55,366 nucleotides of DNA from Rozella allomycis CSF55 (Eukaryota). A program made the translations under genes and the position numbers. Shown piece by piece: positions 1 through 55,366 of the stretch. The notes beneath the pieces were generated by a model. That model ran no database searches and had not been told where the DNA came from. It saw only the letters and a list, made by a program, of their open reading frames with translations. Positions within the stretch are counted from its first letter, which is position 1; each line of letters starts with the position of its first letter. The stretch is taken from the NCBI GenBank assembly GCA_000442015.1, contig KE560765.1, forward strand, positions 1 to 55,366, given 5' to 3'.

Positions 1-408
1 ATTTCTAAATTCCTACCCTACTTTTTCACAATATTCAATTATCCATTGTCCAAAAATCCTGGATTTGTATTTTTCTGCTCTTGACCTTAGGCAGAGACTA
101 GAGAGTCATTTTTCATGTCTGCAATTGCATGTAACAAGGACTTGTACCCGTGTTTGAGGCTGTGACTTTTCTCAGCAAGGGTGATTAGACGAAGGTCAGG
201 ACCTAATCATAACGATGCTTAAACATTAAAATTATATTGATATTTGAATGCCTTGAAGCAAGGTACAAGTAACGTGCATTGAAAATTTGGCTAATTAAAG
301 GAACCCTTGAAAGTCTCAAGGCCCATTTCTTTCCGCAAGAATTTTAAAGAAAATATTTTTTAAAACTAAACAAATTATTTTACATCAAAAAATATTGAAA
401 GGTGGCTG

Positions 409-1290
409 ATGGTATCAGAATTTGAAAACATAATAGAGCGTCATCCAAATCATGGTTTATCTATGACTGAAAGGGAAATTCTCTATCTATACACCTGGGA
501 TGACGTTCAAGAGGGTTTTGAGGAGATACAATTTCGGAAAGACTGCAGAGATGGAAATCTGCAAGCTGTAATAAAAGCTGTCGAATCCGGGCATGACATT
601 CACTGCTGTTCTCAAAACCCTTTGGGTGAAGCACTCGTGGGAGGACAGCTTGAAGTCGTTAAATATTTACTAACCAAAGGAGCAGATTTAGAGTATCTTC
701 TTGTTCATGATAAATATTTTGCTAAAGTTCTAGAAGCAAGACATTTTCATATGATAAATTTTTTACTTGAAGAATGCAATGTAGATCCAAATGTTTCCGG
801 ACGTGAAATATCTTTTCTACTGCTACTTCATGAAGATGTTGAGCAATATTTAGATTATTTTCTTAAATTTGGATTAAGGATAGAATTTGCCTTTGCTGTT
901 ACAGCATCTGAAGGCTGGTTAGATGATATGAAAATGCTAGAGGAAAAATACAACGTTGATACTAAACATACTTTACCAATAGCTTGTAAGGGTAGTGTCA
1001 CAAGTAACATTGAACTCATCCAATATTTATTGGAAAAGTATGATTATAGCAAAGATGAAGATATTATTCGTGATTCCTTAATTGCTTCGTGCGAATGTGG
1101 CGATGTTGATGTTTGGAGCATATTATTCGATACTTTCCCAGAATATGTTAAAGAATTCGTGGAAAAATGTATTGATGTAGCTATCATGAGCAAAAGCTCT
1201 AAAATTGTTAATCATCTATTGGAAAATGGTTATAAAGCTACAGTTGACGAAAGCTACCGAAAAAAAGAAAGCAATAATCGGATTCCAGCC
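409..1290 (+). CDS. Ankyrin-repeat protein; 3' end cut by an N join at 1291
   Basis: Repeated ankyrin-like units (CRDGNLQAVIKAVESGHDI, ALVGGQLEVVKYLLTKGAD, SNIELIQYLLEK); intronless. Confidence 0.75.
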
Positions 1291-1789
1291 NCTTACACTT
1301 TCAACGCCAGCCCGTTAACACCTGAAGGCAAACTTTGTGTCATTGTTTCGTGAATGATTTGACGCTCACAATTTTCCATGATAGCTTCAGGCTCTTCCCA
1401 ATTCTTTGAATCCTTGTTTCTAAAAGTGTCTCCTTCTGAAAACGTAACACTATTCTTCTCAAGTTGATGTTGATATAATGAACACAGGCTGCCTGATCCT
1501 GAGAGCAATCTAAATGTAATCCTTCAAGGCGATTGCTTGCTTTTGCGTTTGCAATGATAACCATTTCAAAGTTTAATATATTCTACCCAGATTTGTTCGA
1601 TAAAACACAAACTCTTTCGTCATGAGGAGCAGCATTCTCAAAGAAATTAGTTAATCTAGTCAAAATCGCGAATCAATATTCAAGGAAGGTCGGCAATATA
1701 GCCAATTTAAATACCAAAATACAATATACAAATGCATCAAAAATGCACTTACCTTTCATTTAAACTTTTCGAAAATCCGATTTTTGGAA

Positions 1790-4323
1790 ATGGAATCGCT
1801 TGTTGCCAATATTACTGGCCATCGAGTAAATTTTCTTTGTTCTTGATATGCAGAGCGATTCAAATATATTTAAAAAGGTGTACACGAATGCCCAAAGTTT
1901 TCTGAAAAAGCAAAAGGTTTTGAATACAGATGAAGGTCAAGTGTCAGAAAGAGTCTTAAATATAATAGAGAAATTTGCTTTATTTAACCAGCTTGAAAAG
2001 AAAAGAAATCTGGAATATCTGATAGAGTTTTTTATTGAAAAGGATGTAAAGGATTTGAAGAGGGCAGAATATTGGAAGATTCAGATGATCCATTTTTTGC
2101 TAGAGCTGTCTAATTCACCGACCAATTGTAGCTATTTGGGGGATATAAGATTTCTAAAGAGTAAGAACATTTGCCCAGTCAAGACGTGGAATGAGATTTT
2201 AGAAGATGATCCATTAACAGGCGACCATTGGCAAATGATAGAAGACGATGGTGAAATATCTGATTTTGAAGATGCTGAATATTTTGTTTTGCCTCGAAAG
2301 AATGACCCAGATGTGACTGCTGAAACGGAAGATATTTCTAAAGCACTGACATCTCCCTCGAATGTCGATTGGGATAAAGAAACGCAAGATTTTATTCCAA
2401 ATAATAAATATTGGAAATTCTCGATGGTTGATTTGTACGCGCCAAGTAACTTTAATATGCAACAATGAAAGATTTGTGCTATGATTTCAAGAGTTCGATG
2501 AATTTGTGTTCAAACGTTGTATCCTTGTCTATTAAAGGGAAAAGCGAATTGATTGGAATCGCAACATCAAGAATTCTTCTCTCAGAATATGAAATTGTTC
2601 GTGAAGTTCTTTTCATGCTCTCTGGACTACCTTGCGCTATCTTCCCTAAAGAAGACAATCAATACAAAGTAATTTACTATTTTGATTGTAAAAGGTTTGT
2701 CCTGAAGTTGTTTTATCTCATCTAAGCCCCAAAGGTTTGATGTCTATTTGCGAAGGGTTTGTTGAAATTGCAAATGAAATTTATAATTTAAAAGCTATTG
2801 CTTTAGAGCAGTTCAAAAATCAGACTTCAAAAATATCAAANTCAAACTTCAAAGATATCAAATTTGATTTCAGAGCATATTTTAAGCACAATAGAACAAT
2901 TTCAAGTTAAGATATCAAACAAGGAAATTTCGCTAATAAATCTGAAGGGTTCTGATGTGCAGATTTCACTGCTGGATGTTTACTATTTCATTCAAAATGA
3001 CTTTGATAATATTTTGGACTTTAAGAAAATAATTGTATTGTCTGATAGAGACGCAATAGCATATTTAGAAACAGAACTGGAATTATATTCATTGAGTCAT
3101 CGATCAATAAAGAATTCTATACATTGGACACTATATGAACGACTGATAATAAATTTTATGGTTAATTTAAGTGATTGGATTCAATTTGGGGAAGGATCAT
3201 TAGCTTTCCTAAATTGTGAAGAAATAGAGTCTTTGCATTGGAGAGAATTGAACAAAGTAGAAAATAGTCATTATTTCCAATGGCTGGATAAACATTGGAT
3301 TAGAATCTTAAAGCTTGGGAAAACTTCAAATTTGTTGCGGAAACTAGGGTCTGTTTTTGAAATTTCTAAATTTGCCAACTTGGAAATTTCAGATGATTTA
3401 CCCTTGTTAGATTCATTGGATAATTCTTTGAATAACTACTTGGAGTACACAGAGAAAGAGTTAACAGCAACACTTTGTAACATAATGACTGATTCTGAAA
3501 AGTATAATTTGCATTCAGAATTACTTTACTTTTTTAATTTCGCACTGCTTTCTGATGAGCAGGGATTGATGAATGAAATTTATAGGCAGATTTTTGAAAA
3601 AGTAAGCAAAGTTTGTTGTTTTTAAAAGGCTGAAGTTTCAAACAATCCTCTTTATGTGTTTAATGCAACGTTGATAGATTTTGGGATTAGCAACGTAGGA
3701 ATAACCTCAAATAAACAATCATTTGAAACTTTGAATGATTTTATTAAGAATGTTTCATTTAAATACAAAGTAAAATATTTGTAGAGAATTTAAAGGTGAA
3801 ATTTCCAATTGATCAAATTTTGAATAAAACAATTATTGAAAAGGCAAATGTTATTTTTCGGTGGATTATTCGAATTAAATTTTCTATTTTCAAGATATCA
3901 AAATATTTAAGACAAAAATCAATTCAAGACAAGAAATTAACAACAGCGGCATTCAAGCTGTTGATTGTTTGTTCCAACTTGTATTCTTATGTTGTAAACA
4001 ACGTTATCACACCACAAATACTCTCAATCAAAGATCTTAAAAGTAATTAAAAGAAATTCAGTCTAATCTTAGATTTAAATATTCCAAATTTAATAGAATT
4101 TGTTGAAAACATTTTTGATAAGATTGCAGATCAATGTTTGTTGAATATGACCCCTGTCTTCATTACAATGTCCAGAGTTCTGGATTATTCATCTAATCTA
4201 GACTTTGAAAATTTTGGTACTATATTCAGCGATTTAAACTTTTTAAATAACACAATATCAGAATTACAAAAGGTCGTAAAAAATTCATCTATTAAATACC
4301 TCATGAATTGCTTTAATGTGTAA
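1790..4323 (+). CDS. GCP5: Gamma-tubulin complex component, GCP5-like (Spc97/98 family); about 6 introns
   Basis: Motifs WNEILEDDPLTGDHW, EYEIVREVLFMLSG, VLSHLS, KFPIDQIL; ORFs joined by 26-30 nt GT-AG introns. Confidence 0.75.
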
Positions 4324-4436
4324 AATAAAATCATTTTTTATTGTACTTCTTCTTCAAATTGCAATCTATAAATAGCGTTTTCTGAGTGGGCGTTGGAACG
4401 AACCTAGTCCTACATTTGGCTTGGTAAGGTTTCTGG

Positions 4437-6071
4437 ATGTCTCGACTGCTAATCGGTTCCTCAGAATTTGCAGAATACTGCAAGAAAAACGCTATATTTG
4501 TCGACAAAACGCATTTTATTGAAGAGTTTATCGAAAGCTTTGCCAAGATTGAGCTTATCCTTCGTCCCCGTAGATTTTCGAAAAGCACTAACCTGTCCAT
4601 GTTAAAATCATTTTTCACCATCGGCACTGATAAATCTATGTTCAAAGGGCTGAAAATATACGAGAACTATGAATTGATGGATAAGTATTGTGGAGAGTAC
4701 CCTGTTGTTTTTCTTGACCTTAAAAATGTTATTGGTGAAACTTGGGAACTAACTTTATTGGAATTATGGAAGCAAATGAGATTGTGTGCAGCTATGCATA
4801 AAGATGCGTATCGTAAAATGGGGACAGATCCTTTTGCTGTTTGCGAAAAATACTTGGAAAGGAATGTTAGCTGCCCTGATTTGCACATTTTAGGCTCCTC
4901 GTTATTTAATATTACTTATGACCTTTATCAATATTACGGCAGAGAAGTAATTGTCCTTATTGATGAGTATGACACGCCTTTGAACAATGCTCATAGATTG
5001 GGTTTTTATGATAAAGCAGCAAAATTTTTCGCTTCTTTTTATTCTGAAGGGTTGAAAGGAAACAATGCAGTTGAAAAAGCATGTATTATGGGGATTGCAG
5101 AGTTGAGATGTGAGGGACTACCGGTTGGCCTTAACAATCTTAGCGTGAATTCATTTTCAACGGAAAGCTATTCTAGCTGTTTTGGATTTACCATAGATGA
5201 AATAAAGGAAAATTTTGAAGTGACTGACAATGACATTGAAAGACTTAAGGAATGGTACATTGGGTATTATTTTGGCGGAGATCAAGTGATAAATCCCTGG
5301 TCTATTGTGAATTGGTGGGATAATGAGAAAAGTTTTAACAGCTACTGGATTCAAACTTGTCAAACAGTCGAACTTGGAAAATTTCTTGGTGGCAATGAAC
5401 TAAAAATGCTTTATCCCTTGTTTTATCTGTTATATGAAGGTGATTCATACGAAATTGAACTATCACGCACTGCAGTCAACTACAATAATGAATGGAAACT
5501 GGAGAATATTATGACTTTTCTCGTTCTTACTGGTTATCTCACATATAATGAGAATAAAGTTAGGATTCCAAACAAAGAAGTCAAAGATTATTGGAAAGTG
5601 CATTTACTCCCACAATTTAATAAAGTTGTGAAAAATAAATACGGGAGGAGGATTCAAGACTTGTTCATGCGAGACAACTTGGACGTAAAGGTTTTGACAG
5701 ACATAATGACCGACACTCTAATGCATACTTCAGCTTATGATTTGGTCACAGAAGCTTCGTATCACTGTTTCTTCGTTGGGGTTTTTATGGCTTGCCTTAA
5801 TAGTGAGTACGAAGATATAACTATTTCTTCAAATAAAGAGGCTGGAAGAGAAATGTATGGCATAAACATTAAACTTTTTAAACCTAAGAAAGTGTGCATT
5901 TTTGGATTTAAGCATGTTCATTCTGAAAGGGATTTAAATCCTCAAGTTGCTTTACAACAAATTAAAGAAAAACAGAATTATCACATGTATCAAGGATTAG
6001 GGTACTCTATACACCTAGTTGGAGTTAGTTGCTACCAGAAGACGCTTGCTCTGGCGATTGATGAACTTTAA
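4437..6071 (+). CDS. Bacterial-type AAA-ATPase-like plus PD-(D/E)XK nuclease-like protein with degenerate motifs
   Basis: FVDKTHFI, RPRRFSKS (Walker A-like), VIVLIDEYDTP (Walker B), WYxGY, NPWSI, TGYLT, IPNKEV, EASYH, ALQQIKEK; intronless. Confidence 0.85.
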   Translation: MSRLLIGSSEFAEYCKKNAIFVDKTHFIEEFIESFAKIELILRPRRFSKSTNLSMLKSFFTIGTDKSMFKGLKIYENYELMDKYCGEYPVVFLDLKNVIGETWELTLLELWKQMRLCAAMHKDAYRKMGTDPFAVCEKYLERNVSCPDLHILGSSLFNITYDLYQYYGREVIVLIDEYDTPLNNAHRLGFYDKAAKFFASFYSEGLKGNNAVEKACIMGIAELRCEGLPVGLNNLSVNSFSTESYSSCFGFTIDEIKENFEVTDNDIERLKEWYIGYYFGGDQVINPWSIVNWWDNEKSFNSYWIQTCQTVELGKFLGGNELKMLYPLFYLLYEGDSYEIELSRTAVNYNNEWKLENIMTFLVLTGYLTYNENKVRIPNKEVKDYWKVHLLPQFNKVVKNKYGRRIQDLFMRDNLDVKVLTDIMTDTLMHTSAYDLVTEASYHCFFVGVFMACLNSEYEDITISSNKEAGREMYGINIKLFKPKKVCIFGFKHVHSERDLNPQVALQQIKEKQNYHMYQGLGYSIHLVGVSCYQKTLALAIDEL

Positions 6072-6395
6072 AATAAATTCGTTTGGTTTCGCATTTAAAT
6101 ATATCATTGAGCAATGAAATTATAGAACTTAGCACTAATGATCTTGGTTAACTTAAGAATAGAAAACGAAAAAAATACATATATGTTTAACATTATTTCC
6201 TTACTCAAACACTTGTAATGCAAGTCATGATGTCTGAAAATCATCAATGCATGTTAAGGACCGGTAAAGAATAAAAATGACAAAGGTGCATCGTTTGTGA
6301 TTTTTAGCATTCCAATTTGATTGAATCAGAGCTCGCAAAAATTTGTCAATTAAAATATTACTTCAATGTGTAAAAAATATCATTCTTTATTGTAT

Positions 6396-7648
6396 TTATT
6401 CTTCAAATTGCAGTCCTTTACCTCCCAATTTCACATTGTAATACTTGAATCCATTCAATGTCAATTCCTTGTAAAAATATACCTCGTCTTTTTCATCTAC
6501 ATCTAATATTTCCTCAATGTTATTCGCATACTTGGATTAATCAGCACAACCAAAAAGCCACCGCCTCCTCCCCCTGTAAGTTTGGCCTGATGTCCATGTT
6601 TTTTGGAAATAGTAATAACTTTTTCAATAACAGGATGACTGACGCCAAGAACCTTCAGATGGTGCTGGTTCTTACTGAATAAATTCTTTCACATGAATTA
6701 GACAAATTTACCGATATTGCACTAAATGCCATCTTTTCACATTTGAATATCTTGAGAAATTGTTCAAATTTATTCGATATTTCATCCATTTTCTTAAAAC
6801 TATCGCCCAATAGTTTAGGTCTCTATAAATATCACTGGCATAAAGTTACTCTTTGAAACTTGATCGACACATTATTCACCATCTTTTTTGTATCTCGGGG
6901 TATCATGGTATCAACTAGCACAAACTTCAATGAATGAAACCATTCTGGTCTGAAAATATAGATTCATAGTAATACGGTTGAAATGACACTTCACTCCTTT
7001 GCTTCACATAAGACAACAAACCTCCATAATGCACAATTTTATTATCAACTCCAGATGGATTTCCATGAATAATTTTTTCTAATGTAAAGGCCCACCTATC
7101 AGTAAGATCTTGATGACGATCAATTTCAGGGTTCATGAAATATTTAATAAAAATAGATGCAATTGCAACCGAAAATGATGCCGAAGATCCTAGTCCAGCA
7201 CCCATCGGTATTGTCGATGAAACAATTAGATCAAACGGGATAAACTTTTTTGTTTCAACAACCATAAAGATGTATATATACAAAATGCATATTAATGGTA
7301 CGCTTGCAATTATATTGGTTTCAGTAGCGTATTCATAAATAGATTCCAGAATATGATTTTGAGGATGACAATCAACTAAACTAATATCGCTAGGCATTTT
7401 ATCTAAAAGTTGGGAATTTGCTATCTCATAGGATGCTCCAAAGTTTTCTAATGCAATACTACTAATTTTTTCGTTTGTCGAAGATTTGATTTCCGCAGTC
7501 ACAGCTAATTCATCTATACTGGCTGCAATTGCTTTCTGAAATACCTTGAAGTAATTTTACTTACTTTTCCATAGACTACAGAATGCTCTCCAAATAAAAT
7601 CACCTTTCCTGGAACTCTCACTTTCATCTGTGTGGCTTGACAAAGCAT
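6396..7648 (-). CDS. ERG12: Mevalonate kinase; 5 introns
   Basis: PGKVILFGEHSVVYGK, PMGAGLGSSA, HGNPSGVDN, KLTGGGGGG. Confidence 0.95.
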
Positions 7649-7819
7649 TTTTACGTGATCACAGTAGGAAATTATAAAGGCTTATCATGCGGCGCTTATT
7701 ATAGAATAACTTTAACTTTATTTATATAAAGTATTTGTATCTATTATGTAATTGTAAATTTTTGTTTACAATTTTTAGGTCCGAAATTAGTACTACGCCA
7801 CATTGACCCGGGTGAGACA

Positions 7820-9405
7820 ATGACAAACCAATTCGCTACCACCATTTGCTGCATTGGAGCTGGATATGTGGGTGGCCCTACATGCTCCATTATTGCTGAT
7901 AAATGTCATGACGTTTTGGTATACATTGTCGACATTGACCAGACCCGAATCGACCAATGGAATAGCGACAAGCTACCTATCTATGAGCCTGGTTTGGATG
8001 ACATTGTAAAGAGACGCCGCGGACTCAATTTATTCTTCACCACTGACGTTGACACTGCCATCAATAAATCCGACATCATATTTGTCAGTGTGAATACCCC
8101 AACCAAAAAGTCGGGAATAGGCGCTGGGATGGCTGCTGATTTGAAGTATGATGGGTTTAACAATATAATAGGTACATTGAAAGTGCCACCAGAAGACTTG
8201 CCCAAGTTGCACAAAGCTCAAAGATTGTCGTAGAAAAGTCAACAGTTCCATGCAAAACAGCTGAAAGGTAGCAATTAATTTCAATGAATATACTAGCATG
8301 AGGGCGATTCTTGAATCAAATTCAAAGCCTGGTTTAAGATTCGATATTTTGTCAAATCCTGAGTTTCTTGCTGAGGGTAAATTCTACCATGTTTTTTAAA
8401 AGGAACTGCCATTCAAGATCTGCTCAATCCTGACCGTGTGCTCATTGGCTCTCTTCAAACCCCTGAAGGAAAGAAAGCTCAAGCTACACTTGCCGACTTG
8501 TACGCAAGATGGGTTCCAAGAGAAAAGATTATTACCATGAATTTGTGGTCATCAGAACTTTCGAAATTAGTAAAAGCCTCAGAAAATGTTAATAGGCTGC
8601 GAATGCAATGTTGGCGCAAAGAATATCCTCTGTCAATGCATTAAGTGCATTGTGCGAAGCCACAGGGGCCGATATTGATGAGGTGGCTTATGCAGTTGGA
8701 AAGGACACCAGAATCGGAAGCAAATTCCTTAAAGCAAGTGTTGGATTTGGAGGAAGCTGTTTTCAAAAAGATATTTTGAATTTAGTTTATCTTTGTGAAT
8801 CATTGAATCTTCATGAAGCAGCAGACTATTGGCGCCAAGTAAGCATCTATAATCAGCATAAAAGGTTATAACTATTAATGAATATCAAAAGAAACGATTC
8901 ATCCAAAGAATAGTAAAGTCGCTATTTAACACTGTTACAAATAAATCCATCGCAATTCTTGGATTTGCGTTTAAAAAGAACACCGGTGATACACGTGAAT
9001 CAGCTGCCATTTCATTGATCAAATATTTAATTGAAGAACAAGCACAAGTTCACATTTATGATCCTAAAGTTGAAGAGGAACAAATATTCTTTGACTTGAT
9101 TGAGCCAGGTGTTTATTCAAATGAAAATCAAGGTAATGCACTATAAAGTTCTTCATAAAGTGAAAAAGCTTGTAAAAGTTCATAAAGACGCTTACAGCGC
9201 TACTTTGAACACTGATGCTCTCGTCGTGTGCACAGAGTGGGATGAATTCACTAATCTTGACTATCAAAAAATTTATAATCAAATGAGAAAACCTGCCTTT
9301 GTGTTTGATGGAAGATTGATCCTTAATTCCGACAAGCTCAGAAAAATCGGCTTCAATGTTGAAGTGATTGGAAAAGTAGCTGGTCCAGTGACTGTTGAAA
9401 ATTAA
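7820..9405 (+). CDS. UGDH: UDP-glucose 6-dehydrogenase; 6 introns
   Basis: [46 protein letters not shown]. Confidence 0.97.
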
Positions 9406-9434
9406 ATTTAATAAAACCTTTAAACCAATTTTAT

Positions 9435-10218
9435 TTATTGTCCAGATCTTAATTTCGCTAATCTTTCACCCAGTTCATCTTTTTCTTCCGTCTTCTTTTC
9501 CATTAATGACCCTGGTACACCCATGTCCATTTTAACTTCTAATCCATGTTCATCAGCTACTTGTTGGATCAATGTATCAACATCTTCCTGTGGAGTAGTT
9601 AAAGCTGTTGTGTTTCCAATGGAACCTTCCATGTACTGCGTTTGAACGTCTATATCCTCAAATTGCTTTTCAAATTGGTCCATAACCATTGATATTTTTT
9701 CAAGATTCATACTAGACATGGCTGCATCTAGACCTTTAACAACACCCGCCATATTTTGTGTAACCTATGTATTCTTTAGACAAATTTTACTTGGCGCATT
9801 GAGACTGCTGTTTGAACTCGAGAAGCGACTGAAAGCTAATTAACACATTAAAATTACCTGCATCAACTCTGGAAGATAGACGAAGCATATTTAGCCCCTC
9901 ATTCTTTTTTCTAATAGCATTTTGAGCATATATTTTGGCGCCTTCCATGTTACCTTGAAGATACAAGATATGCAACTCTTACCTTGTTGAATAGCCTTTA
10001 AACATAAATAATTGTTTCATACCTTTTTTAATTTCACTTTCTCCTTCGATTCATCTTTAGAACATCTTTTAGCATTGCTCTGAAGCTGCTTGGCAGTGAA
10101 CTACTACATAATTGTACCACGACGTACTTTTAAATTAAATAAGTGCTTTTAGTAAGTTAAGGAAATCACTCCAAAAGTGGTTATTATAAACAAAAAGGAT
10201 ATTCTCCATGTTACTCAT
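9435..10218 (-). CDS. CHMP1: ESCRT-III CHMP1/Did2; one U12-type and five U2-type introns, including a 13-nt micro-exon at 9983-9995
   Basis: Spliced N-terminus [40 protein letters not shown]. Confidence 0.93.
10148..10202 (-). other. U12-type (minor spliceosome) intron with AT-AA ends, 55 nt
   Basis: 5' end ATATCCTTT, branch site TTTCCTTAAC; removal restores GAG A|AG CAC (E-K-H). Confidence 0.85.
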
Positions 10219-10249
10219 TTTTGAAATTTACAGGATAGAAAGAAATAGA

Positions 10250-11657
10250 ATGCAAAATGAAGTTGGGCAACTGGGTACTGTAGCGTTTATTATTGCGGGG
10301 TTTTTTGCATTGTCTGCTACATTTGTTACCTTTTTATCAACACTTTTACATTTGAAAAATTATAAAAGGCCAGATTTGCAAAGATCTATAATCAGAATAT
10401 TTATGATGATACCAATTTATTCATTAACTTCTTGGCTATCTTTAGCGTTTGTTTCTTTATCCAAGTATTTAGAAGTTATCAGGGATGTGTATGAAGCTTT
10501 TGTAATTTATGTCTTCTTTTCGTTGTTGGTTAATTTATTGGATGGTGAAAGAGCTCTTATAACAAGTTTGGCCAAAGTGCCTCCCACACCACATGCATTC
10601 CCCGTTAATATATTTTTGGAGCCAATTAAAGTAAGAATTCAGCAGGCTCAAAATATAGATTGGAGATCCAAATAATTTTTTGATGATAAAGAGAGGTATC
10701 GTCCAATTTATTATAGTAAAGCCTGTTTTGGCTGTATTTATTCTCTTCTTGAAGTTTTGCGGTTGGTATCATGAAGGCTACATCGCTTGGGATTCTTCGT
10801 TTTTATGGATAGCGATATTTTACAACATATCCGTTACATTGGCCATGTACTTTTTAATTATCTTTTATCTTGGCACGAGAACAATATTAAAGGCTCATGG
10901 AACGACATTAAAATTTATATGCGTTAAAGCAGTCGTATTTTTTTCTTTTTGGCAAGGCATAATTATTTCAGTAGCAGTTTATTTCGATGTTATACGCGGA
11001 AGTAACAATTTCTTAAATTCTTGAATAGATCAAAAATACACAGCAGACAATATTGCGTCAGCCATTCAGGATTTCAGTATGTGCATTGAAACTTTTCTTA
11101 TTTCCATAGTTCACTTTTTTGCTTTTAGTCATAAAGACTATAGTGAACTTAATTCTGGTAGATTTCCTCTTTTAACTGCCGTCAAGGACTTTGTTGGGTT
11201 TCAAGACATTCTTCAAGATTCTTTGCATACATTTAAAGGTCAAATTTATGAGACGAGCGAGGAAAGACGTGCAAGGCGGCATGGCGGCGATAGCGAATAT
11301 CTTCTAAACAAATCAAGGAAAATTAGCATCTTGGATTTTCTCAAAAATATTTTCTCCCTTTTTATTCCAGGTAGCCTTTCACCCATCTTTTCATTAACGA
11401 TAAATTCCGATGCAGATTCAGAAACATCCTTTTTAATGTCCGCATCTGCTAGATACCCGTCAATCACACCTAATAGACCCAAATATACAAATGTAGATGA
11501 CTTATGTACTGTCAGTTTCCCTGATATTAATCCAAATGATGATATAGAAAAGCTTTATAATGAGAGTAGAAGATTGCGCTATGGCGACTACAATTTTCCT
11601 GTCTTGGAAAGCAAAAAAGTTTTGATGAATAAAAACAATCCGCTAAGGCGTGCATAA
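10250..11657 (+). CDS. TMEM184/OST-alpha family membrane protein; 2 introns
   Basis: LQRSIIRIFMMIPIYS, RDVYEAFVIYVFF, KFICVKAVVFFSFWQG. Confidence 0.9.
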
Positions 11658-11690
11658 AATAAATAAACTTGCGAATTTGTTGAATTTATT

Positions 11691-12729
11691 TCAAAATATA
11701 TTGATAAATGAAATTAATGAATCCAAAAATCTCGCCGGCAAGAAATCCAAAACATAAAATATACAGGCGTCCAATCCAACAAGATATCTGGTCATTGGAT
11801 AAGAACTTGTAACAGCGTGTTCAATACATCTAGTAACGGCCATTGGGTGAATAGCGTTAAAGTTCATTATTCGAAATAGCCTGGTAAAGCTTTCAATTTG
11901 TTTCGAGTATATTCTCCTTAAGTTTTCATCCGTTTCATCAATGGTTTGTGATTCTTTTTGAAACATTTTACCCCAAATTCTTGATTTAATTGCGCCTATT
12001 TTATAAACTAGTTTGTAATACCTACCTGGTTGAACCAATGAAACGCTAACGCGATGTGGTCTTAATTCTCTTCTTAAACAATCCGCCATCATTTCCATTG
12101 ATCCCTTTGCCATACTCTTATCCTTTAAAAATCACTTTTTACCAATACGAAGTCACTAATGGAATACCAGAAAACCCCAGAATACTACCTACAATAACGA
12201 TTCTTCCGCCCGAAGATCGGAGCATCGGCATAAACTTTTTGGACAGATAATACGGTCCCTTTATCATAGTGTCGAATATTTCTTGAGTAGAATCATCTTT
12301 GGTGCATTCCATTGGCGAAAAATCAACAGATCCTGCATTGTGAATAAGAGCGACCAAATTAGCCCCTTTCGATCGTAATAATTCAGAAACATTAGTAAAC
12401 ATAGTGTTTATCTGTTCGTTAAATTGAACATCACATAATATCGGACATATATTTTGGTGGACATTGTTTAAGATATCGGCATGCTCCCTTTTACGGACAA
12501 CAGCAATTACCATAAATCCCTTGTATGCTAATTGAAAGGATGTTTCAAATCCTATTCCTGAGCTACATCCGGTGATTATAATGGCGTTCTTTGCGGAATA
12601 TGGGATTGGCTTGTAATAACTTTGAATGTTGAAAAAGTTCACTACAAATCCAAAACAAGCAGAAGCCAGAAATTGTATGTTATTGATCCATTGTGCAATG
12701 AAGGTTAAAAATCCCGTATATAGACTCAT
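11691..12729 (-). CDS. Short-chain dehydrogenase (retinol/17-beta-HSD-like); 2 introns
   Basis: ITGCSSGIG, HNAG, catalytic YCMAK formed across intron 12115-12142. Confidence 0.9.
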
Positions 12730-12831
12730 ACGTCTTAGGACTTAGCGTGCAAGCTCGTGGCGGTTCAAATCATATATTTAGACTTCAAAGTTAATTTAAA
12801 GACATAACTACCTTTAAGATAAATAGATTTA

Positions 12832-13551
12832 TTAAAGATGCGGATTAGAAATGTCTATAGAGTTGCAAAAATTTACAAGAGTTGTAGGACATAACAAATC
12901 ATTGGCATTGTTTAGATTAGAAGAGCCGCCTGTTGAAGGATATTGATTTACGGATTCATTTAATTCAAAACTCTCGTTTGGAAACTCTAGAGAACTTGAC
13001 GATCTTTTCAAAATGGAGTGCAGTGACATTGGAGAATTTTGGGCCGATGGTTGACACTGTTCTTGAGGTTGTAGAAATGAGTTGACTATTGGAAAAGACG
13101 CATAGTTTTCTGAAGACAATATTGGTGGTAAACACTTGTTAGAATTTTCACGCTTTCTTTTTGCATTTAAACGCAATGATTGATTCATTATTCGCCATAC
13201 TAATAATTTAATTTTTGGCTCCCATTTGAAAGTAGATAGAAGGAATAGATCTTCCCTTCTAGATGTTGGCCAATCAGCGCTAATCCATGCGAGGGCGTGC
13301 CCGACAGTTTTGGCATCGTAATCTTTGAAGATGGTTCTTAACCGTGTGACCACGTAGTGCATGTTATGAGGATTTCTGGCCCAACTGTAAAAGTTTGTTT
13401 CGTATAACGAATCCATCATTTTCATAGTTTCATCAACGGCCTTAAAGTCCCCTTTTGGATATGAATGATTTCAATTACTTGGTACAATTGGTTTACGAAT
13501 GAACAATGATTTTTTCTTGGAGAATAAATTGTTTTGAAGGGATACTGGCAT
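12832..13551 (-). CDS. Hypothetical protein; 1 intron
   Basis: ORF extended 5' through a 27-nt GT-AAG intron; no recognised motif. Confidence 0.55.
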
Positions 13552-13620
13552 TTGCAAACGGAACTTAAAGCCAGTTGCTAATTCAGGACTGGCGGAGGAA
13601 AACGATACCAAGGATAAAAT

Positions 13621-15216
13621 TTAATACTCTAAATAAATAATTTTATTTTCTTAACATTTTCATTAGATATTTCTAACTTTTTTTTGTGATTGGAAGAAAA
13701 AATATCACCAGATTCTCTTAATTGATTTGAGGAGCCTGAATTGCTTACTAAAAATAAATCTATAAACGCATGTTTAACCATTTACCATTTTTTAATAGAA
13801 AAGCATCATCATTTAATTCTTCAGGCAATAATAAGTCTTTAAATATCAAAGTGCAGCCAGGCAAAGTTCCCAATGCGCATGGAGCGAAATCGTAATCGAC
13901 ATTCCATTTCGCCGATACCCTTGTATCATCTAAAACCATTTCTTGTGATTTTAGAGTTTGGACAAATGATTCTATTTTTTCCAATTTCTCGTCCGCACCG
14001 TCCAAATCGAAATCATCAGTCACATGAATTATTCTCAAAGTTTCTCGTGCAAAATTTGCGTAAAATTCTGCTTTTTGTCTTTCCTCTTGTCTAAAGAAAT
14101 CAAATGATGTGAGCAAAGAGTGCATTAACTTTGCTGATGCCGTGTTAAGACTCTGTTTAAGAGTATCATATATGTCGCTAACATCATCATTGCTGAATTC
14201 ATTAAATTTTTGAACCAAAAATAGAACCCATTCAGTCAAACAAAGTGAATAACTCAACCCATAATTCTTTTCCTTAGTGTCTTCATTGTAGTTGCAGATA
14301 TAAGATATTATTTGTTCCATCAAATAAAACAAAAACTCCAAGTTTTGTGTTTGAAGCGCTTCTAATATTGGTAGCCACATATTGAATAGCACTTGCAATT
14401 CTGCTGTCTCTGTTCTTTTCCTAATTCAATGAATCATATTGTTTTGTACCTTTTATTTGATGGAACAATGAACCCAGGTTCTAAGAGAATAGGAACAACA
14501 ACTTCAGATACACATTCTTTGAACGCCGACAAATCTGAATAAAGTTTATCAAGTTTTTCTTGCATTGCTGGATCTTCTTTAATATTCTTTATTTCTTTTT
14601 TCATATTATATTTTTGAATTTTTTTATATTCTTGCAAGAAATTACGAGCTTGAACTTTGCAATCTTCCAGAACATCTTTTTGAACATCCCAAAAGTTCTC
14701 CTTGAGCCATTTAAGGGCCTAATTAGATCAATAAAATGTTCATACATGCTTACAAGAAGACTTTAATAAATCCAGAGAGGGCATATCAGAATGAGTGGCG
14801 TCATGTCGAAGATCAACAAAATATCTAGGAAATCCGATTTCTTCAGCGATTCTAGTGAGAGATCGTGCATAAAGACTTTTTTGATACGGATCCAGCATTC
14901 CATTCACAAATCTAAATACAACTACTTTAGATCTTTACCTTATGAAAATAGAAGAAAGCAAAAATCTAAAAGACGTAGCTGAAAGAAACGGCTCATTATC
15001 TAAGGCCTCTATTATTTGTGAGGTGATTTCGACAGCTATAGGAATATTTCCTCTCAAAGACCACATTTTAATCTGTTGTATAAATCATAAAGACCTTACG
15101 TGTGATATTCCTTTAACACGTTCATCCAAAAAGGAATTAAACAATAAAGACTTTACATACTCTTTCTCTTCATGGTTAATCCAAGGTACTATTCTTGGTA
15201 GTTTTCTGATCTGCAT
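13621..15216 (-). CDS. LAS1: Las1 pre-rRNA HEPN endonuclease; about 5 introns
   Basis: PRIVPW, W-x2-RGNIPIAVE, IRFVNG, VDLRHDATH (RxxxxH HEPN motif). Confidence 0.9.
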
Positions 15217-15352
15217 ATTCAAAAAAATTAGTCCTCAAGTCTAAGCCTCTCAAAAATTGGACACTCGACTTTGGCAAAAAGTAAATAGGAATCACATCAA
15301 ATGCAGAAAAGCAAAAAATTGTAAAAGAATTTGGCCAAGGAGGCAAAAGAAA

Positions 15353-15433
15353 CGACAGCGACAGGACTCGAACCTGTGCGGGTAAACCCACATGCTTTCT
15401 AGGCATGCTCCTTAACCACTCGGACACGCTGTC
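15353..15433 (-). tRNA. tRNA-Ser(AGA)
   Basis: Acceptor GACAGCG/CGCTGTC, anticodon arm CATGC-CTAGAAA-GCATG, long variable arm, GTTCGAGTC. Confidence 0.95.
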
Positions 15434-15492
15434 ATGAAGAAATGAAATTGATTTATTGATTTAGAGCGGTATTACTTAAGCTGCAGTTCTTT

Positions 15493-16340
15493 TCAATATT
15501 CAGGCGCTCTTCCATACTCTTTGTCAAACTTCTTAATATTTCCGCTTTTAGTTCCGGTCTTATTTGCCGTACTCTATCTACATTCGCAATTATATATGTT
15601 GATTACGATGCTTGGAGGTGTTCGCTTCATCAAAGTAGTTTAGTTGCAGAGCCTCGGCAATTTTTTGACCAAAGTCCCTTAGTGCATCAACATTGTCAGT
15701 TGCTCCTGAAATCCTAACACCTTCAATACAGTATCCACCTAAATGCAAATAAAACAGTCGCTTTCCCAAACCTGTATTACAATGAATTAGAAAATACTTC
15801 CGCGGGGTTGCCTCATAAGTCTTACGTAAATGTTATACAAAGGCCCACACGTTTTAATTTCTTTGCCTATTTTATAAGTGTACTGTTTCTTTTTTAGATC
15901 CAAGATGTAGAATCGTTTGTCCTTGTACATGTATCTATGATTTAGACAATATCTTGTTACACCATGGATAGGCATCCAACAAAAATGCCAATTGGAAGTA
16001 ATGAAAATCCCTGAAATAAAGAGACCTCCTATTCGTACTTGAAAAATAGAGTTTCGGGCAATAGCTTCAGCAATGAAAAGAAACGACAGAATGACCACTA
16101 CAAGCAATGACCAGTACAGCCTCTGATACCGAACTTCCAAGACCATTTCAGAAATTAAACATATAACGATTTACCATTTTCACTGCTAGTTACAAATGGA
16201 TACACTCGGTTTTCTTGTATTTTCCGCTTTAGGACTTGTTCTGGCTTTTCAGAGAAAATAGTTGATGAGAATCTTGCGAAATGACTTGGTATTTTGAGAA
16301 CCTCTTTGGTTTTCGAAGATTTCGAAGGGCGACGCGACAT
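15493..16340 (-). CDS. TMEM249/CatSper-theta-like two-TM protein; about 5 introns
   Basis: YPFV...VLE, two TM helices, CGPLYNIYVRL, FYLHLGGY, FGQKIAEALQLNYFD. Confidence 0.7.
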
Positions 16341-16400
16341 TGAGGGGCGCAGTTACATAAATGATAAGAGGCATATAAAACACTGTCCGCCTTCAACACA

Positions 16401-16472
16401 TCTCCCATGGTGTAATGGTTAGCACTTTGGACTTTGAATCCAACAATCTGAGTTCGATTCTCAGTGGGAGAG
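16401..16472 (+). tRNA. tRNA-Gln(TTG)
   Basis: Acceptor TCTCCCA/TGGGAGA, anticodon arm TTGGA-CTTTGAA-TCCAA, T arm CTGAG-TTCGATT-CTCAG, downstream T run. Confidence 0.95.
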
Positions 16473-16603
16473 TTCTTTTTGATTTATTTGTAATCTCTCT
16501 GTTTTCACCCTTTGCTATTATTTTTATTTGAATGTTAAATTAAAAGTTAAAGACCCTTAATATTATAACTAGAATTTTTAGGCAAGTATTCGTATTTCCT
16601 GTC

Positions 16604-19417
16604 GTGGCTTGTATGCTTCAAAAACTACTTTACCTATTAGACAAGGAAAATGATGAAGAAAACTTGACTCTGTTGAACAGTTCAATTCAAGTGTGTTTAA
16701 AAGAAACTAGTATATGCCACCCTATAGTTTCACTCCATCTTTCACTGCACGTACTGTTATCAAAGTTCAAGGCTGTGAAATATGTGAATTTAAAGTTGGC
16801 CATTCTAGACACGATAACGATAATAGTAAATAATTTGGAGAGTGTGGATGCTGTTGCACCTGGCGTGTTATCAGCTATGACGAGTTTTGTGATTTCGTCG
16901 CCGGTGAAAACGCAGCACATGTTGTTGGTGAAGAGTGTGGAGATTGTGTCGCTTGTTGTGTGCAAGTTGTGTGAGCACCAAATAGAGCCTATAGTTGGGA
17001 TGTTGAAGAGATTGGAGATGCTGGTTGTGCATGATCATTTTAGGGTGAGGCAAGCGGTGTGTGAATTTGCGCGGAGTGTTATTATGGATTTTGACACATT
17101 GGCAAAGCGCAAGGAGTATTTGCCGTCGTTGTTGAAGATATTGGTTGTTGGGAGGATGGATGAGTATGAAAGTGTGTCGAGTGTGTGTATGATGAGTTTG
17201 GTTGAGATGAAGTGTTTTGATGGTGAGATGAGCAGGGTTGTGAAGATATCGTTTCATGAAGAGTTGCAGAGGATGAAGGGGCTGATGGTGAAGAGCGAGA
17301 GGGAGCAGAATTTTGTGTTGAAGGTGTTGAGTGGGTATTTGGTAGCGTTTCGCGAGTTGGATGAAGAGATATCGAGTGTGAGTTGTGAATGGATGATGCG
17401 TTGGATGATCAAGATGATAAAGTTTGAGTATTCTGATGTGAAGATTATAACAGAACTATCGGTGAATGCAGAGTTTGAGAGTGTTGATAGTGTGGAGATT
17501 CCGATAGAGAGGCTTTTGTTTGCAAGTGATTGTAGAGTGCAAAAGTCGATTGAGTTGTTGATTGAATTGATTGGGAGGTGTTTTCCAGTTGAAGAATTGA
17601 TGAAATTTTTTGAGAGTAAATTGGAGTGTGAAGTTGAAGATGTGGAATTACCGCAAGTGTTGTATATTTTGAGTGTGATTGTTAACAGTTGGAGTAATGA
17701 CTCTAAAGTTACCAAATACTTCAATATTAGTGAGATTAATGATGAGAACAAGGAGAACACTGAGAACAAAGATAATAAGGAGCACAAAGATAATAATAAT
17801 AAGGAGAACAGTGATATTAATGAACATTCAATTCCAGTGATTGTTAAAGAGAGTGTTTGTAAGATTAATGAATTGTTGAATAATTTGACTGTGTTGAATA
17901 AACCATCAACATTGGTGGAGTGCCAGTTGTATTCAATGGAGAGTGAGAATAAATCCGTTTCACATTTTAATAGAATAATAATTTCAAAATGTTTGCTTGG
18001 TTATTCAATCTTGGCGTGTTCAAAAGTGTTAAGATTAGAGTATAAGCCACTATTAATAAATTCGTTGTTTGTTTTGCTAGTTCTATCAGGGGATAATTTG
18101 TTGATAATAAATGAAATAGCGATGAAATGTTTTAATAAAATATCCAAGTATTGTGGGTATGAATCATGTAAAGAATTGTTGATGGATAATATGGATTATG
18201 CGTTGAATGCAACGAGTATAAAATTGTTGACTATTAATGAAAACCCATCAGCGTTGAAAGTTTTAATTTCTTTGATTAATTTTCTTCACATTGAAGTTTT
18301 GCCGTTTGTTTCAGATTTATCAATTCAATTGTTTGATTTGTTGGAAGAATTTTCAGAATCAAAATTTATTCAATTTGGAATTTTAAAATCTTTTCAATTA
18401 ATCTTTTCTTTAATCAAAGATGAAAAAGATTTCAATAAATTAAAATTTGTTTCTGAATTTTGTAAAAATACTTTAAATAAAATTGAAAATTTGTTATTGA
18501 ATGATTCAATGCAAATTAGAGTTATTGTTATTAGATTATCATCAGACATTGTTAGATCTTTTTTTCACTCTTCTTCAGAAAGTAGATCTGCAAAGAATTC
18601 AGAAAATATTAATTCTTCAGAAACAGAAAATAGATCTGGGATTATTTCTTGGTTTTCTAGAAATTGGAAAATTTTATTCAAAAGATTAATTAATGATAGA
18701 TCAAATCCTTTCATCATCGAAGCCACTCTAGATCTCTTTTCTTCTTTAGCTGAATGCATTGAAGATTTTTTCAGTCACAAATATTTAGAATCTGAATTGT
18801 TTAGATTATTTGAAATTTGGTTATTAAATAAATCTTTTCAAAGGCACTCTTCTGAATTTGATCTTTTAGGAAAGAAAATTTCTTCAAATCTAATCTTGGA
18901 AAATTCATTAATTCATTCTACTCCAAGTTGGTTAATCACAAATGCAAGTAAAGAAGCAAATTTAATTACAAATACAAAAAGTGATCATTCCTCAAATAAT
19001 TACTCACATTCTAATAGTCTAAATTTCACAAATGAATATTCTCCAAATTCAACTTCAATTAAACTTTACAAATCAATCTTAAAATCTTTCATTTCTATTT
19101 CACTCCATTTAAAATTACAAAGATTTCACATTTCTGTTCTATTCAATCTCACAATGGAATTTCTATTCAAAATTGTTCCTTCTCTTCCAAGAAACTTTCA
19201 CAATGAAATTGTTGATTTAATTATTCAATGTATCAAAGTTTGGTGTGATTTATTTCCTGAATTCATTTGGTTCAATTTCAACATTCGATCCCAACACTTG
19301 AATAATGAACACATATCTCCTTTCTACACGGTCTACTCACACTTGAAAATTAAATCTACTCCTTTTTCAAATCACATCATTTCCAAACTAGAGAAGATTA
19401 TTCAACTGCCAAATTAA
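16604..19417 (+). CDS. TTI1: TTI1-like HEAT-repeat protein (TTT complex); true start uncertain
   Basis: PGVLSAM, LINSLFVLLVLSGD, CGYESCKELLMDNMDY, LPFVSDL, FPEFIWF. Confidence 0.7.
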   Translation: MACMLQKLLYLLDKENDEENLTLLNSSIQVCLKETSICHPIVSLHLSLHVLLSKFKAVKYVNLKLAILDTITIIVNNLESVDAVAPGVLSAMTSFVISSPVKTQHMLLVKSVEIVSLVVCKLCEHQIEPIVGMLKRLEMLVVHDHFRVRQAVCEFARSVIMDFDTLAKRKEYLPSLLKILVVGRMDEYESVSSVCMMSLVEMKCFDGEMSRVVKISFHEELQRMKGLMVKSEREQNFVLKVLSGYLVAFRELDEEISSVSCEWMMRWMIKMIKFEYSDVKIITELSVNAEFESVDSVEIPIERLLFASDCRVQKSIELLIELIGRCFPVEELMKFFESKLECEVEDVELPQVLYILSVIVNSWSNDSKVTKYFNISEINDENKENTENKDNKEHKDNNNKENSDINEHSIPVIVKESVCKINELLNNLTVLNKPSTLVECQLYSMESENKSVSHFNRIIISKCLLGYSILACSKVLRLEYKPLLINSLFVLLVLSGDNLLIINEIAMKCFNKISKYCGYESCKELLMDNMDYALNATSIKLLTINENPSALKVLISLINFLHIEVLPFVSDLSIQLFDLLEEFSESKFIQFGILKSFQLIFSLIKDEKDFNKLKFVSEFCKNTLNKIENLLLNDSMQIRVIVIRLSSDIVRSFFHSSSESRSAKNSENINSSETENRSGIISWFSRNWKILFKRLINDRSNPFIIEATLDLFSSLAECIEDFFSHKYLESELFRLFEIWLLNKSFQRHSSEFDLLGKKISSNLILENSLIHSTPSWLITNASKEANLITNTKSDHSSNNYSHSNSLNFTNEYSPNSTSIKLYKSILKSFISISLHLKLQRFHISVLFNLTMEFLFKIVPSLPRNFHNEIVDLIIQCIKVWCDLFPEFIWFNFNIRSQHLNNEHISPFYTVYSHLKIKSTPFSNHIISKLEKIIQLPN

Positions 19418-19512
19418 ACCTCCACACTTGATAATTCTATATCAAACTATTAAACTGTAACTATTCCAATAATACTATTCAATAAATTTTTAACTATTTT
19501 TATTTATGCTGC

Positions 19513-20447
19513 CTACTTTTGTGACTTTTTGTTGGTTAACATCCTCGGTATCATCAGCACAAGAAACATTGCCAAAAACAACTTCACATTACTCCAACTA
19601 AACCAATCAATCCCATCCAACGACTTTATCGAATTCAAATTCTCTCCCATCTGAACATATATCCACGACGGCACAGACACCCCTATCTCACATCCACTTA
19701 CTCCCTACCAACCATCGTCGACACAAAAAACATCCTCAACGGCACATTGCTATGCGGCGCCAGTATATTAACACTCCAATTAGGCACCACCGGCGCAACC
19801 CTCAGCAGAAACATATACATCATCAAATTATCAGTACCCGTCGCTACCTATCATACACCAACAAATGCTCTACCCGTCTACGAAACGTAGCCAACCGTTC
19901 TTTCGGTATAAACCGCACTCCAACCTCCCTGGAAATCAAATAGCACACAGTCGCACCAATCGACGAGCACTATCATCTCCAATCATACATTTTACCATGC
20001 AAACTGATACAAGTCCAAGTAGTGAGCCGAAAAGGTAGCCGCCGATAATACNGAAAAGGTAGCCGCCAATGATACTCATTACAAATGAACCAGGAATCAT
20101 AAAAGATTGCAGACTTTGAATATAATGGATGTTTCTTACATTATGTATAACGAGCAGTACATGGCATAGACGTAATAGTGGTGGGTTTTCTGGATTGCTT
20201 CCAGTTCAATCGCCAAGTTGCGTAATTCTGAGAGAGTTTTCGGGATACATGCGTTTAATGTGTTTATACGAGGAAGATTGCAGTAGCTGTATACCAACAG
20301 TGCGAAAATGCATGTGATGAACAGNGAATTTTTTGTCAATTTTGTTGAATCTTTTCTTTTTCCTTTGTATCTGCTTGTTGCAGAGTAGTTTAATGGTTTT
20401 AATGGAACATCTAGGCCATCAAATTCGTCTGAACTGGAGACTGTCAT
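19513..20447 (-). CDS. TMEM41/VTT (DedA) domain protein
   Basis: PKTLSELRNL, LYIILQSFMIPGS, FLLRVAPVVPNWSVNILAP. Confidence 0.88.
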
Positions 20448-20617
20448 TTGCGATTTGTAAATGTATGATTTTCAAACCTGCAAATTCAAATTTCAGTTAA
20501 ACAAATTACAAACATAAGAGTAAAAACTAATTTTTACCTCATTGATAATCACCAAGCAACTATATTAATGTAGCATGTGATTTTATTGAGTAAATTTCCC
20601 AAACCCAATCTAAATTG

Positions 20618-23600
20618 ATGTACCAGGTGCACCGTAAATGGACGCATTACAAAACATATCAAAGATTGCAAAAGCTGTGGAGTGATTTCCGGCAGGTTGC
20701 CGATAAAAAGTAATCATGAATTGAAGCAATGACGAGTGATGTTGACGCCATGTTGCTGAAGCTGCAGGATGTGATATCGTCTATCCAGGAGGCGTACCGG
20801 GTGTTTAATGACTGCAATGATTCATCGTTCTACCGGATTATTGATATGTGCAATGAGAAATTTTATGGCGAGTGGATGTCTGTGTTGCTGGAGCTGCTGG
20901 ATACAATTGAAAAGTAATGATGGGTGATTGGATAGAGTAGGGAGGCTGAGAAGGATGAGAAGCTGAGGAATAGCCGGATGAAAGTGTTGATTGATATTAT
21001 GAATAATTGCTTGGGTGTGGCTGAAGATTTGCTGAGGGATGAAAAGTATAGACCGGCGATTNATACGCCTGCGTTGTTTGAAAAGGTTATAGGATTGTTG
21101 GAGAGTCTTGATGGGGCTGAAGCGAAGAAGGTTGCTTTGAGGATGATTAGAGCGTTTGGGAGATCTGATGATAGCAAATTGGAGATTGGTAAGTATTTGG
21201 ATGACTTGGGATAAAGGAAGGATGGAAGGGTTTAAAAAGATATTGAAATTGGTTGTGCAAGGGGATCCAGAGTTGACGGCTGAGATTGTGAGGACAATAA
21301 AGCACTTGTCTACATCGAATGCAGAGTTGATAAGTAAAATAGAAGAGAAAGTAAATTGGTTGAAATGTCATAAAAGGTTTCGTTGGGAGAAAAGATGAGT
21401 TCAATTATTAATGAAGTGAAGGGGCTAGTGGTGCATGAAGTGTCTAGAATATTTGCGGTTCCAAATGAAAAGGAGAGTTTGGTGAGAAAAGGCGGGATGA
21501 ATCGATTCCAAACACCGAATAGTTTTGAGATTGAAGAGATGATGAAGAGATATGAGGGGGATGGAATTGAAACCCCTGAAGTTGAGATTGTTGATGAAAC
21601 GGTGCAAGAGTTTATGAGGGTTCAAGGAGCGATATCAGAATTGACGAGTATTTTGCATGAAGCGGTTGGCCATTTCGATATTTTTGAAACAATTTGTAGA
21701 TTGATATTCCAGAATGAAAGTAGCCAAAGAGAATTTAAAGAGATGCAGGGGTATGAATTACTGCTGGAAGGAATGGAGAAAATGGTTTTTGAAACATTTA
21801 ATGAAAAGGATGAATTTTTAAAAGTAAAATTGTTTAGCGTTAAAGAAAGGATTGTTTTAATTTATTGTTTACTGTGACGTTGGATGGAAATAAAGATAAT
21901 TTGATTGGCAATTTGGATGCATTGTTTTTGATTTGTCAGATGGCTGTTGGATCGAAGCATTTAAAAGTTAGAAAATGCGCGTTGGATTGTTTGCAAGATT
22001 TGTTGTCGTTTAATCCATTGAATGTTGCAGCTTTTATAAAGAGCGAGAGTATTAAAATTTTGTTGAAGAGAATTGAAAATAATTTGGAATGTTTAAATTT
22101 GATGAATTATTTGGCAGTTCTTTCTTGTCAGTTTGATTCAAATATTCTGGATGGCTATTTTAACATTATTTGTTCTTTTAATGCTAGAAAAGAATTGATT
22201 GATTCATGTTTCTTATTAATCAAAGTAAATTAATTAAATTTGTTGGAAAAGGATTATTTTTATAGAGATATTAAAATAAACAATCGCTATTTGGAAATGA
22301 TTTTAACATTTTTAAACAATGAAATTTCAAACTATGCCACCAATGATGAGATTCCCATCAATCCAATTCAAGTTGAATCTGAATCTAAAACCAATTCTCA
22401 ATTAAAGATTGATGAGAATCTCATTTATTCATATTTAAAGTTGATTGCATTGTTAGTTTTAGAGAGAAAAGATTTGACAAGAGAAGACTTTGAATTGCAT
22501 GGGGGATTCAATGTTTTATATTTCGCTTTAACCTTTTCAAACAAGGAAATTTCAGAAATAGTCTTTTTCATTTTGAATCAAATTTTAAAATGTCCAGAAA
22601 ACAATTTCAGTATTTATGAATGGCTTATAAAGATATTTAATGATATTGATAACAAATATTTGTGCTACTATCTCCAAGACATGAATGACTATGCTATTGT
22701 AGGTAGACTGGTTGAAAGTGATTTGCTGACCATTTCATTGACTAAAATAAAGGCTGGTGTTAATAAGAGAGAGTGGATAAAAACTTTGATTGTGTTGATG
22801 ACTAGTGATAAAGTGAAAGATGTTTTGGAAGAAAGAATTGGATTGGAATTGGTGTATGATATATTAGTAAACTCTGCGAGTATTGAAAAGTAAATGATTT
22901 TATGTTTAATGAATAGAATTTGCTGGGTGGCTATTTTAGAATTGTGTACAGAAGGTGGCTTGGCCTATTCAATTCCAGGGTTTAAAGAAGTGAAAAAGGA
23001 GAAAAAGATTGATTATAAAGAGATAGAAGTATTGATGAATGCTGAATTGATGTTTGTTGGAACATTAGAGTTGACTGAACCAAGAAGACCAAATTTCACC
23101 AAAAACAAAGAAAAGGGACATACGCTACCAAAAGTGAACAAGAAGAGTAATGCAAGTGCTAAAAGCCAAAGTGTTAAAAGCCATTCACGAAGACATTCGC
23201 TGGATTCTTCAATAGAAGGTAACAATAGATGTTTTGATTAAAAGAACCAAAGCAAGTAACAAAGGAAATTAAATCAATGTCAATTCAATTAACGCCAACA
23301 TTTGAGTTGCCGTGTTTTGATTCAATTCAATTTGAAAGAAATTTATCATTTTATTCATTTAGAAATTTTAGAATTCGTAATAAAAATTGTTGTGAAATTA
23401 TCATAAAATTAATTGAAAGATTGCAAGGGTCACATTTAACAGATTTGTTACAAATAATGCATTTTCTGTTGGAATCTAATCCAATTAATTGTTTGTATTT
23501 TTCAGATTTGAAGTGTTTTAAAATTTTGTTTTCTATTTATCCAATTTCTAAACAAATAATTTCAACTCTTTTTTCATTTAGATTTAGTGAGGCTGAGTAT

Positions 23601-26336
23601 TCAGATCTATTAGATCTAATAAAGATTAATAAAAATATTTTAGAGTTTTTTGAGATTGGATCCAAGAGAATGACTATGGATTCGTATTTCTATTTCAATG
23701 CTCAGAATGATTCATATTTTGAATCTTTTCCCATTGATAAGTTTGGGTATTTGAAGCAGGGGTTAACGATATCATTTTGGATTGAAATTAAATTTATTAA
23801 AGAAGAAAGTGGAATTTTGTTTATTAAAGATTTGAATCAAAATGTGATATTTGAATTGTTTTGCAAGAGAATTGACAAGAAGAATTTCATCTGTTTGAGA
23901 CTTCTATCAAAGCCAAGACCACCAGAAGATATTGTGTTTGATAGATTCAATGTTGAGAATTCATTGATTAATATAACAATTTGCCATGCAAAGAGTCACG
24001 TTATTTTATTCATCAATGGGAAACAAATTCAAACGTTTACTTGTTTCACTTGGCCTTTTAATAAAATTAATCATTCTTTAGTTCTTGGACAACGACCAGA
24101 TTTTGATTGTGATAAATCATTGTTTGGGAATGTTGGCATTATTAGATTCATAGATGTAGTTGCTGATAATAAATTCGCTTCTAATTTGTATAAACAAGGA
24201 CCACAATCAAAAGAATTTAATGCGAGTGATCCAAAAGAATTTCTAGTAATATTCCCACAGAGTTACATTGAGAAAAATAGATTTAAAAAAGTTGGTAAAA
24301 TTATTAATGAAAAAACTTGTTTTCCAATAGATTCATTTGGAATGGATTTTATTCTTGAAGATAAAGAAAATCTCTTGAAATTTCTAAAATTGTTGTCTGA
24401 TAATTTTTGTGCTAAATTATTGAAATGTTTAATAAATTGCTTGAATAGATCTAATAAATTAAATATTCTTTTTAAACAGATGCAAGGGTTTGAATTTCTT
24501 TTCAATTGTTGTTTGAAAGATCTATCTGGATCTATTTCTGAAATTTCTAATTTTATTATAGATGAAGATTTCTATTTTCAGAATCCAGAATTATTTAAAT
24601 TGTGTTTTGATTTACTTTATAATCAAGAAGAAACAATTCATTTATCATTTTGGAAATTATTAACTCATCACAAATCATTAAATGAAAAGAATGTAACCTT
24701 TTTATCTTCCAATATTGGATTTTTGAAATTTCTAGATATGATTAGTATTTCCCCTTGTCATTTGTTAATCTGCAAATTATTTGAAATTTGGATTCCAATT
24801 TTGGATTCTCCAAATCTGGAAATTCTTTTGTGTTTTTTATTCTATGAAAAAAAGATTGAATTGAAAATAGAAATTTTGAATATTTTCATTAAAAGTTTAA
24901 ATTCATCTTCTTTTGCTTCAATGGTTAAGAACATGGGTGGGATCAATCTAATGATTCCTTTATTGGAAATTCAAGAAGAGAAAATTGGAATTCAAATTTT
25001 ACAAATAATTGGAATTTTATTAAAAGAAACTCCAAAAAATTTAATTTCAAAATCAAACATTTTTGATGTCTTGTCTTTTTATTCTTCTTCTTTCCCAAAT
25101 TCATTCAAAACTATTTCTGAAATTTCATTAAATGAAAATGAATTGATTTTTCCAGAATTATTCAAAATTATGATTGAATCTTTATCTTTCAATCAACACA
25201 ATAAATTTATAAACTATTTTAAAGTTGTTTTGGATAATCATGCCAATCTAGAAAAGATTTGGGATTTCAATTGGATTGATTGGTTTCAACCATTCTTCAA
25301 AGATCTTTCTGAATCAAACTATTCTATCAAAATACAATCAAAGCCACATCTATTTATAGAATCCATTTTTCAGAAATTAATCATTTTTGACTTGCAAAGA
25401 AAGAGTTCTCAAATTGCATACAAGAAAGGATTTATTACTGACAGCGAATCTTTACTACAATTTTCAATTGAAAGTTTAATAGACTATTTAAACCAGTATC
25501 CAGTTCTCAAAGAAGAATCAAGTTCAGAATTCATTTCAAACTTTGTTACTCTCTATCGTTGCTGTGAAGACAATTTATTCTTTTCAATTCAATTTCTCTT
25601 AAATTTTGGTTCTTGTGTCAATCAAATGCTAATAAAGAATAACCCAAATGTTCGCTCCCATTTAAAATCTTCTGGTCTACTTCAATTAAAAGACAACTCT
25701 ATAATCCAAATGCTTTCATCGGAAATTCAATCAGACGAATTTCTGAAATTTCTTAAATTATTCTCTTTTGAAATGATCTCAAATCAACCAAAATTCAGAG
25801 ATTCAAATGGTCTCTTGTTTCTCTTTCGTTTCTTTCATCAATTCAAAGATCCTCTAATCCAAGAAACACTCGGTCTAGTTTTAATAACATATTTCACTCC
25901 AAATGAAGAGAACAGAAAGGCAATAAAAAAGTTGATCGATGATGATCTCTTTTGCGATAAATTTTTCAGTCTTTCTGATCAAACTTCCTTGAACAATTTC
26001 ATTTCATGGTACTTTAACGGAACCCCTGAAGTTCTATTAAAGAAGAAACTTATTGAACAACGACTAGAAAGCTTGTATCTGCCAATCTCATCCATTGTAT
26101 CGAAATCATTTGAAAAGAGAATTTACAAACGGAATAAACGCTCAAAGGCGAGAAAAGATCGGCTGTTGAGGCAATCAACGCTATTTAATAAGAATATTCT
26201 CGAACACAATAATAAAATTAAGCAGCTAAAGGAAAATAGAGTCGTTTATTACCAAAATTTAATCGATGATTGCAGAATTCAGAGGCATGAGCGATTCAAG
26301 ATTGGCGAAGAGTTTATCAAGTCATTAAATAAATAG
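20618..26336 (+). CDS. Large ARM/HEAT protein with a ConA/laminin-G-like domain (BEACH-protein N-terminus-like); about 8 introns
   Basis: ORFs joined by 26-28 nt introns; GLTISFWI and ITICH...VILFINGK LamG-like motifs; GGFNVL/GGINLM ARM turns; no PH-BEACH-WD40 seen. Confidence 0.6.
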
Positions 26337-26405
26337 ATTTACAATGTACAATATTGAAGTAATTATTAAATATAAATTATTAAAATATCTTTTATCAAGT
26401 TTTAT

Positions 26406-27595
26406 TTAAAAGTCACCGCAAGTTGCTATAAAGATTGCAATGTTTGAAATACTTTTAATCTTCAAAGCATTACCAGCTGAATTCAAAAACACTTGGCCAC
26501 TTTTCACCTCAACATCATTAACTTGCCCCTCCCCTTCAGTAACAATCAAAATACTAGGCCCATCAACCCCCTTCAATTCCTCCCTCTCATTCTCCTTCAA
26601 CATTACCGCAACAACCGAAAACTCATCAATCGGCGGATCATACAACAACGAATGCATCCCAATCTTTTCCGCCTTGAGCAGCTTTGACTCGGCACTGCCA
26701 TATTCATACGTCAACATTTTCGTCAAAACTTCAACATCCTTCAGCTTTGGCGTCAATCCCGCTCTCACAACATTATCACTCGACGCCATGCATTCAACAC
26801 AGTCGCCGGAAATATACGCGTGCGGCTCGTTTGCTTTGAGAAACATCGCGTCGCCTGGTTTTAGAATAACGTAGTTGAGGAAAAATAGACAGAAACAGCC
26901 AATGTCGTCGGGAAACTGATTATAGATTCGTTGGAACAGTTCTTCAATGCTTCCCCTTTTGTGTTTTTTGTTTTCAAGTCTTTTATTTAATGATTGCAAT
27001 AATGAGACGATCTTTCCGTGGTCGGTTTTCATTAACGTTGTGAACATTTCCTTCAACAATTCTCTATCTCTTTTCTTTTGTTTTACAATTTCAACATCAA
27101 AAAGGGCCCCGAATTCCTCAAAGGTATTGGTAAACATTATAATCTCTTCAATATCCCTGAATCCACACAATGCCTCGAACTCTGTCAGCGCCAACGTCAT
27201 TTCAGGCTTATGATTAGCATCTTTATAAACATTCGGAAATTTTTCATGAAGCTCCGCAGCCAGCTTTTTATCAGGATGCGCTTGGATCGACAGCGCCTTT
27301 TCAATCGACAAGACCTTGAACAGAAACGGAAGTGACTCGAACGCACCTAGTACTTTCTTGTTAGTCTTCAAATACACAGATAATGGACATGAATCGCTTT
27401 TTATGAAACATGGGCCGTTGGGGTGGTCGCCCATCCAGAGCTTTTATATTCGATTGAATTGCTTACTTCGGCATACGGCTTGGAATCGGATAATTCAAAG
27501 TCTTTGCAACATGTTTTGGCGTATTCAGCTACTTTGCTATTCTTGCCATGTTTTCCCCATTCATAGGTTTGAACAGCGCAGGTCAATTCAATCAT
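26406..27595 (-). CDS. PMI40: Mannose-6-phosphate isomerase; 1 intron
   Basis: YEWGK, YAELWMG, LSIQAHPDK, DANHKPEM, SDNVVRAGLTPK. Confidence 0.97.
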
Positions 27596-27668
27596 GTCAA
27601 TTGGAATTTTCCAAATCTTTAATACGAGTTAGAAGTGTGAAAAAAATATTTGAAAAATAAATAAATTT

Positions 27669-27797
27669 AGTCCGGTGGTCTAGTGGCAAACTAAGATGCT
27701 TTGGACGTCTAGGTGCATGGTTCGAACCCCATCCATGTTTCCGAATTTTCCGGGGTTTTCGGGTGAGGCAGGGTTCGACTCNTACCCTAAGCCACCA
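27669..27797 (+). other. tRNA-like / Pol III promoter-like element that does not fold as a canonical tRNA
   Basis: A-box TGGTCTAGTGG and two B-box-like motifs (GGTTCGAACCC, GGTTCGACTC) in a GC-rich island; contains an N. Confidence 0.4.
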
Positions 27798-27803
27798 ACC
27801 CTA

Positions 27804-28204
27804 ATGGCAGCAAAGAAACCAACAGATAGAGAGCTAGCTATAGAATATAACAACAAGAAAACTGAATTAAGGACTATCGCCGAAAGAATAGCTGAAATGG
27901 AAGCTGAACGCGACTAGCACATGTACAGAATATCCTATTTGATAATAATAGACTAGTAACGGATGCACTGAAACCTATGAATGGCGACAGAAGATGTTTC
28001 AGACTTGTCGGAGGTGTTTTAGTCGAACGCACAGTCAGCGAAGTTATCCCAGCTCTGAAAAAGAATACCGAGGGCGTAAAACTATGATCTCCATGATAAT
28101 AGATTGATGAAATCATTAAAGGCCTTCACGAAACATTTAAAAAGAAAGAGATTGAGTTTGTAAGGTTTCAAGAGCAATACCAAATTACAGAACGCGCTCA
28201 ATAA
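27804..28204 (+). CDS. PFDN2: Prefoldin subunit 2 with an in-frame TAG at 27915; 2 introns
   Basis: AERIAEMEAERD*HILV, RRCFRLVGGVLVERTV.EVIPAL. Confidence 0.88.
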
Positions 28205-28213
28205 ATTTTATTG

Positions 28214-28564
28214 TTAATGTACAAAAACTATCGCCAAGGCAATTAAGACGCCTGCAAATAGCAGGAAAAATGCAATTGTTGGTAGCAGCACTTTTGCTTC
28301 TTTGATTTTATTCATTAGTCGCTGGCATCTATGTGATATGCGAACTCTGATTGTATAGTTGGACTGGCAAAGCTCGCATTTGCTTGGATGTTTGCAGTAC
28401 GGTGAAGCTAACCATTTGGAGAGACATTTGTAATGAATACCGGATGCGGTTCCCTTACAGTTGCAGACCTTGATTAAATCGCCATTATAGTCTCCACATA
28501 TTCTACAGCATATCTGTTCTTTCTGCTTTTGCAGTTCTATATCGTCTTTTTCGATCGTTGACAT
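28214..28564 (-). CDS. RING-CH (MARCH-like) E3 ligase with a C-terminal TM helix
   Basis: CRIC...CNCKG...HYKCL.KW...CELC. Confidence 0.88.
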   Translation of the reverse strand: MSTIEKDDIELQKQKEQICCRICGDYNGDLIKVCNCKGTASGIHYKCLSKWLASPYCKHPSKCELCQSNYTIRVRISHRCQRLMNKIKEAKVLLPTIAFFLLFAGVLIALAIVFVH

Positions 28565-28645
28565 TATCTAAAGCTTATTAGAAAGACTAAATGACAAACA
28601 ATTCGAAAGTGATCAATGATACAGAAATGAATTTTATTTAAGCGT

Positions 28646-30402
28646 TTAGAACCACCCGAATCGTTTAGTAGGTTCTTTACTTGTAATGTTTAACTTGATC
28701 TCGCCATTGTCCAAAGTAATTAAGACATGATCCCCTTGTTTCAGTTGATCGTATTCATTAGCGTGAGCAAGTTTATTTATGACTTGTTTTTCAACTTCAT
28801 GTTTGATAGATCTCGCACCGTAATGAATGTTGTAACCTTTGGCCAACATTTGTTTGACTTCAGGTGTCCATTCTATCTTCATCTGATGTCTCGATTCAGC
28901 CTATTTAGAATTTTCAACAATTAATACTTTCTGTGCCCATTTATTAAGCTCCTTTTCTACAATCAATTCCAAGTCATTTTTAGTGAATGGCATAAAGAAC
29001 AATATCTCGTCAATTCTACCAAGGAATTCATCTCTTCTGAAGTATCCCCTTAGAATTGGGTATATGGTGCTGTTTATAAACTCTTCTCCAAAGAAATTCC
29101 TGGTTTGCTTTTCTTCCAAAGTTTTCGAAACCTTTTTTGTCGAGTTTTCTTCAATATCTCGAAGTCGCAATGCTTCTTCGGCAATTTCTTGTTGTGCCAA
29201 ATTACTCGTTAACACGAATATGGCGTTTTTGCATTCGACAGTCGCACCCTTTCCCTTTTTGAAAATTCGTAAATATTTTTACATCTGTTAAGCGACCTTC
29301 ATCAAACAATTGAAGCATCACAGTGAAGACATCAGGATGTGCCTTTACTAATCAAATTTATTTACTTACTTTTTCAACTTCATCCAATAATACTACAATG
29401 TTCTCGCCCCTGGATTGTTTCAATTTTTCTGTTAATTGACCGCCTTCCTCATGACCAATGTATCCTGGTGGACTTCCAATAAACTTTGTGCTTTCATTGA
29501 TTATTATTTACTTTGGCAACTTCATGCTTTGATTGGAATTCTGACATGTCAATGCGAACAAAACCTTTGGACGAATCCTTTTGTAAACTTTTCGCCAATT
29601 GCTTTGCCAATTCCGTTTTACCGATTCCTGAAGAGCCCATAAACAGAAATACTAAAGGCTTCTCTTCGTCATGCCATCCATTTTCTCTTCTTCTAATAGC
29701 GGAAGCAACAGCATGAATCGGTCCATCTTGTCCTACAATGGATTCTTTTAATCTCTGCTCCAAAGGAACTTATTAACCCTAAAATTTCTTCTTACATTTT
29801 CGCCTTTGTTCTTTATCCAGAACTTTTTGCTTTTCTCTCACAATGTCTCTTAGTTGATTTAGATAGTCTTTGACACTAGGATCAGAGCAGTAATATTCTG
29901 GAGGTTTTCCATTATCATCCAATGCATCGGGATTGGCCCCTTTAACTATTAAGAGTTTGATTATTTCCTTATTTTTCGAAAACATGGCGTAGTGTAATGC
30001 CGTTGCCCCTGTTGAGGGAAAGTCAAATCTTAATGGAAACTCCTTATCTCGCATTATGATATTAGTTTGTGCGTCTAAATTCCCGTGTGGTATATATCTG
30101 TATTCATCTCTTTCATTCAGATCTAATGTTTCATCCTCCAACAACTTTTGGACTGTCTTTATATCACCATTAGCACACGCTAAATGTAAAACGTTCCAGC
30201 CATATCTTCCTACGTGTCGCTTTTTCTCTACTTTATTCTCACAAAGAATAATTGATTTGTTAGGTGACTCATTTAAAAATATTCTATAAGTGGAATATGA
30301 AGCAAAGGAACATCCAATAACAGCACCATAAAACCCTCTTTTGTAAGAATTAATATGCGCCCTTTTTAATAAATGGAAAATCGCCCCTGCGAACTGTCTC
30401 AT
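28646..30402 (-). CDS. CLPB: Ankyrin-AAA+ disaggregase, Skd3/CLPB type, with a mitochondrial-type presequence; 5 introns
   Basis: [77 protein letters not shown]. Confidence 0.92.
29956..30350. repeat. Source copy of a ~390-bp direct repeat (CLPB exon 1)
   Basis: Near-identical to 32418-32801. Confidence 0.9.
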
Positions 30403-30532
30403 TTGTCAATCTATGATGTGGCTTAGGTGGGACTGTAAATAAAAATGAAAAGAAAGCATTAAATTTTTTATAGTTATTTTCAAATGGTCAAGGTCGATTA
30501 TTAGCACTGAAGACATTATTGATAAAAAGAAT

Positions 30533-32230
30533 TTATTTAACCCTGTACCCAAAAAATTCACGCAATTGACGCCGAAACATAGAATCTGCTCCTTCGCGCA
30601 CAGTTTCATTAAAATTCACATAATATATAGGTAATTCCTCAACATCTTGTTTAAATCGAAAGTATGTTCGGGGCGATACGCCCCAAACAAATTCACGATG
30701 ACGATCATAATTAGCTATTTGCAACATTATTTGATTATTAGGATAATCACTAATAGAAGGAATTTTCTCCATTTCAATTGTGCTATTGCGGATTCTTTCT
30801 GCTGCTAACGAGATGGTAGAGTTAAATGTCTTTAGCTTTTCCATATGCGAAGTGTAATTACTTAAAGTTGGATTTGTGACATTTAGTTTAGGCATTGCAA
30901 CATTGCCATTCTTTATGTCATCTGCAACAACTTCAAATTTATCTTTATAATACTTAAATGCCTCATTTAATTCTCTTTGCAAATACGGCAATAAATCTGC
31001 TCTGGTAAGCCAATCACTCAAAAAATAGAAGGGTGGCCATGGAAGTGAGGAAGTTTCAATCTTCAATGGTTGCATTGTATTGAAAGTCTCTGTAAATTTC
31101 TTGGTAACGATGTTATACGTTTCAAGAGATTCGTGGCAAACTTCTACAAAAGCTGTTAAATTTTTTGCAGCCTGCTCAATTTGTTCACGATCAAAATGAA
31201 ATTTTGTCACCCCTTCATAAAAGTTACTGTGTTGCGCGTGGAAATTCGTTTCATCCTGTAATATTTGTTTCTGAGTCTTTTTAGTTTCATTTACTATTTC
31301 AAATGTTGATGGAGCTACCTTCTTGGCTGCTTCAGATATCTTAATTAAATCTGCTGATAGTGTTCCAGTTGTAGCAACAAGATTCTCATACAATCGTTTC
31401 ATTTCAAGCCTTTTCTTACGATATTCTTCAATCATTGTCAGTTCAGCTTCATGATTTTGTTTTGCTTGCATCATTTCTAAAGTACTAAAGGACCGCCCAT
31501 TGTTTTCAATACACTTTTGATAAATACCAGCATAAGCATTCTCAAGAAACACTCTTCTTGCGCCTTCGTCATATATCTTTTCCTTTTTGTTGTTGCGAAA
31601 CAAGGTGAGTTTATTATGACGATAAAACAGATATTTAACTGAATCAAGCAATCCGCTCGGTGCTATATTTGCCATTACTTTTTTGAACTCTTGTATTTTC
31701 TCATTCTCTGCGGTTTCATCATAAATAATGTTATCCGCAAAAGTAAACACAACAAATCCATGTTTGTAGCCTTCTTCATTAATCAAAGAGTTCCAAGAGC
31801 TCATAATGTTTGAGAGTTTAAAGTCTGACTTCCTTTCAATAGACACTACCAAAAAGAATGCATCGAAACCATCTTTAAGAAATTCAGGCACTTTAGAAAG
31901 AATTTGTGATGATATTTCATTGTTTTTGTCATTGTCTTCTTCGAAGCCAGGTGTGTCAATAACGCGAAGAGAGATGCCATCGTGGCTACACGAATAGGGT
32001 TTTACTATGCAGGTACAAGACTCGACACCAGATGAAGTTTTGGCAACTGCGTTTTCATCTCCGTCGTCCAAGTCGAGGAGACCGTGTAGAACATTTACAA
32101 TACTGGACTTTCCAGCACCCATATAACCGAGCAAAAGGACATTCAGAGGTCGGTCACACACCTTTGCACCAGTAGGAGAAGCAACTAGAAAGTGAAAGCA
32201 ACAGAGGAAGACTGCGAGGAAAAAATTCAT
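30533..32230 (-). CDS. AIG1/GIMAP-like GTPase with predicted signal peptide and coiled-coil C-terminus; intronless
   Basis: MNFFLAVFLCCFHFLVASP; NVLLLGYMGAGKSS, SCT, VIDTPGF, VVFTFAD. Confidence 0.8.
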   Translation of the reverse strand: MNFFLAVFLCCFHFLVASPTGAKVCDRPLNVLLLGYMGAGKSSIVNVLHGLLDLDDGDENAVAKTSSGVESCTCIVKPYSCSHDGISLRVIDTPGFEEDNDKNNEISSQILSKVPEFLKDGFDAFFLVVSIERKSDFKLSNIMSSWNSLINEEGYKHGFVVFTFADNIIYDETAENEKIQEFKKVMANIAPSGLLDSVKYLFYRHNKLTLFRNNKKEKIYDEGARRVFLENAYAGIYQKCIENNGRSFSTLEMMQAKQNHEAELTMIEEYRKKRLEMKRLYENLVATTGTLSADLIKISEAAKKVAPSTFEIVNETKKTQKQILQDETNFHAQHSNFYEGVTKFHFDREQIEQAAKNLTAFVEVCHESLETYNIVTKKFTETFNTMQPLKIETSSLPWPPFYFLSDWLTRADLLPYLQRELNEAFKYYKDKFEVVADDIKNGNVAMPKLNVTNPTLSNYTSHMEKLKTFNSTISLAAERIRNSTIEMEKIPSISDYPNNQIMLQIANYDRHREFVWGVSPRTYFRFKQDVEELPIYYVNFNETVREGADSMFRRQLREFFGYRVK

Positions 32231-32417
32231 CGAGATAACCAGGGTATCCCTTTGAAAATCCGGAAATCTAAAAGATGCAAAATCAGCCACAAATATCAAA
32301 ACAAACTCTAGACACTTTATCTCCAATCAAACCTCAAAGTTCTTCCTTTTCATTCCGATCTTCGCCCAAATTGGAATTTCAATCTTTTCCAACAGTTAAA
32401 AAAGGGTTTGGTAGATT

Positions 32418-32801
32418 TTGATTATTTCTTTAAACATGGCGTAGTGTAGTGCCGTTGCCCCTGTTGAGGGAAAGTCAAATCTTAATGGAAACTCCTTATC
32501 TCGCATTATGATATTAGTTTGTGCGTCTAAATTCCCGTGTGGTATATATCTGTATTCATCTCTTTCATTCAGATCTAATGTTTCATCCTCCAACAACTTT
32601 TGGACTGTCTTTATATCACCATTAGCACACGCTAAATGTAAAACGTTCCAGCCATATCTTCCTACGTGTCGCTTTTTCTCTACTTTATTCTCACAGAGAA
32701 TAATTGATTTGTTAGGTGACTCATTTAAGAATATTCTATAAGTGGAATATACAGCAAAGGAACATCCAATAACAGCACCATAAAACCCTCTTTTGTAAGA
32801 A
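32418..32801 (-). pseudogene. Partial duplicate of CLPB exon 1
   Basis: A few substitutions and a 9-nt deletion relative to 29956-30350; ends at N 32802. Confidence 0.75.
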
Positions 32802-33478
32802 NGGAGTTTAAACTAAATATTGTTATTCTTGCATCTGCACCTAACCACGCTATACTAACGACATTGGCACAAGTGACGGATTTTATCCCATATAAACATG
32901 TCAACAAATAGGACAGATTTTTTGTAACCAATATGAATTGCTTTTCTACGCTACAAGGTTTTCGATAGCAAAGCAGTATTCAAGATTGTTCACATGTTCT
33001 TACAATGCTATTTGATCGTATCATCATCTACAAGTGTGTATTAGTAATGCATTACTGATTACTAGTAAGTAGTAGAATTCTCAAATCACAAAGAGTAAAA
33101 AAGGANGGGGTTGCAGTAAACATGAAACTTGTACTACGACCTCCAAAAAGACCAAAATATGGTTATACTTTCATCTGCACTTAACTACACTGTAACTACC
33201 GACATTAAAAGCAATTAAAAGTGGTTACACATATAACTAATCTATCCTATTCGTTGGCATGGCATATAATCCATCATTTGTGACAATGTCGGCAGCTGGA
33301 TTGCTTCCAACATTATCCAAGAGCCCTTTAACTTCTTTTCTANAATGAGACTTCTAACTTTTCAGACCATGAGATTTGATTCAAATCATTCAATAAAACA
33401 TTTGTGGAATATAGATTTAATCATCAAAATTTGAATATTCTAGAACAAGCATGTGACCACTTGGCACTTAAGCCACTA

Positions 33479-35213
33479 ATGCACATGCTCAGACAAGCTA
33501 TTTATCTTCTGACATATTTGGTATATATCTCATGCAATTTGCACGACAATGATTTCATATACATAGAGTCCTTGAAATACCCGGGATATTACATTGAGAG
33601 CACATACAAGCGCTTATACAGAAAACCAGACTATTCGTTGTTTGAGCTATCGCCATGCGATGTTCCGTATCCAGAAATATTGCCATTTTTTGAACAGCAT
33701 TGGACAAAGGATATTGTGATGGGAAGGCTGGAAAATTCAGCGCGTATGGAAAGTAAACGGTTTCGAGTCAATTTTAATAAACATGATGGCTTTATGAGAA
33801 TATCTCAGTATGATGATGAAACTATGAAGCTTGCTTATCTGTCGTGGCTTCCGACCAGACAAATGAAAAGAGTGAATGGGCAATTGCAAGGGCGAGGGGC
33901 TATGCATATGAGCCGACGAGCAATCCATGTTTCATTCAACACTTTTAAATTTGTTCATTTGTACGATGATAGGTTTGCCATTTTAGCATATGATGGATTT
34001 TTAATGGTTGATCAAAACGTTTTGCAAAGTAGAGAAGGCGTTTCAGANAAAGTAGAGAAGGTGTTTCAGAGCATGACATTGGCAATGTTCAAATTGTATT
34101 GCAAACTTTTGACGGAGATGCCTTTGAATTGAAAAGTATTCCAGAGGCTGCAATGTTTCGAATTAGAAATATGGATTTTTCATATGCAACAATTGCTTCG
34201 AATGATTTGGACAAGTCTGTTTCAAAGTTTGAATTTCTTGAAGGGATCGAGAGCGATCTTTCCAGTATAGAAATAGCAGATCTTCCCTTGTTTTGTAATT
34301 ACTTTGAATATTTTTGATGCAGGGAATTTCGATATTCAAAGAAGGAAAGAGGAAAGATGGGCAAGTGGACAGGAATTGCTTACTTTCAACAATTATAGAG
34401 TTAGCAACGTCAAAGAAACTGTGGCGTTAATATTGATAAACAGAGACTACTTTGTTTCATGGGTGTCTCTTTACGAAAGGTTTAAGGAGCCACATTTCAA
34501 GAATTTCCATTTCAAAGACCTTCAAGGTCAAGGTGCTATCAGTTTGCAAACTTTCATTACATCAATCGCGAATGATTACATGATAAATAAGAGAAGAATT
34601 TTTACGCCGTGCGAGGGTTTTATATGTATCACGCCAATTTTAAATCCTAAACCATTTCAACTAAAAATGTATGCTGCATTTGGTGCTCTTTGCGCTGTCA
34701 GTATCATAAAGAAGATACCATTAGGACTTAAGCTACCCCGATTTATGTTAAAATTTCTATATTACGGGGCCAAATTCGATTTAGAAGATCTTTACGAAGT
34801 ATATCCAGATTACCGTGAATATTTTCATCTTTTAGAGTAAATTCTACTTTTTGATTGAAATAGAATTAACGATAACTTGGAAGCACATCAGATTCCATTT
34901 GTTGCCAAAGTAGATTTTGTTGATAGCAAGGACCGCCATATGGAAATTATTCCTCATGGGTCTTATACAATTCTTACCAATAATAATCTTGAGATTTACA
35001 AACAGTAATTATTTCATATAGAGTTAAAAGTCAATTTGCGCTTTGGAAACTGTACGTGCAAGTTAGATCACAAATGATGGAAATTAGAGAAAACTTTTTG
35101 TCTCATCTGGGAGGCTGGATGAGCTACATAGAATATAAAGATTTAGAAGTAATTCAATCATTACATATTTACCCTAGATATTGAATCAACCAATCTCATT
35201 TGCTAGCGCATAA
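33479..35213 (+). CDS. Predicted secreted protein with a truncated HECT N-lobe; 4 introns
   Basis: Hydrophobic N-terminus; FGALCAVSIIKKIPLGLKLPRFMLKFL, LEDLYEVYP, EIIPHG...LTNNNLEIY; stops before the HECT C-lobe. Confidence 0.65.
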
Positions 35214-35328
35214 TATCATTAACTTTATTCAATAAATAGAATTAATTTCATTCAAAACCAAATTACCGCAATTCATTAATTATTTTATGCTTTTCGGAGA
35301 ATTAGGCAAAAGTGGCTGAAGGCGCCAC

Positions 35329-36975
35329 ATGTTAGGAAACGAAGAGCAAGAAAGAAACAAGTTGGAATCTTCAAATAATAGTCTGACAATAACAGACAAC
35401 AGGACTGGTTTGACTTATGCGCTTCCAATTGTTGATGGAACTGTTAATGCGCTCCTATTTAAGAATATAACTATTCCTGGCCAACTAGAAGGAATAAGGT
35501 AAATATTTAACTACAGTTCAAGAGAATATTTGACCCGGCCTATCAAAATACTGCAGTAGTGAGATCATCGATATGCTACATTGATGGCGAAAAGGGGGTG
35601 TTGGAGTATAGGGGATATCCTATTGAGCAGTTGGCTGAAAAATCTACGTTTCTGGAAGTGGCGTACCTGCTGATATATGGGGACCTTCCTGATGCTGTAA
35701 ATTATATTGACGGTTGAAAATGTAGGATCAATTGAAAGATTGGAGTGATCAAGTAATGAGACACACGTTTGTACACGTGAATTTTAATGAGCTGATGAAA
35801 AGCTTCAACTATGATGCGCATCCTATGGGAATGTTCATTTCATCGTTGGCTGTAATGTCAACGTTTCATCCAGAAGCGAATCCATCTTTAGTTGTAATTA
35901 TTTGACATCTTACAAATAGGACAATGACATTTTCATTAAAGATGAAAAGATAAGAAACAAGCAATTCAAAAGGATTCTTGGCAAGGTGACTACCATCGCA
36001 GCAAATGCTTATCGACATCGCATTGGACGGCCATTTAATCTGCCACAGAATCACATGACGTACACTGAAAACTTTCTGTACATGATGGACCGTCTTGCTG
36101 AAAAAGACTACAGAGTAACTCAGTTGAAACGGTTATGACGAAAGCCCAATCAAAGATTGTCGAGAATACTTGATATTTTATTTATTCTCCACGCTGACCA
36201 TGAATTGAATTGCTCTACAGCTGCCATGAGACATATTGGATCATCTTTGGTTGATCCATATAGCGCCTGCGCTGGTGCCGCGTCTGCATTGTATGGCCCC
36301 CTCCATGGCGGTGCAAACGAAGTAATGACAAATTTTGAATTCAAAAGGCTGTTTTAAGAATGTTGGAAGAAATAAAAGATCCTTCCAACGTTTCCGAGTT
36401 TTTAATTCAAGTAANTTTCCGAGTTTTTAGTTCAAGTAAAAGAAAAGAAGAAGAAATTGATGGGATTTGGCCACAGAGTTTATAAAAATCATGATCCAAG
36501 GGATAAAATTATAAGAAAACTGGCCTATGAAGTAAATTTAGTTTTATGTAATTAGATTGGTGTTTGATATTGTTGGAAGAGAACCTCTGATTGACGTTGC
36601 TGTTGAACTTGAGAGACAGGCGTTGGAGGATGACTATTTTGTCAGTAGAAAACTTTATCCAAATGTCGACTTTTATTCTGGATTGATTTACAAAGGTAAT
36701 TAATAAAACATTTGTGTTTAAAAGCGATGGGATTTCCAACAGACTTCTTTCCAGTTCTCTTTGCAATTCCAAGAGTAGCTGGATGGTTGGCCCATTGGAA
36801 AGAATCATTAAGTGACCCACAAAGCAAAATATGGCGTCCAAGACAAATCTATTCAGGGGAAAAGACAAGAGATTACGTTGAGATTAACAAGAGAATTCCA
36901 ACTGGCATTAATTTAACAAAGAGTGATGGTCATCCATACAACAAGAGAAGCTACGTTGCAACATTTTCTAAATAA
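35329..36975 (+). CDS. Citrate synthase, bacterial/plant-peroxisomal type; 7 introns
   Basis: [64 protein letters not shown]. Confidence 0.95.
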
Positions 36976-37006
36976 ATATTAATTGAAATGAAAAAATAGA
37001 TTTTAT

Positions 37007-37887
37007 TTAAGCGCGATCTTGGATTTCCTTCAAACGAAGAGCTTCCTTCTTTGCTTGTTTGATCATAGCCTTGTGTCCCATGATACCACCGCCCCATTGT
37101 CTACGAACTTCATCAAACTTGTCATTGTAGTTTGCCTTGACAGCTGAAACAAGGGCGTTCAATTCTTGCTTGTCTTCAGCTTTAACTTCAGTCAAAGCCA
37201 AAGCAGTAGCGGTCTTCTTATGCACAACGGTTCCGAGACGAGCCTTTCCCTTGACGATAGCATATGGAACTCCCATCTTGCGGCAAAGAGCTGGCAACCA
37301 GACGACCAATTCAATTGGATCAACATCATTAGCAATGAGAACAAGTTGAGCCTTTTTGTTTTCAATCAAGGCAGTGATATGGTTCAATCCGTACTTGACC
37401 ATAACTGGCTTCTTTCCTTGGTTGACAGTCTTTCCTTCAGCAACTTGTTGAGCAGCAGAAGCAAGTCTCTCCTTTTTCTGGATTTTGGTTTCTGGACGGT
37501 ACTTGTTCAACAATTTAAATGCTTGGGTAGCTATAAATAAAAGAAAATATGTTTAAATACCAGTGTTCTTATCCAAGACACGAGTGAATTGGTTGATGGA
37601 TGGTGGAACCTTTAAACGCTTCTTGAGAACAGCACGTTGTCTTTGCAAACGAATGTAAAATGGCCACTTGATGACGCGAGAAAGATCGCGCTTTGGCTGG
37701 ATGTCTTGACCGATTCCAAAGTTGCGTGGTGTTTTTTCAACCAAAGGATTTACAGCCTTTTTAACTGGTTTCTTGCTTTTGATTGGAGCAGATGCGACTT
37801 TTTTGGAAACCTGGAATTAATATTTGCTTATTTAATAGATTTTTAAATAAATTTGAATAAAGAATTTAAAGTAACTGTTCCTACCAT
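37007..37887 (-). CDS. RPL7A: 60S ribosomal protein eL8 (L7a); 2 introns
   Basis: [36 protein letters not shown]. Confidence 0.97.
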
Positions 37888-38123
37888 TTTTTTCTGCAAG
37901 GGTTGGGAGGCTGGGTAATTCAGAAAATGTAGAAATTTTGGACAAGTTGAAAATGCGCAAACTTTAAGTGTTGAATGTGAAATATATTTAAATTAAATAA
38001 AGTGATAAGAATATCAATAGGTTACAAGTGATGATCATGGATGCTTGAGATATTTTTTCTTTAGGAAATTTCTAAAACATAATTTCATAAACTAATATAA
38101 TATAGAAAGGATTTAACATTGGT

Positions 38124-40264
38124 TTATTCAGAAAGAGTGCGAAACTTTTCTTCAATTTCTTTTGCTAATTTTTGATAGCGCTCAATTAGAGTGCTTTCAC
38201 CATCAGCTGGATCCTAAGTTGAAAAGAGAAGAATAAATGTACTTCAAACTTCATAGAGCTTAATTTGTAGATTAAATCGCCCATTCCATCTTTAATTCTG
38301 GCCCAAGAAAGAGAGCCACCAGAAGTTTCAATTGCATGCACAGCTTGATTGTAGAAACCAATCATGTTTCTGAGCATCCAAACAGTTTTATAGAATGGAC
38401 AATAGCGATCATAATTAGAGTAACCATTTTGTTGTAAGAAATCATCTTTAATAATTTTAGCGACTTCCAGGGTGACTTTATCAGATTCAGCCAAAGCAGA
38501 TTTTCCAACTAATTGAACAATTTCAGATAAATCTTCTTCAGTTTGTAAAATTTCTTTGCATTTTGTTCTTAAAGAAACAAATTCAGAATCAAAATTTTCA
38601 TAGTAAGGATCTAACGCTTTCATGTATTTGGAATAACTGAGAGACCAATTAACAGAAGGGAAATGTTTTCTTTGAGCCAATTTCTTATCTAAACCCCAAA
38701 ACACTTGAACAATTCCAAGGGTTGCTGAAGTGACTGGATCTGAAAAATCNGGGTTGCTGAAGTGACGGGATCTGAAAAATCACCACCAGGGGGTGAAACT
38801 CTATTTTTATTTAATTTAAAATTAATTTACGCTCCAACAATGCTAACACTTCCTTCTCTCTGTGGATTACCAAGACAAACAACTTTCCCTGCTCTTTCAT
38901 AGAATGAAGCTAAACGTGCACCCAAATAAGCTGGATATCCACTATCAGCTGGCATTTCAGCTAAACGCCCAGAAATTTCACGCAACGCTTCAGCCCATCG
39001 TGATGTACTATCAGCCATCTTATTAATAAACAAATTCAATTCTTACCATTGCTACATTCTTTCCTTGATCTCTAAAATACTCAGAAAGAGTAATTCCAGT
39101 ATAAATAGACGCTTCTCTAGCAGCTACTGGCATATTTGATGTATTCGCAACAAGAGTCGTTCTATTCATAATACTCACATCCGCTCCCTTGTGTTTAATT
39201 GATAAACTTGGAAAATCCATCAAAACTTCAGCCATTTCATTTCCTCTCTCTCCACACCCAACATAAATAATAACATCTGAATTTGAATATTTAGATAACG
39301 ATTGCGAAATCACAGTCTTTCCACACCCAAACGCACCTGGAATAGCTGTAGTTCCTCCTTGCACACATGGAAACAATGCATCCAACACTCTCTGTCCTGT
39401 CAACAATGGATAATCAGCTGCCAACTTTTCAGAAACTGGTCTTGGCGTTCTAACAGGCCACACTTGCATCATCGTGTATTGACTCTTTTGTCCCATAAAT
39501 TCTGTCTCCAAAACAACATCATTCAACGTGTAACTTCCTTGTGGCGCTATATACGTAATAGTCCCCTTGGCCTTTGGTGGCAAGATTATGTTATGCTCAA
39601 CCAGCGTGTTTTCATGCACAATTCCATAAATGTCACCTCCAGTAACATGATCTCCAACCTTTCTTGTCTCATATTTAAATTTACTCTCAATTTTCCAGGC
39701 ACAAATTCCCATGATACAGTCTTATCCAACGCTGATGTATTTATTCCTCTGGGAATGTAAATACTTTTAGATGCATCTTGAATAGCCTTTCATTAAATAA
39801 CACATTCCTTACTTTGAGTGGTCGTTGAATCCCATCATATATATTACTACACAAACCAGGTCCCAATTCAACAGACAAAGGCTGTCCAGTCTTCAAAACA
39901 GGATCCCCAATCGTCAATCCAGCTATTTAACACCACCAACTCTTCTTACACGTTTCCTCATAAACCTGTATAGTTGCTTTATCTCCTTCTATTCTAATCA
40001 CCTCTCCAACCAATTCCAAATGCCCTACACGCACCTATACCACACTCCTCATCCTATTACCAATTCATACATGGCAGATCCAGTCATATTCTCAGCTATC
40101 ACAACTACTTTCCTCACATCCACAAACCATACCTGGCCCAGACACCGAATACACATATCCATACTCATACGCATGCAATTCCGAATCAAGGATTTTCGGC
40201 AACTCCCTTTTAGCGTTCTCCAGTGCTCCTGCCTTGATTCATCGCCATTCATTACAATTACCAT
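38124..40264 (-). CDS. VMA1: V-ATPase catalytic subunit A; about 8 introns; no intein
   Basis: [46 protein letters not shown]. Confidence 0.97.
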
Positions 40265-40365
40265 TGACCAGGGTTATCAAGCAAACACTGTCGCATATCA
40301 AACATTAAAAAAATTATCTCACATCTATTTTATTCATAGTGGTTGCAGATCTTGAAAAATCATAA

Positions 40366-41562
40366 ATGAATTTTCCCGCTTGGTCAACTATAGAAAGCGA
40401 GCCGGCGATATTCACGGGAATCTTGCAGGAACTCGGTGTGCAGGATGTCAAGGTGGAGGAAATATACTCGCTTGACAAGTCCAGCTTTGATCCGTTCGAG
40501 TACGCTCTTGGTGTTTTGTTGTTAGTGTAGTCTATGGACTGATATTCTTGTTCAAGTGGAATGAAGATGCAAACAAGGCAAAAGCAATTAGTGTTTGCGA
40601 AAATAATGTTTATTTTGCGAAACAGATCGTTGATAACGCGTGTGCGACGCAGGCTGTTTTGAGCATTGTGTTGAATAGAGATGATGTTAGTATTGGAGAT
40701 GATTTGCTACAGTTTAAAGATTTGACAAGGAATCTTACACCACAAGTAATTCTTTAGTGGTCAAGTGAAAGGAAAAAGGAGCGGCGATTGGGAGATCAGA
40801 ATTATTGAGGAAAGTTCATAACAGTTTTACAGCGTAATTATATTTATAAAGATTTTTCAGCAATTTCGAAACCGAAAATAATTACAGAAGGGAAAAATCG
40901 ACCAAGAAAACTCGTGAAATGCAAGTTGAATATGATGCATATCATTTCATAGCCTACGTTCCCGTTAACGGATATCTTTTTGAATTAGATGGACTGAATA
41001 ACGGNNNNNNNNNNNNNNNNNNNNNNNNNNNNNNNNNNNNNNNNNNNNNNNNNNNNNNNNNNNNNNNNNNNNNNNNNNNNNNNNNCGACTGGCTAGATCT
41101 CGCAATCCCATGTATCATTCAACGCACATGTATGTATGAATCTTCAGAAATACGATTCAATTTAATGGCTCTAATTAAAGATAAACGAATCCAGTTTAGC
41201 AATATTCTCGAAAAAATCCAAACGTTGATTCAGGACTCTCAACTTGAATTGTCTAATGAAGAGAACAGCTTTTATGAAAAAATGATTCTCAAAGAAGACG
41301 CAAATTATTTAAGAGAATTTTTGAATAGCCTGGAAGGTAATGAAAAGGCGAAATTTTTGGCCTCGTTGAATGGAACCTTTAGAAAATTCTCAAATAAATT
41401 AACTAATGAGCAAGACATTTTGAAATCATATCAAGTAATAGTCTTCAATAAAACTTATAGGACAATAATCAGAGAATGAAGAAAGGTTATGCAGAGTTTA
41501 TAAAAGAGTACATCAAAATTTTACACAAGAATAATGAGCTACAGGATTTAATAAAAGGTTAA
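40366..41562 (+). CDS. UCHL5: Ubiquitin C-terminal hydrolase UCH37/UCHL5; 4 introns; spans an N gap
   Basis: WSTIESEP, GLIFLFKW, QIVDNACATQA, YHFIAYVP, FELDGL, IRFNLMA. Confidence 0.9.
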
Positions 41563-41579
41563 TTTATTCATTAATACGT

Positions 41580-43024
41580 TTATTCAGAGTCGCTGTAATT
41601 TTCTTCAACAAAAAGGATCGATGATGGACAAAGCCCTGCCTTTACAAGGGTTACGTCCATGTCCAAAAGTTGCTTTTTAGGCATACTTGTGCATAAATGA
41701 TAATTCATTTCCAATGGAACTACATCCATACCTTCCAAGAAATCATACAAATCCTTTCATAATCGTCAGCTAATTTTACTTTCACAGTGTCAGAGGATTT
41801 GAATTTCCGTTGAATTTTAGTTCCATCTGATAGTCGAATCAGAATCCTGCAAATATCTCCTTGGTCAGTTATCTCATTCTTGAACTTTTCCTTTAATTCA
41901 AGTCTTTTTCTTTTTCTTTCTTCCAAAATTCTTTTAGCTTCATTCTCTCGATTTAGCTTTTCTATTCTTTCCATTTCCTTTCTCTTCTTTTTTTCTTCAT
42001 CGGCTCTGAGTGATGCCAAATAAGCATCATTTTGCTCGTCTCGAATTGACCTTTCAGATTCACGACGCCTATTATTGTCTCTTTCAGTTACTAAAGCTTG
42101 ATTGAATTCGTCTATTCTTTCCTTGAATGTCTCAATCATTGTATCCTTTTCTATTTCACCTTTAAAAGCTGACAGAATTTGCAAGCGATTTTGTTCGGTT
42201 GCAACAGCCAAGGCGAAAAATGGATATTTAGGAACTTTGAGGATTCTATCAGCGACTGTATTAGAGGATTCAGTAATTTACAGTCATAAGCAAGGGAATA
42301 AGTGACATCGCCTCCCCAAATCATAATCTCATTCTCAACAAGAAATTCTTTGAAGCGTTCAGACGCTACGACATTCCTTTTTTAAACCTCGAAACAAATT
42401 ACTTTGCAACATTGTCACAATCTGGTATTCCATCATTGTGCAAATAGAATATCATATACTTTGAATCTTCTATTGCCTTTTTGATCATCTGTATAGTAAC
42501 AAAGTTGTTTTTTACGAGTGAAGGTGTTCNTTACCAGCGAAGGTGTTCCAATGAAGAATTTAGGTGGCTCTAAATTATATTTGCCCCTAAAGTAATTTAT
42601 GAAGCCTTCTGATGATTGATGCTTTGTTGGAGGCAAAATAGCCCTTATTGGAGCGAAAATCCAATTCACTAATATAAGAAATTAGATTTAGTTTACGTAT
42701 AGTTTCTAAAACACCATAAAAAATGTTTGACACGTAACGAATGGTTCTCCAAATATATGACGTGGCCGTTGTTTTAGGAGCATGCATTTCATCGTTAGTT
42801 TCAACCTTGTCCGTGTTATTGTCTAAAATAGCGTTAATGGCATCCTATTTATTAGATAACACTACTAGGTACTTGAACTTGCCAATTATTTTCCTCGAGA
42901 ATTTTCACAGCTAAATCAAAATCATCAATTTCTGTGACAGACTGAAAAATGACAGAGAATATAAGTTTACTAGAACGAGCTCGACTTTTTCTTGTTCCTC
43001 TTGGTTGAAAGATCTACATGACAT
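41580..43024 (-). CDS. UBA-UAS-UBX protein (FAF2/Ubx3-like)
   Basis: N-terminal UBA-like segment, WGGDV, YPFFAL, IRDEQNDAYLASLRADEEK, IRLSDGTKIQRKF. Confidence 0.85.
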
Positions 43025-43076
43025 TTTCTAGAAATTTCAAAAGAACAAATTAGCCAAAAATGTAATTATTTTATGT

Positions 43077-44845
43077 TTATTTTACTAAAAATGCTGATAA
43101 ACCTTTCCTACAAATTGAAGCTGCGTCTTCAAGTAACTTTTCCTTTTCAGGAGTCCATAGATATTGTTTGGCAATCTTTTCATTCATAAATTGAGATCCA
43201 AACATATTTTGATATAGCAATTTCTCTTCAATTAATCTATATAAACTAGCCAAAATATTTTTACTTTGAGAATTCGCTAGAATCGCCTTGACCAGAGCAT
43301 AGTATGATTAATGAATTTTCAGGACAGAAATCATATATAGATTTAATCTGATCATCAAATTCTTTTAAATATTTAATTCTGGTTTCTTCATCTTTATCTT
43401 TTAAATTTTGGTAAGCCATCATAGTTTTTAATCTAGTCCAAATGAAATCTGCCTTTTCAAGTGATTCTTTAATGTTTGATAAATGTTTATCTGGATCGTT
43501 AGAATCATAACGAATGTAATGCTCAACATCCTTTTCATGCCACATCAAAGAATCAACAATTGCTGATTTCTTATTAAAAGATGAAAGCTTTTTAAACAAT
43601 GAGATTGCGTTTAATTTATTTTTACCAAAAGCTTTCCCTTTTTGGATTTTAAGTTTGGTGAGTTTAAGAGCAGCTAAAGCATCTTCTCTTGGGTCGTGTC
43701 CGTCTAATTTTTGTTGAATTTCGCTGTTTAGAAATCTCTGCGCTAAAAATTTTAAAGAAGGTTTCCATCCACGACCTTTACCATGATCAAAAATTACTGA
43801 AGTGTCCACAACGTTTTTATGAATCAATCGAAGTGCGTGCAAATCATTTTCTAATCCATGCCCAATAATAATTGTTTCTTCATGAATAATCTCCAAAATT
43901 TCTTGCTGGACTTGACTCAATGTTTTCGTCGTCTCTTTCAATATTTCTTCAGTTATTCCAGAATATCTTTATAATGATTAGAATTTAAATTTACTCTGTT
44001 AAATAATCAACAACTTTGTGCTCCGGTTTCACAAATTCATCATACAAAACTTTTTCATCAAAGTCCATAATTGTAACTCTGGCACATTCAGAATACTCTG
44101 TCATAACCTTTTGAAATTTCAAACTATTAATTTACCATTTCACAGTCTATAACAACAATATCTTTACTTTTATGCCCTTTAACTGATTTGCACGTTGAAA
44201 TATATCCAACTTGTACTAATTCATCAACTAGTTCATCGAATGTTTTATCATCGTTTATTTCTCCTTCTTCCACCTCCAACTTTAATCTTTTTCTGGCATT
44301 CTCCTCATTAAAATCATCTTTAAGCAAAGGATTGAAATTGTATGGCGGAAATTTGTTTTCTTCTAATAATTTGGCACTCATCAACAAATCCTTTAATGAA
44401 ATTAATTGTGACGCCTCTCTTTGGCTCTCTTTGAACTGTTCTTTACTAAGTTTCGATGTCAATAAATCATCAATATAACTATACACTCGGTTTCTCTCCC
44501 CTGGCGTCTTGGTTCCTACAAATTGAATAATCTTTTCATTCAAAAATGACATTTCTGAAGGAACATCATACAATGACATTTTTTCGTCTTTTTGAACTAG
44601 AAGCGATGGCGTGAATCCGGGCGTTATTAAAATGATAATCTTATTAAATTTCGCCTTGTTCTACTTAAATCTTAGCATTCCAGTTACTTTGACAAAAATC
44701 CAATTCTGATTAATCCCATCTGTCCATATCCACTCAACTACCTCTCGGACTTTCTATATTAATATCTCAAAATTTATACCGCGGTTGTTATGTCTTGTTT
44801 CAGGAACTCTGGCATCAACTTTACCGAAGGGAACTTCTTCTTCAT
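43077..44845 (-). CDS. DEDDh RNA exonuclease, REX1/RNH70-like; 5 introns
   Basis: IDCEMV, VDYLT.YSGIT, IGHGLENDL, VVDTS, GHDPREDA. Confidence 0.9.
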
Positions 44846-44974
44846 GAAATACTGTGCCACAAGAACAAACGAGGGAATACAAATCATTAAATGATTATTG
44901 GAAACTATTGCTTGGAGTCCAAACTTATTCTTAAATATTGGGTTACAATACTATGAATTGCATCAGTAGCTTTA

Positions 44975-46045
44975 TTATTTTAAAATTTTTGAAGAGCCAT
45001 TGGTATTAGTACCTTTGGCACTTTCCACTTTGGAACCACCGTCGCTATATAATTTTTTAGTGAAAAATTCATCAATATACTTATTTAAAGCCACTAATTT
45101 GGTCCCAAATATCGGGACAAACCTTGACATGTCGTCAGCCGTACCAAAGAGAAACATCATACCAGTACCCATGGAAGAAAGATGCAACTGGGTAATAGGA
45201 ATAACTTGGAAAATAGTGAATTCCGGGTTAAGAAAAGACAAAATGATCTCACATGCCATCATGATACCCGTTAAAAATGAAAAAACCCCTAATGTCACGC
45301 AAGTAAATACCATTTGTGGTTTCAATGCGGATCTCGCTCCGTGATGTTTTAACTGAGAGCTATTTCTTGCAATAATCTTAATAATTGGATACAGAAAGAT
45401 AGGAATCGCTAATGTAACCGCAAAATCTACTAATGTATTAAGAGAAAAAGTTCTATATCGATAAATGTCGACCATACAGTAAAAACCTGAAAATACATGA
45501 AGTGATTTGGATCCAGAATTTTGCGCTTCAATGGAATAGACAAGTTCAATAGCGGCTAAAAATGCAGGGATTACGAAGCATATTATCAATGAAATCCCCC
45601 ACAATTTTCTAGAGTCTTCAAAGAATATTTTGCTGCAGATGTTTCTAAATGTACCAAATGTTGCAATAGTTTTAGTGCACGCTAAGTAGAGTATAAGAAA
45701 ATAGATAAATAGCATGTATACCAATCCATTCAGAAGAAACATTATAAATGTCCCCGATAAAATACAAGTCGACTCTTGAAAGATATTATAGGAATAGTCC
45801 TTTGTTGGAAGTTCATCCGCTGTGGAGTTAAAAAGAGTGTAAAATCCTGATACAATCATTGTTGAATGAAGCAGTAACATAAAGATTATCGACCAGAAGT
45901 AATACGGATATGCTGGTTTGCTGATCGTAAGTTTGTGTGTCAAATTGTAATGAAACAACCTAATGGTTGCAACGAGCAAAATACCCGAATTGATTAATGA
46001 ATTGGTATGCAAAAATAATAGCACCCAAATATATGGCCTGTACAT
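44975..46045 (-). CDS. Intronless 7TM, GPCR-like membrane protein
   Basis: About seven hydrophobic segments; Cys at the start of TM3 and in a later loop (FYCMV). Confidence 0.65.
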   Translation of the reverse strand: MYRPYIWVLLFLHTNSLINSGILLVATIRLFHYNLTHKLTISKPAYPYYFWSIIFMLLLHSTMIVSGFYTLFNSTADELPTKDYSYNIFQESTCILSGTFIMFLLNGLVYMLFIYFLILYLACTKTIATFGTFRNICSKIFFEDSRKLWGISLIICFVIPAFLAAIELVYSIEAQNSGSKSLHVFSGFYCMVDIYRYRTFSLNTLVDFAVTLAIPIFLYPIIKIIARNSSQLKHHGARSALKPQMVFTCVTLGVFSFLTGIMMACEIILSFLNPEFTIFQVIPITQLHLSSMGTGMMFLFGTADDMSRFVPIFGTKLVALNKYIDEFFTKKLYSDGGSKVESAKGTNTNGSSKILK

Positions 46046-46076
46046 TCAATTGTTTCTATGGAGACTTGAATATAAT

Positions 46077-46602
46077 TTATTCGTCAAAAGCTTGATTATC
46101 ACCATCATTAACGTCGTTTAGTAATGGAATTCCAAACAACCCTCTCCAAAGATTTATTATATCATCTTCATAATCGTTTTCAATTGCGAAATCTAATACC
46201 TAATTGAAGAGAAATTGTGCTTCGATACCGATAGTCCCGCATGGTCCTTTAATAAATGATTTGCTCCACGTGAAATTAACATCTGTGCTATTTCAATATT
46301 TTCGCAGTAAAATAGGCAGTTTCCTCCTTCATTATCAGTTAAATTTATATCAGCGTTCCTTTGAAGAAGATATTCTATAACATCAAGATGATCGTATGCC
46401 ACAGCTGCAGCGCTAGAAAATAATATTCACAAGATATACTTACAGAGGAAAGTATCCATTGTCATCTTTTGCGTTGGGTGAGAATCCCTCGTTTTCAATA
46501 TAGTGTTTGACCATAGTCACATCTCCGTCACCGACATGAATTTAATATATAATCGATACTTGCGGCGATCCAAATGTTTAGTTTTTCATGAGTAGAAACC
46601 AT
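46077..46602 (-). CDS. Small ankyrin-repeat protein (yeast YCR051W-like); 3 introns
   Basis: NIWIAASDGD, PNAKDDNGYFPL.AAV.YDHLDVIEYLL, DNEGGNCLF. Confidence 0.8.
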
Positions 46603-46622
46603 AAAAAAAGTAGAATAATGTT

Positions 46623-48228
46623 TTAAGCCACGTTTTTGAAGAGTATAGTTTTATTTATAGTTCCTTGAGACGAATCTGAAGACGTAATCGCTGCAGTTGT
46701 TACTGCCCCAAGTCCCGCTCCAACAACGGTTCCACCAATTACACCACCTACAACATGTCGTGTAGAAAACTTTCCTTTGACTTTAGAAGATTCTGTTTGA
46801 ATATCTGTTCCGGTAGTTTGACTTGAGTCCGGAGGCGGCGTTAGATTGATGTCTTGGTGTTGCTGTTGTTGATTATGCCCCAGTGGGGCGTTTTCAGGTT
46901 GCTGTTGATTATTTCCCTGTTGATGTTCAGCTTGCGGATGCTGTTGCTGTTGTTGATTATGCCCCAGTTGGGCGTTTTCAGGTTGCTGTTGTTGATTATG
47001 CCCCAGTTGATGTTCAGCTTGCGGATGTTGAGCTTGTTGTTGATTATGCCCCAGTTGGGCGTTTTCAGGTTGCTGTTGATTATGTCCCTGTTGATGTTCA
47101 GCTTGCGGATGCTGTTGCTGTTGTTGATTATGCCCCAGTTGGGCGTTTTCAGGTTGCTGTTGTTGATTATGCCCCAGTTGATGTTCAGCTTGCGGATGTT
47201 GAGCTTGTTGTTGATTATGCCCCAGTTGGGCGTTTTCAGGTTGCTGTTGATTATGTCCCTGTTGATGTTCAGCTTGCGGATGCTGTTGCTGTTGTTGATT
47301 ATGCCCCAGTTGGGCGTTTTCAGGTTGCTGTTGTTGATTATGCCCCAGTTGATGTTCAGCTTGCGGATGTTGAGCTTGTTGNTTGCTTCGGCTAGATTTA
47401 AATTCATGATCTCATGTTCCAAATCAAACATCACACGGTCCAGGCCAGCCCTTGGATTATGGAACCCATTGGATTGTTGCTCTTGAATAGGAGGAAGTTT
47501 ACGTGGAGCTTTATGTGCTACAGGACGATATAAAGGAACTGATTGTATACTTTCATCATCTGATACCCGCCCTGCTTGGAGTCGATTATCTGGCGCTGAA
47601 GCTAGTGGGCGTATTATTGGATCCGGAGATTGATGGTGCGTTTGAGCTGATGGCGCCGTACTTGGTGGAGGTGAGTACTGGTTATAACTTGTGGAAAATC
47701 TTGGATGATCCGATTCAAATGATGGCACAGGACTTGATGCTCTGGATGTCCCGTAATAAATTGATTGATCCGAGTGAAAAGATGACTCTGGAGTATTTGA
47801 GCGGTAAGACCCATAATAAGATTCTGATTGAACTGACGAATCCGGACTTGATGAACGATGGCCTTGACGCGGAGATGAGTATACATTAAAACCTTTGAAT
47901 GAGCCTTGATTTGCTGGCGCTGAATGGTCACCCTAAAGGCCGATGGATGGCTGTTATCCGGATTTAAAGTAGATTGATGTCCGGTACTGGATTGTTGTCG
48001 TGGAACAGTATTATGAGAACTTGGGGGAGTTGCAATGTAACCACTATCAGAAGCCAAAGAAGAATGGGAAGAAAATCCAGTGCTGAATAATTGTCGCGGA
48101 GCGCCGCCGAGCGACCTTGAAGATTGGGCAGGGCGCGGTACAGGTGCAATCACAGGTGTATTTGCTGGTAGAGGTCTTGTTTGAACAATAACGGAAAAGA
48201 ATAGTGCAAGAAACCTTGACTGATACAT
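46623..48228 (-). CDS. Predicted secreted low-complexity protein with Q/H tandem repeats and a C-terminal glycine-zipper hydrophobic segment; frame breaks near 47935 and at N 47382
   Basis: MYQSRFLALFFSVIVQTRP; S/P-rich middle; repeats; VVGGVIGGTVVGAGLGAVTTAAI. Confidence 0.6.
46858..47381. repeat. Coding tandem repeat: 3 x 171 bp, built from ~40-45 bp subunits
   Basis: GAGCTTGTTG recurs at 47030, 47201 and 47372. Confidence 0.92.
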
Positions 48229-48528
48229 TTTGTAATATGTGACTAAGGGGTAACCTGCCAGACTTTATATTTGTTTATAAATAGACATTAGATTCCAATT
48301 TTGGATTGCTACTTTTAGAATCAACAAAGTATTTATAAACAAACCTTGGTTAAATAAAGTCGATTGTAAGATATACATTTAATGTAATTCACTTGGTGGA
48401 AATCATGTAGTTAAATTTTATTCATTGTATCAAAATTTGTTTCAGAAGACAGTTATTGTTTGTTCCTTAGTTCGAGGAATACTTGAACTTGATGGATCAG
48501 TTTTTGTTACCAAAGTTACCGTTTGGAG

Positions 48529-49533
48529 ATGACCCATCTAAGTGATTATTCCTATGTTGACCGTGGAATTGGTGTTTTAATATTCTTTTTTTGGGCCATG
48601 AACCATGTTTACACTGTCGATCGCTTCTATTGTTTTCATCCCACAAAATTGCGGAAAAGAGATCCAAAAACGCTCTGCACGGTACTCATATTTGCTTCAA
48701 TGATCTTTTTAATAATATATGATATATTAGGAATGTACATCAAGTATTCAATGGGGTTTTGGTATGACGCATCCAAGGAACAATGTGTAACAACACCTAA
48801 AACAAGGTATCCAGCAGCGTTCATCCCCGTATTAATAACTACCGATTTCTTCTTTAACCTTGCATGGGGCACCAAAGGTTCCGCAATGTTTCTTATCCAA
48901 CTTACATGGCATCATGTATCAAAGCAATACGCCGCAAAAACTGACTTTCTTTCAAGCAGAGAAATACAAGTTTTCAAACTGGTTTCTGTGATTTCTATTG
49001 TCATGTATCCCCTGTTGCAATTTGCATTTGTTCCTGGAACTCTATTGTCTACAATAACGCCACAATTTGTTTCAAATGCGCAGCTGCTTGTTGCTTCAGT
49101 TCTGTCGTGGTATACGTCTAAGAGATTTTCAAAGCTTAAAGAAGGTTTGCCTGTTAATTCTCGTGGTAGTCAGAAACTGACTCATTATATTCAAAAGAAT
49201 AGACTGTTAGGTGTGTATTTGTTCATGGAGGGTTTCTTTCTTTTTGTGATAAATTTGGATTACTTTACGACAAAATATACTATGCATAGCAAGTTTTTAT
49301 TGGATCTGCTAACTCGAATTCTTAACTTTGGATTTGTTATGGTGTATCCTACTGCTCTGGAACTACTGTTCCCACTAGATGTGATTCGCGGAGAAGGTGG
49401 TACAATGATTTATACAAAGGCGCAAAATGAATCGATGCTTGGTGGCAAAACAAATGATGATCAATCCACAAAACTGGAAGGAAATAACATCCGTTCTATT
49501 AAAGTTCGAATGATGCCAGAAATTGTTGAATGA
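48529..49533 (+). CDS. Intronless 7TM protein, paralogue A
   Basis: MTHLSDYSY start; about seven hydrophobic segments; colinear with 52302-53285. Confidence 0.8.
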   Translation: MTHLSDYSYVDRGIGVLIFFFWAMNHVYTVDRFYCFHPTKLRKRDPKTLCTVLIFASMIFLIIYDILGMYIKYSMGFWYDASKEQCVTTPKTRYPAAFIPVLITTDFFFNLAWGTKGSAMFLIQLTWHHVSKQYAAKTDFLSSREIQVFKLVSVISIVMYPLLQFAFVPGTLLSTITPQFVSNAQLLVASVLSWYTSKRFSKLKEGLPVNSRGSQKLTHYIQKNRLLGVYLFMEGFFLFVINLDYFTTKYTMHSKFLLDLLTRILNFGFVMVYPTALELLFPLDVIRGEGGTMIYTKAQNESMLGGKTNDDQSTKLEGNNIRSIKVRMMPEIVE

Positions 49534-49573
49534 AATAAAAATGAAAAGAAAAATTAATTTATTAATCTCAAAT

Positions 49574-51303
<1,730 letters not shown>

Positions 51304-51328
51304 GCTTCCCAATGTGAAATTTCGGAAA

Positions 51329-52054
51329 ATGGATACAGTAATATTGCTGAGGGAGGATGATGGTGATATATCCCAATTTGAAGGGATCAGAGTGGTTTGC
51401 ATACCTGCGCTCGAATACATTGATCTGAATACACAATTTGATGTAAATGATGGAGATGTCCTTGTTGTTACTAGTCCACGTGCTGCGATTATCTTGATCA
51501 ATCAATTGAGATTGGGAAAAGTCAAAAGGAAACTCAAGATCTATGCGATGGGGTACAAGACAATAAATATTCTAAAGCAATGTCCAGATAATGTTTTGGC
51601 TGGCGAAGGTACAAAGGATGCCAAGGAATTAGCTGACTTGATAAAGCATTCAGAGGCTCCAAACACTAAAATTAAGTTTTTGTGTGGTAACAATAGAAGA
51701 GATGTATTACCATCAGTGTTGAAATCAGCTGGATTTGAAGTTGATGAAATAGTACTTTACGAAAGCAAGGAACTAACTAATATTAAAGAGAATTGGGATA
51801 TATTTTCAATGCAATCGAATTGGGTGGTTTTCATGAGCCCAATGGGAGTGAAATCCTTTTTTAGAAATGTGGACAAAGAGTGCTTGATTGGCAAAGAAAT
51901 AGCTGCTATCTGGAGTTCAACAAAGGCGGCATTAATTGATCAAGGTTTTGAAAGTAGCTTGATAGGAACTCCTGAAGTGCCTACGATTCTTTCTCTTTTG
52001 GAATGCATTAAAAATAAATCATTAAAGTTTTCATCTTATTCTTTAAATAATTAG
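51329..52054 (+). CDS. HEM4: Uroporphyrinogen-III synthase; an upstream in-frame ATG lies at 51302
   Basis: VILLRE, VVTSPRA, FLCGNNRRDVLP, VFMSPMGV. Confidence 0.85.
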   Translation: MDTVILLREDDGDISQFEGIRVVCIPALEYIDLNTQFDVNDGDVLVVTSPRAAIILINQLRLGKVKRKLKIYAMGYKTINILKQCPDNVLAGEGTKDAKELADLIKHSEAPNTKIKFLCGNNRRDVLPSVLKSAGFEVDEIVLYESKELTNIKENWDIFSMQSNWVVFMSPMGVKSFFRNVDKECLIGKEIAAIWSSTKAALIDQGFESSLIGTPEVPTILSLLECIKNKSLKFSSYSLNN

Positions 52055-52301
52055 ATAGTGTTTCAAAAAAACATTAAGAATTTTTTTAATAGTTAGACTT
52101 CTAAGCTCTAAAGTAAGAGTTTCACCCTCAAGTTCATGGATATGATTATGAATGGATTGCGTAAGGCACCTGTATTTATTTCGCATGAAATTCAATAAAC
52201 GTGATTTAATGCATGTAAATGTTCAATATTTTTAGTAAATCAGGTTGATCAGCAGAAGTACCTTTTGTTCCTGTCGCTAGGTGACACTTGTCAGGCTTTC
52301 G

Positions 52302-53285
52302 ATGACTCATTTGAGCGATTACTCATACATTGACCGAGGCATCGGAATTTTAATCTTCTTCATTTGGGCTATTGATCATATATACACTGTGGACGGTTTA
52401 TCCAGCATGAAACTCAGCAAGATCCGCAAAAAAGATGCCAAAACACTTTGCACTGTGTTAATATTTACTTCCATGTTATTTGTAATGCTTTATGATATGC
52501 TTAGTATATACATTAAATACTCAATGGGAATGTGGTACGATAGCACTATGGACAAATGTGTGACAATGCCCAAAGCAAGATATCCAGATGCATTTCTCAA
52601 ACCACTAGTAATTACAGACTTCTTCTTTAATCTTGCATGGGGTACGAAAGGTTCTGCCATGTTTCTCATCCAACTTACCTGGCATCATGTTTCCAAAACA
52701 TACGCGGGCAAGACTGATTTTCTGTCAAGCAGAGAAATTCAAATTTTCAAATTTGTCTCCGTAATTTCTATAATTTTGTATCCATTACTGCAATTTGTAT
52801 TCATTCCAGGCACAGTGCTATCCACGATAACCCCGCAATTTGTTTCAAACGTCCAGCTGCTGGCAGCAGCCATTCTTTCATGGTACACATCCAAGAGATT
52901 TACAAAGCTTAAACAAACACTTCCTAATAACTCACTCATCGGGCCAAGATTAAATCATTACATTCAAAAGAATAGAGTGTTGGGTGCTTACTTGTTCATG
53001 GAAGGTTTCTTTTTGTTTTTGTTGAATTTGGATTTTATTACAGCGAAATACACCATGCATAGCAAGTTTTTACTGGATCTACTTACAAGAATACTTAATT
53101 TCGGCTCCGTCATGGTATACCCGACGGCTTTGGATCTTTTGTATCCATTAGATGTATTAAAAGGTCAAAATACTAGTATTGAACAGAGTAAAGGACTACC
53201 AACAGGAATGCCCCGAAAAACAATGGATGAATATGGGATGCAATTGAACGATTCTAGATCAATTAAGCGAGAAATAATGATGTAA
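52302..53285 (+). CDS. Intronless 7TM protein, paralogue B
   Basis: Shares long identical blocks with paralogue A, e.g. ITDFFFNLAWGTKGSAMFLIQLTWHHVSK vs TTDFFF... Confidence 0.8.
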   Translation: MTHLSDYSYIDRGIGILIFFIWAIDHIYTVDGLSSMKLSKIRKKDAKTLCTVLIFTSMLFVMLYDMLSIYIKYSMGMWYDSTMDKCVTMPKARYPDAFLKPLVITDFFFNLAWGTKGSAMFLIQLTWHHVSKTYAGKTDFLSSREIQIFKFVSVISIILYPLLQFVFIPGTVLSTITPQFVSNVQLLAAAILSWYTSKRFTKLKQTLPNNSLIGPRLNHYIQKNRVLGAYLFMEGFFLFLLNLDFITAKYTMHSKFLLDLLTRILNFGSVMVYPTALDLLYPLDVLKGQNTSIEQSKGLPTGMPRKTMDEYGMQLNDSRSIKREIMM

Positions 53286-53411
53286 CGAAAATCAGAATAA
53301 AATGTATCGTTCTCCTTTATTTTTGAATGGTAACATCCATGTTTTGATAAAGTAATTATAAATTGAACCTACTTTATCAATCAAACCTCGCCACATGTAA
53401 ATTGAAGGTAC

Positions 53412-54930
53412 ATGACTCCAGAACTGAACCAATTAACATGTCTATTTTTCCTCCTTGTTTCAGTCTATTTCGCAGTAAATCCAAAAAGAATCAACCCATG
53501 GCTTTCAATGTCCATGTCCACCGTCCCGATACTCTGTGTCCTATCTCTTCTCGCCATTGGAGTCACGCCAGTTGAAGTGATAATCAAAGGAATAACCGGC
53601 ACTTCCACTCTGAAGCCATACACAATAGTAATTCTCTTCATCTCCCTATCATACATCTGCATTTCCCTTGACACTACAGGTATNATCATACATCTGCATT
53701 TCCCTTGATACTACAGGTATTTTCAAGCACACAGCGCAACAAATCACCAAACGAGCGGGCGCCAATCCCACACGCCTGTTTACCTATGTATTCATGCTAT
53801 CTTCCGTTTTGACTGTATTCACATCGAATGATATTGTGATCATGACGCTGACTCCTATTATCTGCAGCATGAAGGTGCCGGAGCTGCACAAACCGCTTCT
53901 CATCGGCCAGTTCATGGCGGCGAATACTTTGAGCACTATATTCTATTTTTCGAATCCGACGAATATTATTGTGTCGCAAGCATTTAAAATTGATTTTGTA
54001 GAGTATGCTAGATGGATGACGCTGCCGAGTCTTGGAGCTGCTTTTGTGTTATACGCAGCCATGTATTTCAAGTTTAAGGGGGATTTAAAAGAATGCGTTA
54101 ATATTGCTAGCAGAGATGTTGAAAGTGAGCAAGTGAAGGATTGGAATCACGTGAAATTTGGAGTTATGTGTGTTTGTGTTTGATGGTAGTAGCACCGTGG
54201 ATTTCTATTGAGCTGTGGGCTTGCACCTTGGGCTGTGGAATTCTAATGTTTCTTGGTGATTTGGTGTTTGACTTAGATTGGCTAAAAACAGGTACCAGAG
54301 TCTTGATGGCAGTTTTGCGAATGTAGCCTTGAATGGAGATGAGACTGTTAATGATACGAATTTCCATTGTTTGCAAGTATTGATGAGAATGCCGTGGGNT
54401 TTGCAAGTATTGATGAGAATGCCATGGGCTATTGTTCCGTTTGTTTTTAGTATGTTTATAATGGTTGAAACATTGAACCATGTAGGATTTGTGAATAATT
54501 TGTCGTATGGATTGTCTAAAATGATAGGGGATAGTACAATAAGTGCTATTTTTGTAATGATGGTTAGTAGTACGATTGTTTGTAATGTGATTAATAATCA
54601 GCCAATGACTATACTGTATACGAGTGTATTGATGAATGAGAACTTTGGAGGAGTTATGAGTAATAAGGGATTACGGACGGCGGTTATTTATGGGACGATT
54701 ATGGGTAGTAATTTTGGCGCCAATATAACATTTGTTGGGGCTTTGGCGGGAATAATNATATAACATTTGTTGGGGCTTTGGCGGGAATAATGTGGAAAGA
54801 TATAATAGAGAAATATGATATAAAGGCAATGAATTTGAAAGATTTTGTGAAGAATGGTGGCATGTTTATGTTTGTGGTTATTTGTGCCAGTGGGATGATA
54901 TTAAACATGGAAATAAAACTGAGTGAATAA
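53412..54930 (+). CDS. ArsB/CitMHS (ion-transporter superfamily) permease; frame breaks and N joins
   Basis: YICISLDTTG, TVFTSNDIVIMTLTP, SNPTNII, MPWAIVPFV, NNQPMTI, GSNFGANITFVGALAGIMW. Confidence 0.85.
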
Positions 54931-55005
54931 GCAATAAAATTGTAAAGATTAACTAATAACTATTTATGATTAATAAAATATGAATTTTAGATTTATTTAT
55001 TTCTA

Positions 55006-55366
55006 TTAATCTCTTTTGTTGGGAGTAGAGTGAAAGGCTTGGTTTATGATCATGGAAGATAAATCCAATAGAGGCCCTTGTAAATTTAGTGAATAAATAA
55101 CGTAAGCAGAAGAAGAGATGAAGATGAATAATAAAAGATAGATTGGAGAAGAAAGAATAGACATGAATTCATTCCAACCAAGAATGATTAAGAGAACGAT
55201 GATGTAAGTTGGGATTGATTGAGTAGTTGAAACAACTGATCGTTTAGCTTCAATGAATAAAGCGTCTGCATCTTGAAGAAATAAAGATTTGATGTGATTT
55301 AGTTTAGAGTCGCTTAATAGTTTAATTTCATTTGTGTTGAATTCATCAGATAAACTTTTCTTTAAT
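55006..55366 (-). CDS. SEY1: SEY1/RHD3 GTPase, 3' end only
   Basis: EAKRSVVSTTQSIPTYIIVLLIILGWNEFMSILSSPIY. Confidence 0.88.
   Translation of the reverse strand, partial: LKKSLSDEFNTNEIKLLSDSKLNHIKSLFLQDADALFIEAKRSVVSTTQSIPTYIIVLLIILGWNEFMSILSSPIYLLLFIFISSSAYVIYSLNLQGPLLDLSSMIINQAFHSTPNKRD

What the first reader, a model, noticed from the sequence alone, without database searches (positions are those of the whole stretch)
10148..10202. U12-type intron with AT-AA termini in CHMP1
Seen on the minus strand: ATGAGTAACATGGAGA|ATATCCTTTTTG...GATTTCCTTAACTTACTAAA|AGCACTTA. It has the U12 5' consensus and a perfect U12 branch site. Of the nearby candidate ends, only AA gives MSNMEKHLFNLK; AC or AG ends hit TAA. 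At 55 nt it is twice the U2 intron size. Established: Dikarya and microsporidia lack the minor spliceosome, and AT-AA is a rare U12 subtype. Inference: this reduced genome keeps a minor spliceosome with a larger minimum intron size.
Basis: partly seen in the sequence, partly recalled or inferred. Interest (0 to 1): 0.8.

Follow-up and report, generated by a model that had tools for sequence, protein, structure and literature searches.

The report
U12-type intron in Rozella CHMP1
The first intron of the CHMP1 gene of the parasitic early fungus Rozella allomycis carries the signals of the rare 'minor' splicing system, at a position that some animal genes share, which suggests that this compact genome still keeps that second spliceosome.

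Summary
On the minus strand, 10202..10148 is a 55-nt segment that starts ATATCCTTT and has TTCCTTAAC ending 8 nt before its end. Removing it with AT-AA ends joins a 16-nt first exon to the rest of a CHMP1/Did2 gene and restores MSNMEKHLFNLKF. Protein hits name the window a Rozella allomycis CSF55 contig. The public gene model starts at Met45, so it misses this intron and four exons. The gene's other five introns are GT-AG and 26-29 nt long. Among 80 CHMP1 loci from metagenomes, 11 have an intron at the same phase-1 position. Its 5' end is visible in 7 of them: GTATCCTTT in three (two distinct sequences, animal-like) and ordinary GT in four. This is most likely an ancient U12-type intron. Not tested: minor snRNAs or proteins (no genome held) and the spliced junction (no RNA data). 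The claim of a larger minimum size rests on one intron. U12 introns are already known in other early fungi, and AT-AA is the commonest non-canonical subtype. I rate it a new member of a known kind, of moderate interest.

The parts
10203..10218 (-). CHMP1 exon 1 (16 nt; ATG at 10218-10216; ends after the first base of codon 6)
10148..10202 (-). Intron 1: 55 nt, U12-type signals, inferred AT-AA ends, phase 1
   Evidence: The frame argument comes from reading. The position is shared with L056, L069 and others.
10194..10202 (-). 5' splice-site box ATATCCTTT
10156..10164 (-). Branch-site box TTCCTTAAC, ending 8 nt before the intron end
10128..10147 (-). Exon 2 (20 nt; completes codon 6, then HLFNLK)
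10101..10127 (-). Intron 2, GT-AG, 27 nt (position shared with L012, L015, L058)
10023..10100 (-). Exon 3 (78 nt)
9996..10022 (-). Intron 3, GT-AG, 27 nt
9983..9995 (-). Exon 4 (13-nt micro-exon)
9954..9982 (-). Intron 4, GT-AG, 29 nt
9858..9953 (-). Exon 5 (96 nt; the public model P0241 starts here at Met45)
9829..9857 (-). Intron 5, GT-AG, 29 nt
9791..9828 (-). Exon 6 (38 nt)
9765..9790 (-). Intron 6, GT-AG, 26 nt
9435..9764 (-). Exon 7 (109 codons plus TAA stop); Snf7-family match

Best explanation
10202..10148 (minus strand) is a genuine U12-type (minor-class) intron. It is the first intron of the CHMP1/Did2 (ESCRT-III) gene of Rozella allomycis. Inferred mechanism, from established knowledge of minor splicing: U11 snRNA pairs with the ATATCCTTT box and U12 snRNA with TTCCTTAAC, bulging a branch adenosine. 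The 3' site is chosen by its short distance from the branch (9-10 nt), and an A pairs with the A at the 5' end (AT-AA subtype). Splicing joins GAG A to AG CAC, giving a 196-residue CHMP1 with a complete first helix. The intron is ancient: it sits at a phase-1 position that is also U12-type in two animal-like CHMP1 genes and has ordinary U2-type signals in other lineages. Shown here: the sequence signals, the frame requirement and the positional conservation. Inferred: actual splicing at these ends, and the presence of U11, U12, U4atac and U6atac and their proteins in Rozella.
For: (1) The 5' box ATATCCTTT and the branch box TTCCTTAAC fully match the consensus as I recall it. The gap from the branch box to the end is 8 nt, and there is no pyrimidine tract. 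(2) Only this excision, or a 2-nt shifted variant, keeps the frame; retention or an AC or AG end meets TAA (reading). (3) The spliced model is 196 aa. Its first 44 residues align to 16 of 16 CHMP1 homologues tested at 52-77% identity. Residues 45-196 are identical to the public protein P0241. Its first 13 residues equal those of the solved CHMP1B chain printed. (4) 11 of 80 metagenome CHMP1 loci have an intron at the same codon position and phase. The 5' end is on the contig in 7. It reads GTATCCTTT, with a TTCCTTAAT or TCCTTTTAAC box 15 or 12 nt before CAG, in L056, L065 (same motif coordinates as L056) and L069. It reads GTGAGT, GTGAGC or GTACGC in L020, L050, L058 and L079. (5) All five other introns of the gene start GTA, end AG and are 26-29 nt long, so this intron differs from the local major class in both signals and size. 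(6) Minor introns and minor snRNAs are reported in several early-diverging fungal lineages (passages of PMC10639083, and of PMC11347168). AT-AA is the commonest non-canonical minor subtype (PMC10639083, section 30).
Against: There is no transcript evidence. No minor snRNA or minor-specific protein of Rozella could be looked for, because no genome is held, and the 55-kb window holds none. The motif pair, loosely defined, turns up in 93 of 1000 shuffled windows. An AG lies 2 nt past the proposed AA end, at a branch distance (11-12 nt) that I recall as nearer the usual optimum; using it with the normal 5' site would break the frame. Only one such intron was found in the window (relaxed scan), so there is no second local example. 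The branch box of L069 (TCCTTTTAAC) departs from the consensus.
Confidence: 0.75

Rival explanations
1. It is the same intron, but both boundaries lie 2 nt downstream (10200..10146, ATCC…AAAAG). The ends would be AT-AG in phase 0, and residue 6 would be N instead of K.
For: This reading is also in frame (reading). N occurs at this residue in some homologues, for example MENH in L009, L019 and L027 and MENA in P0033. The AG end lies 11-12 nt from the branch adenosines.
Against: As I recall the rule, U12-type cleavage falls directly before the RTATCC box, and here that is 10202. All 11 loci with an intron at this site have it in phase 1, after the first base of the codon. K is the commoner residue.
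Confidence: 0.07
2. It is a U12-like intron removed without a classical minor spliceosome. Rozella would have lost some or all minor snRNAs, and the major or a hybrid machinery would excise it.
For: Passages of PMC11347168 (section on a non-canonical spliceosome) raise this possibility for species with minor-like introns in which not all minor snRNAs are detected. Rozella is described as a sister lineage to Microsporidia (passage of PMC8476143), which I recall as lacking the minor system.
Against: Both boxes fully match the consensus in an AT-rich genome whose ordinary introns have been squeezed to 26-29 nt, which points to continued selection by U11 and U12 pairing. All five ordinary introns of the gene start GTA.
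Confidence: 0.08
3. There is no intron here. The motif pair is chance, the gene starts at Met45 as in the public model (152 aa), and the upstream 'exons' are not expressed.
For: The public annotation P0241 starts at Met45. A loose motif pair arises in about 9% of shuffled windows.
Against: Four short upstream exons, joined at the U12-type junction and three exact GT-AG junctions, give 44 residues that align to 16 of 16 homologues at 52-77% identity and start with ATG. Solved CHMP1B chains align from residue 1, so the first helix is part of the fold. The intron position is shared with 11 other loci (and others).
Confidence: 0.03
4. A sequence or assembly error creates the apparent AA end.
For: The window has 18 runs of N (17 single bases and one 81-N gap), so the assembly is not finished quality. 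The end lies in a run of four A.
Against: Adding an A to the run still leaves an AA end, because exon 2 must begin AGCAC to keep the frame (reading). Only a substitution would change the subtype.
Confidence: 0.02

Closest known systems
U12-type introns of the AT-AA subtype in animals and plants (PMC10639083, section 30, read in full)
   Same: An A at both ends together with the minor-class 5' and branch boxes. The paper describes AT-AA as the commonest non-canonical minor termini in both kingdoms.
   Different: Here it occurs in a fungus-related parasite, is only 55 nt long, and has no transcript support yet.
Minor introns of early-diverging fungi (Rhizophagus irregularis n=205, Basidiobolus meristosporus n=249, Spizellomyces, Neocallimastigomycetes; passages of PMC10639083, and PMC11347168)
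   Same: A minor-class intron in a non-Dikarya lineage of Holomycota, with consensus boxes like those of animals and plants.
   Different: Rozella/Cryptomycota does not appear in the main text of either paper (0 occurrences). The ordinary introns of this genome are far shorter.
Minor introns of Blastocystis (passage of PMC10639083: mean just under 42 bp, median 39 bp)
   Same: Short minor introns in a genome with very short introns.
   Different: A different supergroup. Blastocystis has hundreds, mostly AT-AC; here a single AT-AA intron of 55 nt was seen in 55 kb.
GT-AG U12-type first intron of animal-like CHMP1 genes on metagenome contigs L056/L065 and L069
   Same: Same gene, same codon position and phase (GAR A | AR ...), with a U12-type 5' box and a branch box 12-15 nt before the 3' end.
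   Different: GT-AG rather than AT-AA ends, and lengths of roughly 0.7 kb and 2.2 kb rather than 55 nt.

Membership tests
U12-type (minor-class) spliceosomal intron | 5' splice site box [A/G]TATCCTT starting at the first intron base (consensus recalled) | tested here: met
   ATATCCTTT at 10202-10194
U12-type (minor-class) spliceosomal intron | Branch-site box TTCCTTRAY close to the 3' end (consensus recalled) | tested here: met
   TTCCTTAAC at 10164-10156
U12-type (minor-class) spliceosomal intron | Short branch-to-3'-site distance (about 10-20 nt, recalled) and no pyrimidine tract | tested here: met
   8 nt (TTACTAAA) lie between the box and the junction, so the branch adenosines are 9-10 nt from the end. 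That is the short edge of the range.
U12-type (minor-class) spliceosomal intron | Terminal dinucleotides of a known minor subtype | tested here: inconclusive
   AT-AA is inferred from the reading frame and homology only. A 2-nt shifted AT-AG reading is also in frame. AT-AA is a known subtype.
U12-type (minor-class) spliceosomal intron | Orthologous position occupied by U12-type introns in other lineages | tested here: met
   L056, L065 and L069 have GTATCCTTT at the same phase-1 position. They are 3 of the 7 loci whose 5' end is visible, among 11 of 80 loci with an intron there.
U12-type (minor-class) spliceosomal intron | Excision by U11/U12/U4atac/U6atac snRNPs present in the same genome | not testable with these tools
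   No genome is held. The window holds only two tRNAs at Rfam gathering scores and no minor snRNA down to E=10.
U12-type (minor-class) spliceosomal intron | Spliced junction seen in RNA | not testable with these tools
CHMP1/Did2 (ESCRT-III, Snf7 family) | Snf7 domain and full-length similarity to CHMP1 proteins | tested here: met
   The last exon matches PF03357 at E=1.7e-05, 25 bits, below the 27.3-bit cut-off for this fragment. The spliced model is 57-73% identical to 16 homologues over nearly its full length. P0241 is named charged multivesicular body protein 1b.

The most novel reading that the evidence does not exclude
Rozella allomycis belongs to the lineage described as sister to the Microsporidia, and its ordinary introns are squeezed to 26-29 nt. 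It nevertheless keeps a working minor spliceosome and ancient U12-type introns. The CHMP1 intron has been U12-type since before fungi and animals split. Because the public gene model skips it, annotation-based surveys would undercount minor introns in compact genomes like this one. A bolder add-on with only n=1 behind it: minor introns here cannot shrink below about twice the major-intron size, because the U11/U12 di-snRNP must span both boxes.
Probability: 0.65. Interest if true: 0.5.

Novelty: new member of a known kind. Interest (0 to 1): 0.4.

Why it matters
If transcripts and snRNA genes confirm it, loss of the minor spliceosome on the microsporidian line would be dated to after the split from Rozella. 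It would also add a second case, after Blastocystis, of minor splicing surviving in a genome with extremely short introns. It corrects a public gene model: CHMP1 is 196 aa, not 152. It gives a concrete example of how non-canonical ends and micro-exons hide minor introns from annotation-based surveys. The shared position with animal CHMP1 genes, which reads as an ordinary U2-type intron in other lineages, is a clean example for studying conversion of minor introns into major ones.

Tried and rejected
Whole-genome search for minor snRNAs and proteins: impossible, because no genome is held.

RNA evidence: no RNA holder was listed.

Rfam on the window: at gathering scores and at E up to 10, only two tRNAs and weak chance-level hits.

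Other U12-type introns in the window: the four other RTATCCTT sites lack a branch box. In a relaxed scan, the candidate at 8623(+) lies inside the conserved coding sequence of UDP-glucose dehydrogenase. By comparison with the ORF list, most other relaxed hits are antisense to the local long ORF, and the one at 808(+) lies inside an open ankyrin ORF.

Close relatives for intron-motif conservation: the metagenome scan gave no CHMP1 locus above 68% identity, so within-lineage conservation could not be tested.

GT-AG alternatives: from the GT at 10214, both nearby AG ends give stops (reading).

Minor-spliceosome proteins of Rozella: not searched, because no query sequence could be obtained from a tool.

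Literature: 'chmp1' + 'minor intron' gave 0 papers. 'chmp1' + 'u12' gave 10 papers. In the one read (PMC9828640, passages) the two terms are unrelated, and none of the other nine titles or abstract openings concerns minor splicing of CHMP1. 'rozella' + 'u12' gave 0. 'cryptomycota' + 'u12' gave 0. 'rozella' + 'minor spliceosome' gave 1, on Polycomb, judged unrelated from its title and not opened. In a six-term search, none of the 40 listed papers holds 'rozella'.

Full report
**The observation.** After ATGAGTAACATGGAGA comes ATATCCTTTTTG…GATTTCCTTAACTTACTAAA, then AGCACTTATTTAATTTAAAAG. One search places the segment at 10202..10148 (55 nt) and the start codon at 10218-10216. Reading the sequence, keeping the segment gives a TAA after 27 codons. 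Ending it at the nearby AC or AG also runs into TAA. Ending it at AA joins GAG A to AG CAC and yields MSNMEKHLFNLK.

**The gene.** With this intron and five GT-AG introns of 27, 27, 29, 29 and 26 nt removed, seven exons (16, 20, 78, 13, 96, 38 and 330 nt) encode 196 residues.
- The last exon matches the Snf7 family.
- It finds CHMP1/Did2 proteins, with early-diverging fungi at the top at 63-67% identity (334 hits among 684 candidates, 120 listed).
- The first 44 residues of the spliced model align to 16 of 16 homologues tested at 52-77% identity.
- The whole model is 57-73% identical to those homologues.
- The solved CHMP1B chain printed begins with the same 13 residues.

**The organism and its annotation.** A V-ATPase A exon from the window hits 'V-type ATPase [Rozella allomycis CSF55]' at 99% identity. 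That protein's longest contig is 55366 bases, which is the window length. The CHMP1 exon hits 'charged multivesicular body protein 1b [Rozella allomycis CSF55]' at 100% identity. That public protein has 152 residues and starts at Met45. It equals residues 45-196 of my model. The public model therefore lacks exons 1-4 and the intron in question, and no 196-residue version was among the longer hits.

**Chance.** RTATCCTT occurs 5 times in the window (4.73 expected) and TCCTTAAC 3 times (1.73 expected). Only at 10202 do the two occur together. A loosely defined pair appears at least once in 93 of 1000 dinucleotide-preserving shuffles. The motifs alone are thus only mildly unusual. The case rests on where the pair sits: exactly at the one junction that a conserved protein requires.

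**Comparative evidence.** A metagenome scan gave 80 CHMP1 loci, none closer than 68% identity.
- In 43 loci the N-terminal coding sequence is uninterrupted. Many of these contigs are about 1 kb.
- In 26 loci no N-terminal motif was found.
- In 11 loci an intron sits at the same place and phase: L020, L050, L056, L057, L058, L065, L069, L071, L072, L077 and L079.
- These counts combine. The script scored L050 as uninterrupted and missed L058, and I corrected both by inspection.

The 5' end of that intron lies on the contig in 7 of the 11 loci.
- L056 reads GAA A|GTATCCTTT … TTTCCTTAAT, then 15 nt ending in CAG, then AG AAC CTA TTT. L065 has the same motif coordinates.
- L069 reads GAA A|GTATCCTTTT … TCCTTTTAAC, then 12 nt ending in CAG, then AA CAT TTA TTC.
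- These are two different animal-like genes. Of eight test queries, the closest was a scorpion CHMP1b.
- L020, L050, L058 and L079 have GTGAGT, GTGAGC or GTACGC at the same position.

The position is therefore old. It is U12-type in at least three lineages counting the window, and reads as an ordinary U2-type intron in others. That is the pattern expected for an ancestral minor intron that was converted where it was not retained.

**Local intron landscape.** In a scan for GTA…AG segments of 18-60 nt that join two open frames, 80 of 320 candidates are 26-29 nt long (30, 20, 16 and 14). Every other length has between 1 and 13. A tblastn of the annotated V-ATPase protein on the window shows gaps of similar size between its pieces. 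At 55 nt, the CHMP1 intron is about twice the usual size. No second U12-type intron was found in the window.

**Mechanism (inferred).** From established knowledge of minor splicing, U11 pairs with the 5' box and U12 with the branch box. The 3' site is then picked by distance. Here the branch adenosines are 9-10 nt from the AA end, at the short edge of the usual range. An AG two bases further on would be at a more typical distance but would break the frame with the normal 5' site. AT-AA is described as the commonest non-canonical minor subtype in animals and plants (PMC10639083, section 30, read in full).

**What is not shown.** No genome is held. The window itself holds no minor snRNA. The presence of a minor spliceosome in Rozella is therefore inferred from the intron alone. 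The idea of a larger minimum size rests on one intron. Passages of PMC10639083 report that minor and major intron lengths correlate across species, and that Blastocystis minor introns have a median of 39 bp.

**Literature.**
- Passages of PMC10639083 and PMC11347168 report minor introns and snRNAs in Glomeromycota, Zoopagomycota, chytrids and Neocallimastigomycetes, and none in Dikarya. Neither main text mentions Rozella, and their supplements were closed.
- Searches pairing Rozella or Cryptomycota with U12 found 0 papers.
- Pairing CHMP1 with 'minor intron' also found 0 papers.
- PMC8476143 (passages) gives Rozella 2.5 introns per kb and does not mention U12.

**Verdict.** It adds a lineage and an unannotated example to a known kind, rather than being a new kind of system.

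Noticed in passing
window 9435-10218 (-): The public protein for this gene (P0241, 152 aa) starts at Met45. The homology-supported model has 196 aa and four more exons, including micro-exons of 13, 16 and 20 nt.
   Followed up: yes
window 10219-10249: Only 31 nt separate the CHMP1 start codon (10218, minus strand) from the likely start codon (10250, plus strand) of a divergent OSTalpha/TMEM184-like transporter gene (PF03619). CHMP1 intron 1 lies 48-102 nt upstream of that ATG, so it may overlap the neighbour's promoter. This could bear on why the intron is long, but was not tested.
   Followed up: partly
window 37010-40168 (-): The public protein P0125 (841 aa) fuses V-ATPase subunit A with a ribosomal L7Ae-family protein. 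This looks like two adjacent genes merged by annotation.
   Followed up: partly
window 10101-10127 (-); L012, L015, L058: The second CHMP1 intron (after LFNLK, phase 0) is also at a position shared with other eukaryotic CHMP1 loci.
   Followed up: partly
window 4428-6071 (+): A 547-codon open frame matches PF09820 (predicted AAA-ATPase) and PF08011 (PD-(D/E)XK nuclease). I recall this domain pair as mostly prokaryotic, so it is a possible gene-transfer candidate.
   Followed up: no
window 41005-41085 and 17 single positions: The window holds an 81-N gap and 17 single N bases, so the assembly is of draft quality.
   Followed up: no
window 22343-22427, both strands: A weak Rfam hit to a plant microRNA precursor model on both strands (31 and 29 bits, against a gathering score of 80). 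This is probably just an inverted repeat.
   Followed up: no
P0004 and P0007: The annotated CHMP1 proteins of Catenaria and Batrachochytrium have aberrant N-termini that diverge at or just after this intron position. This hints that gene callers also stumbled there.
   Followed up: no

What the first reader, a model, noticed from the sequence alone, without database searches (positions are those of the whole stretch)
16149..46559. Tiny-intron splicing system that appears to use non-AG (GT-TG, GT-CG) acceptors
Seen: three unrelated genes (TMEM249-like, citrate synthase, small ankyrin protein) each have a normal GTA donor and a 26-28 nt AT-rich insert. Removal at ...TG or ...CG restores the frame and a conserved motif; the available AGs give a stop or delete conserved residues. 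In the same window about 38 of ~100 hand-traced introns end in AAG and 3 in GAG. Established: U2 introns almost invariably end in AG, mostly YAG, read by U2AF35/Prp8. Inference: the 3' splice site here is set by distance (~26-28 nt) plus a terminal G, so roughly 3% of introns would be GT-BG. Standard annotation would miss these.
Basis: partly seen in the sequence, partly recalled or inferred. Interest (0 to 1): 0.88.

Follow-up and report, generated by a model that had tools for sequence, protein, structure and literature searches.

The report
Three tiny introns lacking terminal AG
In a contig of the fungal parasite Rozella allomycis, three otherwise ordinary 26-28-base introns appear to end in TG or CG instead of the near-universal AG, which breaks the public gene models, but no RNA data were available to prove how they are spliced.

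Summary
The window is a whole 55,366-base contig of Rozella allomycis CSF55. My own parse gives about 109 GT-AG introns. Their lengths sit in a tight band: 96 of 109 are 26-31 nt, with a hard floor at 26. Acceptors are TAG 46, AAG 44, CAG 14, GAG 5.

Each has a GTA donor, is 75-82% AT and has no in-register AG.

- **Citrate synthase** (36532-36559, ends TTG) is the strongest case. Removing exactly 28 nt gives the 42-residue spacing seen in 107 of 108 homologues. Every nearby AG breaks the frame. Contigs built from reads in two DNA runs carry the same 3' end on a second allele, and 8 of 9 listed exonic allele differences are synonymous.
- **TMEM249-like** (16149-16174, ends CTG): 26-nt removal gives the modal spacing of 11 of 17 homologues. 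The 41-nt AAG alternative gives a spacing that none of them has.
- **Ankyrin** (46532-46559, ends TCG) rests only on fit to the ankyrin repeat pattern.

The public models are wrong or doubtful at all three sites.

No RNA evidence could be obtained. Verdict: observation confirmed, non-AG splicing probable but unproven.

The parts
16149..16174 (-). Candidate intron 1 of the TMEM249-like gene: 26 nt, GTAAAT...TTTCTG, phase 1, no AG inside after the donor
   Evidence: Read. Removing 26 nt gives 11 residues between the conserved PF and VRY motifs, as in 11 of 17 homologues.
16134..16148 (-). The 15 nt (coding E-MVLE) that would also be lost if the first downstream AG (AAG ending at 16134, a 41-nt intron) were used
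   Evidence: the 41-nt model leaves 6 residues between the motifs. 0 of 17 homologues have fewer than 9.
16175..16340 (-). Exon 1 of the TMEM249-like gene (55 codons plus 1 base). It carries the family's N-terminal NRVYPF motif and is absent from the public model
   Evidence: it aligns to NP.[YH]PF in 15 of 17 homologues. The annotated protein P0005 starts at an internal Met.
15453..16148 (-). Exons 2-4 of the TMEM249-like gene, with two ordinary introns (15772-15797, 26 nt, CAG; 15578-15606, 29 nt, TAG)
   Evidence: annotated proteins P0001 and P0005 are spliced exactly at these two AG introns. The full model has 268 aa.
36532..36559 (+). Candidate intron 6 of citrate synthase: 28 nt, GTAAAT...TTAGATTG, phase 0. 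The same mRNA would result from boundaries shifted by 1 or 2 nt (TA..GG, AA..GT)
   Evidence: 28-nt removal gives 42 residues between DPR and YPNVD, as in 107 of 108 homologues; 25 nt gives 43 and 31 nt gives 41; contigs of runs X1 and X2 span it with changes at 36536 and 36548 only.
35329..36975 (+). Citrate synthase gene (bacterial type), 8 exons. It is open for 475 codons once the 28-nt intron and a 25-base assembly artefact are removed
   Evidence: the 1428-nt CDS has no stop. The six other introns end GAG, TAG, TAG, AAG, AAG, AAG and are 26-30 nt long.
36391..36415 (+). Assembly artefact inside citrate synthase: a 24-nt tandem copy plus N (two alleles joined)
   Evidence: 96% identical copies either side of the N at 36415. 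Removing one copy restores ...[18 protein letters not shown].
46532..46559 (-). Candidate intron 1 of the small ankyrin gene: 28 nt, GTATCG...CATGTCG, phase 1
   Evidence: removal gives IWIAASDGDVTMVKHYI, collinear with the ankyrin helix-turn-helix pattern AAxxGxxxxVKxLL (pattern recalled, not from a call).
46523..46531 (-). The 9 nt also removed in the public model, which uses the GAG ending at 46523 (a 37-nt intron)
   Evidence: annotated P0126 equals my 37-nt variant (IWIAANVTMVKHYI).
46077..46602 (-). Small ankyrin gene: 4 exons, 145 aa with the 28-nt model. The two other introns are ordinary (31 nt TAG, 29 nt TAG)

Best explanation
These are ordinary U2-type tiny introns of Rozella allomycis whose 3' ends are YYG (CTG, TTG, TCG) instead of NAG, and they are excised at the usual distance.

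Shown: in this genome the 3' splice site falls in a very narrow window, 26-31 nt from the donor. AGs nearer than 26 nt are skipped.

Inferred: when no AG lies in that window, the second catalytic step still takes place there, on a G preceded by a pyrimidine, rather than reaching for an AG 9-20 nt further on. The terminal G would keep its usual pairing with the first G of the intron. The A at -2, which normally contacts the branch adenosine, would be dispensable when the branch-to-acceptor distance is this short. A weakened second-step fidelity system (Prp18, Slu7 or Prp22) is a guess and was not tested.

The citrate synthase case is firm at the DNA and protein level. The TMEM249-like case is good. 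The ankyrin case is fair.
For: **Citrate synthase**
- Exact 28-nt removal reproduces the 42-residue spacing of 107 of 108 homologues and a gapless ...[13 protein letters not shown]....
- No AG within 50 nt keeps the frame.
- One contig in each of runs X1 and X2 spans about 36415-36709 as a second allele. It has two changes inside the intron (36536, 36548) and none listed at its 3' end.
- Of the 9 listed exonic allele differences in the gene, 8 are synonymous. That includes 3 of 3 in the exon after the intron and 1 of 2 in the exon before it. Both reading frames are therefore under selection and must be joined.

**TMEM249-like**
- Exon 1 carries the family's N-terminal motif.
- The 26-nt model gives 11 residues between the motifs, as in 11 of 17 homologues (range 9-16). 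The 41-nt AG model gives 6.

**Ankyrin**
- The 28-nt model restores AASDGDVTMVK.

**Genome context**
- With a flat length prior over 23-30 nt, introns pile up at 26-30 nt, with one each at 23 and 25.
- 96 of 109 parsed introns are 26-31 nt.
- In the 92 core introns, 8 AGs ending at positions 24-25 are skipped.
- By my own judgement, none of the 8 parsed introns over 31 nt is independently supported. Several span N artefacts or compensate each other.

**Precedent**
- TG acceptors work in human U2 introns (PMC2374985, abstract read).
- Non-AG 'BG' sites close to the branch point are used in yeast lacking Prp18 (PMC10711555, passages read).
Against: - No RNA evidence at all. No RNA run holds the stretch.
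- For the TMEM249-like and ankyrin genes, the next AG downstream (41 nt, 37 nt) is in frame in both. That has a chance of about 1 in 9 if those AGs are irrelevant. The public ankyrin model uses it.
- The DNA at the TMEM249-like site was not checked against reads. At the ankyrin site no difference was listed, but only 40 of 427 differences were shown.
- A non-AG G at position 26 is passed over in 6 core AG introns, so a terminal G at the right distance is not sufficient.
- Ab initio scoring picks citrate synthase at a 6-bit penalty. It picks the ankyrin intron only at 3 bits, among 20 non-AG calls in all (10 per strand) that are mostly spurious, and it never picks the TMEM249-like one.
- The assembly has real artefacts, one of them 117 nt from the citrate synthase intron.
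- My crude ankyrin profile does not separate the two ankyrin variants (24.8 against 24.2 bits).
Confidence: 0.6

Rival explanations
1. AG is still obligatory. The TMEM249-like and ankyrin introns are unusually long (41 and 37 nt) and end at the downstream AAG and GAG, giving slightly shorter proteins. The citrate synthase intron is spliced at its TAG (24 nt) or not at all, so that gene copy makes no full-length enzyme.
For: Both downstream AGs are in frame. The public ankyrin model uses the 37-nt GAG. AG is used in all 109 other parsed introns. In humans, TG is never the sole acceptor (PMC2374985, abstract).
Against: 0 of 17 TMEM249 homologues have the short spacing. The 37-nt model removes the turn glycine of the first ankyrin repeat. 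Citrate synthase has an otherwise intact 475-codon frame, with 8 of 9 listed exonic allele differences synonymous. By my judgement, no intron over 31 nt or under 26 nt in the window is independently supported.
Confidence: 0.2
2. The genes are decaying. The acceptor AGs were lost by mutation in a reduced parasite genome, and the three genes, or these alleles of them, are no longer expressed as full proteins.
For: An obligate parasite with gene loss is a plausible setting. All three public models are truncated or odd.
Against: None of the three genes has a further stop or frameshift once known assembly artefacts are removed. The citrate synthase TTG end is on both alleles, while the flanking exons differ almost only synonymously.
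Confidence: 0.1
3. Sequence or assembly error: the true bases are AG and the consensus is wrong at one base in each intron.
For: The assembly has 17 single Ns, 10 of them flanked by near-identical tandem copies. Reads skip such copies (32 nt at 38718-38768, 19 nt at 42520). The reads differ from the window at 427 places in 20 kb.
Against: Contigs built independently from the reads of two runs keep ...TTAGATTG|GTG in citrate synthase. None of the three sites lies next to an N or a repeat. Three independent A-to-pyrimidine errors exactly at position -2 would be needed.
Confidence: 0.07
4. Not spliceosomal: the inserts are removed or skipped by another route, such as IRE1-type cytoplasmic splicing, the minor (U12) spliceosome, or ribosomal bypassing.
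For: 26 nt is the size of the XBP1 intron (recalled). The ankyrin donor begins GTATC, like the start of the U12 donor (recalled).
Against: The donors are the same GTA(A) as about 100 neighbouring introns. No CNG|NNGN cut-site pattern appears at both ends, there is no TCCTTAAC-like box, and there are no matching take-off and landing codons (read; the motifs are recalled). The lengths fit the spliceosomal class of this genome.
Confidence: 0.03

Closest known systems
The ordinary tiny GT-AG introns of the same contig (U2-type)
   Same: GTA(A) donor, 72-82% AT, 26-28 nt, a stop on retention, all three phases seen.
   Different: The last three bases are CTG, TTG or TCG instead of TAG, AAG, CAG or GAG. 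The A-rich run that usually precedes the acceptor (A at -4 in 41 of 64) is missing.
TG alternative 3' splice sites in human U2-dependent introns (Szafranski et al. 2007, PMC2374985, abstract read; GNAS, TSPYL2 and the conserved GT-GG of BANP in Parada et al. 2014, PMC4176328, passages read)
   Same: U2-type introns whose 3' end is TG (or GG), chosen at a late step. The citrate synthase TG lies 4 nt after a TAG, like a TG-AG tandem.
   Different: In humans, TG is 'never the sole 3' splice site' and is tied to a nearby AG. Here the non-AG site would be the only one that yields a working protein. The nearest AG is 15 and 9 nt away in two cases, and one end is CG.
Non-YAG and 'BG' 3' splice sites used in S. 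cerevisiae lacking Prp18 (Roy et al. 2023, PMC10711555, abstract and passages read)
   Same: Non-AG sites ending in G, close to the branch point. Prp18 and Slu7 are dispensable when the branch-to-acceptor distance is short. Prp18 acts as a ruler for the minimum distance.
   Different: In yeast these are low-level errors in a mutant. Here they would be the natural, productive sites in a wild-type organism. Whether Rozella has Prp18 or Slu7 was not tested.
U12-type introns with variable 3' dinucleotides set by distance from the branch site (recalled; no paper read for this)
   Same: A 3' end defined by distance rather than by AG.
   Different: No U12 donor (RTATCCTT) or branch box is present, and 26-28 nt is far below usual U12 sizes. 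The survey PMC10639083 does not mention Rozella.

Membership tests
U2-type spliceosomal intron | 5' GT donor matching the genome's consensus | tested here: met
   All three start GTA. 100 of 109 parsed introns start GTA.
U2-type spliceosomal intron | 3' terminal AG | tested here: not met
   The ends are TG, TG and CG. For citrate synthase this is confirmed in contigs built from reads.
U2-type spliceosomal intron | Length within the genome's intron class | tested here: met
   26, 28 and 28 nt, against 96 of 109 parsed introns at 26-31 nt.
U2-type spliceosomal intron | Branch site at a proper distance from the 3' end | tested here: inconclusive
   Only weak enrichment was found: TGAA in 27 introns against 11.7 expected, TTGA in 24 against 12.6, at variable positions. 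TAAT lies 6 and 8 nt from the end in two candidates and is absent from the third.
U2-type spliceosomal intron | Precise excision from RNA | not testable with these tools
   No RNA run holds the stretch. Contigs of the RNA run X11 lie only on the V-ATPase gene, at 90-95% likeness.
U12-type (minor) intron | RTATCCTT donor and TCCTTAAC branch box (motifs recalled) | tested here: not met
   The donors are GTAAATCG, GTAAATTT and GTATCGAT, and no such box is present.
TG-AG tandem alternative acceptor (human type) | TG within a few nt of a functional AG, and never the sole site (PMC2374985) | tested here: not met
   Citrate synthase has a TAG 4 nt upstream, but it gives a stop. The other two have their nearest AG 15 and 9 nt downstream, and one end is CG.
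Assembly artefact of this contig (N-flanked tandem copy) | A single N with near-identical copies on either side | tested here: not met
   10 of 17 Ns show the pattern, and none lies at the three sites.
Citrate synthase (PF00285) | Catalytic [13 protein letters not shown] block and collinearity with homologues | tested here: met
   Signature at 36463-36501. Spacing of 42 as in 107 of 108 homologues with the 28-nt model. Open 475-codon frame.
TMEM249 / DUF4579 (PF15158) | Profile match and N-terminal NP..PF ... VRY block | tested here: met
   Exon 2 alone scores 20.8 bits, below the 25-bit cut-off. However, the profile search returns 18 proteins that all carry PF15158, including the Rozella model, and the motifs align.

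The most novel reading that the evidence does not exclude
Rozella's spliceosome places the 3' splice site with a ruler, 26-31 nt from the donor. It has relaxed the otherwise near-absolute need for A at -2, so that 1-3% of its introns (hundreds genome-wide) are constitutive GT-YG introns. This would be a natural counterpart of the prp18-deficient state in yeast, perhaps linked to loss or change of second-step fidelity factors on the lineage leading to microsporidia.
Probability: 0.35. Interest if true: 0.75.

Novelty: new variant of a known kind. Interest (0 to 1): 0.6.

Why it matters
If RNA data confirm it, this would be a wild-type eukaryote in which non-AG acceptors are the sole productive sites of a measurable share of U2-type introns. 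In humans, TG acceptors are only alternatives to a nearby AG. In yeast they are errors seen in a mutant.

It would give a natural system for asking how the second step of splicing chooses its site when the branch-to-acceptor distance is minimal.

It also matters for annotation. All three public gene models are wrong or doubtful here. Citrate synthase lacks its catalytic exon, the TMEM249-like protein loses its first 128 residues, and the ankyrin protein loses a turn. Gene sets of Rozella used in comparative work on early fungi and microsporidia probably carry many such errors.

Tried and rejected
- **RNA evidence.** The single run search listed no RNA holder. The one RNA run laid (X11) gave 35 short contigs at 90-95% likeness, with named pieces only on the V-ATPase A gene (38426-39271). 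They probably come from another organism and say nothing about the junctions.
- **Ab initio parsing.** First heuristics were too noisy. A dynamic-programming parse with a penalty for non-AG ends picks citrate synthase at 6 bits and the ankyrin intron only at 3 bits, among mostly spurious calls. It never picks the TMEM249-like intron, and it 'jumps' N artefacts.
- **Branch-site analysis.** Inconclusive.
- **The 'first G at or after position 26' rule.** Rejected. G occupies 6 of 62 test positions, against about 16% G in intron interiors, so there is no clear avoidance.
- **Ankyrin variants.** A crude ankyrin profile built from 9 repeats does not separate them. PDB alignments of the annotated protein start only at residue 13-14 and were not decisive. 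A word search for ankyrin orthologues found none beyond generic repeats.
- **Other mechanisms.** IRE1-type splicing, U12 splicing and ribosomal bypassing were rejected by reading the ends (motifs recalled).
- **Literature.** One search timed out. Three searches found no report of non-AG splicing in Rozella: 'Rozella allomycis' + introns (57 papers, 20 listed); Rozella + 'splice site' (5 papers); and Rozella, spliceosome, U2AF, Slu7, Prp18 (none of the 15 listed papers mentions Rozella). The Rozella genome paper itself and all supplementary files could not be read.
- **Not attempted.** Metagenome and genome-collection scans were judged unlikely to hold close Rozella relatives.
Full report
**Where the window comes from**

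An exact look-up of a protein encoded in the window returned 'hypothetical protein O9G_003356 [Rozella allomycis CSF55]' on a contig of 55,366 bases, which is the length of the window. The sequence uses the standard code, with open frames of up to 1032 codons, and has 31-38% G+C. It is packed with genes interrupted by very short introns.

**The intron population**

I wrote a dynamic-programming parser using codon log-odds, GT donors and a length prior.

- With a flat prior over 23-30 nt, it found 68 AG introns whose lengths pile up at 26 (26 introns), 27 (12), 28 (13), 29 (8) and 30 (3). Only one each fell at 23 and 25. The floor at 26 nt is therefore not imposed by the prior.
- A retrained, more permissive run gave 109 AG introns, 96 of them 26-31 nt long. 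Their ends were TAG 46, AAG 44, CAG 14 and GAG 5. In all, 100 of them start GTA.
- 100 of the 109 use the first AG at or beyond position 26.
- In the 92 core introns, 34 contain an earlier AG that is skipped, including 8 that end at positions 24-25.
- The parse is imperfect. It makes false calls in the TMEM249-like gene and in citrate synthase, and it jumps assembly artefacts. In my judgement, none of the 8 parsed introns longer than 31 nt is independently supported.

**Citrate synthase (36532-36559, plus strand)**

- The catalytic block [13 protein letters not shown] lies at 36463-36501.
- The frame runs to ...KLAYE, followed by GTAAATTTAGTTTTATGTAATTAGATTG and then GTGTTTGAT....
- The TAG at 24 nt leaves the frame running into a stop. 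The next AGs, at 48 and 50 nt, are out of frame.
- Removing 28 nt gives ...[13 protein letters not shown]..., gapless against homologues such as ...AFEVFDVCGREPL....
- Among the 108 fetched homologues with both motifs, 107 have 42 residues between DPR and YPN[VI]D. The 28-nt model gives 42, a 25-nt model gives 43 and a 31-nt model gives 41.
- With this intron and a 25-base assembly artefact removed, the gene is an open frame of 475 codons.
- The public model (P0008, 449 aa) instead skips the whole catalytic exon and reads ...[17 protein letters not shown]....

**Read evidence at citrate synthase**

One contig in each of two DNA runs (X1, X2) spans about 36415-36709. It differs from the window at 36503, 36525, 36536, 36548, 36595 and 36607, and X1 also differs at 36643. 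No difference or indel is listed between 36549 and 36594. So a second allele carries the same ...TTAGATTG|GTG, with two substitutions elsewhere in the intron.

Of the 18 listed differences within the gene, 9 lie in introns and 9 in exons. Of the exonic ones, 8 are synonymous, and the ninth (D to A) moves toward the homologue consensus. Both exons that flank the intron are therefore under purifying selection in frames that only a removal of length 1 modulo 3 can join.

One caveat applies: only 40 of 427 differences and 12 of 24 indels were shown.

**TMEM249-like gene (16149-16174, minus strand)**

- Exon 1 (16340-16175) is an open 55-codon frame ending ...QENRVYPFVTSSEN. Then come GTAAATCGTTATATGTTTAATTTCTG and AAATGGTC....
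- There is no AG between the in-frame TAA inside the insert and the conserved downstream block. The only AG option is therefore the AAG at 41 nt, which is also in frame.
- A profile search returned 18 proteins, all carrying PF15158, of which 17 are homologues from other organisms.
- 15 of those 17 have the N-terminal NP.[YH]PF motif that exon 1 supplies.
- The number of residues from PF to the VRY block is 11 in 11 of 17 homologues (range 9-16). The 26-nt model gives 11 and the 41-nt model gives 6. Models of 20 or 29 nt would give 13 or 10, and neither of them ends in AG either.
- The public proteins start at an internal Met and lack the first 128 residues.

**Small ankyrin gene (46532-46559, minus strand)**

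- Exon 1 ends ...NIWIAA, followed by GTATCGATTATATATTAAATTCATGTCG and then GTGACGGAGATG....
- The 28-nt model reads IWIAASDGDVTMVKHYI. This is collinear with the ankyrin helix-turn-helix pattern AAxxGxxxxVKxLL (pattern recalled).
- The 37-nt GAG model, which is the public annotation, reads IWIAANVTMVKHYI and loses the turn.
- I found no orthologues to test this, and my small profile does not separate the variants. This is the weakest of the three cases.

**What speaks against the non-AG reading**

- Both the TMEM249-like and the ankyrin cases have an in-frame downstream AG. That would happen by chance about once in nine if those AGs were irrelevant.
- No RNA run holds the region. The only RNA run that was laid matched another gene at 90-95%.
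- The DNA at the TMEM249-like site was outside the 20 kb that could be laid.
- The assembly does contain artefacts. 10 of 17 single Ns are flanked by near-identical tandem copies of 18-36 nt, and the reads skip such copies. None of the three sites is of that kind.

A terminal G at the right distance is not enough. In 6 core AG introns, a non-AG G sits at position 26 and is passed over for an AG 2-4 nt further on. G is also not clearly avoided between position 26 and the acceptor: 6 of 62 positions, against about 16% G in intron interiors.

The data fit a hierarchy. The site must lie 26-31 nt from the donor. An AG in that window wins. Where none exists, a pyrimidine-pyrimidine-G (CTG, TTG, TCG) may serve.

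I could not define a branch site. Only TGAA and TTGA are about twofold enriched, and at variable positions.

**Comparison with what is known**

- In human U2 introns, TG works as an acceptor in 36 genes. It is 'never the sole 3' splice site', and it is bound to a nearby AG (PMC2374985, abstract).
- A GT-GG intron is conserved in vertebrate BANP (PMC4176328, passage).
- In yeast lacking Prp18, non-YAG and 'BG' sites close to the branch point come into use. Prp18 and Slu7 are dispensable when the branch-to-acceptor distance is short (PMC10711555, passages).
- Short (about 30 nt) Rozella introns that lack the microsporidian motifs have been noted in passing (PMC6349667, passage).
- My searches found no report of non-AG acceptors in Rozella. 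The pan-eukaryotic survey of minor introns does not mention the genus.

If real, this is a new variant of a known kind: constitutive, productive non-AG acceptors at about the percent level in a wild-type organism.

**Verdict**

I put 0.6 on genuine non-AG splicing: about 0.8 for citrate synthase, 0.7 for the TMEM249-like gene and 0.55 for the ankyrin gene. The split into three figures is my own judgement. The decisive test is a handful of RT-PCRs or any RNA-seq of the organism.

Noticed in passing
window 2841, 20052, 34048, 36415, 38750, 42530, 53684, 54399, 54757 and others: 10 of 17 single Ns are flanked by near-identical tandem copies of 18-36 nt, usually differing at one base. They look like two alleles joined head to tail by the assembler. 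Contigs built from reads skip 32 nt at 38718-38768 and 19 nt at 42520. These artefacts break reading frames in citrate synthase, V-ATPase A and an ArsB-like gene.
   Followed up: partly
window 26650-46649: Contigs from the DNA runs differ from the window at 427 places in 20 kb, about 2%. In citrate synthase these are mostly synonymous in exons and dense in introns. One intron (36115-36144) carries 6 substitutions and 3 deleted bases. The pattern suggests a strongly heterozygous diploid.
   Followed up: partly
whole window: Intron length has a hard floor at 26 nt and a very narrow spread (26-31 nt in 96 of 109 parsed introns). AAG is as common an acceptor as TAG (44 against 46). There is no pyrimidine tract; instead, an A-rich run precedes the acceptor.
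   Followed up: yes
window 35329-36975: The public citrate synthase model (449 aa) omits the exon with the catalytic [13 protein letters not shown] block. The enzyme is of the bacterial/peroxisomal type. The best non-Rozella match of the tested exon (P0009, 91% identity) is from a G+C-rich genomic contig of an unnamed run.
   Followed up: partly
window 29782-30405 and 32399-32812 (minus strand); joint 32512 to 33887: Two near-identical copies of another ankyrin gene fragment lie 2.6 kb apart. Contigs of three runs join 32512 to 33887, skipping 1374 nt. Either this is a segmental duplication that differs between alleles, or it is another assembly problem.
   Followed up: no
window 54130-54320 (plus strand): An ArsB/CitMHS-type transporter gene (Pfam hits on 53632-54180 and 54272-54760) changes frame twice within 150 nt, with no GTA-type intron in sight. 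The first change lies in a TG-rich low-complexity stretch. It may be an indel error or an atypical intron with a GTG or GTT donor.
   Followed up: partly
window 15353-15433 (-) and 16401-16472 (+): tRNA-Ser(AGA) and tRNA-Gln(TTG) genes sit directly on either side of the TMEM249-like gene. They are the only Rfam matches in the window.
   Followed up: yes
window 46623-48264 (minus strand): A long gene with a Gln/His-rich tandem repeat (units such as NQQQQPENAQLGH). Both strands are open over it, and my parser made spurious introns there.
   Followed up: no
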